Positions 1 through 64,000 of a stretch of DNA of 64,000 nt are shown here, piece by piece. The stretch covers positions 4,441,888 through 4,505,887 of the forward strand of contig NC_092676.1 of NCBI RefSeq assembly GCF_964355755.1, in the 5' to 3' direction. The notes beneath the pieces are model-generated. The model was not told the DNA's origin, did no database searches, and saw only the letters and a list, made by a program, of their open reading frames with translations. Every line of letters begins with the position of its first letter. Within the stretch, counting starts at the first letter, position 1. The translations under genes and the position numbers were made by a program. The stretch is from Antedon mediterranea. Taxonomy: Eukaryota > Animalia > Echinodermata.

Positions 1-713
1 TTAAACAATGATAATGGATTAAAATTATTCTATAATTTCACAATTTGTGATCTTATAAAAAATATCTTAAAAATCACTAGTTTTTAGTTCATCCACCATG
101 AATGAACTTTATTTTTGTGTAATACATAATAATTTTAAAAATAATATTAATTGTAAAATTTCACAATATAAATATCATTATAATGATTGTTATACTAAAT
201 AATTAGTATTTGTTTATGTAGTGATTTTGTTTTATGAGAATAAAAATTATTAAAATATAAATATATATTTTATATTTTGACATCAGTAAAATGTTGATAC
301 AATACAATGCATGTATTGTAGGATCAATTGTAATAATGGATTAATAATATGTATCAACATTTTTAAAATGTATCCACCATGATTGAACTATTTATTTTTG
401 TAAGATATAACAAAAATGAATATTTATTACATATTAGATAATACATTTATTATATGGTTGCTAACAAACAATTTGAATTTATTGTAGACATTTTATTTTA
501 ATGAAATAAGTTATTAAAATATACATTTTTACTTTAACATAGTATATTTTGACATCCTAAAGTACATACAATAGAGTACATGCAGTATAACTACTGTATA
601 ATGTACAGGAATGTAGACATTTCAACATTTGAGGTGACAGAAAAATTAAAATAATTTTAAAACAGCTTGGATATTGTGATTTACTTATACTGTGCATTCT
701 TTTTACTTTTAAG

Positions 714-785
714 GTCTTTGTACAGTAACCAAATAAGTACATTACCAGCCAATGTATTTGCTGATTTGACAGCATTGAAAACACT
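714..785 (+). CDS. LRR exon A1 SLYSNQISTLPANVFADLTALKTL
   Basis: ttttaag|72 nt|gtaagt, phase 2-2. Confidence 0.85.
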
Positions 786-3700
786 GTAAGTGTATTGCTT
801 ATGTTTGCTTACTTTTACCAATTTGGTTTTAATTTAGAAAATTAAATGAAAAATTGTTTTACATTGTTGGTTAAACAATGATAATGGATTAATATTATTA
901 TATAATTTCACAATTTGTGATCTTATAAAAAAACTTTAAAAATCAATCGTTTTTTGCTCATCCAACATTAACAAACTTTATTTTTTTGAATAATATTATA
1001 ATAATTCAAAATACATTTTTATTGTAACTGTCACAATATAAATATTATTATAACAAATGTTACTAAATAATTAGTATTTGTTTATTTAGTGATTTTGTTT
1101 TAAGAGAATAAAAATTATTAAAATATAAATATATATTTTATATTTTGACATTAAAATATTGATACAATACAGTGCATGTATTGTAGGTTCGATTGTAATA
1201 AGGGAGTAATAATATGTACTTTATGATTTCATGATTATTTATAGTAAAAATAATTTTAAAGTGAACATTTTAAAAATGTATTCACCATGATTGAACTATT
1301 TATTTTTGTAAGATCTAACAATTGAAACTGAATCTGTATTACATATAGATAACACATTTATTATATGGTTGCTATCAAACAATTTGAATTTGTTGTAGAC
1401 ATTATATTTTAATAAAATATACATTAAAATATACATTTTTATTTTAACATAATATATTTTGACATAACTAAAGTACATACAATAGAGTACATGCAGTATA
1501 ACTACTGTATAATGTACAGGAATGTAGACATTTCAACATTTGAGGTGACAGAAAAACTAAAATAATTTAAAAACAGCTTGGATATTGTGATTTACTTATA
1601 CTGTGCATTTTTTTACTTTTAAGGTCTTTGTACGATAACCAAATAAGTACATTACAAGCCAATGCATTTGCTGGTTTGACAGCATTGGAAACACTGTAAG
1701 TGTATTGCTTATGTTTAATTTTTTGCTCATCCAACATTAACAAATTTTATTTTTTTGAATAATATGTAATTCAAAATAAATTTTTATTGTAACTGTCACA
1801 AATATAAATATTATTATAACTAATGTTACTAAATAATTAGTATTTGTTTATGTAGTGATTTTGTTTTATGAGAATAAAAATCATCAAAATATAAATATAT
1901 ATTATATAGTTTTACATCATTAAAATGTTGATACAATACATTGCATGTATTGTAGGATAAATTGTAATAATGGACTAATAATATGTACCTTATGATTCCA
2001 TGATTATTTACAATAAAACCAATTTAAAAATCAACAATTTTTTAATTTTTTCACCATGATTGAACTATTTATTTTTGTAAGACAAAACAATTGAAACTGA
2101 ATCTGTATTACATATTAGATAATACATTAATTATATGGTTGTTAACAAACAATTTGAATTTGTTGTAGACATTTTATTTTTAATAAAATAAGTTATTAAA
2201 AATATATCACATTTTTACTTTAACATAGTATATTTTGACATAACTAAAGTACATACAATATAGTACATGCAATATAACTACTGTATAATGTACAGGAATG
2301 TAGACATTTCAACATTTGAGGTGACAGAAACACTAAAATAATTTAAGAACAGCTTTGATATTGTGATTTACTTATACTGTGCATTCTTTTTACTTTTAAG
2401 GTATTTGAGCAGTAACCAAATAAGTACATTACCAGCCAATGCATTTGCTGGTTTGGCAGCATTGAGAACACTGTAAGTGTATTGCTTATGTTTGCTTACT
2501 TTTACCAATTTGGTTTTAATTTAGAAATTAAATTACAAATTAATTTGAATTGTTGATTAAGCAATTATAATGGATTAATATTATTACATAATTGCACAAT
2601 TTGTGATCGTATAAAAAATATCTTTATAAATCACAAGTTTTTAGTTCATCCACCATGAAAGAACTTTATTTTTGTGTAATACATAATAATTCTGAATTAA
2701 TCTTAAATGTAAAATTTCACAATATAAATATCATTATAATGATTGTTATACTAATTAATTAGTATTTGTTTATGTAGTGATTTTGTTTTATGATAATAAA
2801 AATTATTAAAATATAAATATATATTTTATATTTTGACATCATTAAAATATTGATACAATACAATGTATGTATTGTAGGATCAATTGTAATAATTGACTAA
2901 TAATATGTACCTTATGATTTCATGATTATTCACAGTAAAACAAATTTAAAAAGCAACAATTTTGTAATTTATCCACCATGATTGAATTATTTATTTTTGT
3001 AAGATCTAACAATTGAAACTGAATCTGAATTACATATAGATAATACATTTATTATATGGTTGCTATCAAACAATTTGAATTTGTTGACATTTTGTTTTCA
3101 GAAAATATGTTAATCAAATAAATTTACAACATTTTTATTTTAACATAGTATATGTTGACATAACTAAAGTACATACAATAGAGTACATGCAGTATAAATA
3201 CTGTATAATGTACAGAAATGTAGACATTTCAACATTTGAGGTGACAGAAAAACTAAAATAATTTAAAAACAGCTTGGATATTGTGATTTACTAATACTGT
3301 GCATTCCTTTTACTTTTAAGGGAATTGGACAATAACCAAATAAGTACATTACCAGCCAATGCATTTGCTGGTTTGACAGCATTGGAAACACTGTAAGTAT
3401 ATTGCTTATGTTTGCTTACTTTTATCAATTTGATTTTAATTTAGAAATTAAATTATAAATTATTTTAAATTGTTGGTTAAGCAATTATAATGGATTAATA
3501 TTATTACATAATTTCACAATTTGTGATTGTATAAAAAAATATCTTTATAAATCACTAGTTTTTAGTTCATCCACCATGAATGAACTTTATTTTTGTGTAA
3601 TACATAATAATTAAAAATTAATCTTAAATGTAAAATTTCACAATATAAATACCATTATGATTGTTATACTAAATAATTAGTACATGTTTATGTAGTGATT

Positions 3701-6700
3701 CTGTTTATGAAAATAAAAATTATTAAAATATAAATGTATATTTTATATTTTGACATTATTAAAATATTGATACAATACAATGCATGCATAGTAGGATCAA
3801 TTGTAATAATGGACTAATAATATGTACCTTATGATTTCATGATTATTCACAGTAAAACAAATTTAAAAAGCAACAATTTTGTAATTTATCCACCATGATT
3901 GAATTATTTATTTTTGTAAGATCTAACAATTGAAACTGAATCTGAATTACATATAGATAATACATTTATTATATGGTTGCTATCAAACAATTTGAATTTG
4001 TTGACATTTTGTTTTCAGAAAATATGTTAATCAAATAAATTTACAACATTTTTATTTTAACATAGTATATTTTGACATAACTAAAGTACATACAATAGAG
4101 TACATGCAGTATAACTACTGTATAATGTACAGGAATGTAGACATTTCAACATTTGAGGTGACAGAAAAACTAAAATAATTCAAAAACAGCTTGGATATTG
4201 TGATTTACTTATACTGTGCATTCTTTTTACTTTTAAGGTATTTGTACAATAACCAAATAAGTACATTACAAGCCAATGCATTTGCTGGTTTGGCAGCATT
4301 GGAAACACTGTAAGTGTATTGCTTATGTTTGCTTACTTTTAACAATTTGGTTTTAATTTAAAAATTAAATTACAAATCATTTTGAATTGTTGATTAAGCA
4401 ATTATAATTGATTAATATTATTACATAATTGCACAATTTGTGATCGTATAAAAAATATCTTTATAAATCACAAGTTTTTAGTTCATCCACCATGAATGAA
4501 CTTTATTTTTGTGTAATACATAATAATTCTGAATTAATCTTAAATGTAAAATTTCACAATATAAATATCATTATAATGATTGTTATACTAATTAATTAGT
4601 ATTTGTTTATGTAGTGATTTTGTTTTATGATAATAAAAATTATTAAAATATAAATATATATTTTATATTTTTACATCATTAAAATGTTGATACAATACAT
4701 TGCATGTATTGTAGGATCAATTGTAATAATGGACTAATAATATGTACCTTATGATTCCATGATTATTTACAGTAAAAACCAATTTTAAAATCAACATTTT
4801 TAAAATGTATCCACCATGATTGAACTATTTATTTTTGTAAGATCTAACAATTGAAACTGAATCTGAATTACATATAGATAATACATTTATTATATGGTTG
4901 CTATCAAACAATTTGAATTTGTTGACATTTTGTTTTCAGAAAATATGTTAATCAAATAAATTTACAACATTTTTATTTTAACATAGTATATTTTGACATA
5001 ACTAAAGTACATACAATAGAGTACATGCAGTATAACTACTGTATAATGTACAGGAATGCAGACATTTCAACATTTGAGGTGACAGAAAAACCAAAATAAT
5101 TTAAAAACAGCTTGGATATTGTGATTTACTTATACTGTGCATTCTTTTTACTTTTAAGGGATTTGGAAAATAACCAAATAAGTACATTACCAGCCAATGT
5201 ATTTGCTGGTTTGACAGCATTGGAATACCTGTAAGTGTATTGCTTATGTTTGCTTACTTTTAACAATTTGGTTTTAATTTCGAAATTAAATTACAAATTA
5301 TTTTACATTGTTGGTTAAGAAATGATAATGGATTAATATTATTATATAATTTCACAATTTGTGATCTTATAAAAAAACTTAAAAAAGCAATAGTTTTTTG
5401 CTCATCCAACATGAACAAACTTTATTTTTTGGAATAATATTATAATAATTCAAAATACATTTTTATTGTAAATGTCACAAATATAAATATTATTATAACA
5501 AATGTTAATAAATAATTAGTATTTGTTTATTTAGTGATTTTGTTTTATGATAATAAAAATTAATAAAATATAAATATATATTTTGACATTAAATATTGAT
5601 ACAATACAGTGCATGTATTGTAGGATCAATTGTAATAATGGACTAATAATATGTACTTTATGATTTCATGATTATTTACAGTAAAACCAATTTTAAAATC
5701 AACATTTTTAAAATGTATCCACCATGATTGAACTATTTATTTTTTTTAAGATATAACAATTGATACTGAATCTGTATTACATATTAGATAATACATTTAC
5801 TATATTGTTGCTAACAAACAATTGAATTTTGTGTAGAAAATTTGTTTTAAGAAAATAAGTTATTTGAATATATTTACCACATTTGTATTTTAACATAGTA
5901 TATTTTGACATCACTAAAGTACATACAATAGAGTACATGCAGTATAACTACTGTATAATGTACAGGAATGTAGACATTTCAACATTTGAGGAGACAGAAA
6001 AACTAAAATAATTTAAAAACAGCTTGGATATTGTGATTTACTTATACTGTGCATTCTTTTTACTTTTAAGGTTTTTGTACAGTAACCAAATAAGTACATT
6101 ACAAGCCAATGCATTTGCTGGTTTGACAGCATTGGAAACACTGTAAGTGTATTGCTTATGTTTGCTTACTTTTACAATTTGGTTTTAATTTAGAAATTAA
6201 ATATAAAATTATTTTACATTGTTGGTTAAGCAATGATAATGGATTATTATTGTTACATAATTGTACACTTTGTGACCTAATAAAAATATCTTTATAAATC
6301 ACTAGTTTTTAGTTCATCCACCATGAATGAACTTTATTTTGGTGTAATACATAATAATTCAAAATTAATATTAATTGTAAAATTGTACAATATAAATATC
6401 ATTATAATGATTGTTATGCTAAATAATTAGTATTTATGTTGTAATTTTGTCTTATTAGAAAAAAATCATCAAAATATAAATACATATTATATATTTTGAC
6501 ATTATTAAAATATTGATACAAACAGTGCTTGCATTAATATTATTATATAATTTCACAATTTGTGATCTTGTAAAACATATCTTAAAAATCACTAGTTTTT
6601 TGCTCATCCACCATGAATGAACTTTTTATAATATATAATTCAAAAATAATTGTTATTGTAAATATCACAATATAAATATCATTATAACAAATGTTACTAA

Positions 6701-9700
6701 ATAATTAATATTTGTTTATGTTGTAAGTTTGTCTTAATTATAAGAAAAAAATTATTGAAATATAAATATATATTGTGATCATCTTTTAAAAAATCAATAG
6801 TTTTTAGTTCATCCACCGTGAATGAACTTTATTTTTGTGTAATACATAATAATTAAAAATAATAATAATAATTCAAAATCAATCACTATATAAATATCAT
6901 TATAATAATTACTATTTGTTTATGTAGTGATTTTGTTTTATGAGAATAAAAATTATTAAATATATATTTTATATTTTGACATTAAAATGTTGATACAATA
7001 CAGTGCATGTATTGTAGGTTCAATTGTAAAAATGGAGTAATAATATGTACTTTATGATTCAATGATTATTTACAGTAAAACCAATTTAAAAAGCAACAAT
7101 TTTGTAATGTATCCACCATGATTGAACTATTTATTTGTGTAAGATACTAAATATGTATTACATATTAGATAATACATTTATTGCATGGTTGCTAACAAAC
7201 AATTTGAATTTGGTGTAAAAATTTTCTTTTGTGAAAATAAGTAATTTAAATATATTTACCACATTTTTATTTTAACATAGTATATTTTGACATCACTAAA
7301 GTACATACAATAGAGTACATGCAGTATAACTACTGTATAATGTACAGGAATGTAGACATTTCAACATTTGAGGTGACAGAAAAAATAAATAATTTAAAAA
7401 CAGCTTGGATATTGTAATTTACTTATACTGTGCATTCCTTTTACTTTTAAGGTCTTTGAGCTATAACCAAATAAGTACATTACAAGCCAATGCATTTGCT
7501 GGTTTGACAGCATTGAAAAGACTGTAAGTGTATTGCTTATGTTTGCTTACTTTTACCTATTTTGTTTTATTTTGTTTTTTAAATTACGGATTCGGATTCT
7601 AACATTATTGACCTTTGACCTTGATTTATCATATCTTAGCAACCACTAATCTGAGAGACACACAATATGGCTCAAACTGTTCAGAAACTACATATTTATA
7701 TTTAGTCTAATGGCATGTTTTTGCAAAAAATGGCCGATTCTAACATTATTGACCTTTGAACTTTGCACTACATAAAATCGCATAACTTTGAAAATATTGT
7801 ACATATGAAATTATTTTTAGTGTCAAATTATTCAAAACATACATGTTTCTATAGAGTCCAATGACACATTATGTCCAATAATGACCTATTGTATGGTTAT
7901 TAACATTTGAACTATATTTGAAAAGGATTTTTAAACCCGGAATCTTCTTCATGTAGGCATTCATTAGAACATGTGATTTGGCACTACTTGTTTAGAATAT
8001 GGTGGTAATTTAAAGTGCATGTAACCAGTTGATTTAAATTAAATTTAAAAACTGAAAATATTCACTTAAAAAAAAATATTAGACTATATATACATACATT
8101 ATAGGTTTGGATTATTAATACATTTTTAATTAGGTCTTACATCTTACTCAGGAGAAAGTTGGTGTTGACACTATTAACAGAGCCAACAAAAATGTATTTT
8201 TTTTTATGATATATTGTACATACTTTAAATAGGCCATGCCATTTTGCAGGTTTATTAACGTTTTTTTCAAGTTAGTAATTTATTTTATTATCAAATTAAA
8301 TTGCCATTAAATGGCATATTCAAAAAAACAAATTTCTAAAGATTATTTAGTTTATATTTTGCTAAGGATAGCATCACTCTTGAGGGCATTCTTTTAGGTT
8401 GAAACATAGTCTTATTAAGAAGGCATTTTCTACTAATAGACGCATTGTTGACAACTGGAATTTTAAAAGATCGATATTAATGCAACATATTTAGTTTAGT
8501 TTAATTAATTGGCTATCGAGACTCATAATTAGGCTGACCACCACTTGCAATATTTTCGCCGTATACAGTAAAAACCTCAGTTTCTTATGGAATTTATTTA
8601 TTTATTTCAATAACCATATACAGTACGACTACTAGTGGTGTATAGTTTTTAAGCTTTTATAACTTGTTTTTGTACTTTTTTTACGTGAATGTATTGTGTA
8701 TGTACTATGTTTCTATGTGGTTTAATTTTTACCATTTTTTAACCATCAATTTTAATGCTTTTAATATAAATATCTTGTAATTCAGCTTCAGCTGCGAAGA
8801 CGATAAGAAATAAAACTTGTAGGCAGTTTGTGGATGAATGCAATAGTTTATGCTTATAAATTTAATGTACCATGGCCTACTTTAAACTAAACATAATAAG
8901 TCAACGTTGCAACTCTTACATTTTAGAGTGCCAAATCACATGTTCTAATGGATGTCCACATGAAGAAGATTCCGGGTTTAAAGACTTTTCAAATATAGTT
9001 CAAATGTTAATAACCATACAATAGGCCATTATTGGACATAATGTGTCATTGGACTCTATAGAAACATGTATGTTCTGAACAATTTGACACTAAAAATAAT
9101 TTCATATGTACAATATTTTCAAAGTTATGCGATTTTATGTAGTGCAAAGTTCAAAGGTCAATAATGTTAGAATCGGCCATTTTTTGCAAAAACGTGCCAT
9201 TAGACTAAATATAAATATGTAGTTTTTGAACAGTTTGAGCCATATTGTGTGTCTCTCAGATTAGTGGTTGCTAAGATATGATAAATCAAGGTCAAAGGTC
9301 AATAATGTTAGAATCCGCCATTTTTTGCAAAAACATGCCATTAGACTGGATATAAATGTGTAGTTTCTGAACAATTTAAGCCCTAATTTGTATTTCTCCA
9401 ATTAGGGGTTGCTGAGATATGATAAATCAAGGTCAAAGGTCAATAATGTTAGAAATAGCACTTCCATTCATTTTTGGACAAACTTTTTCATTAAAGTGAA
9501 TATAAAAACATATATTCTAACGATTTTGACACCATAATTAAGTATCTGTGACTAGCGGTTTCCAAGATACAGAGTACGTTATTAAAAATGGCGGCCATTT
9601 TTAATTATGCAAATTAGGCTACTTCCTTTTGTCGAAAAATGTCCTAACGTTGATAAATGTGTTCAGTAGGGTCTAAAGAACACATTTCATCAAAAAAACC

Positions 9701-12700
9701 TTTTCTTGCAATTTGTGTGAGTTAAAAGTCTAAATCCCATTGACTAGTATTGTAGGATCAATTGTATTAATGGACTAATAATATGTACTTTATGATTTCA
9801 TGATTATTTACAGTAAAACCAATTTTAAAATCAACATTTTTAAAATGTATCCACCATGATTGAACTATTTATTTTTTAAATAACAATTTAAACTGAATCT
9901 GTATTATATATTAAATAATACATTTATTTTATGGTTGCTATGTGTAATACATAATAATTCTGAATTAATCTTAAATGTAAAATTTCACAATATAAATATC
10001 ATTATAATGATTGTTATACTAAATAATTACTATTTGTTTATGTAGTGATTTTGTTTTATGAGAATTAAAATTATTAAAATATAAATATATATTTTATATT
10101 TTGACATTAAAATATTGATACAATACAGTGCATGTATTGTAGGTTCAATTGTAATAATGGAGTAATAATATGTACTTTATGATTTCATGATTATTTACAG
10201 TAAAACACATTTTAAAATAAACATTTTTTTAATTTATCCACCATGATTGAACTATTTATTTTTTTAAGATATAACAATTGAACTGAATCTGTATTACATA
10301 TAGATAATACATTTATTATATGGTTGCTATCAAACAATTTTTAATTTGTTGTAGAAATTTTATTTTAACAAAATAAGTTATTAAAATATATCACATTTTT
10401 ATTTTAACTTAGTATATTTTGACATCACTAAAGTACATACAATAGAGTACATGCAGTATAACTACTGTATAATGTACAGGAATGTAGACATTTCAACATT
10501 TGAGGTGACAGAAAAAATAAAATAATTTAAAAACAGCTTGGATATTATAATTTACTTATACTGTGCATTCTTTTTACTTTTAAGGTATTTGAGATATAAC
10601 CAAATAAGTACATTACAAGCCAATGTATTTGCTGGTTTGACAGCATTGAAATACCTGTAAGTATATTGCTTATGTTTGCTTACTTTTACCAATTTGGTTT
10701 TAAATTAGAAATTAAATGAAAAATTGTTTACATTGTTGGTTAAACAATGATAATGGATTAATATTATTATATAATTTCACAATTTGTGATCTTATAAAAA
10801 AACTTTAAAAATCAATAGTTTTTTTGCTCATCCAACATTAACAAACTTTATTTTTTTGAATAATATTATAATAATTCAAAATACATTTTTATTGTAACTG
10901 TCACAATATAATTATTATTATAACAAATGTTACTAAATAATTAGTATTTGTTTATTTAGTGATTTTGTTTTATGAGAATAAAAATGATTGAAATATAAAT
11001 ATATATTTTATATTTTGACATTAAAATATTGATACAATACAGTGCATGTATTGTAGGTTTGATTGTAATAAGGGAGTAATAATATGTACTTTATGATTTC
11101 ATGATTATTTATAGTAAAAATAATTTTAAAGTGAACATTTTAAAAAGTATTCACCATGATTGAACTATTTATTTTTGTAAGATCTAACAATTGAAACTGA
11201 ATCTGTATTACATATAGATAATACATTTATTATGGTTGCTATCAAACAATTTTTAATTTGTTGTAGAAATTTTATTTTAATAAAATATACATTAAAATAT
11301 ATCACATTTGTATTTTAACATAGTATATTTTGACATAACTAAAGTACATACAATAGAGTACATGCAGTATAACTACTGTATAATGTACAGGAATGTAGAC
11401 ATTTCAACATTTGAGGTGACAGAAAAAATAAAATAATTTAAAAACAGCTTGGATATTGTAATTTACTTATACTGTGCATTCTTTTTACTTTTAAGGTATT
11501 TGAGATATAACCAAATAAGTACATTACAAGCCAATGTATTTGCTGGTTTGACAGCATTGGAAACACTATAAGTGTATTGCTTATGTTTGCTTACTTTTAC
11601 CAATTTGGTTTTAATTTAGAAAATTAAATGAAAAATTGTTTTACATTGTTGGTTAAACAATGATAATGGATTAATATTATTATATAATTTCACAATTTGT
11701 GATCTTATAAAAAAACTTTAAAAATCAATAGTTTTTTTGCTCATCCAACATTAACAAACTTTATTTTTTTGAATAATATTATAATAATTCAAAATACATT
11801 TTTATTGTAACTGTCACAATATAAATATTATTATAACAAATGTTACTAAATAATAAATATTTGTTTATTTAGTGATTTTGTTTTATGATAATAAAAATTA
11901 ATAAAATATAAATATATATTTAGGCATTAAATATTGATACAATACAGTGCATGTATTGTAGGATCAATTGTATTAATGGACTAATAATATGTACTTTATG
12001 ATTTCATGATTATTTACAGTAAAACCAATTTTAAAATCAACATTTTTAAAATGTATCCACCATGATTGAACTATTTATTTTTTTTAATAACAATTTAAAC
12101 TGAATCTGTATTATATATTAAATAATACATTTATTTTATGGTTGCTATGTGTAATACATAATAATTCTGAATTAATCTTAAATGTAAAATTTCACAATAT
12201 AAATATCATTATAATGATTGTTATACTAAATAATTATTATTTGTTTATGTAGTGATTTTGTTTTATGAGAATAAAAATTATTAAAATATAAATATATATT
12301 TTATATTTTGACATTAAAATATTGATACAATACAATGTATGTATTGTAGGATCAATTGTAATAATGGACTAATAATATGTACCTTATGATTTCATGATTA
12401 TTCACAGTAAAACACATTTAAAAAGCAACAGTTTTTTTAATTTATCCCCCATGATTGAACTATTTATTTTTGTAAGATATAACAATAGAAACTGAATCTG
12501 TATTATATATTAGATAATACATTTATTATATGGTTGCTAACAAATAATTTTTAATTTGTTGTAGAAATTTTATTTAAACAAAATAAGTTATTAAAATATA
12601 TCACATTTTTATTTTAACATAGTATATTTTGCCATCACTAAAGTACATACAATAGAGTACATGCAGTATAACTACTGTATAATGTACAGGAATATAGACA

Positions 12701-15700
12701 TTTCAACATTTGAGGTGACAGAAAAACTAAAATAATTTAAAAACAGCTTGGATATTGTGATTTACTTATACTGTGCATTCTTTTTACTTTTAAGGTATTT
12801 GAGCGATAACCAAATAAGTACATTACCAGCCAATACATTTGCTGGTTTGACAGCATTGGAAACACTGTAAGTATATGGCTTATGTTTGCTTACTTTTACC
12901 AATTTGGTTTTAATTTAGAAATTAAATTACAAATTAATTTGAATTGTTGATTAAGCAATTATAATGGATTAATATTATTACATAATTGCACAATTTGTGA
13001 TCTTATAAAAAAACTTTAAAAATCAATAGTTTTTTGCTCATCCAACATTAACAAACTTTATTTTTTTGAATAATATTATAATAATTCAAAATACATTTTT
13101 ATTGTAACTGTCACAATATAAATATTATTATAACAAATGTTACTAAATAATTAGTATTTGTTTATTTAGTGATTTTGTTTTAAGAGAATAAAAATTATTG
13201 AAATATAAATATATATATTTTATATTTTGACATTAAAATATTGATACAATACAGTGCATGTATTGTAGGTTCGATTGTAGTAAGGGAGTAATAATATGTA
13301 CTTTATGATTTCATGATTATTTATAGTAAAAATTAATTTTAAAGTGAACATTTTAAAAATGTATTCACCATGATTGAACTATTTATTTTTGTAAGATCTA
13401 ACAATTGAAACTGAATCTGTATTACATATTGGATAACACATTTATTATATATTAAAAATTATTGAAATATAAATATATATTTTATATTTTGACATTTGAC
13501 ATTGCTTATGTTTGCTTACTTTTACCAATTTGGTTTTAATTTAGAAAATTAAAATTATTAAAATATAAATATATATTTTATATTTTGACATTAAAATATT
13601 GATACAATACAGTGCATGTATTGTAGGTTCAATTGTAATAATGGAGTAATAATATGTACTTTATGATTTCATGATTATTTACAGTAAAACACATTTTAAA
13701 ATAAACATTTTTTAAATTTATCCACCATGATTGAACTATTTATTTTTTTAAGATATAACAATTGAACTTTTACCAATTTGGTTTTAATTTAGAAATTAAA
13801 TTACAAATTATTTTACATTGTTGGTTAAGAAATGATAATGGATTAATATTATTATATAATTTCACAATTTGTGATCTTATAAAAAAACTTTAAAAATCAA
13901 TAGTTTTTTGCTCATCCAACATTAACAAACTTTATTTTTTTGAATATTATTATAATAATTCAAAATACATTTTTATTGTAACTGTCACAATATAAATATT
14001 ATTATAACAAATGTTACTAAATAATAAATATTTGTTTATTTAGTGATTTTGTTTATGATAATAAAAATTAATAAAATATAAATATATATTTTGGCATTAA
14101 ATATTGATACAATACAGTGCATGTATTATAGGATCAATTGTATTAATGGACTAATAATATGTACTTTATGATTTCATGATTATTTACAGTAAAACCAATT
14201 TTAAAATCAACATTTTTAAAATGTATCCACCATGATTGAACTATTTATTTTTTTAAATAACAATTTAAACTGAATTTGTATTATATATTAAATAATACAT
14301 TTATTTTATGGTTGCTATGTGTACATAATAATTCTGAATTAATCTTAAATGTAAAATCTTGTAAAAACAAACTTAAAAAATCACTAGTTTTTTGCTCATC
14401 CACCATGAATGAACTTTTTATAATATATAATATTTCAAAATGATTTTTTATTGTAAATGTCACAATATAAATATATTTTTGTAAATCAACAATTTCAGCC
14501 GTCGGGCTGCATGTTTTTTATTATATAAACCTGAATAAATAAATAAATAAATTATTACAATTGATCCTACAATACATGCACTGTATTGTATAAACATTTT
14601 AATGTCAAAATATAAAATATGTAATCACTACATAACAAATACTAATTATTTAGTATAACAATCATTATAATGATATTTATTGTGAAATTTTACAATTAAT
14701 ATTATTTTTTAAATTATTATGTATTACACAAAAATAAATTTCATTCATGGTGGATGAATTAAAAACTAGTGATTTATAAAGATATTTTTTATAAGATCAC
14801 AAAGTGTAAAATTATGTAAATTATGTAATAATATTAATCCATTATCATTATACAGTAGTTGTACTGCATGTACTCTATTGTATGTACTAGTGATGTCACA
14901 ATATACTATGGGTAAATAAAAATGTATATTTTAATAACTTATTTTATCAAAATAAAATGTCTACAAAAAATTAAAATGTTTTGATAGCAACCATATAATA
15001 AATGTATTATCTATATGTAATACAGATTCAGTTTCAATTGCTATGTCTTACAAAAATAAATAGTTCAATCATGGTGGATAAATTTAAAAATTGTTGATTT
15101 TAAAATTAGTTTTACTGTAAATAATCATGAAATCATAAGGTACATATTATTAGTCCATTATTACAATTGATCCTACAATGCATTCAATGTATTGTATCAA
15201 TATTTTAATGACAAAATATAAAATATATATTTATATTTTAATAATTTTTATTCTCATAAAAAAATCACTACATAAACAAAATACTAATTATTTAGTAACA
15301 TTTGTTATAATGGTATATATATATATGGAAACACAAATATTTAAAAAAATACCAAAATTTATACAAAACATTAACAAATTTGAAAAATTCAGTTAAAAAA
15401 ATAAAATTATGTTAAAAAAATTACATAATTTATATACAAAATGCTTAGGCCTATATATGTAAATATTTATAACATAGCCATCTTCAGCGTGATCAGTTTA
15501 GGTACTGTTTAAATTAAGGATTCTACTTATAGTAAGGGCAGGCGAGGTCTTAAGACGGTTAGTTCTACAAACAGGTATATTATTTAGGGGTTTATGGACT
15601 AATATGTACTTTATGATTCCATGATTATTTACAGTAATTTTGTTTTAAGAAAATAAGAAATAAGTTATGAAAATATATTTACAAAAGTATATTTTGACAT

Positions 15701-18700
15701 ACTAAAGTATACAATAGATGGATTACATGCAGTATAATGTATTTACTGTACTACAATTTAGTTTTAATTAAAAAGGTAAATTAGAAATTGTATTTTACAT
15801 TGTAGAACAATTATAACAAAATATTTAATATATAATTTCATTATTATGTGATTATAAGTTTAAACCCCACCTCACCAAAAAAATATATATACGTATATGA
15901 TAATATAATAAATCAAAAATCAATTTTCAGTTGTTATTTTACAATATAAATATCATTTAAAATATCATTTAAGTTAATTTTACTACATTTAGTATTTGTT
16001 TACTTTAACCAGAAAACAAACAAAAATAAAAGGGATAAATGCAGTGTTTATATTACCGTAAATCAATAGATAATTGGCAACTAACTTAATTAACTGCTCA
16101 AGCCCAAACTAGCAAGACCATAATGTGCATTATTTATCATATACTGTGTATTTTTTATCATTTAAGGTGGTTGGATGGTAACCAAATACACACATTGGAA
16201 GCCTATGCATTTGCCGGTTTGGAATCATTGACAGGACTGTGAGTATTTTTTCAATACTTTTACAAACTTCCTTATTTTTAAAAGAAACTTTATTTATTGT
16301 TGTTTTAGAACTATTCTAATTATTCCAGTTGATACTGTATGTCATGGACTGCCATAACATTGCTGTAACACAGATGTCAATCAACAATAGATTTACAACT
16401 AACAATATGACTTATATTATTATTTATAATTACTAGAGGGTGAGCTCGCTTCGCTCGCTCCCCCTCTAGGAAGTGTAGACGATGGTTCTCGGAATGATAA
16501 TGTTCTCCTTATACATTTTCTGTCGGTTACCATTATTGAAAATGCTTGACATTCGTAAAACTAAACTACTTTGTTTCACAGTGTTTTAGATGATTAATAA
16601 CATTTTAAAGTATAGTTTTTATTGTTTGGTAGGGCCCTTTGGGGAGGCGGAGGTCATTTGAGGGAGGTGCTTATTCGAGGGATATATGTTAAATTTTTTA
16701 GTTCTAATAATATGGTAACATTTATAATCAAATGAAATCCTCTCATAGATATGAAAAGTGGTAAAAAAGAATAACAAATGCTTGGTAAATTGCAGATAAC
16801 AGTGCGGTGAATTCTACTACAAATAGTATAATTGTGTTATTATAAATATGTGGATGGACGTTTATTAGATAGTTGGGTTGTGGGGGGGGGGGGGGGTTAT
16901 TATTCAAAGTGATGTTTTATTGGAGAGGCGTTTATTCAAATGAATACCATCCTAATAATTATTAATACATTATTTAATTTAATCATCTTTTGAAACTAAC
17001 TGCCGTGACAGAGTGGGCCCAAGAAAGAAGACATTACGGCTTGCAACATGGGCAGACATCTCGGTCCTAACGGGACACAGGAAGATAGCCTACAGTTATT
17101 CCTGCAAGCTTACTCAATAAAACTCAGGGATTTCACTCGAAAAATGTCTTATCAAATCTCCCTATGTAATTTTATAATACTATTCCCCACAATATATTCT
17201 GATTCTTTATGGCGTATATTTAATTTGATCTTTATTAATTTGCAGTATAATTCTTATTATTTAACTACTGTACCTTCACACACGTGTGGTATGTTTTAAA
17301 ATAAACAAAAAACTGAAATGGCTATGATTAATGGCCAATTTTTTTTTCGTCTTCCAAAGGGACACTGTATTGATTGATGGAAAGTGCCTGTTTCCAGTCA
17401 CCTTTAGGGTCAAATCTATTATTTTAACTGCTCCCTTGTGTATAAAAGAGAGAAAATATTTGAAACTAAGGTGAACTTATCTTAAACCCGGAAATTACTT
17501 TGACCGGAAGAATTGAAATTGAGAGGAAAATCCAATGTTGAAATCATAAATGTTGTTAAAAAACTCTTTATAATATCTTCCTAAGATATAAATATGGAAC
17601 AATAGCGTCGGCGTGCACACTAACGTTATCAAATCAACGTTTCGCGGTACATCTCGGATAGATAAGGTAGGTATCCAAGGCGGAGATTTGTACCGAAGTT
17701 TTTGCATTGTGCTCGCCTATGTCAGAATTAACCATAATTTATATATAGATTATACATGACAATTTGATTCAAAGATCTCTTTTGTCACAATTTTTTTTTT
17801 TAATAAAAATTTACCATATTACTGTATCAAACAACTTAGATACTGATCGAATTTCTGTTATGAGTATACAGTACTTGCCTTTACGACGCCTGAGGGAATA
17901 GACACTTGTGGAACAGAGATTGGAATGTTCCATTCATCGCAAATCAATACATTTGTATAAACGTATATTAAATCTATCAAAATAATACTTTTTAAAGAAA
18001 ATCGGCCTGTCTTCAACATTATGATGCTGTACTCGAGCTGTTCAGCCGGTTTTCAGCGATTAAAAACAATTATCGTAGGAGGAGATAGGAAAATGCGAAG
18101 CATCCTCGCATTATTGTATGCGGGTATTTTTCAAGATGGACATGCATTAGACAGTGTATACCACGATCGGAAAACACCCCTATTTGGAGCAAATCGTTGA
18201 ACCTAAATTCGTTTTAATCGTCAATAACTAATTATCGAACTCAATTTAATTAGTAAACAGGGTTACATCAGGTGGTTAAAATCAGTATCGAAAGTACGAA
18301 CCAACTTTATATACCATCGAGTAAACATTCTAGAAATAACGCGCGATTTACCGAATAAATCAAATATCAATTTTCAGTTGTTATTTTACAATATAAATAT
18401 CATTTAAAATATCATTTAAGTTAATTTTACTACATTTAGTATTTGTTTACTTTAACCAGAAAACAAACAAAAATAAAAGGGATAAATGCAGTGTTTATAT
18501 TACCGTAAATGAATAGATAATTGGCAACTAACTTAATTAACTGCTCAAGCCCAAACTAGCAAGACCATAATGTGCATTATTTATCATATACTGTGTATTT
18601 TTTATCATTTAAGGTGGTTTGATTTTAACCAAATACACACATTGGAAGCCTATGCATTTGCCGGTTTGGAATCATTGACAGGACTGTGAGTATTTTTTCA

Positions 18701-21700
18701 ATACTTTTACAAACTTCCTTATTTTTAAAAGAAACTTTATTTATTGTTGTTTTAGAACTATTCTAATTATTCCAGTTGATACTGTATGTCATGGACTGCC
18801 ATAACATTGCTGTAACACAGATGTCAATCAACAATAGATTTACAACTAACAATATGACTTATATTATTATTTATAATTACTAGAGGGTGAGCTCGCTTCG
18901 CTCGCTCCCCCTCTAGGAAGTGTAGACGATGGTTCTCGGAATGATAATGTTCTCCTTATACATTTTCTGTCGGTTACCATTATTGAAAATGCTTGACATT
19001 CGTAAAACTAAACTACTTTGTTTCACAGTGTTTTAGATGATTAATAACATTTTAAAGTATAGTTTTTATTGTTTGGTAGGGCCCTTTGGGGAGGCGGAGG
19101 TCATTTGAGGGAGGTGCTTATTCGAGGGATATATGTTAAATTTTTTAGTTCTAATAATATGGTAACATTTATAATCAAATGAAATCCTCTCATAGATATG
19201 AAAAGTGGTAAAAAAGAATAACAAATGCTTGGTAAATTGCAGATAACAGTGCGGTGAATTCTACTACAAATAGTATAATTGTGTTATTATAAATATGTGG
19301 ATGGACGTTTATTAGATAGTTGGGTTGTGGGGGGGGGGGGGGGTTATTATTCAAAGTGATGTTTTATTGGAGAGGCGTTTATTCAAATGAATACCATCCT
19401 AATAATTATTAATACATTATTTAATTTAATCATCTTTTGAAACTAACTGCCGTGACAGAGTGGGCCCAAGAAAGAAGACATTACGGCTTGCAACATGGGC
19501 AGACATCTCGGTCCTAACGGGACACAGGAAGATAGCCTACAGTTATTCCTGCAAGCTTACTCAATAAAACTCAGGGATTTCACTCGAAAAATGTCTTATC
19601 AAATCTCCCTATGTAATTTTATAATACTATTCCCCACAATATATTCTGATTCTTTATGGCGTATATTTAATTTGATCTTTATTAATTTGCAGTATAATTC
19701 TTATTATTTAACTACTGTACCTTCACACACGTGTGGTATGTTTTAAAATAAACAAAAAACTGAAATGGCTATGATTAATGGCCAATTTTTTTTTCGTCTT
19801 CCAAAGGGACACTGTATTGATTGATGGAAAGTGCCTGTTTCCAGTCACCTTTAGGGTCAAATCTATTATTTTAACTGCTCCCTTGTGTATAAAAGAGAGA
19901 AAATATTTGAAACTAAGGTGAACTTATCTTAAACCCGGAAATTACTTTGACCGGAAGAATTGAAATTGAGAGGAAAATCCAGTGTTGAAATCATAAATGT
20001 TGTTAAAAAACTCTTTATAATATCTTCCTAAGATATAAATATGGAACAATAGCGTCGGCGTGCACACTAACGTTATCAAATCAACGTTTCGCGGTACATC
20101 TCGGATAGATAAGGTAGGTATCCAAGGCGGAGATTTGTACCGAAGTTTTTGCATTGTGCTCGCCTATGTCAGAATTAACCATAATTTATATATAGATTAT
20201 ACATGACAATTTGATTCAAAGATCTCTTTTGTCACAATTTTTTTTTTTAATAAAAATTTACCATATTACTGTATCAAACAACTTAGATACTGATCGAATT
20301 TCTGTTATGAGTATACAGTACTTGCCTTTACGACGCCTGAGGGAATAGACACTTGTGGAACAGAGATTGGAATGTTCCATTCATCGCAAATCAATACATT
20401 TGTATAAACGTATATTAAATCTATCAAAATAATACTTTTTAAAGAAAATCGGCCTGTCTTCAACATTATGATGCTGTACTCGAGCTGTTCAGCCGGTTTT
20501 CAGCGATTAAAAACAATTATCGTAGGAGGAGATAGGAAAATGCGAAGCATCCTCGCATTATTGTATGCGGGTATTTTTCAAGATGGACATGCATTAGACA
20601 GTGTATACCACGATCGGAAAACACCCCTATTTGGAGCAAATCGTTGAACCTAAATTCGTTTTAATCGTCAATAACTAATTATCGAACTCAATTTAATTAG
20701 TAAACAGGGTTACATCAGGTGGTTAAAATCAGTATCGAAAGTACGAACCAACTTTATATACCATCGAGTAAACATTCTAGAAATAACGCGCGATTTACCG
20801 AATAAATCAAATATCAATTTTCAGTTGTTATTTTACAATATAAATATCATTTAAAATATCATTTAAGTTAATTTTACTACATTTAGTATTTGTTTACTTT
20901 AACCAGAAAACAAACAAAAATAAAAGGGATAAATGCAGTGTTTATATTACCGTAAATGAATAGATAATTGGCAACTAACTTAATTAACTGCTCAAGCCCA
21001 AACTAGCAAGACCATAATGTGCATTATTTATCATATACTGTGTATTTTTTATCATTTAAGGTGGTTTGATTTTAACCAAATACACACATTGGAAGCCTAT
21101 GCATTTGCCGGTTTGGAATCATTGACAGAACTGTGAGTATTTTTTCAATACTTTTACAAACTTCCTTATTTTTAAAAGAAACTTTATTTATTGTTGTTTT
21201 AGAACTATTCTAATTATTCCAGTTGATACTGTATGTCATGGACTGCCCTAATATTGCTGTAAACACCGGTGCCAATCAATTTACATCTAACAACATGAAT
21301 TATATTATTGTTTATATACATGAAAATTTGATTCAAAGATCTCTTTTGTCAATACATTTTTTTAATGAAAATTTACAATCATACTGTATCAAACAACTGA
21401 GTGTTGACAAAGTGCGAGGCAGCGAGGCACGCGAGGCAAGCGCGGCATGCGCGGCATGCCAAATATTTGTGCGAGGCATCATTTTATCATTTCCAAAAGT
21501 GCGAGGCATATAGTTTACAATTTCAAAAAGGTGCGAGGCATATCTTAACGTGCTATTATGCTATATTATAGGCCTAATAATCAATCGATACAAGCGTATC
21601 TAAATAGATTCGTGTATACACTCATCATGTTGTTTATTTTTATGTAACGATTGTTTTTTCATTCAAGTCATATCGTGTCAAATTTTACTTTTACAAAAGT

Positions 21701-24700
21701 GCCCAAACTACGGTTAAAAAATCTGAACGACAGTCTTCAACTTTCGATAAACAATAATTGTTATAGCAACACACTCATCAAATGACTGCAATGTTTGTTG
21801 GCATTTCGAGCGTGTTCACTCACATGTCTCTCGAACATAGCAGAGTGAAAATAATATTTTGTCACACCCCTGCGCCTAGATCCGGTAGACCCGAGAGATG
21901 GAAAATCCCTCTTTACTATTTAGCAGGTAGCGGAATGATTCAGCCCTCAGCTCAGAGGATTGTGGTGCATTCCCCTCCTATAGCACGTGGTTTCAGCAGC
22001 AACGCACAGACTTCTCTCTGAGCGGCGTGCCAAAGACATTTTTGACATTCCATTCTCTAGGAACAACACGTGTACCTCTCTCGCAAATAAGGTGAACAGC
22101 GATTGCCAGGACAAGTTCAATAACTGGCGGTGAATAAAAGGTAACTGATATGCCGATCCAATAACATGCCGCAAAGAAAAAAATTGCGACAGAATTCTGG
22201 AGCGCGTGTGAAAAAAGACTTACGTCCGACAATTGTAATACTAGGCCTAAAATTAAACTTTAGCTAATATGCTTAGCCCTAACCTAGATAAAGGCCTATG
22301 TAGAAAATAATTTAATCAATTTTGATAAAATAATAATTGGTGTAATATTTAATAATGATACACTATTCCTGTTTTAGTAAGCTAGGTATATTACGAACGA
22401 TTTTTATTTATTGTTGTCCATGTACGTACTAATAAACCTGGCGCTAGTTTCCTTCGCTTGTATGTTTACTCCAAATTTGATAACTAACTTTATCGTGTGA
22501 ATACCACACCTTAGAAGTATACCTCATGAGTACTTTAATGAAAGAATCACATAAAAAGTAACAAATAAATCCTTAAATTAATGATTTTACAGGCGTGTTT
22601 CTCGCACACTGTTCGCGAATTTCACTTATTCAATGTTCAATATTTTTGTTTCTATGGAGCGCCAAAAGAGCAACGATAATAGAGGACTAAAACTCAGTGG
22701 AATGCGTCAATTTCTCATGCATTTATTGGTGAAAAACACGTTTTATTTCAATATATTTGTTAATTTGTCAATAAAAATGTTGTAATATGTTACTGCTGAT
22801 ACTGTTCTGTTTTCAAAGAATAATAATCGATCCTAAATCAACATCACTACCTAGTCTAGACCTAGGACATCCTACTAAGGATATTATGATGAATTTTTCT
22901 ATTTTATTCTTTAAAAGGTTAACGAAACCGTGTACATTATCAACAGTAACATTTTTCCTTACTGACAGTGACAAAATCTATTGAAATTGTACTTGATTTT
23001 CACCAAATAATGCGTTAAATATAAATGGATTCCACAGAGTTTTTAGCCCTCTAATTAATTTTGCTCTTTTGGCGTTCCATAGAAACCAAAATATTGAACA
23101 TTGAGTGTGCGAAATGCGAGAAAAACAACGTCTGTAAAATCACCAATTTAATGGATTTATTGTTACTTTTATGTGATTTTTCTTCATTAAAGTATGCCTA
23201 ATTCTAAGCTGTGGTATTCAGGATAAAGCCTTGGTTAAATTACAAGGCAGGTGCAAAAGGAAACTAGCCTAGCGGGCCTAGGCCTAGGCTACTTCAATTT
23301 CGGTGATTTCCTGCCTTGCAATTTTGAGAAATGATAAAATGATGCCTCGCATTTTTTGATGATGGTAAAACGATGCCTCGCATAAATTTCTGACTTGCCT
23401 CGCATGCCTTCTCTGCCTCGCGTGCCTCGCTGCCTCGCACTTTGTTACTACCCATGTAGAATTAACAATAACAGATTATTATGTATTACCATAAAACTTT
23501 GAAAAGAAGGCAATTGCTGTTTCTTTTTTTAGGATTCTTGGGTGGGCTTCTTTTCGAGATATGCTAAATTTTGAGATGGGCTTCTTTTTGTGCCGCTCCT
23601 TTAGGAGCAGCACAAAACAAGCAAGCATTAGGAAACAGTTACCATTCGGAAGGTTACAGTTTGCTAGGGCTGAAAAAATGGGTATTTGGAAACCCGGACT
23701 GGGAATGGGGGCAAACCCCAAAATTATATAAGATGTAGAACTCAATAGATAATTTGCAATTAACTTACCTGCTCAAGCCTAAGCTAGCAAGACTATTATA
23801 CTGTGCATTATTCATCATTTAAGGCGGTTGGAAGGTAACCAAATACACACATTGGAAGCCAATGCATTTTCTGGTTTGGAATCATTGACAGAACTGTGAG
23901 TATTTTTTCAATACTTTTACAAACTTTATAATTTCAAAATAAACTATATTTATTGTTATTCCAGTTGATACTGTATGTCATGGACTTCCCTAACATTGCT
24001 GTAACACTGGTGCCAATCAATTGAATAACAACATGAATTATATTATTGTTTATATACATGATTATTTTATTCAAAGATCTCTTTTGTCACAATTTTTTTT
24101 TTAATGAAAATAATTACTATAACACTGTATCAAACAACTTGGATACTGTATATGATTTTCCTTACTGTGAATTATTTTTCTGTATCAAACAACTATGATA
24201 TAATAATTTTACTTACTATGAAATATGTTATTTTGAAGGCGTTTGAATGGTCACAAAATCAGTACATTGCCAGCTAATGCATTTAACGGTTCGACAGCAT
24301 TGACAACACTGTAAGTGTTTTCTCTTGTTCATAATACTTTTATATCTTTAATTAAAGTAGAACCCCTATAATAATGGGACACCTTCAAAACCAAAATTGT
24401 CCCCATAATAGAGGTTTTTGTTGAAATAAAAACCAAACTTTTAGCAACCAATGTTTCACCAATAAAAATTGTCAAGCCTGAGAAAGTATGTTTATTTTTA
24501 CGATATTCATTTTTGATCTTGTAGCAAAATTTAATTCAATTTTAATGAGAGATGATGAACCTGGAGCAAGTGGTTGACTGAAATTAAACTTTTGTACTAT
24601 AAAAGGGTTACTATCTATATATAAATTTACGTAAGGGCAAAATTCGGTAAATCACGCGTTATTTCTAGAATGTTTACTCGATGGTATATAAAGTTGGTTA

Positions 24701-27700
24701 GAATCTCGGTACTGATTTTAACCACCTGATGTAACCCTGTTTACTAATTAAATTGAGTTAGATAATTAGTTATTGACAATTAAAACGAATTTAGGTTCAA
24801 CGATTTGCCCCAAATAGGGGTGTTTTTCGATCGTGGTATACACTGTCTAATGGATGTCCGTCTTGAAAAATACCCACAGACAATAATACGAGGATGCTTC
24901 GCATTTTCCTATCTCCTCCTACGATAATTGTTTTTAATGGCTGAAAACCGGTTGAACAGCTCGAGTACAGCATCATAATGTTGAAGACAGGCCGCTTTTC
25001 TTTAAAAAATACTATTTTGATAGATTTAATATACGTTTATACAAATGTATTGATTTGCGATGAATGGAACATTCCAATCTCTGTTCCACAAGTGTCTATT
25101 CCCTCAGGCGTCGTAAAGGCAAGTACTGTATACTCATAACAGAAATTTGATCCATTTTTTTTTTAATCTGTGCTGCAGAGGTTGGATATAATTTTTTTTA
25201 AACGGATAATGAGCTAGCGTTTTCAGTCGCAGTATATTATGTAAACATCTTTATTATTGCATTTAAACCACCCACATCATCACCCCTCCCTCACTGGCAT
25301 GAGTAGCGTTGTAAAGCCAGTACAGGATAGGCCTACGGTGCATCACATCCCCTAAACGCAGAACAACTTTGGTGGGTAGGGTAAGAACCAACTTAAGTAT
25401 GAATTGGCTCTAAGAAACAATTGAAAACCATTAGGCCTACTAATTAAGTTGAGTTAGATAATTTAATATTTATTGACGATTAAATCGAATTTATGATTTT
25501 CCTCGAATAGAGGTGGTTTTCACAAATTGTTTTACATTATATAAACATACACGTCGTAGTGATGTATCGTTACATGTACTGTAGCCTACTATTTCAATCG
25601 ACTAGGACGGTGATAGTTTCAACAAAGTATTACATAGCAATGTTTTACTGTGTTTAGTGGTATATTATTTGTAAAACATGAAAACAATTAATATTTCGTT
25701 ACTAAATGGATAAAGAATATATTTAATATATTTAAAAATTTTTCCTCTTTGCACCCATCCTCTTCCCCATCCCTCACCCCTAATGTTACATACAAAACAC
25801 AAATTAAGTTTGTTTAAATTTGACTTAAACAATTGGTCTCATTTTGTGACAAGTTTCTCTTTCGGAAGTAATTCTCAGGGTGCTAATTTTAGTTGAGTAC
25901 ATAAATCATTGTCTATTTATTCGTTCCTGTAAACGACATGTATTATTGTAGGCCTACGTACATTTGAAATCGCCAGTTTTTTAACGCTGCAATTATTATG
26001 TATTCGAAAACCATCTGTGGGCACGACCTAGATGGTACGCGAGCGAAGCGAGCGTACCATCTAGTTCTTTAAAATAAAGGAAAACATTTACAGGGTGGGC
26101 AAGTAAAACTTAAAAGTGGTTTTGGTGGCCAACAAAGCTGTAATTTAAAACTTTACCCTGAAAAAAAGTGTATTACATGCAATTTTCTAACAGTATGCAA
26201 AATTTAAGGTAATTATCCTGTAGAGTAATTGTTTTAACTTCATTTAATAATTAATATTTTATTACATTTAAAACTCCCAACAATGGGCTTTGATGTCCCC
26301 TTAGGGAGGCCTTTCAGGAGGTCCAGTTTGCCTTAATATAATTTTCACTATTTCTATCAAAATTATATTCACTGTCATAAAGTATTTAGGTAACCGGTTA
26401 CAGGATTATAAATACATGAAAAACCCCCTTATTGTCAAAAATTGTCTGTGCCTATGAGAGGTGTGTTTGTGTTTGGATGTTCTGCTAAATAGGAAAATCA
26501 TTCAGGCCTTAATACTAGTGTCTTAATGGGATGTGTCTGGGAGTTTCATACCATACTGTATTACCATATTAGAAAAAAAAAAAAAACCTTCTTGAATATT
26601 GTAATTTTATTATACTGTTCATTCTTTTTCCTTTGTAGGAGATTGGATGGTAACCAAATCAGTACATTGCCAGCCCTTGCATTTAATGGTTTGTCAGCTT
26701 TGACAGACCTGTGAGTTTTTTCATACCATTTGCTACATTTACTAATTTATGTTATTTCACTAAATTAAATCATGCATGTAGAATTAACAATAACAGATTA
26801 TTATGTATTACCATAAAACCTTGAAAAGAAGGCAATTGCTGCCTCTTTTTTTAGGATTCTTGGGTGGGCTTCTATTTGAGATATGCTAAATTTTGAGATG
26901 GGCTTTTTTTTTGTGCCGCTCCTTTAGAAGCAGCACAAAACAAGCAAGCATTAGGAAACAGTTACCATTCGGAAGGTTATAGTTTGCTAGGACTGAAAAA
27001 TGGGTATTTGACAACTCGGGCTGGGAATGGGGGAAAACTCCAAAATTATATCAGATGTAGAACTCAATAGATAATTTGCAATTAACTTACCTGGACTATT
27101 ATACTGTGCATTATTTATTATTTAAGGCGGTTGGAAGGTAACCAAATACATACATTGGAAGCCTATGCATTTGCCAGTTTGGAATCATTTGGAGTTTCTT
27201 TTCAATACTCCCTAATTGTGGTTATTATAATTATTCCAGTTAATATGATATATGATAATCAGTCCTAAGTCACGGAAGATTCAATTGAAACCTATTATTA
27301 CAATTAATGGCAAAAGCTTAGAATATTTTGACTCAACCACATATCTTGGTCATGTTATCTCCTTGGATTTATGTGATGATTTCGATATAAAGCGGCAATA
27401 CAGATCTTTGTGTATCCGAGCCAACTCATTGGTAAGAAAATTTAGCATGTGTTCTGTCGATGTGAAATGTGTTGTATTTAGAACATATTGTGTAAATATG
27501 TATTGTGCTACATAATGGTGCAACTATAATCAAGGTACCTTGCGATCTCTTAAGGTATGCTACAATAATAGGTTAAGAATGTTGCTACAAAGGCCTCGAC
27601 ATTGCAGTGCCAGCCTTATGTTTACGGACATTAGAATTCCTTCTTTCTATGAATTGTTTAGAAAATCAATATATGGCCTGATGGGTAGACTAAATGCATG

Positions 27701-30700
27701 CGAAAATGTTTTAGTCTCAACGATTATAAGCAATGTCTTAGTTAAGTCGAAGATGCTCTCCAGGTGGAATGTCATCCTGAGATGAGTAGTAGTAATTAGT
27801 CTTGTTTATTTTATTTCATTTATATGTACTTTTTACTTTCTATGGACCAGAGATTCCGAAATAAAAGATTGAATGAATGAATGAATGAATACTGAATGTC
27901 ATATAGACTGCCCAAACAAACATTGAGTAAACACCAGTGTCAGTCAATGAAATTCGAATGAACAACATTAATTATAATTGATTAATTGATTCAAAGATAT
28001 TTTTTTTCAATAAAAAAGAATGAAATTTTATCCTAATACTGAATCAAACAAATTATATGATTTTAATTACTATAAATTATTTTATTTGTGGTGTATGGTG
28101 TAGTCAGCTCCAGATACACTTTTCTTTCATCATTACCTCTACTGTATATTAACTACTGTAGTTTCAAGCAGGAATGCTAGTTACTCTCAGTATAACATTT
28201 TAAATCGTAATCTAGTAATCGTAGTCTTAAAGATACATTGTCCGCATATTTAAAAAAAAAGGTCACAAAAGTCACATAAATATTTAAATTCACTTTGACC
28301 AAAAATGTGATTATTTACAGTAAAAAGAAATTTCAAATAATTTTAACATCAACATTTTTAAAATGTATACACCTTGACTGAACTATTTATTTTTGTAAAA
28401 TATAACAATTGAAACTGAATAACATATTAGATAATACATTTATTATATGGTTGCTAACAAACAATTTGAATTTGTTGTAGAATTTTGTTTTTAGAAAATA
28501 AGTTATTAAAGTTATTTACCAAATTGTTATTTTTTATTGTATATTTTGACATCACTAAAGTATACAATAGATGGATTACATGCAGTATAATGTATTTACT
28601 GTACTACAATTTAATTTTAATTAAAAAGTTAAATTAAAAATTGTATTTTACATTGTAGAACAATTATAACAAAATATTTAATATATAATTATATTATTAT
28701 GTGATTATAAGTTTAAACCCCCACCCTCCTCCCACCAAAAAAAACAACTGGTTTTTAATGAATTTACCATGACTTTTAAAAATTTTTCGTATAATAATAT
28801 AATAAATCAAAATAAAATATAATTTAAGTGAGATTTATTTAATACATTTAGTATTTGTTTATGTAGTATAGGTTATATAGAGATTTTGTTTGAGTTATCA
28901 AAATATAAATAATTTTTTTAATATTAACAATTACTTTGTATTTCTCTTACTTTTAAGGATATTGCACATCGGGCAAGTCACTGATTACAGGTATTTTTTT
29001 CATAGTTACTCTTATGAATTTCTTTTGATTAATAATTAATTAGTTCAATGTATGTACAGCAAAAATGAATGCAAAAATGCTACACAGTTTTAATCTTTGC
29101 CATTTAATTATTATCATTCCGTTCAGGGTTAAGTGACACTAGGCCTACTATCACTACAGTTTGCTGTTAAAAAATAGAAGATATTTTGTCATGACTTGCA
29201 ACATGCCTATAAAAAAAATGGCTACAACAAACAGAATTTACCCTTTAAAAGATCCATTCAGTTGGTAATACAAATAAAATATAATTATATTTTTATTTAC
29301 TGTTACAATCTACGGTACTGTTATATTTTATTTTGTAACATAATTTAGTTTAAACAGTGGGCTATGAGAACAACATTTCTATTTTTATACCTTAGATATT
29401 GAATATGAATGAGTAAATGAATGTGAACAAAACAGGGCTATCAAACTAAAGTTAATTGACAAACATCTCATATTTCTTGTCTTGCTGCTTAAACCTTTTC
29501 TTTTAAAATCAAAACTAAACTAAACATTATTTACATATTTATTGTTTCGTTTATTTCTACTTTTTAAATTCATTTTTTATTTATGATTATTTTATTTTAT
29601 GTGGTTTTCATAAAATGAAGCATCATTCAGTACCTGTTTCATTTATTGAGTTGCAGGCTGCACTGCAGCAGTGGAATCAGGAATAAAAAAAAGTGGGGGG
29701 TATGTGGGTTTACAAAAATAACTGAATTTTGATGTATCTGTGTTGTCCACCTATATCACTAGAGTGTTATCCCGTTGAAAACAAAGAAAAGTACCTTTCA
29801 CAACCAGACAAAAAAAAACACAATATTGAATTCAATTTTGTGATAATTACCCAGTCGGAGAATTAGAATTCTTAGATCTAATCTTTAATGGTAACTAATG
29901 GTTTTAAATTATAGTTTATAGTAGTATACATAGTTTTGAATACTGCAATTTTTTTTTACTGAACTTTATTTTTTTTAGGCCTAACCTGGTGGAATCTAAT
30001 CAAATACGTACACTAGAAGCCAACGCATTTAATGGGTTGACATCACTGCCAGAACTGTGAGTATTTTTTGGGTAGGAATTTCTACAAAATTTCTAAAAAT
30101 TTCAAATAAAACTAAATTTTAGAAACTTTTTTTTCCAAACTAAAACCAACAGAAAAACATGGCACAAAATGGTATAATCATTATATTATAATAACGACGC
30201 AAAACTACAATTACAATCCTGTTGGTGCAGTACCCGCTGCTTACTTGGGCTCGAATCTAACCACTAGCCATCAGCGCAAGCTCGGTGGTCTAGAGGTATG
30301 AACGCCAGGCTAGTGATCTGGAGGTCGTGGGCTCGAGTCCCACCCGAGAACTACTTGCGAATTTTTTCGCAAGTATTCTCAAATGTACTTAGTATAAAGT
30401 ACAAATTACGTCAGAGTAGGGCAAAACATCTAATTTATTATGTAATACATAATATCTCAAAACATGAAATGTATTTAATGGTCTGCTACTTGGTTTACTA
30501 CATTGTTTTTCCTTGAAAAGGTGGTTGAGAGATTTCAATATAAGTACATTACCAGCAAATGCATTTTTAGGTTTGACAACATTGACATTGCTGTGAGTAT
30601 TTTTTCATGCTATATACTTATAATAATGATTGAATTACTTCATAAAAAATGATGTATAGCGTCTAATTCTCCGATATAAAGGCTATTTTAAAGAAAAGTA

Positions 30701-33700
30701 ACATAGATTTCAGTATTTAAAAATTGTTTTTAGAAAATAAAAAGTTTTTAGAAGTTATCTATACAAATAAAATGTTTTTCCTGTCTTCTTATGGAAATGT
30801 TTGAGATGATTTAAGATGGTACCAGGGAAAGTAATTCCACTCTTCCCTAATGGTATGTACCAATGCACTATATTGAATAAAAAGGACACACAGACTTTTA
30901 CGTGAGTGTCCTTTATGAGGTGTCCATTTACAAGTGGTGTCCACGGGAAGTTTTAACGGTATTATGGACCATATCTGAATAAGTATCTAAGAAAAGCGGA
31001 CACAATTTCTTAGATATTTTAATTTCTTTATATTGTGTATTTTTTGTAGGAGGTTGGACGGTAACCAAATAAGGAAATTGCCAGCAAATGTATTTAATGG
31101 TTTGATAGCACTGACAGACATGTGAGTATAATAAATGTATCCCAAATCACTACATTGTACAATTAGCAGATGCATGCTGAGTTTATCATTATAATAATGT
31201 GTAATTGAATTTTAATAAGAGATGATGAACCTGGAGCCACTGGTCAACTTGCCTGAAATAACACTTTTGTACTATGAAAGGGTTACTTTTCTCTAGTAGC
31301 AAAAGGAAAACATTTACAGGGTGGGCAAGTAAAGCTTAAGACTAATTAACGCATTGGTTTTGGTTGCCAACAAAGCTGTAAATGGAAGAATAACTTATAA
31401 AAACTTTAACCAGAAAACAAACAAAAATAAAAGGGATAAATGCAGTGTTTATATTACCGTAAATCAATAGATTTGCAACTAACTTAATTAACTGCTCAAG
31501 CCCAAACTAGCAAGGCCATAATGTGCATTATTTATCATATACTGTGTATTTTTTATCATTTAAGGTGGTTGGATGGTAACCAAATACACACATTGGAAGC
31601 CTATGCATTTGCCGGTTTGGAATCATTGACAGAACTGTGAGTATTTTTTCAATACTTTTACAAACTTCCTTATTTTTAAAAGAAACTTTATTTATTGTTG
31701 TTTTAGAACTATTCTAATTATTCCAGTTGATACTGTATGTCATACTGCCCTAATATTGCTGTAACACCGGTGCCAATCAATTTACATCTAACAACATGAA
31801 TTATATTATTTTTTATATACATGAAAATTTGATTCAAAGATCTCTTTTGTCAATACATTTTTTAAATGAAAATTTACAATCATACAGTATCAAACAACTT
31901 GGATGTATATGATTTTAATAACTATGAATCATTTTATTTTGAAGACGTTTGAATGCTCACAAAATCAGTACATTGCCAGCTAATGCATTTAATGGTTTGA
32001 CAGCATTGACAACACTGTAAGTGTTTTATTTAGTTCATAATACTTTTATAATTATCTTTTTTAATTATACATTTTAAAATAAAATTTAATGAGAAAAAAG
32101 ATAGATGCTGTTAATTTTATTCATTTGTTCTTTATAATGGTTCCGAAACGTTGTTCTTTTTTGTCATTACATTTTATTTTAAAGTTATGTAGTAAACGTC
32201 TCTTAATTTGTAATTATGAATTCCTTTTTAAATTATAGTTAAATGTAAATCATGCAATTTTCTAAATGCAAATTTTAATGTAATGGTCCTTAGAGTAATT
32301 GTTTCACTTCATTTAATAATTAATATTTGATTAAAACTCCGAACAATGGGTCTTGATGTCCCCTTAAGGAGGTCCAGTAATATCATTTTCAGTATTTCTA
32401 TCAAAATTATATTTACTGTCAAAAAGTATTTAGGTAACCGGTTACGGGATTATAAATACATGAAAAACCCCTTATTGTCAAAAAGTGTCTGTGTGCCTAT
32501 GGTAGGTGTGTTTGTGTTTGGATGTGCTGCTAAATAGGAAAAATCATTCAGGCCTTAATACTAGTGTCTTAATGGGATGTGTCTGGGAGTTTCAACTGTA
32601 GTACCACCATACTGTATTACCATATTTGGAAATAATCAACCTTCTTGAATATTGTTATTTTATTATACTGTTCATTCTTTTTCTTTTGTAGGAGGTTGGA
32701 GGGTAACCAAATCAGTACATTGCCAGCCAGAGCATTTAATGGTTTGTCAGCTTTGACAGACCTGTGAGTTTTTTCATACTATTTGCTACATTTACTAATT
32801 TATGTTATTTCACTAAATTAAATCATGCATGTAGAATGAGTGTTGACAAAGTGCGAGGCAGCGAGGCACGCGAGGCAAGCGCGGCATGCGCGGCATGCCA
32901 AATATTTGTGCGAGGCATCATTTTATCATTTCCAAAAGTGCGAGGCATATAGTTTACAATTTCAAAAAGGTGCGAGGCATATCTTAACGTGCTATTATGC
33001 TATATTATAGGCCTAATAATCAATCGATACAAGCGTATCTAAATAGATTCGTGTATACACTCATCATGTTGTTTATTTTTATGTAACGATTGTTTTTTCA
33101 TTCAAGTCATATCGTGTCAAATTTTACTTTTACAAAAGTGCCCAAACTACGGTTAAAAAATCTGAACGACAGTCTTCAACTTTCGATAAACAATAATTGT
33201 TATAGCAACACACTCATCAAATGACTGCAATGTTTGTTGGCATTTCGAGCGTGTTCACTCACATGTCTCTCGAACATAGCAGAGTGAAAATAATATTTTG
33301 TCACACCCCTGCGCCTAGATCCGGTAGACCCGAGAGATGGAAAATCCCTCTTTACTATTTAGCAGGTAGCGGAATGATTCAGCCCTCAGCTCAGAGGATT
33401 GTGGTGCATTCCCCTCCTATAGCACGTGGTTTCAGCAGCAACGCACAGACTTCTCTCTGAGCGGCGTGCCAAAGACATTTTTGACATTCCATTCTCTAGG
33501 AACAACACGTGTACCTCTCTCGCAAATAAGGTGAACAGCGATTGCCAGGACAAGTTCAATAACTGGCGGTGAATAAAAGGTAACTGATATGCCGATCCAA
33601 TAACATGCCGCAAAGAAAAAAATTGCGACAGAATTCTGGAGCGCGTGTGAAAAAAGACTTACGTCCGACAATTGTAATACTAGGCCTAAAATTAAACTTT

Positions 33701-36700
33701 AGCTAATATGCTTAGCCCTAACCTAGATAAAGGCCTACTGTATGTAGAAAATAATTTAATCAATTTTGATAAAATAATAATTGGTGTAATATTTAATAAT
33801 GATACACTATTCCTGTTTTAGTAAGCTAGGTATATTACGAACGATTTTTATTTATTGTTGTCCATGTACGTACTAATAAACCTGGCGCTAGTTTCCTTCG
33901 CTTGTATGTTTACTCCAAATTTGATAACTAACTTTATCGTGTGAATACCACACCTTAGAAGTATACCTCATGAGTACTTTAATGAAAGAATCACATAAAA
34001 AGTAACAAATAAATCCTTAAATTAATGATTTTACAGGCGTGTTTCTCGCACACTGTTCGCGAATTTCACTTATTCAATGTTCAATATTTTTGTTTCTATG
34101 GAGCGCCAAAAGAGCAACGATAATAGAGGACTAAAACTCAGTGGAATGCGTCAATTTCTCATGCATTTATTGGTGAAAAACACGTTTTATTTCAATATAT
34201 TTGTTAATTTGTCAATAAAAATGTTGTAATATGTTACTGCTGATACTGTTCTGTTTTCAAAGAATAATAATCGATCCTAAATCAACATCACTACCTAGTC
34301 TAGACCTAGGACATCCTACTAAGGATATTATGATGAATTTTTCTATTTTATTCTTTAAAAGGTTAACGAAACCGTGTACATTATCAACAGTAACATTTTT
34401 CCTTACTGACAGTGACAAAATCTATTGAAATTGTACTTGATTTTCACCAAATAATGCGTTAAATATAAATGGATTCCACAGAGTTTTTAGCCCTCTAATT
34501 AATTTTGCTCTTTTGGCGTTCCATAGAAACCAAAATATTGAACATTGAGTGTGCGAAATGCGAGAAAAACAACGTCTGTAAAATCACCAATTTAATGGAT
34601 TTATTGTTACTTTTATGTGATTTTTCTTCATTAAAGTATGCCTAATTCTAAGCTGTGGTATTCAGGATAAAGCCTTGGTTAAATTACAAGGCAGGTGCAA
34701 AAGGAAACTAGCCTAGCGGGCCTAGGCCTAGGCTACTTCAATTTCGGTGATTTCCTGCCTTGCAATTTTGAGAAATGATAAAATGATGCCTCGCATTTTT
34801 TGATGATGGTAAAACGATGCCTCGCATAAATTTCTGACTTGCCTCGCATGCCTTCCCTGCCTCGCATGCCTTCCCTGCCTCGCGTGCCTCGCTGCCTCGC
34901 ACTTTGTTACTACCCATGTAGAATTAACAATAACAGATTATTATGTATTACCATAAAACTTTGAAAAGAAGGCAATTGCTGTTTCTTTTTTTAGGATTCT
35001 TGGGTGGGCTTCTTTTCGAGATATGCTAAATTTTGAGATGGGCTTCTTTTTGTGCCGCTCCTTTAGGAGCAGCACAAAACAAGCAAGCATTAGGAAACAG
35101 TTACCATTCGGAAGGTTACAGTTTGCTAGGGCTGAAAAAATGGGTATTTGGAAACCCGGACTGGGAATGGGGGCAAACCCCAAAATTATATAAGATGTAG
35201 AACTCAATAGATAATTTGCAATTAACTTACCTGCTCAAGCCTAAGCTAGCAAGACTATTATACTGTGCATTATTCATCATTTAAGGCGGTTGGAAGGTAA
35301 CCAAATACACACATTGGAAGCCAATGCATTTTCTGGTTTGGAATCATTGACAGAACTGTGAGTATTTTTTCAATACTTTTACAAACTTCCTAATTTCAAA
35401 AGAAACTATATTTATTGTTATTTAAGAACTATCTAATTATTCCAGTTGATACTGTATGTCATAGACTGCCCTAACATTGCTGTAACACCGGTGCCAATAT
35501 ATAGATCAGAGCAACAATATGAATTAATTATATTATTGTTTATATACATGATTATTTGATTCAAAGATCTCTTTTGTCACTAATTTTTTTTTTACACCAT
35601 AATACTGTATCAAACAACTTGGATTTTCCATACTATGAATTATTTTTCTGTATCAAACAACTATGATATAATAATTTTACTTTATTATGAAAAAATTATT
35701 TTGAAGGCGTTTGAATGGTCACAAAATCAGTACATTGCCAGCTAATGCATTTAATGGTTTGACAGCATTAACAACACTGTAAGTGTTTTCTCTTGTTCAT
35801 ATTGTCCTCTTAGGGGTTGGCCATTGTGTTATAACATATATTGCCCATCGTTTGCGTAAAGTGTCTTCTGAATAGAGCTGTCCTACAGTAAATCTTACTC
35901 ATTATAGTAAATTAATTGGTTAAGCTAATTATATAATAGGGTCTGTTGATTTATCTTTTAACAGGAACTTAGATAACAACGCTATAACTACCATAGATCC
36001 TGAGGCATTTTCTTTTGTTGTTTCATCACTTTCGATTTTGTAAGTTAACACTGTGCAATTTGTCCATAACCTATATTGGTATGATTTATATCAGGATCAA
36101 GAGAGAGAACATCCACCTTTTATTGCCTCAATTAAATCATCCTTATCACTTTGGCCTATTTTTAATAAACAGTAATTATGTTTATGTACATAAGATTTAC
36201 CAATAAAATCTATTGACGTACTCTTCAATTTCAGAAATCATAGATCCAAATACTTGATAATTGCTTGACTCTATTACATGGTTATATATTGCAGAAATTG
36301 ATTGATTTTTTTTAAATTGAAGAAATTTAGTGTTAGTTACTTTGACGTGGTCATGTACTAACAAGTAAAACCACCTTTAAAAAAAACAAACTACAATAAC
36401 TAAACACTCGAATATAAACATATTATTAGAAGTTCTGTACAGTATTATATTATTATTATTATTATTTATTATTATAATAAGAAATGTTATGTATACAACA
36501 TAGATATATTAAGTAAGTAATGAATGAAAGAAGAGAAAGTGTGAAACATACAGAGTTCTAGACAAAAAAAAGTTGATACAAAGAAAAACACCTGAAATAA
36601 TAATTTTGGCAACTCTGGTAATTCTTCTTGTACATTCTTAACAATGTTTAATTTAGTGTTTGAATTTGTTATTTTTAGAAAGTTAAGAGGCAACAAGTTA

Positions 36701-38080
36701 AAGGTTTACAGAGATAGAACTTTTCAGCAATTTACAAACTTAAAAGAATTGTAAGCATTGATAGATCTACATACAAAACTTCAACTTATTATTCATAAAA
36801 GAGAAATATTTTGGCACATATGGCATTTCATACGTATACTATTTGAGCTTAAAACACCAAGTGTAACGTAAACAAGACAATAAATACAGACTTAGGGTAA
36901 ACTTAAAAGTATTGCAAAAGACATGTAGAAAACATGAATTTAAAAATTTTGAAATGTTGGTCCTGATCTATTTAAAACATCCTAAAATTTAATGAAATTC
37001 CTGTAAGATACAACAAATAATAACTTAGCATATGTTGCTATTTTTTATTCTTTTAGGTACTCGGAATACTCTAGTCTCTGTTGCCTTGTTGGCGCCATCG
37101 ATGTCTGCGAGCCTTCAGATGCATTTGCATCGTGTGAAGACTTGCTAAAAAATGAACTTCTCCGTGTGTTGATGATGATTATCGGGTTATCTTCGGTCAT
37201 TGGGAATGTTGTTGTTATCGTTTCACGAAAGTTTAAAAAAGATAATGATATTAACAATGTTAACAAAGTCCAAACCACACTAATTACCAACCTCGCCGTG
37301 TCTGACCTGCTGATGGCAGTCTACCTGATCATCATTGCCAGTGTGGATATACATTACAGAGGAAGATACGGAAAGGTTTCCAGAGTTTGGAGAAATAGTG
37401 TCCTTTGCAGTTTTGCAGGGGCTATTTCTACACTCTCTGGGCAATGCTCAGTGTTTACACTGATGCTGCTGAGTGTCGATCGAGCTATTAACATTGTTAA
37501 TCCATTTAGTACGAAACGCCTCAACCGTACAAAATGTCGAATCATTATAAGCTTCGGATGGCTATTCTGGATTGTGCTGAGTTTTCTTCCAGTAATAGCC
37601 AATGAATTAAACTTATCGTATTTTGGTGACAATTATTATGGAAAGGAAAGTGTGTGCCTTGCACTACCTTTAACCAGAAGTCGGTGGCCAGGTTGGGAGT
37701 ATGCTGTTGCTATTTTTGTTGCCTTTAATGGCGTCGGCTTTTTTGTAATTGTACTTAGTTATCTGACAATTTTCTTGTCAGTGAAAAGATCGGGGGCCAC
37801 TGTCAATAGAAGACAGAGGAGGAAAGAACAGTTAAAAATGGCGAGAAAACTAGGCTTAATAGTTTTCACTGATTTCTGTTGCTGGGCCCCGATTATAGTA
37901 ATGGCAATTGGTTCCGAGACGGGTTGGATGACGATTCCTGATGACATATATGTTTGGGCAGCGACATTCATCATACCCATCAACTCCTCAGTCAATCCGT
38001 ATCTTTACACAATTGCTTATATGTTTAAGTGCAAAGTGCGTCAACCGGCACCTGTACAGATTCCACTTAATACATTGTAA
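714..38080 (+). CDS. LRR-containing GPCR, type C LGR (GRL101/RXFP-like), 5'-partial; >=26 intact single-LRR exons plus a terminal hinge/7TM exon
   Basis: Series of AG..GT-bounded phase-2 exons, each encoding one typical LRR (xLxxNQIxTLxxxAFxGLxxLxxL), ending in exon 37057-38080 with the type-C hinge (LCC...CEP.DAFASCEDLL) and a class A 7TM. The signal peptide and any LDLa modules would lie upstream of the window. Confidence 0.92.
1624..1695 (+). CDS. LRR exon A2 SLYDNQISTLQANAFAGLTALETL
   Basis: ttttaag|72 nt|gtaagt. Confidence 0.85.
2401..2472 (+). CDS. LRR exon A3 YLSSNQISTLPANAFAGLAALRTL
   Basis: ttttaag|72 nt|gtaagt. Confidence 0.85.
3321..3392 (+). CDS. LRR exon A4 ELDNNQISTLPANAFAGLTALETL
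   Basis: ttttaag|72 nt|gtaagt. Confidence 0.85.
4238..4309 (+). CDS. LRR exon A5 YLYNNQISTLQANAFAGLAALETL
   Basis: ttttaag|72 nt|gtaagt. Confidence 0.85.
5159..5230 (+). CDS. LRR exon A6 DLENNQISTLPANVFAGLTALEYL
   Basis: ttttaag|72 nt|gtaagt. Confidence 0.85.
6071..6142 (+). CDS. LRR exon A7 FLYSNQISTLQANAFAGLTALETL
   Basis: ttttaag|72 nt|gtaagt. Confidence 0.85.
7452..7523 (+). CDS. LRR exon A8 SLSYNQISTLQANAFAGLTALKRL
   Basis: ttttaag|72 nt|gtaagt. Confidence 0.85.
7593..9746. mobile_element. Non-autonomous long-TIR (foldback/Academ-like) DNA element, left TIR truncated
   Basis: 7593-7985 is the reverse complement of 8927-9317; internal subrepeats carry AGGTCAAAGGTCA; the right end ...gacta abuts resumed intron repeat. 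Confidence 0.6.
10585..10656 (+). CDS. LRR exon A9 YLRYNQISTLQANVFAGLTALKYL
   Basis: ttttaag|72 nt|gtaagt. Confidence 0.85.
11496..11567 (+). pseudogene. LRR pseudo-exon A10 YLRYNQISTLQANVFAGLTALETL with donor mutated GT>AT
   Basis: Intact acceptor and ORF, but followed by ataagt instead of gtaagt; read-through gives CTA TAA (stop). Confidence 0.75.
12795..12866 (+). CDS. LRR exon A11 YLSDNQISTLPANTFAGLTALETL
   Basis: ttttaag|72 nt|gtaagt. Confidence 0.85.
14551..15311 (-). repeat. Inverted, exon-less copy of the class A intron unit
   Basis: Reverse complement matches the intron blocks, e.g. tatacagtagttgtactgcatgtactctattgtatgtac vs gtacatacaatagagtacatgcagtataactactgtata. Confidence 0.9.
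15330..15593 (-). mobile_element. 3' fragment of a non-LTR retrotransposon
   Basis: Minus strand reads NIPVCRTNRLKTSPALTISRILN, resembling the C-terminus of CR1/L2/Jockey-group ORF2, then an AT-rich 3'UTR. Confidence 0.4.
16167..16238 (+). CDS. LRR exon B WLDGNQIHTLEAYAFAGLESLTGL
   Basis: catttaag|72 nt|gtgagt. Confidence 0.82.
16433..17749 (-). mobile_element. Non-autonomous Helitron
   Basis: On the minus strand: A|TCTATATAT... start, and a 3' GC hairpin (ctagagggggagcgagcgaagcgagctcaccctctag) ending CTAG|T; absent from sister introns. Confidence 0.75.
18614..18685 (+). CDS. LRR exon B WFDFNQIHTLEAYAFAGLESLTGL
   Basis: catttaag|72 nt|gtgagt. Confidence 0.8.
18880..20196 (-). mobile_element. 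Non-autonomous Helitron (duplicate of 16433-17749)
   Basis: Same termini, +2447. Confidence 0.75.
21061..21132 (+). CDS. LRR exon B WFDFNQIHTLEAYAFAGLESLTEL
   Basis: catttaag|72 nt|gtgagt. Confidence 0.8.
21399..23453. mobile_element. Non-autonomous MULE/MuDR-like element, copy 1 (left TSD missing)
   Basis: Imperfect TIRs GAGTGTTGACAAAGTGCGAGGCAGCGAGGC / GCCTCGCTGCCTCGCACTTTGTTACTACCC with subterminal TGCGAGGCA repeats; nested degenerate inverted repeat ~22443-23268. Confidence 0.75.
23824..23895 (+). CDS. LRR exon B' RLEGNQIHTLEANAFSGLESLTEL
   Basis: catttaag|72 nt|gtgagt. Confidence 0.82.
24239..24310 (+). CDS. LRR exon C RLNGHKISTLPANAFNGSTALTTL
   Basis: ttttgaag|72 nt|gtaagt. Confidence 0.78.
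24614..26064 (+). mobile_element. Non-autonomous Helitron (second family member)
   Basis: A|TCTATATAT start, 3' hairpin ctagatggtacgcgagcgaagcgagcgtaccatCTAG|T; paralogous empty site near 31285. Confidence 0.75.
26639..26710 (+). CDS. LRR exon D RLDGNQISTLPALAFNGLSALTDL
   Basis: ctttgtag|72 nt|gtgagt; also the tail of ORF 26526..26714. Confidence 0.85.
27127..27190 (+). pseudogene. Truncated LRR exon B' RLEGNQIHTLEAYAFASLES (3' end and donor eroded)
   Basis: Acceptor intact; the gacagaact|gtgagt seen in sister copies is replaced by tggagttt. Confidence 0.7.
27245..27890 (+). mobile_element. 5'-truncated LINE (CR1/L2-group-like) ORF2 C-terminus with AATAAA and (GAAT)n tail
   Basis: ORFs 27252..27515 and 27540..27785 (YLGHVIS..DDFDIKRQ..., FRTYC..MY), in-frame stop between them; microsatellite tail. 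Confidence 0.8.
29979..30056 (+). CDS. 78-nt LRR exon PNLVESNQIRTLEANAFNGLTSLPEL
   Basis: ttttttag|78 nt|gtgagt, in frame, phase 2-2. Confidence 0.65.
30280..30348 (+). mobile_element. tRNA-derived SINE head / tRNA pseudogene
   Basis: A-box-like TGGTCTAGAGG and B-box-like GGCTCGAGTCCC; acceptor-like ends ctcgg/ccgag. Confidence 0.5.
30521..30592 (+). CDS. LRR exon WLRDFNISTLPANAFLGLTTLTLL
   Basis: ttccttgaaaag|72 nt|gtgagt. Confidence 0.72.
31050..31121 (+). CDS. LRR exon RLDGNQIRKLPANVFNGLIALTDM
   Basis: tttttgtag|72 nt|gtgagt. Confidence 0.82.
31565..31636 (+). CDS. LRR exon B WLDGNQIHTLEAYAFAGLESLTEL
   Basis: catttaag|72 nt|gtgagt. Confidence 0.83.
31945..32016 (+). CDS. LRR exon C RLNAHKISTLPANAFNGLTALTTL
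   Basis: ttttgaag|72 nt|gtaagt. Confidence 0.8.
32692..32763 (+). CDS. LRR exon D RLEGNQISTLPARAFNGLSALTDL
   Basis: ttttgtag|72 nt|gtgagt. Confidence 0.85.
32838..34915. mobile_element. Non-autonomous MULE/MuDR-like element, copy 2, with 9-bp TSD ATGTAGAAT
   Basis: TSD at 32829-32837 and 34916-34924; single-copy empty site at 26776-26784; a 9-bp TSD and G-rich TIR ends fit the Mutator superfamily. Confidence 0.82.
35286..35357 (+). CDS. LRR exon B' RLEGNQIHTLEANAFSGLESLTEL
   Basis: catttaag|72 nt|gtgagt. Confidence 0.83.
35707..35778 (+). CDS. LRR exon C RLNGHKISTLPANAFNGLTALTTL
   Basis: ttttgaag|72 nt|gtaagt. Confidence 0.8.
35965..36039 (+). CDS. Unique 75-nt LRR exon NLDNNAITTIDPEAFSFVVSSLSIL
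   Basis: ttttaacag|75 nt|gtaagt, phase 2-2. Confidence 0.82.
36679..36750 (+). CDS. Last LRR exon KLRGNKLKVYRDRTFQQFTNLKEL
   Basis: atttttag|72 nt|gtaagc. Confidence 0.82.
37057..38080 (+). CDS. Terminal exon: LGR type-C hinge (YSEYSSLCCLVGAIDVCEPSDAFASCEDLL) and intronless 7TM
   Basis: ORF 37142..38080 extended to the acceptor ttttag. Motifs: NLAVSDLLM (TM2), W..S..C (ECL1/TM3), DRA, SVCLALPL (ECL2), IVFTDFCCWAPI (TM6), PINSSVNPYLYT (TM7). Confidence 0.95.
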
Positions 38081-38792
38081 TTTGGCTATTTATTGCATTC
38101 AATCTTTGATCAGAGAGTTGCAATTAAGAACTCTCTGCTTTGATCTTGTTTTAATCACATTTTTATCACTGTACCTGTAAACTTTTTACTAATATCATTT
38201 AAAAGCATTTTATTATTATACAATTATCTTAATTCTTGTACAATTCATATTTTTGTTTGTGCTAAAAAGATTTAAGAATTTATATGTCAAGATTGTAGAA
38301 TATTTAATGAATTCATCAATGTAGTTTGCTAATTTAAATTTTCAAGATTTCAGTATATTTATATGCCCAATTAAATTATTCATCAATGTATTTTGGTAAT
38401 GTTGTTTTATAATTGTCAAGATTTTAGTATATATAATTTATTCAATTTATTTTAAGTTTTGTCACGATTTTAAAGAAATACATCTATTCCTAATTAGTAA
38501 TTTCATTATTGATCTGTGGATGTTTCATAGATTCAAACTACTTTATTCATTAATAGTTGTAAATTATTGTTAATTGGTAACTAGTTTGGTGAATATTACG
38601 CGAGTTCTATCTAAACCATCTATGGTAATTTGGTTTTTATAAATATGTCTGAAAAACTTTTAGTATCTTCTAAATACATAAGTCAATCTAGTCTAGTTTT
38701 AGTTTAAACAATGTTTTGAGTTAAGTACTCCATTAAACATGGTTTAAGTTGTCTAACATTGTTTGAAACATGAAAAGAAATCTGATTTTATC

Positions 38793-38798
38793 AATAAA
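38793..38798 (+). terminator. Candidate polyadenylation signal of the GPCR gene
   Basis: AATAAA about 0.7 kb after the stop, followed by a T/GT-rich stretch; the AT-rich background makes this weak. Confidence 0.3.
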
Positions 38799-39487
38799 GT
38801 AAAATTAAATAATATTTGTTGAATCCCAGTATTTCATTTTTGTTTTGGAATTTATAAATAAGACAGCTAATTCTTAAACTCCCATTGGTGACAATATGAC
38901 CAACTTTTACTTTCAAAACTTTACAATATTAATACTGGAAATGAATGTTTCATGAGGACTACTTCTAAAAGCAAAATCTATACGTGACTACGACCTATGA
39001 TAGACAATTTTGACAGACTTGATTTGGTGTTTTATACAGGATAAGAAAAATGTCAGCCATTTTGAAGTATATTTTAACCATCTTGTATTTTTAAAAGTGA
39101 TTTTCTTGCCAAAATCGGATGCTTTAATACTAATATTTGGGTAAAAGAGAAAACGGCCATTTTTTGTTTAGTTTTTTTTCTTCCTTTTCTCTATTTTTGA
39201 TATGTTGTTCAGATGGGTCTTAGGAAGTACAACAAAAATAAATTCTGTTCTAATTTTGTCTAGGTCAAACCATAGTTTGACCGGACTAATGAATGGTCTT
39301 TCACACATGCTCCAGTCTGGTACAGCAAATTAAACATTTCATGACGAAAACGCGATATACGCGTAGCATCATTTATCGTGTAAACAAATCATGCATGGAA
39401 AGCAGCCAGCAGATGTTGAAAAGGCATTACAATATTACATTATTATACTAACATTTCTAAAATGAAAATTGTGTTTAAATAGAAAAA

Positions 39488-41988
39488 TTAAGAATTAGTC
39501 ACAAATGTTAACAATTGAGGCTTAAACATTGTATACATATGCCAGTCCTCAGTTGCTGTTAAATCTATTGAGTTGATTGTTTTATACATATTAATTGCTG
39601 GTTTATTCCAACCCAGCACTGCCCACTGCATTCTCTGGCAACCTTTCTCTAAACCAATCTGAAAAAAATTAGAATGTTGTTATGAGTTAGAAATTATTTA
39701 TATTATATATTCATTAATTATTCACGTTTTTCAGTTATTTTTTGACATAATTACCTCAGCAACCCTTCTCATCAAAATTCTTCCGTAACCTCTTTCTATA
39801 AAATTTAAGCAAAGAATAACATTGATATTTTCTTTTTTGGTGACATGCTATTGACTTTTTATTGAAATTTGGTTTATATTACCAGAAAGCATTTTTTAAA
39901 TATTAAAACCATTTTTAGTCGCGTGGAAGCGACTCTATAGTTCACTATGTCGGTCGGTCGGTCGGTCTGTCTGTCTGTCTGTCTGTCGGTCCGGTATCAC
40001 TATGCGTTTTATCGCTTTATGACCTTATCTTGATATCAGTTTAATCTAGCTAAATCAATTTTTCACAGAATATTCCTTATGGCCAGGAATCGATGTGGTT
40101 ATGTTTTCACGGTGCGCAATAAAAAATTACGCGGTCTACGCACGATTTAACGAAATCACGTTTGTAATCATATCTTAACAACCATGAATCACAATTAAAT
40201 AAAATTTGGTACTCATAAATTTCAGGGCATAAATCATCATATGGCAATACAATTACGTGCGTAGCGCATGTAACGCATGCGTACGCGCGCCTAAAATTTT
40301 CAAAATTTATTTTCGATGAAATAAGAGTACGTTTCAGGCAATTTTAAGCGTTTACAAAATTGCCATGAGTGCGCAGATTTTTGCGCGCGCACTACGCGTT
40401 AAATGTTATTGCGCACTCTTTTTGCCCGATTTCTGTTTTCTTGACTTACTTTTCAACTCGAAATTACGTTATACGAGCACGTCAAAAGTGACAGGCTACG
40501 CACGTGTAAATTAAAAAAATATAAATGTTTTTAAACATTTCAACATTTTTAAACATGTTCAGTAATTTCGGTCAGTATAGTTCACTATGTCGGTCGGTCC
40601 GTCTGTCTGTCGGTCTGTCTGTCTGTCGGTCTGTTTGTCTGTCGGTCCGGTATCACTATGCATTGTAGCACGCGACTTAATGGCTGTTGGCCTTGTTTTG
40701 GTTTTGGTTGGATTTCAACTAAGAATGTTCAGTTTTAGCAGAGAAAAATAATAATAACATAGTTAGAAATACACATCACTTTAATTTTGACCGATTGCAA
40801 CCAATCAAAATCTTTGGATGCATTCAGATACCTTAAAGGTCAGTTAGTAGTAGGTCATAGGTCAGTTAGTAGGTCATTTACATCTGAACTCTTTCATGAT
40901 ATACAGGTCTTCCATATAAACCACCTTTCCCTTCCAAGTACTGTATGTATAGAAGAAAACGCTGTAACCAATTACTTTAAATGTCTCTACTTCTGGTCTT
41001 TTATATTCCGCTACTATGCAAGACACAATGCTTCCTGGATCAAATATATCCTTCTGTAGACCTGAAAAAACAAGAGTTTTAACAAGTTCGATAAACATCT
41101 CACAGGAAAGCTACATTTCAGAAGACAAGTGTGCAAGTGCGAGTTTTAATTATGTACACTTTTTTGCACAAACCTTTATAATAATAAACACCGGCTCACA
41201 TTAAATTGTTGAAATGAAATAGACAGTAGACTTCAATGACATGCATGACGTATGGTACCATATGTAATAGACAGTAGACTTCAATGACATGCATGACGTA
41301 TGGTACCATATGTAATAGACAGTAGACTTCAATGACATGCATGACGTATGGTACCATATGTAATAGACAGTAGACTTCAATGACATGCATGACGTATGGT
41401 ACCATATGTAATTTCAGAAAAGACAGTATAGAAGAATAGATTTTGCAAGTGACGCATCAGGAACAGTGCCTAAAAAGTGGTTTCCCAAAATAATGGTATT
41501 TTTCCGGGCGGAATTTGTATGTGCTCAAAAATTTATTGAAACGATCTATATATTATTCAAAGAGCCAGGCTTCCGGGGCCCTTGGCGGTCCCCAGCCTAA
41601 TGGTGCTCGCTTTTCTCACAAAGTATTTAATTTTTATACGTTGTTGTTCAATCGTTTGAGATTATGGTGAAAAAGAGTAAGATTTTAGTTCAGTGGCATG
41701 AGAGCTTGCAGTTGGGTAAAACTGAAAGCCTCACTAATCTGTACTGGACATGTATGGGTAATTTGTGCTTAAATTTAGTAATGTTACAATAGTGTACCCT
41801 ATTTAATATACCTATACTGCACTACTCCTTGTATTTTGTATTTTTAATGTAATGTGCAGTATACCTTCAGTAGTGTTTTCTACTTGATCTTCAGAATTTT
41901 CAAACACTGCTAATTCCACAATCATCTTCATTATCGCAGCGCAATCCTCCGGTCTTGCATCTCGTATACAGAAGTTGCCATCTTCCAT
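39488..41988 (-). CDS. SAT2: Spermidine/spermine (diamine/thialysine) N-acetyltransferase, SAT1/SAT2 family GNAT; possible nonsense allele
   Basis: Exons 41865-41988 (MEDGNFCIRDARPEDC..ELAVFE), 40882-41061 (..FFYTYSTWKGKVVYMEDLYIMKEFR), 39755-39795 (RGYGRILMRRVAE), 39488-39658 (..MQWAVLGWNKPAI..). SAT1 vs SAT2 cannot be resolved by eye; the exon 2/3 junction codon reads T|AA. Confidence 0.8.
39912..40699 (+). mobile_element. Helentron-associated HINE/DINE-like element
   Basis: T-run flanks, subterminal inverted repeat agtcgcgtg/cacgcgact, (GTCG/GTCT)n microsatellite, short 3' stem-loop. Confidence 0.6.
41218..41411. repeat. 48-bp minisatellite x4 in SAT intron 1
   Basis: aatagacagtagacttcaatgacatgcatgacgtatggtaccatatgt repeated 4 times. 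Confidence 0.95.
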
Positions 41989-43799
41989 TTTCCTGCTACT
42001 GTACTACTTCTACTATATATAGGATATCAGAATGTTTGTAAATGTTAACAATGCATGACAGCATTAGACATTGAATTTCATTTTGTTATTTCCATAAACT
42101 CTTTAATACCTTACTTTATACTGTACAGCATCGCTCTATGCTCTTACAGGAAGATAAACTGAAACAATATTTATTTCGCTTACCTGCTAACTAACGAACT
42201 CCTGATTTTACAGAATAATGCAAAATATTTAATAACTAAATGAATGATGGGTTTATTTTGATGGATCTTTTATCTTTATAAAAGAAAACTAATAAAAATC
42301 TGGCCTACAGTAGCTGCTTTAAACCAACCAGAAATAGGTAAAAATCAGGAGGCGATAGAGAAATACTTACATTAACATTTTTACTAATATTAGCAGTCCT
42401 GTCCAAATAATGGTGCATATTGATAACGTTTAGTCCATACACAAATTCATCATTAGTGTGCCGCTGATGAAATATTTATTTTCCTCATTTTGACAATGCG
42501 GTATGGAGGAACATAGGATAACTACCAAAACCGCAAATGGAAGTCATCTAATATTATATGATGTTTGTCATGAAAAATGAATCATGAAGTACTGCAGGTA
42601 CTGTATTTTGGGATATATTTTTTTCTTTTTTGCTTCTGCTGCAGAATCCAATTTAAAAACATTCACCTGCTCGGCAGTAATAGTCCGGTCCCTAAGGGGA
42701 AATGATGTTACCATAGTGGATACAAGTGTGCCCTTTGGCATGTTGATAGAACATGATATGGAGATACCAAAACAAAGTTACTGGAAATCTGATTTGACCT
42801 CTGTGACCTCTGACCTCAATTTTTATATTTCTATCTTAAACAGCCATATCTCGGCAACGGGTTGGACAATTGAAATGATATTGGTGTCAAATAGGTCAGA
42901 GGGTACATATTTATATTCGCTCTAATAGAACTTTTTAAAAATAAACGACCCGAAATGTAATTTCTGAATGTTTTGACCTTTGACCTCGGCTTACTATATC
43001 TCAATAACTACTGGTCAAAATTTTTTGAAGTTTGTTTCAAATTGATAAGAGCATACATATTTATATATACTCTAATTAAACATGTTCTTCCAAATTCACA
43101 GGAAATGTCATTTACTGACCTTTGACCTTTACTGTTTGAATATTTCTGTATCTCTGTAACCAAATGTCAAAAAAAGTTCAGTTTGGTATCAAATTGTTCA
43201 GAATGTAAACATTTATATTAACTCTAATAGAAGATGTTATCATATTTTTACTGAAAATGCCAGTTATCGCAGTTTGAGGTATGACCAGGATATACTGTTA
43301 AGTGTGCGCGTGTCATACTTATATACCCAAAATATAGATTTAATGGACCAGAACTTTATCCAATATCCTAGTTAGTTTACCTCTTACAATTTTCTTTAAA
43401 CTTAAATTTTCATTTAATTTCAATATATAATTCCATCGCATGGTAGGCCTACACCAAAGAGCAACACTCAATATCAACATAAAATTAGATAAACTTAAAG
43501 TTGATTAACATTTTAAAAAAAAGAAAGAAAATCAAGAACTTAAAGAAATAAAAGAAGAATTAACCAATGCGTTTTGATACTCATAAAACATATGACCTAA
43601 TTACCAATTCATTGCTTGAAGTATGCTGAAAAAATGAAATGTTGAAAACAGTGAGGAAAAAGCGAAGAAAAAGTGAAAAATAAAAACATATGCTTAAAAT
43701 ATTAGAAATCTGAAAAGGATCAAAGACAAATTAATTACAAAGCTGATTTCTTTCCAAGAACATTCTGTAGTGGAATATAAAAGGAAAACGAACCAGTTA

Positions 43800-44400
43800 G
43801 CATTCAAAAATATTACCATCTATTCTTGTAGAGAAAGTGAAAGAGGCTTTAAGGCAAATGCAAGAAAACAAAGCTCCAACACTGATGATGAAAAATGAGG
43901 CAATGACACATTCAGTTCATAACAATTACAACAAAATCTTTGAAACCAGAATAACTGAAGAGAAGCAATGATCTACTTTAATCCACAAAATCATGACAAA
44001 ACTGACATCAACCATTACCGACCAAATGAAAATTATCACATGTACACAAATAATTTACAAAAGTAATAAAAAAAAATCAGAGACCGACTAGAAGTAAATA
44101 AACCAAGATATAAGGCTTCATAGAGTAGGACCATCTTATAAACTTTATCAATCAATTAAAATAAAAATGAAATGAATTGCACTAAATCTTTGATTTAGAG
44201 ATTATCAGAAAGCATTTGACTCAATAAAACAGGCATTACCATATTAGAGGGAATTATTATACCTCAACAAAATAATATTGATTATGATCGCTCAAAGAGA
44301 AATTAAGGAAGATTAGTAAGACAAGGAGACATTTAAGATCTTCACTGCATTGGAAGAGGTGTTTAATCAAAGAGCTAATCTAAGAAATAGAGTAAATATC
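43800..44400 (+). mobile_element. Degenerate RTE-clade LINE reverse transcriptase remnant
   Basis: Frameshifted motifs NKAP, LIHK..DK.DI.HYRP, DHL..INQ, DYQKAFDSI. Confidence 0.6.
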
Positions 44401-44875
44401 ACTTATAAAAAATTAACCAAAACCACATTGACTTCCTGCCTATGTTTTGCTTTAAATTACATTTTTTTAGGTATGCACTATATCATTTTTTTTTTCGATC
44501 CAATTTTTGGTGAAAGTGAATAACTATTATGTGACATTAAAATTGCATATTCAACAAAAATATTTGTAAAAATTACTTTGTCAGGGGGACAATAATTATA
44601 TATATAATTAATAATATAATTAATAATTATAGCATGTGATATTATTAGCAAATATTTCAAATGTAGTTTTGAAACTTTCCCATTACAAACAATTGCCATA
44701 ATTCTGATAACATTACAATACACCCATCCTCTGGGACTTATTTTTAAATGTAGCTTAAAACAGTACAATTCTGGCCATTTTTATGTGTATAGATGCATGC
44801 AGTACAGTAGCATTGGAAAAGAAAGAGAGGGGAGGTGGTTGGGGTGGATGGAGAGACACATTTTTGTTACATGTT

Positions 44876-45007
44876 TGTCTACACTATCAAACTAGTTTAA
44901 CAAAAAAGGTTTGATGTCCCCAAATATGGTAGTGATGATGTCCTCGTGTCCATATATGGGCACATCACATTTGTTTGTCACATAAAGTTTGATAGTGTAG
45001 ACAGAGT
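44876..45007. mobile_element. ~140-bp Harbinger-like MITE; family copies also at 47230-47323, 48060-48168, 51275-51377, 60065-60201
   Basis: TIR AGCTCTGTCTACACTATCAAACT / AGTTTGATAGTGTAGACAGAGCT; TAA flanks at the 60065 copy; this copy is nested in another inverted repeat (~44822-45080). Confidence 0.7.
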
Positions 45008-46740
45008 TTAACATTTGTGTAACAAACATGTAAAAAAATATGCGTCTCTCCATCCACCCCAACCACCTCCCCTCTCTTTTTATAGATTATTAGTTGCTAA
45101 ATATATGCAAAATGATGGGTCATAGCTCAAATTGACATTTCCAATTGAATTCTGACAAAATATTTTGTTACAGCAAATATAAATGTGTATATTCTGAACA
45201 ATTTGACACCAAACTGAACTTTTTAGGACAAATAGTTACCGAGATATCGACATATTCAAACATTAGAGGTCAAGGGTCAAAAAAGCTTAATTTATGGTAG
45301 TTTTTTGAAAAAAGTTTCCATTAGACTAAATATTAGATTTATTTTCTTAACATTTTGAGCCCATTCTCAAATCTCTGAGATTGCGCGTTATTGAGATATT
45401 AGGCGATCAAGGTCAAAGGTCAAACTAAAAAATAAAGCATTTGCGGCCATTTTTTTTAAATTTTTTTCATTGTAGCGAATATAAATATGTATCTTCCAAG
45501 CATTTTGACAACAAAATTAATGTAAAATGTCCATGCGTTGTCAAGATATGGCGATTTTTAGTTATATAATAGAAAAATATAAAAATTGAGGTCAAAGGTC
45601 ACAGAGGTCAAATCAGATTTCCAGTAACTTTGTTTTGGCATCTCCACACTATACTCTACCAAACTGCTATATTGAATAATTTGTATCCAGTCTGGTAACA
45701 TCCCACCCCTTTTTCTCCCCTTAGGGACTGGACTATAATGCTGAGTGACTGTGAAGTCTAATACTTACAGCAGCGATTTCAAGTTACGAGAGGTGACCGC
45801 TTACGGGAGGTTCTGACGATATTGGGCCAAAATCACGTATTATGGCTATGCACAATATTTTTCGCCATTCTTAACGCAACAGGCCTCTTCCCAATATTCT
45901 CCAGCTAATTGTATTTTATTGTTTATGATCAGGTTGTTTATTATTATTTATGATTTTCAGACAAATTGGTCAGTCAAAAGCTGTGTAGTTTTCTCATCGC
46001 ATCTAAAAAACACAGGAATGTTCTTCACAGAAATATATTTAAAACCGCTACGAAATAAAGCTACTGTAATATAATAATTAATATATAAAGCACAAATGTA
46101 TCAAAATTAATACAAATTTTTATGATGACCACTTTACGGGAGGTAATTTACCATACAAAAATCTAATTTGTAGTAAAAAAAAAAAAAAGTGGCCGACGCC
46201 GTGGCTGCTTACTGGGCCCGCCAGGGGGTATAGGCCTAGCCGCTTAATTACAGGAGGTATCAAATGCACTAATTAATTAGATACGAAGAAAACAAGCTTT
46301 TGAAAGCCTCCAAGGAGGTTCAACTGGTCTGTAGGTGCAAAATTATTAATGCCAAACTCAGTAAATTATTACTCTTTCTGCGTGTCATACATATCCATGT
46401 AGCAAGCATCAGAATCGACCACACACATTATTCAGTCACTTTCTCCTATCGGAAATACAGTATAAACCAGAAATAAATGTATAGAGAGGGAAGCTGCAGG
46501 CCTACCTAGCTAGGCTGATATGGAAGCAAACACTTATGTACTTTATGATATTTTATAAGTCAGAAGCCTTTACTTACTCTACTACTTTTATTTCCTTTGT
46601 GTACACTACTGCGCGTGTGTCACACGCAAAAGGAGAAGTCTTGATCAGGTGATCAGAACACTTGTCGTATCACATGATATACTCCACAAACAACAATAAC
46701 TTCATCCACGATCTGTTTTTTTTGGGAATTAAATATAAAA

Positions 46741-49700
46741 ATGCTTTTGATGCTAGAAGATGAGCATAAGGACCATCTTAGCTTTCTAACCCAAGTTGAA
46801 ATAGATGGTGTGTTAATAGTCTTCAGTTTTCTATTAGTATTAAAAACTGAACTCTCTAGCTGGCCTAAACTAGACTAGGCTAGGCCTAGGCCTACTAGAA
46901 GGAAGATTACAAACATAGCAGCCAGCCAGGGTCTCATTGCATTGGCTAAACTCTATAAGCTGGGCTTACGAGACTAAATTATAGGCCTAGCTAGGTAGAG
47001 CTATATTTAGGACGTAGTACTGTAATTGTAAGTTTTAAATCACTGCCTCTTTAATGTCACTAAAAGTGACTTGATTACTAAATAAAAGGTAAGCATCAAT
47101 CCCAGCCAGATACCATGCTTTTAAAACGAATTTACTTTTTCAGTGGTACAAAAGTTCTGCCAGATTGCTCTGGATTTTATCAAGAATGGTTCAAATCCAA
47201 AACTGTACCAATCAGCTGCTCGTAAGTTAAGCCCTATCTACACTATCAAACTTTAAACGACATGATGATGTCATATCACTACCATATTTGGCCACATCAC
47301 ACTTTGACAGTGTAGACAGAGCTTTATATAAATTCATGCATTTGATTAAAAGTGAAAATATTACTTTGTTTTATTACAGTACCTATTATGTATTATACTT
47401 CAAATATCTTGTGTTTGCCTGAATGATGATATAAAAAAAATGAAATAATTTTTACTACAGAAAAACTATCAGTTGATGCTCTTACAGTTCAGAATGGAGT
47501 TCAGGGACTTATGTATTTACTGACAGAAAGTTCTAAATTAATGGTAAGTGTGTTGAGAGGTACAGTATTGTGCCCCTTGGTGCCCCTCCCCACTTTAAAC
47601 TTATATCATTGTCGTAGAGGAACCTGTAAAGTGAACATTTTCTATGTTAAGAATTGAAAGCTAACTTTTATGGCCGACTTCTATGTCAACTAGTCTTACA
47701 TTCATCTGAATGTCCAGTGCCCACCTTAACCAGAGGAGAGGCATAAGCCAATATGTCTGAGGCAGATACTAGATACAGGGGCTCCATAAGAGTCGGCAGT
47801 GCTGATTTCAAATGCCTAATGAGTAATGGTACCCCAGCTCTATATACAGCACCCGGTATTCCCAGATGGTCTCCCATCCAAACTCTAACCGGGCCCAATG
47901 TTGCTTAACTTTGGTGATCTGACGAGAACCGGTGTTTCAACGTGGTAAGGCCGTATATCTATATAAGATAACTTACCTATTACCATATTAACTTGCATTT
48001 AAGCCCTTAAAAAAAATATCTCTTACTATAAAAAAAAAAGCAATAACATCAATGAGATTTGTCTACGCTATCAAACTAGTTTGACCAAAAAGTGTGATGT
48101 GCCCAAATATGGAAGTCATATGACATCATCATGTCCATATATGGGCACATCACACTTTTTTGAGAGCTTAACAAATGGAAAGCTAAACACACACTGGCTT
48201 GCAGAAAACCATTGGCATAACCCATTTCATTTATAATCAAACTTGCATAATTTATGCCATAATTAATGTCATGCATGCACACGTTGAGGATAAAAAATAA
48301 TGCTTCCTTGAAAAACATTTAATTAATGTTAAATTATCATCTTATTATGTTGCTACTGTCAATTGAATGCATGCTTTACAATAAGTTTAAATTTGTGAAT
48401 AAAAATGTTCCATTCGTAACAGGTATCAGAAATCGACTTTCAAGACTCTATTCTAGTTCTTGGCTTCAGTGAAGAACTGAAAAAAGAATTGCTTCAGATG
48501 TACATGGAAAATCGGAAAGAAATCAGGGAAATCATGTTGGAAATGTCGATGGATTTTCCTCATTATCATGACTTGGAATGGAGATTGGATGTCGAGGTTG
48601 GTAATAAAAAAACAAAATGAAAAAGTATTGTTTTTTGTCTGAATCTGAGTTTGTTTAACATTTCACCTCTAACCTTTCACTGTAACATATATATCCTTGA
48701 TACAAAACATTGTCAGAATTATTTAGGTTTTTATATTGCAATACCTCTCTTGCATCTCCACCTTCAGGCCTGTACACTACTGTAGTTTGTAAATCAACTA
48801 AAATGCTCTGAATATATCAACTTTTCTCAAATTTGTACCTTCAGTAGCAGTGGGACACAGAGCAAAAGAGCCTGACATTCTGTAATTGATCTGTAGCTGG
48901 GTGGTTAACATGCTTGCCTTCCAATCCCAAGGTCTACCTGACCTAGTGCCTTCAACTACACTCCCTAAGCCTCGAATGAGACTTAGGGTATGTTCAGACT
49001 CACGGAGTTACGGTGGAGTTATCAACGCAAGGCGTACGGTAATCCGTGGCGTTAAAAGCGAAGGTGTTCAGACACAATGATCAACATTCCAATGCCTTGC
49101 GTTTAAAACACTCTGATCAGGTCAAAGCAGATAGAACTATATGTATACATTCATGACAATGCATGAAAGTTTACATCCTTTACATTGTTTTTTTCATTTT
49201 TATTTATATAATGTTTACCTTCAAATATACTGATTTTTTTCTTACTACTTGTAGAATTTCATTTTAATTCAAAATAATTTAAAACGTAATTGTTACATGG
49301 ACAATTATCTGATTAATTGATTTAATTTATGAAAATATCATATTACTGACGCCAACTTTACTGTTCTTTAAAATCTGAACCTGAAAATACATTTGACATA
49401 GCTATTTCGCTGTCGTATCATAGGGTACGGGTATGTAGTTGCTGTCTGCTAATCGTGGTCGTGTATTTTCATTGGTTAAGGTTAAAATCACTGATGCATC
49501 ACTGGATTAGCGTTATGAAATCTACCCTCTCCCGCTAGAGTTATTAACGCCACTGGCGCGGAGTAACAGCTTCCTAACGCTAATCCGCGGCATGGTTCAG
49601 ACACAAAAATATGTACGCCGCTTACATAACTCCACCGTAACTCTGGGAGTCTGAACATACCCTTAGTTTATAAAAACAACAAATTATAAATAGTTTATCC

Positions 49701-50336
49701 ATCCTGTAATGGGTGAACTGCTACCTGTTCTTCCTTATATCTTATTCTTATTAACACAAAATTATTTTTACTAACAAACATTACTATTTGTATGCCTAGT
49801 GTGTAAACATTATTGACATAATTTCATAAACATCTTCATGTTGTACAACTACTCGTAACATTTTTTCTCAACTTTCTATCATCTAAAAGTCGTAGTTAGT
49901 CATGCCTCGGGTCACATTCTATGGTCACCGTACAGGTAGGCTACTACATTAGTACTTCTATGAATGGATGACTAGCCGGTGACAATAACGCTAGTTGGTC
50001 ATACCCAGTACCGTTTTGATTTTACGATCATTCGGGAAACCACCTCACGACGTATGAAAGGGCTTACAGAGTCAAAGTTTAAAACTTTTCAACTTTCGTT
50101 TTATATATGTTGCTTTATTTTGTTCTGTTTTGCAGTTGGCAAGTCGCTCTCTCAGACATCAAGTGATTCCGAATATACTGTTGAGATTCCACACCAAGGA
50201 GTATGACGAAAACAAATCAATGCTGCTTCAGACTGACCCGGTCAATCTAGTCCACATGACAGAAGTTTTAGAAGATGCTCTAGACCAAGTTAAAACACAA
50301 CATAGTCGAAGAATTTTAAGAAATATCAATAAATAG
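46741..50336 (+). CDS. COMMD2: COMM domain-containing protein 2 (200 aa)
   Basis: Exons 46741-46807, 47144-47221, 47461-47543, 48423-48596, 50136-50336, all GT-AG, 603 nt. MLLMLEDEHKDHLSFL...GLMYLLTESSKLMVSEIDFQDS..LGFSEEL...YHDLEWRLDVELASRSLR...LQTDP..RRILRNI matches vertebrate COMMD2. Confidence 0.96.
47842..47958 (-). pseudogene. 5S rRNA-derived sequence (pseudogene or SINE3-type head) in COMMD2 intron 3
   Basis: Reverse complement TACGGCCTTACCACGTTGAAACACCGGTTCTCGTCAGATCACCAAAGTTAAGCAAC...TTGGATGGGAGACCATCTGGGAATACCGGGTGCTGTA; solitary, diverged, no T-run terminator. Confidence 0.75.
48986..49662. mobile_element. PIF/Harbinger-like non-autonomous element with TTA TSD, nested in a tRNA-SINE-like remnant
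   Basis: TIRs GGGTATGTTCAGACTC..GAGTTACGGTGGAGTTAT / ATAACTCCACCGTAACTC..GAGTCTGAACATACCC; TTA on both sides. Confidence 0.72.
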
Positions 50337-51479
50337 ATAATACTGTAATTGTTATTTCACATACATAATATTACATCTTTGTTATTTTATATAAATATTA
50401 GTACACCTGTATTTCATATTCATATTAGTACACCTGTGGTCAATAATATTTATATAAAATCATGAGTAATTATTTGATTGGGCAATATCAGGTATCTCGA
50501 TCTAGTACACATACAGTAAATGTAACTTGACTGTATATACAACTGCCATTCAATAGTGTATGTTACTGTATCATTAAAAAAAAAAAGTTATTTTGTCATC
50601 AACTGCCTTCCATATTTTGACATGAATTTTTTTCTAGAATATTCTCACAGTGCCATTTTTGTGTCTATCAGTTGTAAAACCACACACGGATCAGGGTGTT
50701 CTTGAATTATACTAATAAAAAATAAAATTACGGCACGGTAGCAACAACATTTTACACCTGCCCCTATGTTATATAACAGAAAACAATTTTAATTGTTTTA
50801 ATTGTTTGTTAAAATATTAAAAAATATTTTCATAATTGAAGTAGAAATCAGTTCCATGCCATACATAAGAGCAAAAGTGTGCTCTTTTTAAAAAAAGCAA
50901 CATAACCTATGAGTTACAGTTAAAGCGTGGTTTTTACTACAGACACAACGCAAGAAGGCCAGTTGACCAATGACAGTTCAATTAATCCATCGCTTATGAT
51001 TGGTCAAATCACTTATTTTGCGTTGCATCTAGTGTGATCCTTTAGAGGTACACATGCATCAACTAATTTTAGATAAATATTATTGAAAAAATTTCCAGGT
51101 GCATGTTCTAATACAGTACATTGATGCTAATAAAAAGGACTTTTATATATTTTACAAAAGTGTTGTTTATTTAATTAGATACTCTATAACAGTTATTTAC
51201 AATATAATTCAAGAAAATAAATACAATATTATAGAGTAGTATCAAATGTTGACAATATGCAGTAGTCTGAATTAAGCCCTGTCTACAAATATGGTAGTGA
51301 TATGATGTCATCGTTTGCATATATGGGCACCAGATTATTTGTCGCATAAAGTTTGATATAATAGTGTGGACAGAGCTTAAGTTAAAATATACCTTGTTGC
51401 CATTTGTTCTCTATTTGGGAGAATGCAATTTCACAACAAGAAGGAACCAACACTTGGTTTTAGTGAGTCGTAGATTTGG

Positions 51480-51775
51480 TATGATAATAATATCCTGGAT
51501 TTATATAGAGCCTAATGTTGTGAAACCTCTAAGCACTGAACATTATTATCCAAGTCATTTTTTTTTTTATCAAACACGTATGGAAACATACTCCAATAAT
51601 GCAGCTAGTAATCAGCGCAAAGTTGTATCTTGATCTAACCGGGTACCCATTTATACACCTGGGTGGAGAGAAGCAAACGTAAGTAAAGTATCTTGCCTAC
51701 AAGCAATGCGGCGAGAGTTGGGTTCGAACCTCAATCTCGCGATCAGTAGTCCAACGCACTGCGCCACACGCCCTT
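51480..51775 (-). mobile_element. tRNA-head CORE-type SINE (partial copies at ~59195-59260 and ~60340-60480)
   Basis: Minus strand: GGTTCGAACCC B box, then ggcaagatacttt...ctctccacccaggtgtataaatgggtac CORE-like segment. Confidence 0.6.
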
Positions 51776-52109
51776 ACATGATTGTCGGCAACATTCTGCA
51801 GACTTTTGCATACACATTGCCTTGAGAATTAAACAGCATCTGTCACGATCATCTTATCAAAGGAAAACTGAATTTGCATGAATTTTGTTAGTTTGCAAAG
51901 ACAACTTACAAGCCTTACATCTCTAGGGCTCAACATAGATTGATACTCTGCTTTTAAATGTACCAGTCAAGTACAAGCTAATTGGAAGGTTTTGAACAAG
52001 TTTATGTGGCGCAGCGGCATGTACGTCCATAAATTACAAGCAACTATTGAACTTTTTTTTACAGGAACAAAAAAGAATAAAAGTCTACAAAATCAGGTTA
52101 CCAGTGGAA

Positions 52110-55100
52110 TCACTTCTTGTTTTGTGAAGCACGTTTTTTAAGGTGCGATTGTACTTTATCGTGAAAGGCTTTCATTTTCTTTCTATTTTCCTCATAAAAC
52201 TTTTTCCTCTCTTCTTCTTTCTTTTTTGTCTTCACCTCTTCAAGTTGATTGTACAATCTATAAGGATGACCAAATTGTAATCATGTAAGTCGTATTTTGA
52301 GTTTTTGTTCAAACTCACGTTGTTATCCAAACAATTTCAACAATAGTTGTTTAATTCTACACTTACAGTACTAACTTTATTCATCTAGGTTGTGCTAAGA
52401 AAACTACACCTTATCGCCTTTTTTTTCAATTATTTAAATGTATATTTCTTGTTACTAAACATAAAGTTGAAAGTGACAGAAATCCTACACCAGTTTTTGA
52501 TCGGACTCACTAAAAGAGAGCCTGTTTCCATTTATGCAAATTTAATTGAATATGTATATACTATACTTTGAATTTGCCTAGTGGAAACGGGTATTAGTAA
52601 TGTCATACAGTACCTCAAGTTCCTTTGTAACTTGTCTTTTTCAGAATCCTTCCTCTTTTTTGGTGCAAGTGTTTTCTTGGATAACTTCTTAGTTTTTGTT
52701 CCTTTGTTCCTTCCATTTGTACCAGCAGAATTTGATGAATTTTCATTCGGACTACTAGATTCATCTACGATAAAGATATAAGACATGAATTGAATAACAT
52801 TGGAGTGATTATTAAATATCACTCTTACTATTTTTCACCATCAATCTTTTAGATATCTTTATTAAAAAAACAGATTTTAAATAAAAGATTAACTTTTTTG
52901 ATGCAAGGCCAAATTTTGCAAATAGAAACATGAAAAAATGAACCAATATTATGTGGGTCAAAACCATTTGACTTTCACAAGTTGCAATGACTACTCTAAA
53001 ATAGCTGTAGTAGTGTTTAGTAAAAAAATCTACTCGATTTAATCTCTGTATATTAATCTTACCTAAATTTAGTTTCTTCATAGCCTTTTTCTTTGTTAGT
53101 TTTTTACCAACAGTGGTTTTTGGTGGATGCTGTTCACGATCAATGACCTTGTCTTGCCTGGTTTTAGATGAAATTATGAACTTCTTTTTATGCCTAGCAA
53201 ATGCCTCTTGCAGGCTGAGAGAGCTTTGTCCAGCACCTGACGTGTCTGAAATAACACAATGCAAGTACCAGTAAAAGAAAAAAAACAGCAAGAAAAATTA
53301 GGCTTTCATGGTTATTATTACCAGTTTAACTATTATTACCAGTTTAGCTAACAATTAACAGTTTTACTATTACAGTATAACCAGTTTATCTAACTACTAA
53401 CAGTTTTACTATTACAGTATTACCAGTTTAGCTAGCTATTATATTAACAGTTTAACTATTACAGTATTACCAGTTTATACTATTATTACCAGTTTTACTA
53501 TACAGTATTACCAGTTTAGCAACTAACAGTTTAACTATTACAGTATTACCAGTTTAGCTAACTATTAACAGTTTTAGCAATAAAAAAGACTAGGCAAATT
53601 GTTTTGTATTACTATTACTATTAAAAACTGAACTTCTACAAAAATCCAATGCTAAACTGAGTTTCCATGCAATATCTTGAAAGTAATTTAGTTACCTGAG
53701 CTTTGAAAAGAGCTAGAGGTCATTACATTGTCTTGATGTATTTTCTGCACTTTCTGTGAAAATGGTGTTGCAACTTCTGATTCATGTTTTTGAAATGAAA
53801 GCAGTGATTCACTAATGTCATCAAAACTTGCAGAAAAATCTGCTCCTTTGGCTTCTGACAGTCGCTTGAAAGGCAGACTTTCTGTAAATGACCTTTCACT
53901 TAGAGCCTCTACAGCAGAATAATACATTATCCTTCCTTCGGACAGTGGCTCCAGATGTGTTCTGCCATTTGCCGTAAGACTTTCTTCACTCATAGAGCTT
54001 GCAGCAGAATTATCGGTTATCCTTCCTTCTGACAGAGGCTCCAGATTTTTTCTGCCATTTGCCATAAGTGCTCCTTCACTCATAGTCAAAGTGCCTGAAA
54101 CAGAATTATCGGTTATCCTTCCTTCTGACAGACGCTCCGGGGGTTTTCTGCCAATTATCGTAAGTGTTCCTTCACTTATAGTGGCTGCAGCAGAATTGTC
54201 AATTATCCTTCCTTCTGACTGAGGATGTGGATGTTTGCTACCATTTTCAGTAAGCGTTCCTTCACTCAGACAAACATTAGCTGTAGTCTCTACTATTCTC
54301 TCTTCTGATAGTGAATAATTCCGTCCCAGAGGTTGATTTTCATCTCCGGTAAGTATTCCTTCACTTAGAGAAGCACTGGTTGAGTCATCAATGATTCTTC
54401 CTTCGGATAATGGTTCAAGAGGTGCAAATTCCTCTTCATTAAGCAAACTTTGACTTAGAGTTGCCATTGCAGAGTAATCTACTATCCTTCCCTCTGATAA
54501 ACCTTCTAAAGTCTGATTACTGGTTTCAGATATTAAACCTTCACTCATGGCAGTTACCTGGTCAAAACTCCTAAACAGACTTTTACTAAGTTGCCCTTCA
54601 GATAATCTGGTTCCAATATCACTTTCTGATAAAGAATTGTGGAAAGACCCTTCTGATAATGAAGCCTCCGAAACTGGTCCTTCAGAGATGGTTGTGTCTG
54701 GAATGGAAACCAGTGTTAAATCTGGCTCTTCCATTATACCATTTGATTTTTCCTACACAAATAAATAAATTAAGTTAATCTGTAGAGGAATTAAGAATAC
54801 CAAATTCTAAACTGAACTTCACTAATAATTTTAAGACAAAAATTAAACATAAATTTCACACAACTTTTAGATGTAACTGAGTAAAAAGTATATTTTGAGT
54901 AAAAAGAGATGAAAATTGTTTACCCCTATACAGTATAGAAATAGTATACTCCTGAAAATAAATAAAATATCAAATGTGTCATAAAGGATATATAATCTTA
55001 CCTTTTCCTTTGGAAGTGGTTCTGTCAATTCCTTTTCAGTTTTCTTCTCTGCTTCATTGATTTGTTCTAATTTCTGCTTCTGATAGTAATCTTGTTCTCT

Positions 55101-58100
55101 GATTTGTTTCGATTTCTCAATCATCTGGATCAATCGATCAACTTGTTCTGATTCGCTACTCTCTGTCGAACTACCACCATAACCAACAACTTTTGACGTA
55201 TATCTATCAGAGTTTAATTTCTCTGGATCGTCTGAAACTGATGACTGCGACTTCGAGGATGATCTTTTCCTGACAAAAGTTGGCATGGTACCACTTGGAA
55301 GGTCTACCCTTTCCTCCTCACTAACTTGTCCCAAACCACTCAGTGTTCTGCTGGACACCAGCTGTGACAAATCTCTTGACAAGAAGCTTGGTCCTTCAGA
55401 AGACAAACTATGTTGACTGAATGACACATCGGAAAACATTTGCAGTCCTTGACTGTGTAATGTTCGTCTGGACATAACTGCTTGAAGCATTCTTTTCAAA
55501 TCATCTTTGTTACTAGACTGATCATTAATGTTCTTCTGATTACTGATGGTTTGAGAGTCATCGTTTGTATCTAGTTCACGAGAATGAACTTGATTTAAAA
55601 CATTGTTATCATCTTGGCTTGCACTTACATCTCCTGACTTTAAGCTTAATCTATTAAACAAATGTTCAAAATCGTCATTTAATGCATCTGTAACATTTGT
55701 TTTATTTCTATTAATGGATGAACTTGTGGAATTTGTTGAGGCTCTGCTCATTGTTATGCCATCATGTTGAGACACTGAATCAAACTCTTGTTTAGGCAAA
55801 TGAAAACTGTATTCACCAGGTAAAGATATGTCAGGTTTAGAAGAAGTTCCTGATACATACAGGGGCAACGGCACAAGTTGTGATTCATTTCCAGATTGTT
55901 TAACTTTATGCCTGATCTCTCCCAGGTCAAATTCATCAGTAACTTTTACTGGCTCTATTGAGTAATCACTAAGAGCAGGTGATACAGAAGTTTTAGCATG
56001 TTCGCTGTCTTTGGGAATTGTAAAAGAATCTTTTGAGGTATCCAGAGAATGTGTACTAAGAGTAGCATTTGCTGTTAACTCCGCTTGAAGTCTGTGGAAG
56101 AGTACTGGACTTTTATTTACTAAAGAGTAACTGGACATGTCTGCGGTGACTGATGTATCTTTAGATGCACTTGTTAAGTCTAGTAGGTTAGGAAGTCGCA
56201 ACTGTTCATTTGTATCTGAAATATCTCTCTTGTCTTCACTTCTTGGTACTTTTTGTGAGTACCTATTCATGTATTCACTTAATGTTTGAGAAATCAGAGA
56301 TGATGTATTAACTAGTTCACGATCTTGTGATTTATCTGGATATTCAGACAATGTACTATATTGAGAAATACTGCCTCTGCTTCCTCTCTTATCAATTGTA
56401 TATTCGCTGAGTGCAGTCTTGTTTGAATTCCTAATTTCTGGGTTGCTGATATTTTCTCTGCTTGCTTCTGTACTGTGAAATGTACTTACATAAGTACTTC
56501 TTTGATCCTGAACTGGGTTATCCTCTAAGAAGCTTTGTTTTAACTTTGGTGTTGGGTGTGTCAAAATATCTTTCCAGATAGGACCTTTAGTAAAAGAGGT
56601 TTTTGTGGCAGATACCACAGAGGGGGGAATGGATGATTCCAAGCTCTCAGAATTCTGTGTTGAAGACTGGAACTCATGTGGTTTAAACTGAGGGAGATCT
56701 TCAATCTCTTGTCCAACACCACGAAAGTCAATTTTCTCTCTATCAGAAACAGGAAAGTCTTCTTCTATTACAGGATTTGAAATGTTGATAATAGCTTTGG
56801 GTGATACTTTAGAGGTATAACCATTGTTGCTTTTAACTTCTGGGGAGTACATCTTCATATTGTAACTTTCTACTGTGGGATGTTTTACCATATCAAAATG
56901 GCTGTGAACATCATTTGTTTTCCAGTCCGACTCATCCTGGGTGTCAGAAGTATTATTTTCCGAAATTTCTTCAGCCGTCAGAGATTTAAACTGTAGAGAA
57001 GAAAGTTCATCTTGGAATACGGAGTGTGACTGGTTTTTTGGACTTTCCATCTCATGGATTGTGCTCAACTCATGACCGTTTAATTTGACATCAACAGGAA
57101 TCACCTTAGGGATGCTAACTGGCGGGTATGTTCTCTGTCTCACGGTAGTTTGATAAGGAACATGTTCACGGTCATCATAAAGAACACCATGTTCATTAAA
57201 AGGTAGTTTGTCAACATCTGGTGTTACAGATGGTCTGTCAACATCTGGTGTTACAGATGGTCTGTCAACATCTGGTGTTACAGATGGTCTGTCAACATCT
57301 GGTTCTAGCACACTATGTATATCTTCATTGACTATGTCTTTTTTCAAATGTAATAGTTCTTTCTGTTGTATAAATTCCGGATACAGTTTATTGAATGTTA
57401 TTGGTGATGTCCTTGTTGCAGGACTGAATGATCTAGGACTAATGGACTTTTGTCTAGTTATCTGTACTTCACTGTCAGACATATTTTCCGTAGCATCTAC
57501 TGTGGGTAGATGTTCCCCTCTCAAGTGACACTTAAGTTGCATTTGCTTTTCTTCTAAACTTCTTTTTTGCATTTCCTGATGTTTGAAAAGAGTTTCCCTT
57601 TGCTTTTGCATTAATTCTTGTTGCTCCCGTAGCCACTTTATTCTAATTTCATGCTCTTTATAAAATTCAGTAATACGTTCTTCGTCTTTAATATGTGGAT
57701 ATTGTGTAATGGGAGCTTTTAAATTTGTATGAGATGAAACAGTCTGATATCTGTGTGTTTGGTCTTTTGTTGGAAAGTAAGTTTCTGACTGATCTCTGAG
57801 ACTGATGGGTTGATGTGTAGATGATGGTATTTTAGTGTTATAATAGGTATCAGTAGGTAAAGAAGTCTCATGTTTGTTTGCATCTGATGTTGCCGCAGAG
57901 ATGTCATGTTCAATTTTGGAATTAGTGGTCATCACCAATTCGGAATGACTTATATCAGGTGCTGAAGAGATGGTATGATCATCTGTAGACAGAGCATATG
58001 AATGTGGTTCTAAAGACTCGGTGTAAGACTTTGGAACTGAAGACTCAGTGTCTAACTGTGGTACTGAAGACATAAGGTATGACGGTGGTACTGAAGACAT

Positions 58101-61100
58101 AGGGTATGACGGTGGTACTGAAGACATAGGGTATGACGGTGGTACTGAAGACATAGGGTATGACGGTGGTACTGAAGACATAGGGTATGACGGTGGTACT
58201 GAAGACATAGGGTATGACTGCGGTACTGAAGACATAGGGTATGACTGCGGTACTGAAGACATATGTTTCTGTTGCTCAAAGAGTTGCTCTGTAGTCAGCT
58301 TTAATTGCTTTTGTACACTATTAATATCCTCTTTTTTTCTTCTGTGTTGTTGCAGAAGATGCTGTTGATATTGACGTATTCGCTGCAGGGCTGGATCATC
58401 CCTTTCACTACTACTTCTAGTCACACTTGTAATTTCTATATTACTTTGAGGATGTGTTGTTGAGATAGAACTGGTGTTTGGTTCCTCCCTCCAAGACATA
58501 ACTTCATATGGATGTACTTGAAACTTTCTCCTTTCAGGATATTGATGTTGTATCTTCTGAGTAGCCTCTTCTACATCTTCAGCTTCTTTACAAGGAGAAT
58601 TGTTCAACGTATGATCTTTAATCATGGGTTCTTTTGAAGGCACTGATCCAATTTCTTGGTGCTGTTTTCTCAATTCCATCAGTCGACGTTGACTTTTTGC
58701 ATAAAGAACTTCTTGCTCTTCAGTATGCTTCTGTAGATCAACCTGAATAAATACAAATTAATTAAGTAATAATCAATTAAATTCACTGTTTGTGATGGTA
58801 ACCATTATTTTATATTGATTATATTACTTAATATCATAGAGGAGAAAAAGTTAGGGAAGTTAAAAGGTTTTAACAACATGGAACACACAACCAGAAACTT
58901 TTTTCACTGGACAAATTGAGTACTTGTAAATCTGCTAATGTATAATCTATTTATTTTTAAACTTATTTTACATGGATGACATTTTCATTAAAATAACGTT
59001 CTTACAAATGGTCAATGATTGCTGAACAATCATGAACAATGAACATTGATAAGTTACAAAAGTTACAATTTTTTTTTTTATTTTTTTTTTTTAGGATTAT
59101 AGAAAGACATACTAGAACAATTGCAACTGGGCCCTCTGGGAGACCAGTCTTTGACTGAAGAGGTTACCCAGTATAAATATATATTTCAATCAATAATATC
59201 ATGGATTTATATAGTGCCTAATGTGCTGAACATTATTGCCCCGGCCATTTTTTTTCGATCAAACAACCTCCTTAAACACACACATACATTACCATTTACC
59301 TGAACCCATAAACAGGCTTTTTACAATAGTAAATTTATGTTAGAGATTCAATTTACATAAACATAAAGAAATCGTATTCTATGACTATATTCTTATCATT
59401 ATTTTAGTGTTACCTTAGCTCTGATCAAAGCTGCCTTCTCAAGTGGATGCAGTAGCGTTGGACTACCAGACAATATGGGTTCTTCCTGTTCATCTGGACA
59501 CGGCTCACTCTTATCTTCCTCATTTTGATTACTACTGCCGACACTGATGTCTGCAGGCTGTTTAGAGATAGGATCAGTTGACGCTGGTACACTACTCTGT
59601 TTACTGTCGTCAATTGGATATTGAGATAAGTCACTTGGTTGACTGGAGGATGATGTAGTAGCCATTGTAGAAGTACTTATCTCATTTTGACCTGGAATAA
59701 AAAAACAAAGTACTTAGTACAAAGTATAAAACAAATTGGCTAAAAACAAATCATTGTACACTTAAACTCAATCTACAATTTATGTTTGAGTGGAGACGTA
59801 GCTTGGTGGTTATCCCAGGGTATTTTATACTATATTTACTTCAGTAACAATTTCAAATAAAAACAATCAATCATTCAAATTTATGTAGACCATCTAGGAC
59901 TCACTTAAGGTGCATTCACACCGCGCTACAAGACCGCGCCGTTGAATTCTCTATATGAGTTTCCATTATTTAACAACACAGTGTGAATGAAGCTTTATGG
60001 TCATTTTTTACAATATATAAATAAACTTTTACCAAAATTGTATTGACTGGAATGAATATCCTAAAGCTCTGATTACACTATCAAACTAGTTTGACAAAAA
60101 AGTAGTGATATTCCCAAATATAGTAGTAATATGACATCATCATGTTCATATATGGGCACATCACATGTTGTTACATAAAGTTTGATAGTGTGGACAGAGC
60201 TTAATGACCAAAACTAAAATAACTTGCTTGATGTTTCTTTCTTTTGTCCTCTAATACGTAGAAGTAACCTACCAAGAGCTTCTAAAAATAAATCAGAAAA
60301 ATAAATAAGAAGTTTGTAAAATTACAGTAACAAAAGTAAATTCGAGACACAACTTTGCGCCAATTACTAGCTGCATTATGGGAGCATGTTTCCATATATG
60401 TTTGATCTGGGGAAATAATATGTACAATGCTTAGAGGTTTGACAACATTAGGCGCTTTATAAATCCAGGACATTATTATTATTAATATTATTATTTATTA
60501 ATGGCTGTGAAAAACTCAGTGTATAGTACTTCTTGTGTTTCTGACAGTGACACACTGTACTGAATGATCACCTATTATTACATACCTGATCTTGGCAGAA
60601 TCTTCTTAGTTGGGAGAGCCTCACCAGTATGTTTATCTTCTGTCAAAGCTGATGAACTATCCTCTTCCAGTTGGCTATCGACTCCAATTGGAAACTGCAC
60701 CAGACCTCTTGTGACTAAACCAGCAGATTGTGGAGAGGTTGTTTCTTCAGATGATGTCATCACCTTCTCTGGATAATCTTCTTCTGATATAGGAATACTT
60801 CCAACTGGAGCATTCCTTTGTGGAGGCATTCCCGATGGCTGTAGTATGTCAGTGTCAATTGTTGATTCGGTTGTCAGATCAAGATCATGGTCACTAGAAG
60901 GTGGCTGAGGATCAAGTGCCAATGTGAGATCACCAGCGAAATCTGCAATCAAAATGTTTAAAAAGTTGAAAAGGCAAGCAAGCTTAGAAAGATGCTTCTT
61001 GCTAAGACTGTTTTATCTGAAATATTTCTGTGTGATTGTATCTTGGCACTAATGTGTGCACCCTTGTGGCAATCAATAGTGTTGTCACTATAGTTAGTTA

Positions 61101-63911
61101 GTTAGTTTGAAAGTCAATTTATTAGGTTATATGCATTAATGCATATAACCTCTTGATTCTGTCAAAATCTTTATTTATTTATTTATTTATTCTTTCCTTA
61201 GCACTATTCTGTCCGTGCATTATCTTGGCATCAGTTTCATCTAGCTAAGTCAAGTTTTCAGAGTATATTCCTTATGGCCAGGAATCGATGTGGTTATATT
61301 TTCACGATGCGCAATCAAAAATTACGCGGTCTACGCGCGATTTTACGAAATCACGTTTGTAATCATATCTTCACAAGCATGAATCACAATTAAACAAAAT
61401 TTGGTACTCATAAATTTCAGGTCATATTTCATCACATGGCAATACAATTACGTGCGTAGCGCATATAACGCTTGCGTACGCGCGCTTAAAATGTTCAAAA
61501 TTGTCAAAATTTATTTTCGATGAAATTAGAGTACGTTTCAGGCAATTTTAAGCGTTTAAAAAATTGCCATGAGTGCGCCGATTTTTGCACGCGCACTGCG
61601 CGTTAAACGTTAATGCGCACTCTTTTTGCCCGATTTCTGTTTTACAATCTTTCTTTAATAATATCATCATATTTGATTCACGTTTCAACTCGAAATTGCG
61701 TTATACGAGCACGTCAAAAGTGACTGACTACGCACGTATAAGTTAACAAAATGGTGAAAATATGCTAATTTTTAAAATTAATATATATCGTCAGAATGCT
61801 GGGGAACACCTATTTTTTATTTCATTTTCTTGAAGTGTATGTATCATATGTATGATTTATTATCAAATTAAGAGAACAAAAGTTGATTAAGTCTTCATTA
61901 ATTGCATATTAAATAAAAAAATAATAATTTCGACAATCAAACAAATTATGACATTTTCTTAGGCCGAAATAACAAACTTAACATTAACTTTCTTTCTTAA
62001 GAAGTTCATATATTAAAGTTAAAAGTATATAGTTTGACAGTGCATCATTTTTTTACATTTTTAAAGATGTCATCATAGTAAAAAATTATAATTCATTGCG
62101 GTATGTAATAATCTATTTGCACCAAAGTGGTTACTGCATAGTAAATACACGGAGGAATTTTTCTACAACGTTTAGTCAGTTGTGTATGGCTCGATGGTCT
62201 GTGCTCGTGTCTATGGCATTCAAGGTACCGAGATCGAGTCCCACCTTGGGAAACTAAATAAGATTTTTTTTTTTATTATCCGTATTGTTTGTTCAAATTT
62301 ATTTCTTAGTGTATAGATTATACACATGATTTATAATGAAATTTATTTAAAAACACAAAATGTGGTTTATGACATTATATACGCAGAAGGATCTTTGATC
62401 GGATTATGATACCGGCTATTGTATTTGCGTTAGCAAGATCCTATCATATATTATAAATAACTAAAGATTCTGAGAAAATCAATCAATCAAAATATCTTAA
62501 ATCAATCAATTATCTTTATTTAAATCAATGCATATAACCTATAATTCGTCATAGTGACGAATTAAATCTAGTTTTATTTATTTTTTAAAAACTTTATTTT
62601 GTTTATATTTTAAGAATCTATTTTGAAAAAACAAAATTTAGTTACTGACCTGACAAGACAGTTTCAGTGCTCCTTTCACGAGCAGTTTCTTTATTTTGTT
62701 TATAATACAGAGCAAAATTGAAAACCAAGACAGAACAAGAAGTATCAAAATGCCAAACTCCTATGATGGGCATATTAGTGAGCTTGCGATTAGCAACGAA
62801 CGATGACTAACCTAGGTCAGGGCAATCGATGAGTCATTGGTCGTCACCTAGACCTAGACACCATTACCAACACACATCCCTAAACATCTCTGCATGCGCA
62901 ACAATGACTTAACATGACATAGTTTGGTCATCGCAAATCGAAAGTTCTCTAATATCGGCGTCTACTTTACCTGTTTTAGCCATGTACATGTCTTCAAATG
63001 CTTCTTCTAGATTCTGCTGGTGTTGCAGTCTATCTTCTAATCGTTTATGTGGAGGTTGAAACACTTGTTTCTAATATTGTAAATTAAAATATAAAATTGA
63101 ATTGATATATTCATTTTTAAGCACTAACTTTACATAGAGGGGACAGGATTTAAGTTTCTATAAAGAAACATACAAGGATGGGGCGGTAGGTGAAACTTAA
63201 CTTGATAATGGCCCAATACCAGGAGGCAAAAGTGAGTTAAATGGCCAAGCGGTAAGGCAGGGGCCTACCTAAAAGAGCCAACAATATCGGCAGGGGTTCG
63301 AGGCTGACTTGCTCCTAGTTTTGGTGGTGGAACAAGTCTTCTTGGATAAGGACAATAAACCATAGGTCCAGTGTACACAGTTATTAAACCTGTGTGCACT
63401 TTAACGAACCCAGGTCATCATTCGAGATGAGTAAGGGGTTACCCCGGTGAACTGGTTCACAAAATAGCCCATGTATCAGGGGATTACAACCTATCTGATA
63501 GGACAGTGATTAATTACTATTGGTACTATTAGCCACATGTGCCTAAAGACACAAAGTAACAAAAACTGTTTCTGTGGATACATGCTAAGTGAAAATGTAA
63601 TTAGGTAGAAGGCAGTAAAATAAAATCTTTTGATTGAATATTAAACCACCCAACTTTGTCTTTATAGCAGTATAATATAAACTCACAGGTATTGAGGCTA
63701 CAACCGCTTGTCTCCTTCTTCTGTCCATTTGCTCAAGGTGTCCCAGCTCATTCAATAGGTGATCATAATCTTGTCTCAGTAATTCTTTTTCTCGTGCGTA
63801 TTTGTGGCGGAGTACTGCTTTCTCGTGTCTTTCTTTGATTTCTCTCGATCTTTCTTCCTCCTCTTCTTTTGAACGCTGTATTTCTTCGACAGCAGCTACA
63901 CGCGCATCAGA
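52110..63911 (-). CDS. CEP295: Centrosomal protein CEP295 (Ana1 orthologue), 5'-partial, with C-terminal ALMS motif
   Basis: Exons 63687-63911, 62971-63070, 60586-60942, 59414-59691, 55002-58742, 53696-54752, 53063-53245, 52614-52764, 52110-52257, with consistent phases. Motifs: DRRRRQAVVASIP..F.PP..R.E....LEEAFEDMY..GDLTLALDP, GIMEEPDLTL, SLQEAF..FI..S..RQ, RNLRLYNQLEEVK. Confidence 0.88.
53315..53578. repeat. Degenerate intronic minisatellite (ttaccagtttaactattacagta-like units)
   Basis: Directly visible tandem units. Confidence 0.8.
57208..57303 (-). repeat. Coding 27-bp tandem repeat (PDVDRPSVT x~3.5) in CEP295
   Basis: tgtcaacatctggtgttacagatggtc repeats. Confidence 0.9.
58030..58262 (-). 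repeat. Coding 27-bp tandem repeat (MSSVP[PQ]SYP x~8) in CEP295
   Basis: ggtactgaagacatagggtatgacggt repeats. Confidence 0.92.
61118..62575 (+). mobile_element. Helentron-associated HINE-like element
   Basis: Subterminal palindrome aggttatatgcattaatgcatataacct, (TTTA)n, 3' copy of the subTIR plus hairpin aattcgtcatagtgacgaatt, T-run flanks. Confidence 0.6.
63240..63560 (+). mobile_element. tRNA-head SINE with Deu/Nin-like central domain
   Basis: TGGCCAAGCGG A box, GGTTCGAGGC B box, then ggataaggacaataaaccataggtcc...gcactttaacgaaccc...gagtaagggg. Confidence 0.5.
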
Positions 63912-64000
63912 CTGTTTCATTTCATTAATTTTATGCATCCAAGAGAGAAATATCATTTTTTTTTTTAAAGGAATAAAAGAAATTAAAAGATGAAAAGGCT

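Follow-up and report, generated by a model that had tools for sequence, protein, structure and literature searches.

What does a run of 28 one-LRR exons do in front of a single GPCR exon? The array lies in a 64,000-nucleotide stretch of the feather star Antedon mediterranea (hereafter the window), and an initial annotation, made from the letters alone, had proposed a variable receptor diversified by cassette shuffling and/or alternative splicing. The answer we favour, with reasonable though incomplete confidence, is an inherited repertoire: the gene would belong to a young family of LRR-only LGRs that is diversified in the germline, selected on its binding face and likely used to recognize fast-evolving ligands.

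All 28 cassettes lie at 714-36750, on the plus strand and in phase 2-2, upstream of an exon for the hinge and 7TM domain. Twenty-five are 72 nt long, one is 75 nt (35965-36039), one is 78 nt (29979-30056) and one is broken after about 63 nt (27127-27189). The locus contains the following features.

714..12866, plus strand: group A, eleven 72-nt cassettes in exon-plus-intron units of about 0.9 kb, with hypervariable head and tail codons
714-785, 1624-1695, 2401-2472, 3321-3392, 4238-4309, 5159-5230, plus strand: group A cassettes 1-6
6071-6142, 7452-7523, 10585-10656, 11496-11567, 12795-12866, plus strand: group A cassettes 7-11
11496..11567, plus strand: cassette 10, donor GT changed to AT
12867-14473, no strand assigned: intron-unit relics of group A without exon, direct
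14551-15322, no strand assigned: intron-unit relics of group A without exon, inverted
15907..21316, plus strand: young repeat of 2,447 bp, present as two full copies and one partial copy, 99.2% identity
16167-16238, 18614-18685, 21061-21132, plus strand: cassettes 12-14, carried by the 2,447-bp repeat
21398..24333, plus strand: 3-kb segment with a high-copy element and cassettes 15 and 16; copy at 32837-35801, 96.6%
23824-23895, 24239-24310, plus strand: cassettes 15 and 16, within the 3-kb segment
26639..26710, plus strand: cassette 17, 72 nt
27127..27189, plus strand: cassette 18, broken after about 63 nt, without a normal donor
28958..28990, plus strand: 33-nt phase 2-2 exon
29979..30056, plus strand: cassette 19, 78 nt
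30521-30592, 31050-31121, 31565-31636, 31945-32016, 32692-32763, plus strand: cassettes 20-24
35286-35357, 35707-35778, plus strand: cassettes 25 and 26
35965..36039, plus strand: cassette 27, 75 nt, the divergent penultimate LRR, also represented in paralogue models
36679..36750, plus strand: cassette 28, 72 nt, divergent last LRR running into the hinge
37057..38080, plus strand: single intact exon with short Cys hinge, rhodopsin-type 7TM and tail

A DNA profile recovered 26 of the 28 cassettes at E <= 5e-15 and gave no significant cassette match on the minus strand of the window; the two divergent last cassettes were located by motif scan and by reading the sequence. The combined exon and motif pattern occurs 25 times on the plus strand of 1-37000, never on the minus strand and never in 38100-64000, and shuffling produced one match across 20 shuffles pooled. 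Cassette table, profile and shuffle control bear out the count of 28 phase 2-2 single-LRR cassettes before one hinge and 7TM exon given by the initial annotation. Its further point, that any subset of intact cassettes splices in frame, follows from their frame symmetry and from the junction codons, which specify L, M or I in all possible pairings. Both splice sites are kept in 24 of the 25 72-nt cassettes, and a frame of 968 codons with no internal stops runs through the 26 intact cassettes and the last exon. Cassette 10 (11496-11567) is likely skipped, or else read through into a stop. The array was also rightly said to run off the window: 1-806 matches 871-1716 at 86%, so the window opens within another repeat unit. 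The 33-nt exon had been overlooked. It is a shortened group-A-like cassette whose peptide is also present in paralogue models P0118 and P0121, and with the 78-nt exon it makes up an irregular repeat retained in paralogue models.

The receptor is an LGR, with a rhodopsin-family 7TM domain after a Cys hinge and LRRs. Exon 37057-38080 matches Pfam 7tm_1 (E 2.7e-31), and its top matches in a PDB sequence search were RXFP1 (best, E 9.8e-47), LHCGR (7.2e-31), FSHR and TSHR, with LGR4 at 2.6e-12. By similarity, 7TM and hinge appear closest to relaxin receptors, of the RXFP/GRL101 kind, a type C assignment that rests on the PDB search, the 7TM tree having contained no type A, type B or RXFP rows. To this extent the earlier label of type-C LGR stands; it fits the ectodomain less well, where close relatives with complete-looking N-termini (P0128, P0086 and P0003) have no Ldl_recept_a match. 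A match is present in the more distant relative P0004. LDLa was thus likely lost in the Antedon clade, as judged from relatives, the gene's own 5' end lying beyond the window. The 26 intact cassettes in the window also compare with about 7-9 LRRs in type C LGRs (PMC9545775). A conserved GRL101 orthologue was considered and rejected: the window exon falls outside the clade of Lymnaea GRL101 and its kin in the 7TM tree, where the rows from Lymnaea, Acanthaster, Ptychodera and arthropods group apart in a 28-row clade (SH-aLRT 99).

The window exon belongs to an Antedon-only clade of 31 rows (SH-aLRT 100), in whose 30 proteins LDLa was not detected. Eight family proteins, spread over three contigs, are 92.9-98.8% identical in the 7TM exon, and in the nearest copies the 7TM is 97-99% constant. 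In line with the shuffling idea, near-identical paralogue models differ in cassette number and order, with three distinct 3' cassette orders and 12 head types that are absent from the window; these orders come from RefSeq protein models, which are frequently truncated 5' and may skip exons. One of them is also matched by a joint in a public sequencing run, X4, described below. P0130, whose 7TM is 64% identical, carries an independent array that is variable at the same positions. Family size was counted from proteins because summed contig depth, which was above that of the introns at the 7TM exon in all four public runs, gives no copy number here. The family escapes standard annotation: the RefSeq protein with a 100% identical 7TM exon (Antedon mediterranea XP_071956207.1, P0079, 'GRL101-like') includes only the last five of the 28 cassettes. 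When the LRR region of P0121 was used as a query, all matches were generic LRR proteins, most of them unnamed. The initial annotation overlooked the gene's membership of a large young family, the source of much of the diversity.

The array itself bears marks of duplication and exchange. The recent amplification that had been suspected is evident in the 2,447-bp repeat (99.2%) and the 3-kb duplicate (96.6%), and the exon-less intron relics at 12867-15322 appear to be traces of rearrangement. Support was also obtained for mosaic cassettes: exon and intron trees disagree, no single tree fits the group A sites, and 51% of informative site pairs are incompatible, compared with 26% when data were simulated on a tree (none of 500 simulations reached the observed value). 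Repeated selected changes could also raise this incompatibility. In introns alone the exchange test gave P 0.062, and a distance-permutation recombination test was not significant (P 0.29). An assembly artefact was rejected for group A, whose units are only 85-95% identical. The copies of the 99.2% repeat (15907-21316) differ at coding sites.

Variation within the cassettes is non-random and strongly focused; the initial annotation had already singled out its pattern as unusual. In group A, the 11 youngest cassettes, 18 of 23 changes fall within 5 of 23 codons around the beta-strand (P 1e-8). At these five strand-face codons, picked from the LRR consensus but after the data had been seen, pN is 0.463, against 0 at seven framework codons, while pS over the exon is 0.017. 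Minimal changes number 22 non-synonymous and 1 synonymous (P 0.004-0.019). Mean distances are 0.064 for the intron, 0.32 for the head, 0.034 for the core and 0.30 for the tail, and the strand-face codons of group A are about five times as divergent as the intron. Between copies 1 and 2 of the 2,447-bp duplicate, 3 of 6 differences lie in the exon head (P 8e-6). Of 10 duplicate pairs, five show no enrichment and five are significant, two of the latter through the same three sites. Group B has a weak excess only (pN 0.35 at the five codons, pS 0.24 overall). These counting tests, made on group A, point to diversifying selection on its concave-face residues, which would be weak in group B.

Splicing could be followed in run X4, which is public, comes from a relative and behaves like RNA but is not recorded as such; in this one run, family cassettes are spliced at the predicted sites. 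Its contigs contain cassette joints 20>21, 21>22, 23>24 and 25>26, three of them exact GT..AG joints: 30592>31050, 32016>32692 and 35357>35707. Since neighbours are found joined, strict mutual exclusion is ruled out for those pairs. Nine exon-exon joints were found among the matches listed for the array outside group A, five between neighbours and four out of window order. Joints were read from 15 of 27 rows; 27>28 and 28>7TM are absent among the matches listed, and X4 has no cover around cassette 28. At least 31 letters lie on both sides in just 2 of 6 tabulated joints, and a non-neighbour joint, from a 23-like to a 25-like cassette, has 47 letters on its shorter side. Non-neighbour joints are not assignable to one locus and may stem from paralogues. 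A further run, X5, contains pieces with zero differences and possibly derives from the very sample that was assembled; it was excluded as independent support, and the organism label of X4 differs from that of the run with these pieces.

On the favoured reading, cassettes likely multiply, drop out and swap pieces through unequal crossover and gene conversion in the germline, with selection likely promoting novel residues at the predicted binding face. Most intact cassettes would be spliced in order into one long solenoid of 26 or more LRRs, with the two broken cassettes skipped and the frame kept, and the solenoid would signal via the conserved hinge and 7TM. Its ligands are likely fast-evolving and probably non-self, their class being putative.

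A close parallel is with brown-algal ROCO genes, as had been suggested. In both systems each LRR is one 72-nt phase-2 exon, LRR number varies between young paralogues, dead cassettes lie in introns and positive selection targets a small number of residues on the concave face (Zambounis et al. 2012, PMC3341825; Teng et al. 2024, PMC11378527). By analogy, the array would work like these and not like VLRs. Alternative splicing of ROCO LRR exons has been reported (PMC3341825, PMC11378527). The ROCO array, however, belongs to a cytosolic GTPase and has intact LRR exons on the non-coding strand too, whereas that of the feather star encodes the ectodomain of an animal GPCR of the rhodopsin type and has none there, only the inverted intron pieces at 14551-15322. 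With GRL101 and type C2 LGRs the gene shares an RXFP/GRL101-like 7TM and short Cys hinge. Ambulacrarians have a single copy of GRL101, a receptor with about 6 LRRs and many LDLa modules (Roch and Sherwood 2014, PMC4079206; Veenstra 2021, 10.1101/2021.04.15.440029), in contrast to a gene with 26 or more intact LRRs, outside the orthologue clade and with close relatives lacking LDLa. GRL101-like expansions such as the Biomphalaria SudRes2 cluster, for which a recognition role has been suggested, are multi-copy and prone to presence/absence, as in the feather star (PMC12297450). Lineage-specific expansion with a very long LRR arm is also known from Trichoplax, where 41 of 46 LGRs are placozoan-specific and Tadh-LGR-15 has 34 LRRs, so the repeat number here is by itself no record; placozoan LGRs have their own hinge type, and the description cited mentions no exon arrays, young amplification or selection (PMC9545775).

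Could the array instead be a library, with each transcript or cell taking its own subset of cassettes by combinatorial alternative splicing? The frame symmetry of intact cassettes, the uniform L/M/I junctions, the four of nine joints that depart from window order and the need to skip two dead cassettes anyway would suit such a system. Dscam also chooses subsets, by a different mechanism. We hold this to be unlikely, since the other five joints connect neighbours, the joint leading into cassette 27 agrees with paralogue models P0081 and P0119, and an H-type to H-type joint agrees with the succession of cassettes 12-15; LGRs also ordinarily have one LRR per phase-2 exon (PMC11378527). Less probable by far is somatic diversification, in which upstream cassettes would act as donors, and individual cells would copy or recombine them into the receptor they express. 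In VLRs, such copying is deaminase-dependent and made into an incomplete gene. Mosaic heads and tails and clustered multi-base changes do resemble short conversion tracts, but germline conversion explains the same mosaics, the minus strand is without cassettes, and V(D)J-type signal motifs were not found flanking the cassettes. VLRs and the feather-star gene have 24-residue LRR modules and concave-face variation in common, yet VLR cassettes are non-functional, unspliced germline donors beside an incomplete gene (PMC13428168), whereas nearly all the 72-nt cassettes here keep both splice sites. They are spliceable exons within a complete GPCR gene, and family cassettes are spliced in a relative; on anatomy, the VLR analogy drawn earlier does not hold. 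Within-animal repertoires in general, in which the hypervariable single-LRR exons of a family of near-identical GPCRs would be spliced combinatorially or exchanged somatically, seem rather unlikely; if real, they would represent VLR-like or Dscam-like anticipatory recognition, G-protein-coupled, in an invertebrate deuterostome.

Two other readings keep germline amplification and differ in its meaning, and both strike us as very unlikely. Under neutral or weakly constrained amplification, the framework would be under purifying selection while exposed residues drift. Two of the 28 cassettes are dead, the array is filled with high-copy elements and intron relics, pN is close to pS in group B, and other LGRs have long LRR arms (26 in a sponge, 34 in a placozoan). 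Drift, however, cannot make exposed codons some five times as divergent as flanking introns, nor a 22:1 excess of non-synonymous changes, and for group A this reading is already disfavoured. Alternatively, the same germline diversification could serve chemosensation or gamete/mate recognition and not defence. GPCRs are the usual chemoreceptors, but a long solenoid of LRRs whose concave face is under selection is suited to macromolecular ligands. In starfish, sensory tentacles are enriched in a GRL101-like transcript, but that receptor has six LDLa motifs (PMC6267866), and clustered GRL101-like genes map to schistosome resistance in a snail (PMC12297450).

Recognition diversity in echinoderms has been described in terms of large germline families of TLRs, NLRs and scavenger receptors (PMC13428168). 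To these, an inherited repertoire would add a hormone-receptor-type GPCR family whose binding arm is remodelled one exon at a time, with selection on just a few of its residues, a concrete candidate for how invertebrates broaden ligand recognition. In the open-licence literature, no paper on this crinoid family was found among the matches listed. The array may also offer a naturally modular LRR scaffold whose variable code consists of five residues. An AlphaFold model of paralogue P0121 (mean pLDDT 79.5), with LGR4 as its best fold match, has strands at 29-31, 53-55 and 77-79 that cross cassette junctions, and the splice junction is predicted to fall mid-beta-strand in each cassette. One concave-face rung would thus combine the tail of one cassette with the head of the next, so that any reordering would yield a new rung.

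The single-LRR cassettes upstream of the 7TM exon are a genuine feature of the window, and the count of 28 in the initial annotation was borne out, all of them + strand and phase 2-2. Lengths are 72 nt (n = 25), 75 nt (n = 1) and 78 nt (n = 1), with one further cassette broken after ~63 nt. The array and its neighbors are as follows.

714-36750, + strand: cassettes 1-28
714-12866: cassettes 1-11 (group A)
11496-11567: cassette 10, with donor AT instead of GT
12867-15322: pieces of the group A unit without the exon, plus inverted pieces, directly after cassettes 1-11
21398-23440 and 32837-34900: element of ~2 kb
28958-28990: 33-nt exon
37057-38080, + strand: last exon, encoding a short Cys hinge and a 7tm_1 domain
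42581-42925, + strand: 114-codon open frame
53688-63998, - strand: large gene

A DNA profile trained on 20 of the cassettes and searched against both strands of the window matched 26 at E <= 5e-15, and the minus strand gave no match. Similarly, an exon-plus-motif pattern was found 25 times in the array and was absent from the opposite strand and the remainder of the window; 20 shuffles gave it once in total. In-frame splicing of intact cassettes, as originally proposed, holds, with only L, M or I possible as junction codons; 26 intact cassettes and the last exon together give 968 codons without internal stops. The array does run off the window start, as the first bases already lie within a further repeat unit. 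Overlooked in the earlier exon inventory was the 33-nt exon, whose peptide is present in two paralogue models immediately upstream of the counterpart of the 78-nt exon. Read-through of the donor reaches a stop after a single residue in 27 of the 28 cassettes (714-36750), and retention of an intron, or polyadenylation within one, would thus give a secreted LRR-only protein; this stop follows from the phase-2 donor consensus and perhaps has no biological meaning.

By sequence comparison, the closest solved structure to the last exon's product is RXFP1. Over 340 residues the exon shows 100% identity to P0079, this gene's RefSeq model in the feather star Antedon mediterranea (XP_071956207.1, 'GRL101-like'), which holds only cassettes 24-28 and a non-LRR stretch, leaving the bulk of the array unannotated. 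Eight further Antedon proteins, one with two accessions, share 92.9-98.8% identity with it in this exon; they are spread over three contigs. A 7TM tree (quick mode, midpoint root; without type A, type B or RXFP rows) was built from 139 rows including the window, these being the ones among 140 sequences that matched over >=200 residues. The window falls in an Antedon-only clade of 31 rows (SH-aLRT 100), two of which are this gene, and 13 Anneissia rows join it (SH-aLRT 100). The GRL101 rows of Lymnaea, Acanthaster, Ptychodera and arthropods form a separate clade (SH-aLRT 99), and the available part of Veenstra (10.1101/2021.04.15.440029) gives one such orthologue per ambulacrarian species. An LDLa pattern was found in none of the 44 Antedon and Anneissia rows, though 5' truncation is common among the models; Pfam finds no LDLa in three relatives with complete-looking N-termini and does find one in P0004, a more distant relative. 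The gene therefore belongs to a side-branch of crinoids in which LDLa was likely lost and the LRR arm extended.

Long LRR arms (<=21 motif matches), without LDLa by pattern, are also seen in a separate GRL101-like clade (P0051-P0062, P0064, P0067, P0070, including P0052 of Amphiura filiformis), and LRR expansion on such receptors may have more than one origin within echinoderms. The models of two family members have other N-terminal parts, a proline-rich stretch (P0087) and a 380-residue non-LRR region (P0006), which may be true domain swaps or fused gene models.

Cassettes 1-11 lie in ~0.9-kb exon-plus-intron units with 85-95% mutual identity, cassettes 12-14 are carried by a 2,447-bp repeat (99.2%), and cassettes 15-16 recur as 25-26 within a 3-kb duplicate (96.6%). 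The ~2-kb element has inverted ends that are themselves internally repeated and shows high depth in DNA-like runs; it is likely a DNA transposon and was copied along with two cassettes. In the paralogue models, cassettes of the same classes follow one another in three different orders at the 3' end, and 12 head types absent from the window occur; both are read from gene models in which exon skipping is possible.

Variation within group A is concentrated. Around the beta-strand, the five codons other than leucine, picked after the data had been looked at, have pN 0.463 and hold 18 of 23 changes in 5 of 23 codons; pN is 0 in the seven framework codons and pS is 0.017 across the whole exon. Minimal changes are 22 non-synonymous to 1 synonymous (P 0.004-0.019), and mean distances are 0.064 (intron), 0.32 (head), 0.034 (core) and 0.30 (tail). 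In the youngest duplicate (2,447 bp), three of six differences lie in the exon head (P 8e-6); five of ten duplicate pairs show no such enrichment, and the same sites underlie two of the significant pairs. The signal is weak in group B (pN 0.35, pS 0.24). P0130, a protein with a 64% identical 7TM, has an independent array variable at the same positions as group A. Group A sites are also incompatible with a single tree (51% of pairs versus 26% expected; 0 of 500 simulations as high). Exchange between these cassettes is thus likely rather than proven, because introns taken by themselves yield P 0.062 and a distance test was non-significant.

An AlphaFold model of the paralogue P0121 (32-row alignment, mean pLDDT 79.5) places an LRR solenoid atop the 7TM, with LGR4 as best fold match. 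In each of its predicted strands (29-31, 53-55, 77-79), the junction leucine is flanked by the final residue of the preceding cassette and the first of the following one. LRR strands of this kind line the concave, ligand-binding face. The available part of PMC11378527 places them likewise.

Germline diversification is the best-supported reading. Frame-symmetric exons would allow unequal crossover and conversion to alter cassette number, order and strand-face residues with the protein unbroken; selection would preserve the framework and drive exposed residues to change, and gene duplication would distribute variants across many near-identical signaling domains. The suggested likeness to brown-algal ROCO LRR arrays stands: this system works in a similar way, as far as the available portions of PMC3341825 and PMC11378527 describe them. 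The analogy to agnathan VLRs was not sustained: judged by the accessible text of PMC13428168, that is a different system. A long LRR arm by itself is already known among LGRs, with 26 LRRs in a sponge and 34 in a placozoan (PMC9545775, in part). The accessible text of a paper on octopus GPCRs mentions LRRs in 5 of 22 sequences and no exon arrays. No publication on this crinoid family was found in the open-licence literature. The selection pattern, and by analogy a snail GRL101-like cluster linked to schistosome resistance (PMC12297450, available part), suggest a role in non-self recognition; a sensory role is a possible alternative. Generation of repertoires within one animal, a bolder reading, seems unlikely.

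Four of 14 public runs, none of the 14 being recorded as RNA, were compared with 24400-38400, and one of them, X4, alone with 29900-38400, a range that lies outside group A. X4 has low repeat depth relative to the other three, and from its exact GT..AG joints (30592>31050, 32016>32692, 35357>35707) we infer that it is RNA carrying a related organism's label. Among the best 15 of 27 and 12 of 15 rows are nine exon-exon joints, five between window neighbors and four between non-neighbors, and none for 27>28 or 28>7TM. Of the non-neighbor joints, one agrees with two models, P0081 and P0119, and a second follows the order seen in cassettes 12-15. Heads missing from the window occur in some joints, and only two of the six exon-exon joints among the 15 of 27 have >=31 letters on both sides. 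These joints show that cassettes of the family splice as predicted; at the window locus itself, alternative splicing is a candidate mechanism.

Elsewhere in the window, the 114-codon frame opens with hydrophobic, signal-like residues and matches nothing in Pfam. The large gene, also without a Pfam match, has very long low-complexity exons with open stretches of 1,296 and 354 codons, and its piece at 63585-63998 may resemble the N-terminal part of CEP295, a centriolar protein.

Follow-up and report, generated by a model that had tools for sequence, protein, structure and literature searches.

Diversification of five predicted concave-strand codons in a homogenized LRR exon array, likely part of a GRL101-like receptor gene of the crinoid Antedon mediterranea

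In a tandem array of 11 one-LRR exons of Antedon mediterranea, five codons of the motif LxxLxLxxN (x2, x3, x5, x7 and x8) differ between cassettes far more than do the remaining exon sites or the flanking introns. We consider it probable that the cassettes lie in the ectodomain of a GRL101-like GPCR, that exchange homogenizes their framework, and that diversifying selection varies these five codons, which are predicted to serve non-self binding. The DNA analysed (the window) comprises the 64,000 nt at 4,441,888–4,505,887 of NC_092676.1, and all coordinates are those of the window, on its forward strand unless stated.

The array, termed class A, spans 714–12866. Its exons, starting at 714, 1624, 2401, 3321, 4238, 5159, 6071, 7452, 10585, 11496 and 12795, are each 72 nt long and bounded by phase-2 introns, exactly as an earlier sequence-only reading of this DNA had placed all 11. 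The array likely extends upstream, because the window begins within a class A-type intron. Each concave strand is assembled across an intron (x2 x3 / x5 x7 x8): exon nucleotides 2–13 of every cassette hold the 5′ half (x5, Leu, x7, x8; for example 715–726), and 778–785 illustrates the 3′ half of the strand that follows, comprising x2 and x3 plus two bases of the Leu codon divided by the intron. Cassette 11496 (11496–11573) has the donor ATAAGT in place of GT, from which skipping or mis-splicing is likely; skipping would preserve the frame. Scrambled class A intron pieces lacking an exon lie at the array edge (12950–14480), followed on the reverse strand by an inverted, exon-free class A intron copy (14543–15322). 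Positions 14846–15322 of this copy are 81–91% complementary to all 11 class A introns, and the complementarity stops 110–111 nt ahead of each acceptor. A truncated LRR pseudo-exon at 27127–27190 retains its acceptor and has no donor. The dead donor, the truncated exon and the intron debris suggest partial decay.

Three class B exons (16167, 18614 and 21061; 16167–21132) follow in near-identical 2447-bp units that are >99% identical across 2.4 kb; three of the six differences between units 1 and 2 fall in exon nucleotides 7–12, and two of the exons carry Leu>Phe at a core position. Further LRR exons start at 23824, 24239, 26639, 30521, 31050, 31565, 31945, 32692, 35286, 35707 and 36679 (23824–36750), together with an irregular repeat split over 28958 (33 nt) and 29979 (78 nt) and a 75-nt exon at 35965. 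The final exon, 37057–38080, encodes a Cys-Cys hinge and a 7TM domain and includes the stop codon. The 29 exons join into a single open frame of 1002 codons that runs into the 7TM, with no stop or frameshift in any of them; 25 are 72 nt long, all are frame-symmetric (phase 2-2), and the window holds 27 LRR repeats.

Mean pairwise diversity among the 11 class A cassettes is 0.377 at the five x codons (13 of 15 sites variable) and 0.031 at the other 57 exon sites (5 variable). The 150 intron bases ahead of the acceptor, for example 564–713, are strongly homogenized (0.027; 18 of 150 variable), and all 768 alignable intron columns give 0.084 (182 variable). The sequence-only reading had claimed hypervariability confined to these codons, and per-site diversity across intron, exon and intron bears it out, the x codons exceeding flanking intron at 0.377 versus 0.027–0.084. 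Exon nucleotides 2–13 reach 0.320, compared with a maximum of 0.269 among 746 intron windows of 12 columns. Only 2 of 33,649 possible choices of five codons attain the observed diversity sum, and a single one of 3,003 does so among the 15 non-core codons. The variable residues earlier listed for the 5′ and 3′ exon ends are correct in all 11 cassettes and, as described, are rich in Y/S/D/E/N/R (43 of 55 at x sites). Other details needed revision. The core is indeed nearly invariant, but the earlier motif omitted a G>D change in exon 714, and the five variable framework sites are all non-synonymous (P/Q, A/V/T, G/D, T/A). Homogenization of the introns is restricted to approximately the 150 nt preceding and the 50 nt following the exon; deeper intron diversity is 0.06–0.15, with many indels. 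The x-codon changes are non-synonymous as claimed, but not in general multi-nucleotide, as most variants connect by single-base steps through observed codons; in a codon table read by eye, only TAC/AGC (x7) and ACA/TAC (x3) lack intermediates.

Amino-acid change is in excess at the contact positions by counting tests, which treat sites as independent and are not site-model dN/dS analyses. At the x codons pN is 0.46 and pS 0.08. In the framework the values are 0.042 and 0, so the array by itself gives no demonstration of purifying selection there. The LxxLxLxxN block has undergone at least 17 changes, of which no more than one can be synonymous, where approximately 9 (8.8) would be expected under a regional hotspot (P = 0.0015–0.006). 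This bears on targeted mutation, also proposed by the sequence-only reading, in which a deaminase-type process or a local exon-end hotspot would generate the variation. Such a process could account for the clustering of variable sites at both exon ends, the two codon changes without intermediates and the excess of short-range incompatibility in exons, at 7 of 11 pairs as opposed to 2 of 11 for introns. However, the Leu and Asn codons interspersed among the variable ones do not vary, nor does the third base of x8; the adjacent splice-proximal intron bases are nearly fixed, and the 17 changes include no C>T and one G>A. The fixed synonymous sites and the absence of a C>T bias favour diversifying selection and render targeted mutation highly improbable; the five codons exceed every neutral yardstick applied. 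In older exon pairs differences are not concentrated in x codons (none of three for 24239/35707; two of five for 26639/32692).

A largely neutral, decaying tandem duplication, in which surface codons drift freely, is likewise very unlikely. The dead donor, pseudo-exon, intron debris, intron insertions and class B core Leu>Phe would fit it, but drift cannot give x-codon diversity 4.5-fold above the intron level, other surface codons are fixed, and all 29 exons are free of stops and frameshifts. The pattern is, moreover, repeated on a different framework in the distant paralogue P0306 (64% 7TM identity; 10 repeats), where the x positions have an entropy of 1.88 and the rest of the surface 0.25 (rank 1 of 3,003), and the neutral account is largely refuted. 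The placement of the variable codons on the concave strand, as previously proposed, agrees with the predicted fold of a close paralogue: the AlphaFold model of P0300 has β-strands on x3-L-x5, with a pLDDT of approximately 90 in the class A repeats, although its output does not give side-chain orientation. By analogy with LRR structures, this concave surface is the predicted ligand-binding face.

The repeats are both homogenized and mosaic within the gene or family. Pairing the variable exon sites gives 153 combinations, 56 of which are incompatible with one tree, with Rm = 7 within 72 nt, and parsimony requires 36 steps where the bound is 22. Correlations between segment distances (intron and exon) are weak (Spearman −0.23 to 0.39), and the distances depend little on position in the array. 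Even at the adjacent codons x7 and x8, all four TAC/AGC × AGT/GAT combinations are present. An assembly artefact, with repeats collapsed or mis-ordered, might affect class B, whose copy number could be wrong given units >99% identical over 2.4 kb. The class A units, however, are 83–97% identical in long alignments with private indels, and x7, x8 and four framework sites are also variable in contigs from independent runs; we regard this explanation as highly improbable.

Under the favoured combination of exchange and selection, frequent unequal exchange between units would keep the framework uniform while selection retains novel residues at the five strand positions on the concave face. Through unequal crossing-over and gene conversion, cassettes would be gained or lost and variants would spread or disappear, the cassettes being exchangeable because all exons are phase 2-2. 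Because an intron divides every strand, exchange within introns would build new strands from old halves, while exchange inside the exon core would shift whole strands. Point mutations in x codons would be retained by selection and recombined even between adjacent codons. The cassettes would mostly be spliced serially, a G protein signal would follow when the receptor binds a rapidly changing foreign ligand, be it from a microbe, a parasite or conspecific non-self, and the diversification is assumed to be inherited, not somatic.

Alternatively, splicing might pick among cassettes, either by Dscam-like choice or by skipping them variably, perhaps guided by base pairing of the inverted intron copy with one class A intron, such that one gene yields many receptors. 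This is consistent with the frame symmetry of every exon, the common 72-nt length of 25 of 29, and the complementarity of the inverted copy to all 11 class A introns. Four public runs, not recorded as RNA, were compared using one cassette as target. In two of the four, contigs pile on the class A exon with an exon-end-to-exon-start joint that is absent from the other two. These head-to-tail joints (one contig each, which may derive from paralogues) and contigs with two consecutive LRR exons oppose a choose-one mode, although the joints are not assignable to this locus. In one contig a class A exon is followed directly by a W-L exon, matching the A-to-B order of the window; its class A exon differs from 12795, which would fit variable choice but may reflect an allele or paralogue. 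Paralogue models string cassettes serially, intron debris lying closer by would be a competing partner of the inverted copy, and the codon pattern would still need selection. When the conserved 150 nt preceding each of three acceptors were folded as RNA, no convincing structure emerged (z = −1.4, −2.6 and −1.5). Splicing choice is an unlikely account, and serial splicing of most cassettes is preferred.

The class A cassettes probably belong to the ectodomain of a GRL101-like rhodopsin-class GPCR. The 7TM matches Pfam 7tm_1 (E = 2.7e-31, profile 1–260), as expected of a rhodopsin-class LGR, and exon 37057–38080 is identical to a public model from A. mediterranea. A tblastn search with seven relatives returned neither a further 7TM nor any other domain from the stretches between the LRR exons. 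P0206, the public model of the present gene, joins to the 7TM only the last five of the window's 28 LRR-bearing exons. In the paralogue models P0300 and P0297 (7TM 98.8% identical), class A cassettes are joined to the same downstream exons and 7TM, and the LRR exon types of 23824–36750 recur in both. None of their six strand halves is found in the window, and the paralogue models, which are automatic and partial, differ in repeat number and order. The link from cassettes to 7TM rests on frame, order and paralogues, because P0206 has five LRR exons and no contig spans the array. The 5′ end of the gene falls upstream of the window; the relatives P0213 and P0003 show, by eye, a hydrophobic start and a Cys cap.

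The best sequence relatives are named GRL101. A search with the LRR region of the relative P0002 returned generic LRR proteins. In a quick tree (90 rows, SH-aLRT only, made before the closest paralogues were found, with deeper forks open), the window 7TM falls in an eight-row crinoid clade (SH-aLRT 99) and outside a 25-row clade (SH-aLRT 99) containing Lymnaea, Limulus and Ptychodera. The gene thus appears, from sequence, to be a member of a young multigene crinoid clade apart from canonical GRL101. Identity with GRL101 proper, a type C2 LGR, is not supported, as the 7TM lies outside the Lymnaea/arthropod clade and the window holds 27 repeats, not approximately six LRRs. LDLa modules were absent from the window and, by simple motif, from 28 relatives, many of whose models lack the 5′ end. 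Type C2 LGRs share with the Antedon gene LRRs, a short Cys hinge and a rhodopsin-class 7TM, but canonical GRL101 is described with six LRRs and twelve LDLa modules compared with at least 27 repeats here (PMC4079206, PMC8286064), and GRL101 is reported as single-copy in crinoids (PMC8286064).

The same evolutionary mechanism could operate on a non-immune ligand, such as chemical cues, gametes or conspecific signals. LGRs usually bind hormones, the fold of P0002 matches LGR4, TSHR and LHCGR, and a GRL101-like gene is described as enriched in starfish sensory tentacles (PMC6267866). However, near-identical cassettes, Tyr/Ser/Asp-rich strands and fast copy turnover resemble non-self receptors as described in PMC3341825 and PMC1805685, and a GRL101-like cluster is placed within a snail parasite-resistance region (PMC12297450). 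A non-immune ligand is a possibility to be taken seriously, if somewhat unlikely, and non-self binding is preferred. That cluster, SudRes2 of Biomphalaria, is likewise expanded, structurally variable and proposed to act in host–parasite recognition, but its genes carry C-type lectin and LDLa domains, and the accessible part of the report describes neither a cassette array nor codon-level hypervariability (PMC12297450).

The closest parallels in repeat evolution come from outside GPCRs. Ectocarpus ROCO LRR-GTPases share one LRR per 72-nt exon, exon shuffling, inactivated exons in introns and positive selection at concave-face sites, as described by Zambounis et al. 2012 (PMC3341825). They are, however, brown-algal proteins with a GTPase domain, unlike an animal cell-surface 7TM receptor, and the Antedon class A introns are themselves mutual copies. 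The Podospora HNWD WD40 genes het-d and het-e (PMC1805685) and PRDM9 zinc fingers (PMC2779102) are described as combining concerted repeat evolution with diversifying selection at a small number of contact residues in each repeat; these are other folds, whereas each Antedon repeat is its own exon with an intron-split contact strand. A further one-repeat-per-exon system shares phase-2 introns, ectopic recombination and variable repeat number, but has 90-bp exons and no GPCR, and its text contains neither 'positive selection' nor 'concave'. An octopus GPCR paper notes that 5 of the 22 sequences in its group 3 contain LRRs, and it found no sites under selection (PMC6408891); the main text of the brittle-star genome paper mentions neither GRL101 nor LGR (PMC11310086). 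A literature search covering few subscription journals and no supplements returned no report of the present crinoid family, nor of any GPCR whose one-repeat exons form a hypervariable array.

In lamprey VLRs, which lack a 7TM, cassettes are assembled somatically into an incomplete germline gene. The Antedon repeats are of the same 24-residue LRR type (PDB best match 6bxa, E = 3.6e-5) and share concave-face variation, but are ordinary spliceable germline exons in frame before a 7TM, which is not VLR assembly. A bolder proposal would have a hormone-type GPCR turned, in an invertebrate deuterostome, into a variable LRR immune or allorecognition family convergent with VLRs, its half-strand cassettes recombined in the germline and varied within the animal either through somatic exchange or through cassette skipping directed by the inverted copy; we think it doubtful.

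LGRs are known as conserved hormone receptors. The sister lineage of crinoid GRL101 would here be a multigene family with interchangeable exons, whose predicted binding face evolves like that of a non-self receptor. Automatic annotation misses most of the gene, modelling 5 of 28 LRR-bearing exons. To our knowledge, the crinoid immune repertoire has been little studied. The gene may offer a testable candidate for variable recognition in crinoids, coupled directly to G-protein signalling, and provides a clear natural case in which selection holds five codons apart despite homogenizing recombination.

Between positions 714 and 12866 the window carries 11 near-identical 72-nt exons (class A), each encoding a single LRR and preceded by a TTTAAG acceptor. 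The donor is GTAAGT in ten of these exons; exon 11496 reads ATAAGT. As the class A introns are in phase 2, the mid-strand Leu is split CT/G in each strand, and every LxxLxLxxN motif takes x2 and x3 from one exon and x5, x7 and x8 from the next. The variable 5' and 3' residues that the sequence-only reading had given for the cassettes were borne out when the exons were checked. Among the 11 exons, mean pairwise diversity is 0.377 across the five x codons (15 bases, 13 of which vary), 0.031 across the remaining 57 exon bases (five variable, each amino-acid-changing) and 0.084 across 768 columns of alignable intron, in which the downstream alignment comprises nine of the 11 units (1624 and 7452, with a deletion and an insertion, were left out). 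As intron diversity climbs from 0.027 in the 150 bases upstream of the acceptor to 0.06–0.15 at distance from the exon, the introns are homogenised close to the exons and looser within; the earlier claim of homogenised introns thus holds beside the exons but not deeper. Hypervariability relative to the flanking intron was upheld, as diversity at exon nucleotides 2–13 (0.320) exceeded that of all 746 12-column intron windows tested (maximum 0.269). The five x codons also rank first of 3,003 five-codon choices among non-core codons.

That reading had left diversifying selection and targeted mutation as alternative causes. At the class A x codons pN is 0.46 and pS 0.08. The strand block contains 6.4 synonymous sites, at which 8.8 synonymous changes are expected at the block's non-synonymous-site rate; at most one was found among at least 17 changes (P = 0.0015, Poisson; 0.006, binomial; both from counting approaches that assume independence among sites). 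Codon variants are mostly separated by a single base, and the change spectrum includes no C>T and one G>A. These data support diversifying selection and make targeted mutation unlikely: the x-codon variation is stepwise amino-acid change retained by selection, not a mutated window. Neutral decay and an assembly artefact are likewise unlikely.

Exchange among units is suggested within the 72-nt class A exon, where 56 of 153 variable-site pairs are incompatible with one tree (Rm 7), the parsimony length is 36 steps where the bound is 22, and TAC/AGC and AGT/GAT at the neighbouring codons x7 and x8 occur in all four combinations. Distances from intron and exon segments are almost unrelated. Recurrent mutation under selection could account for part of the incompatibility; the more economical interpretation is frequent short-tract exchange. 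In class B (exons 16167, 18614 and 21061), units 1 and 2 differ at six of 2447 bases, three of them within exon nucleotides 7–12, a concentration absent from older exon pairs. In the middle class B exon the 5' half is that of the third exon and the 3' half that of the first, a pattern that a crossover within the exon core would be expected to leave. In exons 18614 and 21061 the strand core Leu is Phe (WFDF), and WF occurs here in paralogue models too.

Intron 8 contains a ∼2-kb insertion (7590–9750) whose inverted arms of ∼390 bp are 97% identical, and which looks like a non-autonomous DNA element. A 2-kb element whose inverted ends are of the TGCGAGGCA type is duplicated at 21400–23450 and 32840–34900, within a 3-kb duplication bearing two LRR exons, and a 512-bp repeat lies in both orientations (96%) in introns of the same LRR-GPCR gene (17845–18356, 20292–20803 and 24642–25152).

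Downstream of the array, on the same strand, are 17 further LRR-bearing exons and a last exon encoding the hinge and 7TM (37057–38080; Pfam 7tm_1). All 29 exons form a single frame of 1002 codons and 27 repeats, the dead-donor cassette included. The 7TM is 100% identical to that of P0206, the public Antedon mediterranea model of this gene, which contains only the last five LRR exons. Nine A. mediterranea records across three large contigs share 93–100% 7TM identity, and the 28 records chosen with a 60% minimum occupy eight contigs, some of these related records being fragments or possibly isoforms. In a quick tree the 7TM falls in a crinoid clade separate from canonical GRL101, which PMC8286064 reports as single-copy in crinoids. 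By descent the gene is an LGR related to GRL101; clade and repeat number distinguish it from GRL101 proper, and it is not a VLR. Ectodomain length is by itself no novelty, as 26 repeats have been described in an LGR from a sponge (PMC4079206). An irregular repeat of 33-nt and 78-nt exons (28958–28990 and 29979–30056), retained in the close paralogues P0297 and P0300, possibly represents a loop or hinge inserted into the solenoid; its confidence is low in the P0300 AlphaFold model. A large adjoining gene on the minus strand (52500–64000) has a 1296-aa open frame, Ser-rich with short tandem repeats, of which four pieces searched returned no Pfam match.

The 11-exon profile matches typical 24-residue LRRs, with lamprey VLR the best match. 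AlphaFold models of P0300 and of the relative P0002, the latter matching LGR4, TSHR and LHCGR, place a short strand on x3-L-x5 in every regular repeat. According to PMC3138743, the five positions form the concave β-strand/β-turn face of LRRs, often the ligand site; the predicted concave placement in class A follows that source, the models giving the strand and not side-chain direction.

In P0300 and P0297, class A cassettes lead into the downstream exon types and 7TM seen in the window, and the strand halves of these paralogues, DLGS, NLYS, DLRG, NLRW and YLNT, were not found there. The distant paralogue P0306 (7TM identity 64%) is built on a different, uniform framework, and its variation too lies at the five x positions (entropy 1.88 there, 0.25 elsewhere on the surface; first of 3,003 choices). 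The process has therefore acted on at least two frameworks within the family. LRR arrays are likewise repetitive in the LRR-GPCRs P0057, P0060 and P0052, one of which is from a brittle star. In P0057 and P0060 the x positions are more variable than the rest, and the pattern may therefore reach past crinoids.

Part of the 3' region is present in 15 public runs, none recorded as RNA. Four were aligned to cassette 4238. In X9 and X8 contigs are concentrated on the exon, one in each run containing an exon-end-to-exon-start joint; in X1 and X6 contigs span exon and intron and the joint is absent. In one X9 contig a class A exon with a single difference from 4238, Asn at x3, runs into a W-L exon, and a loose end in X8 reads D-L-R at x5–x7 after a spliced exon end. 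Among the ten exon rows listed, five fall at x7/x8, four at window-variable framework codons and one is synonymous. These joints and variants fit serial splicing and a larger repertoire, in contigs not assignable to this locus; that splicing adds receptor diversity is an improbable reading. An inverted, exon-less class A intron copy at 14543–15322 is complementary to all 11 class A introns; it could form long double-stranded pre-mRNA or a docking site, and within the pre-mRNA its 14846–15322 segment might base-pair with any one of the class A introns.

We consider it likely that in this LRR-GPCR unequal exchange homogenises and shuffles the cassettes, while selection would diversify the predicted binding face in response to a changing non-self ligand. 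The array operates like Ectocarpus ROCO LRR exons (PMC3341825), fungal HNWD repeats (PMC1805685), PRDM9 fingers (PMC2779102) and Tetrahymena LRR exon arrays (PMC6564038). GRL101-like clusters are linked to parasite resistance in a snail (PMC12297450), and a GRL101-like gene to sensory tissue in a starfish (PMC6267866). A chemosensory or reproductive ligand is a minority possibility, somewhat better placed than splicing, and both are compatible with the proposed evolutionary mechanism. The literature searched yielded no description of the crinoid LRR-GPCR family. The feature is real and strong: a diversifying repeat receptor whose GPCR scaffold was not expected.

Follow-up and report, generated by a model that had tools for sequence, protein, structure and literature searches.

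The locus raises the question of whether an inverted, exon-less copy of an intron unit, lying between two classes of LRR exons in a receptor gene of Antedon mediterranea, is an RNA docking element comparable to those of arthropod Dscam or the product of a rearrangement. The initial annotation had favored the first reading, in which the copy pairs with any one of the introns upstream and loops out the exons between, and had listed a neutral rearrangement among its alternatives. We address the question within a window of 64,000 nucleotides, the whole stretch of DNA that was analyzed.

A GRL101-like receptor gene with an LRR exon array

The gene is a GRL101-like LRR-GPCR, as judged from its coding sequence, with its 3' part in the window on the plus strand. 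The last coding exon (37057 to 38080) encodes a 7TM domain (PF00001, E = 4e-31), and because its translation is identical (100%) to residues 194 to 533 of XP_071956207.1, a GRL101-like protein of Antedon mediterranea, the window is very likely the XP_071956207.1 locus. The closest proteins share the GRL101-like name, and the protein cluster of XP_071956207.1 holds seven members, all from Antedon mediterranea. N-terminal LDLa repeats are a feature of GRL101; PF00057 is assigned to many of the protein matches of this gene, whose own N terminus lies outside the window.

The class A array (714 to 12866, plus strand) comprises 11 LRR exons starting at 714, 1624, 2401, 3321, 4238, 5159, 6071, 7452, 10585, 11496, and 12795, with intron-unit sequence extending to the 5' edge of the window. 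Each exon is 72 nt long and in phase 2, so that the description of these exons as in-frame cassettes in the initial annotation holds. All 11 exons are open, and AG/GT is retained in 10 of them; A10 (11496 to 11567) is an open exon with ATAAGT instead of GTAAGT at its donor and is probably dead or skipped. The array ends with A11 (12795 to 12866), and the first class B exon, B1, lies at 16167 to 16238; B1 is distinguishable from the exon at 31565 only close to the 3' end. At least 16 further LRR exon copies follow class A between 16167 and 36750, ahead of the 7TM exon, which brings the LRR exon copies in the window to at least 27, and an exon scan of the minus strand of the window found none. 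The copy at 27127 has no GT at 72 nt and is followed by two open frames (copy and frames together, 27127 to 27785) that by eye resemble the end of a LINE.

Variation among the class A exons amounts to 27% over the first 14 nt versus 3.6% over nt 15 to 62, indicating that the A repeats are not interchangeable. These variable first 14 nt are the codons for the xLxxN residues, which in LRRs face the ligand, and their variability hints at diversifying selection in an expanded receptor family.

The RefSeq model at the locus starts at 32572, holds no A exon, and contains translated intron sequence, and it is therefore a weak guide to A-exon usage. In two paralogue models, P0112 and P0115, A-type repeats are combined with B-type repeats and the 7TM part, and one paralogue model starts in a translated class A intron unit; the paralogue gene models, which are predictions, carry two to four A-type repeats in tandem. 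Paralogues of the receptor include XP_071956203.1 and XP_071956189.1/XP_071956192.1. Many family members are annotated as barely more than the 7TM part, and the eight crinoid relatives inspected have 3 to 15 LRR motifs. Beyond the receptor gene, the minus strand (53688 to 58757 and 40874 to 41980) carries, as read by eye, a neighboring gene with long low-complexity open frames (1,296 and 354 aa) as well as short frames near 41 to 42 kb that are N-acetyltransferase-like.

Structure of the inverted block

The inverted block (14551 to 15322, minus strand, 772 nt) consists of two joined pieces of the class A intron unit. Blastn confirms the earlier description of the block as a reverse-complement copy of this unit, with its right end at 15322 rather than 15311, and its location between the last class A exon and the first class B exon is likewise as described. 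With unit positions numbered on the reference intron 2473 to 3320, the first piece on the minus strand (14846 to 15322) covers positions about 250 to 738 and stops 110 nt before the acceptor; the second piece (14551 to 14849, minus strand) covers about positions 90 to 429 of another unit, with a 36-nt deletion, and is nearest to the unit at 1 to 713 (4.1%). Compared by blastn on the minus strand, the first piece matches the 11 complete upstream intron units at 81.3 to 90.6% identity (E of 2e-137 or lower), with 7.4 to 10.1% substitutions from the 11 forward copies, and the second piece matches the unit start at 72 to 81% identity.

The two pieces meet at an AATG microhomology (14846 to 14849, minus strand), an exon-less join with a loss of 275 nt. 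The claim that the acceptor-exon-donor segment was excised at this point stands: the sequence ctactgtat-AATG-ataatggatt is present a single time in the window, at 14839 to 14858 of the minus strand, and is absent from the plus strand. In an alignment with the unit around A9, the missing 275 nt (10471 to 10745) comprise about 110 nt of pre-exon sequence, the exon itself (72 nt), and roughly 90 nt downstream of the donor, and between 12867 and 16166 no class A acceptor or donor motifs are left on either strand.

Unit positions 250 to 425 are present twice inside the block, and these two copies differ at 12 of 128 sites (9.4%), while they differ from their best forward matches by 5.9% and 3.1%. 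Because the internal copies diverge more from each other than from their best forward matches, the AATG join must have brought together pieces of two different units. We also considered that the join might stem from a duplication within a single intron and rejected this, the two internal copies not being sisters. The reference intron unit itself consists of two old sub-repeats (about 325 bp, 63% identity), and the AATG join is close to their shared register; weak sub-repeat homology may have helped exon loss at AATG. The class A unit, with a period over 500, is not reported by Tandem Repeats Finder.

In-place inversion at the decayed end of the array

On both sides, the block is separated by non-array filler from forward intron-unit sequence. 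The left flank (14356 to 14474, plus strand) covers unit positions 134 to 259, and its end runs on into the block start as read on the minus strand; together they form a 32-nt run that is found forward at 6666 to 6697. The left filler at this breakpoint (14475 to 14550, 76 nt) ends in (AAAT)n, an end that we take to resemble a retroelement tail. The right filler (15323 to 15595, about 273 nt) is followed by the right flank (15596 to 16005, plus strand), where the unit resumes at about position 430 and then passes through an older forward exon-less join near 15745; the block end (position 429) and this flank (position 430) together give a run that is found at 3798, 4718, 5627, and 12353. No long match to either filler was found elsewhere in the window. 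Since both breakpoints rebuild the forward unit, the block is, on the evidence of these runs, flipped where it is located: undoing the flip and dropping the fillers rejoins both flanks into a normal unit to about 1 base.

Exon-less pieces are frequent in this part of the array. The block's own intron contains forward exon-less partial units (12867 to 14355, plus strand), which are competing partners for the block that loop out no exon. Between 1 and 16200 there are, as counted from hit lists, eight other distinct forward exon-less joins in 10 places, each of them a step backward in the unit; one is copied three times, one has a relative near 28590, and some of the eight may be duplications inside an intron. 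Given these eight joins nearby, the absence of an exon in the block is not special. An isolated, older forward copy of the class A intron unit is also found in the B region (28308 to 28861), and it shares an exon-less join with 15636 to 16002. The in-place inversion with its fillers, the forward partial units in the block's intron, and the AT donor of A10 were all absent from the initial annotation.

The array grew as a unit of about 910 bp, one intron plus one exon, was duplicated, and partial exon-less units accumulated at its 3' end. One AATG join fused two different units, losing 275 nt, and the 772-nt stretch with this join was flipped, with foreign filler left at both breaks. Join and flip, in whichever order, were presumably repair or recombination accidents, probably tolerated because the stretch is intronic and without a splice site.

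The window contains further rearranged sequence. The intron after A8 holds an insertion of about 1.7 kb (7593 to 9317), probably a DNA transposon, whose terminal inverted repeats are 393 bp long and 97% identical; a tandem repeat of 141 bp comes after it. In the B region, a 2,447-bp B unit is very recently duplicated in tandem (15907 to 21316, 99.2% identity), the stretch 21398 to 24333 is repeated at 32837 to 35801 (96.6%), and a self-complementary element (about 740 bp) is present twice in B introns (22488 to 23228 and 33932 to 34672).

Divergence of the block from the forward copies

The distance from the block to the forward copies averages 8.7% versus 8.0% among the forward copies themselves, and the end branch of the block (0.05) is like those of I2, I6, and I7, the most diverged forward copies. 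Compared with the forward majority, the block shows 16 differences (11 pair-breaking transversions, 4 changes that keep a G-U pair, and 1 other transition), and the forward copies show 8 to 18 differences each. One of the 11 private substitutions of the block keeps a G-U pair. Pooled mismatches lean toward G-U-compatible changes (92 versus 54 of 443), in a count that reuses the same block sites across the 11 copies and is thus non-independent; the transitions relative to the forward majority lean the same way (4 versus 1). All of these comparisons of divergence and pair keeping are blurred by gene conversion among the forward copies. Within the array, and with small numbers, we observe no clear sign of selection, as divergence does not appear slowed and there is no clear pair-keeping bias. 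An accidental origin is compatible with later use of the block.

Predicted RNA pairing and its possible effect on splicing

The strongest single duplex predicted for the block is with its own intron (−605 kcal/mol), with the 11 upstream introns at −482 to −567 kcal/mol and two unrelated controls at −150 and −161 kcal/mol. When both halves pair and self-structure is counted, the predicted energies are −408 to −535 kcal/mol for 10 of the 11 exons and −278 kcal/mol for A8. In these predictions, then, one antisense copy can pair with the introns around each of the 11 A exons (−278 to −535 kcal/mol), in line with what had been proposed for it. With self-structure counted, the own-intron partner is predicted at −318 kcal/mol; 10 of the 11 pairings that bracket an exon are stronger than this, those around the distant A5 (−535 kcal/mol) and A3 (−533 kcal/mol) most of all. 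A duplex of 500 to 700 bp at about 90% identity is predicted. Predicted pairing extends over 614 to 716 bp around 10 of the 11 A exons, and in these 10 brackets the exon and its splice sites would remain unpaired to the block because the block is without the exon segment. An isoform ladder is, by these calculations, physically possible.

With both halves free to pair, the predicted equilibrium fold of 12150 to 15400 loops out A11, with 443 bp paired to the intron before A11 and 250 bp after it. The free fold of this region is predicted at −1,056 kcal/mol versus −897 kcal/mol once pairing across the A11 donor is disallowed, a difference of 159 kcal/mol. The arms of the inverted pair flanking A11 (443 bp of predicted duplex) are about 2.2 kb apart, within the spacing of about 5 kb used to define loop-out pairs. 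A toy contact model, which weights exact 12-mers by distance and includes no proteins and no splicing kinetics, places 47 to 86% of first contacts in the own intron and 8 to 18% across A11 alone, with a declining tail upstream; for 14850 to 14984, one or more exons are crossed in 68 to 90% of the modeled contacts.

If the A exons are transcribed with the gene, the half of the block that is made first would be expected to meet own-intron partners first, and the duplex could then extend across A11. The predicted outcome is a weak, near-biased loop-out like that of inverted Alu pairs, with no even isoform ladder, and the effect of such pairing would be limited to some in-frame skipping of the final one to three class A exons.

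A 512-bp repeat in the B region is present in two forward copies and one inverted copy at 96% (17845 to 18356, 20292 to 20803, and 24642 to 25152) that flank three or four class B exons. The predicted duplex of this inverted pair reaches −633 kcal/mol, and the pair is a loop-out candidate as good as the block.

Weighing of the explanations

We consider it probable that the decayed end of a tandem LRR exon-intron array was inverted in place to give the block, which is likely unselected and predicted to pair mostly with near partners, and the neutral rearrangement that the initial annotation had kept as an alternative is the best fit. If neutral, the block clearly documents the turnover of an LRR exon array through unequal exchange, the loss of exons at microhomology, and inversion in place that leaves filler DNA. 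A purpose-built Dscam-like element is not upheld: the block is an inversion at a decayed array end, exon-less joins are common nearby, and the same gene has, around B exons, a stronger inverted pair that arose independently of the block. The inversion could nevertheless have been recruited as a downstream docking element that, by bracketing any one A exon, puts the preceding donor close to the B1 acceptor and produces a ladder of LRR numbers, which we judge improbable. The predicted pairing around 10 of the 11 A exons with splice sites free of the block, the uniform 72-nt, phase 2 A exons, the 27% difference in the first 14 nt that makes the A repeats not interchangeable, and the location exactly at the A/B boundary all speak for such a role; that boundary is, however, the place where decayed units collect anyway, divergence is not slowed and the pair-keeping bias is not clear, own-intron copies that loop out no exon compete for the block, and the predicted partner energies spread over more than 100 kcal/mol, which is ill-suited to an even choice. 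The wider proposition that one chance inversion produced, in a single step, the docking site for a whole tandem exon array, tuning LRR number in a diversifying crinoid GPCR family, strikes us as similarly improbable. If it is true, a deuterostome invertebrate would be generating a repertoire of receptors by splicing, and competing RNA structures would have a new way of arising, in which duplication comes first and inversion later. If splicing is altered, the locus would be a natural experiment on the origin of docking sites, a single inversion supplying a partner for every intron at once.

The block would have no RNA effect if the class A array is not transcribed into the receptor or if the gene is decaying, which we regard as unlikely but worth keeping in mind. 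The RefSeq model that contains the identical 7TM part begins at 32572 without any A exon, A10 and the exon at 27127 lack a GT donor (the latter at 72 nt), and many family members are annotated as little beyond the 7TM part; against this, all 11 A exons are open and 10 of them keep AG/GT, the paralogue models P0112 and P0115 join A-type and B-type repeats to the 7TM part, and the RefSeq model, with its translated intron, is a weak guide. The main effect might also lie elsewhere, in an edited long double-stranded RNA, in back-splicing, or in an inverted repeat that acts at the DNA level and favors additional inversions of A exons. The predicted duplex of 500 to 700 bp at about 90% identity would suit these effects, inverted pairs are linked to circRNA in the discussion of the TBXT paper, as far as its available text goes (PMC10901737), and reversed LRR exons occur in Ectocarpus according to the accessible portion of PMC3341825, yet the minus strand of the window yielded no LRR exon, and we hold this to be very improbable. 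Hardly any credence can be given to an independent insertion of a dispersed repeat or to an assembly artefact, even with a related forward copy at 28308 to 28861 and fillers that look foreign. An insertion, by a transposon or otherwise, would not restore the unit at both flanks, where the forward unit is rebuilt, and an artefact would copy a neighbor, whereas the block differs by at least 7.4% from every forward copy and has 11 private substitutions; both candidates were rejected on these grounds.

The gene family is perhaps worthier of attention than the block, with recently multiplied receptors and LRR exons that vary mostly in their first 14 nt. In the literature on the mechanism, the family, crinoid GPCRs, and GRL101 together with alternative splicing, LRR, or immune terms, covered at the level of titles and abstract starts, we found no account of this locus.

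Comparison with known systems

Docking sites that lie downstream of their exons are described for insect genes in the available part of PMC6071210, and docking/selector systems of the Dscam1 type, including the downstream sites of Dscam exons 4 and 9, 14-3-3zeta, Mhc, and MRP1, are described in the accessible text of PMC6071210 and PMC12962786. The block resembles them as one downstream site that is complementary to each intron of a tandem exon array, with predicted pairings that compete mutually. Dscam-type elements are, as these same partial texts present them, conserved and serve mutually exclusive exon choice (PMC6071210, PMC12962786), whereas the block is 770 nt of unconserved intron that was inverted after the duplications, and the A exons most likely act in tandem as a solenoid. 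Since the block diverges within the array like the forward copies, with 11 of its 16 changes breaking pairs, we do not file it as a Dscam-type element. Docking sites are further proposed, in the part of PMC6071210 at hand, to originate by duplication of one arm of an older stem-loop; the block is instead an inversion of an already duplicated and already fused pair of units.

As an exon array, the locus is in line with the ROCO LRR arrays of brown algae, for which rearranged and reversed units are described (available text of PMC3341825 and PMC11378527) and in which, in Ectocarpus, they are common (PMC3341825), and with the 90-bp LRR exon arrays of Tetrahymena (excerpt of PMC6564038). It shares with these arrays one LRR per phase 2 exon in repeated exon-intron units, here a 24-residue LRR per 72-nt exon as in ROCO, as well as dead copies and local rearrangement that includes reversed pieces. 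Unlike in ROCO, the array encodes an animal GPCR ectodomain, the reversed piece is without an exon, and the non-coding strand of the window holds no intact LRR exon. The order of an LRR ectodomain followed by a rhodopsin-type 7TM part is that of GRL101-like LRR-GPCRs, although the window has at least 27 LRR exon copies versus the 3 to 15 LRR motifs of the eight crinoid relatives.

The recognition of the block as an in-place inversion is new here, and its best analogue would be loop-out skipping by inverted repeats, as in TBXT with its Alu pair, rather than a conserved Dscam docking site. In TBXT (AluSx1-AluY), the nearer inverted partner dominates, and in mouse Tbxt a non-Alu reverse complement of 220 to 297 nt is sufficient for skipping, according to the available text of PMC10901737; loop-out exon skipping by inverted Alu pairs is also described in the accessible parts of PMC13019027 and PMC13019944. 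As in those genes, short in-frame exons of the crinoid locus are flanked on either side by introns with long imperfect inverted repeats, no more than a few kilobases apart, the origin is accidental, and the nearer partner is expected to win. The crinoid locus differs from TBXT in that the repeat is the gene's own duplicated intron and no transposon, in that one antisense copy faces at least 11 partners, and in that the skipping here is a predicted one.
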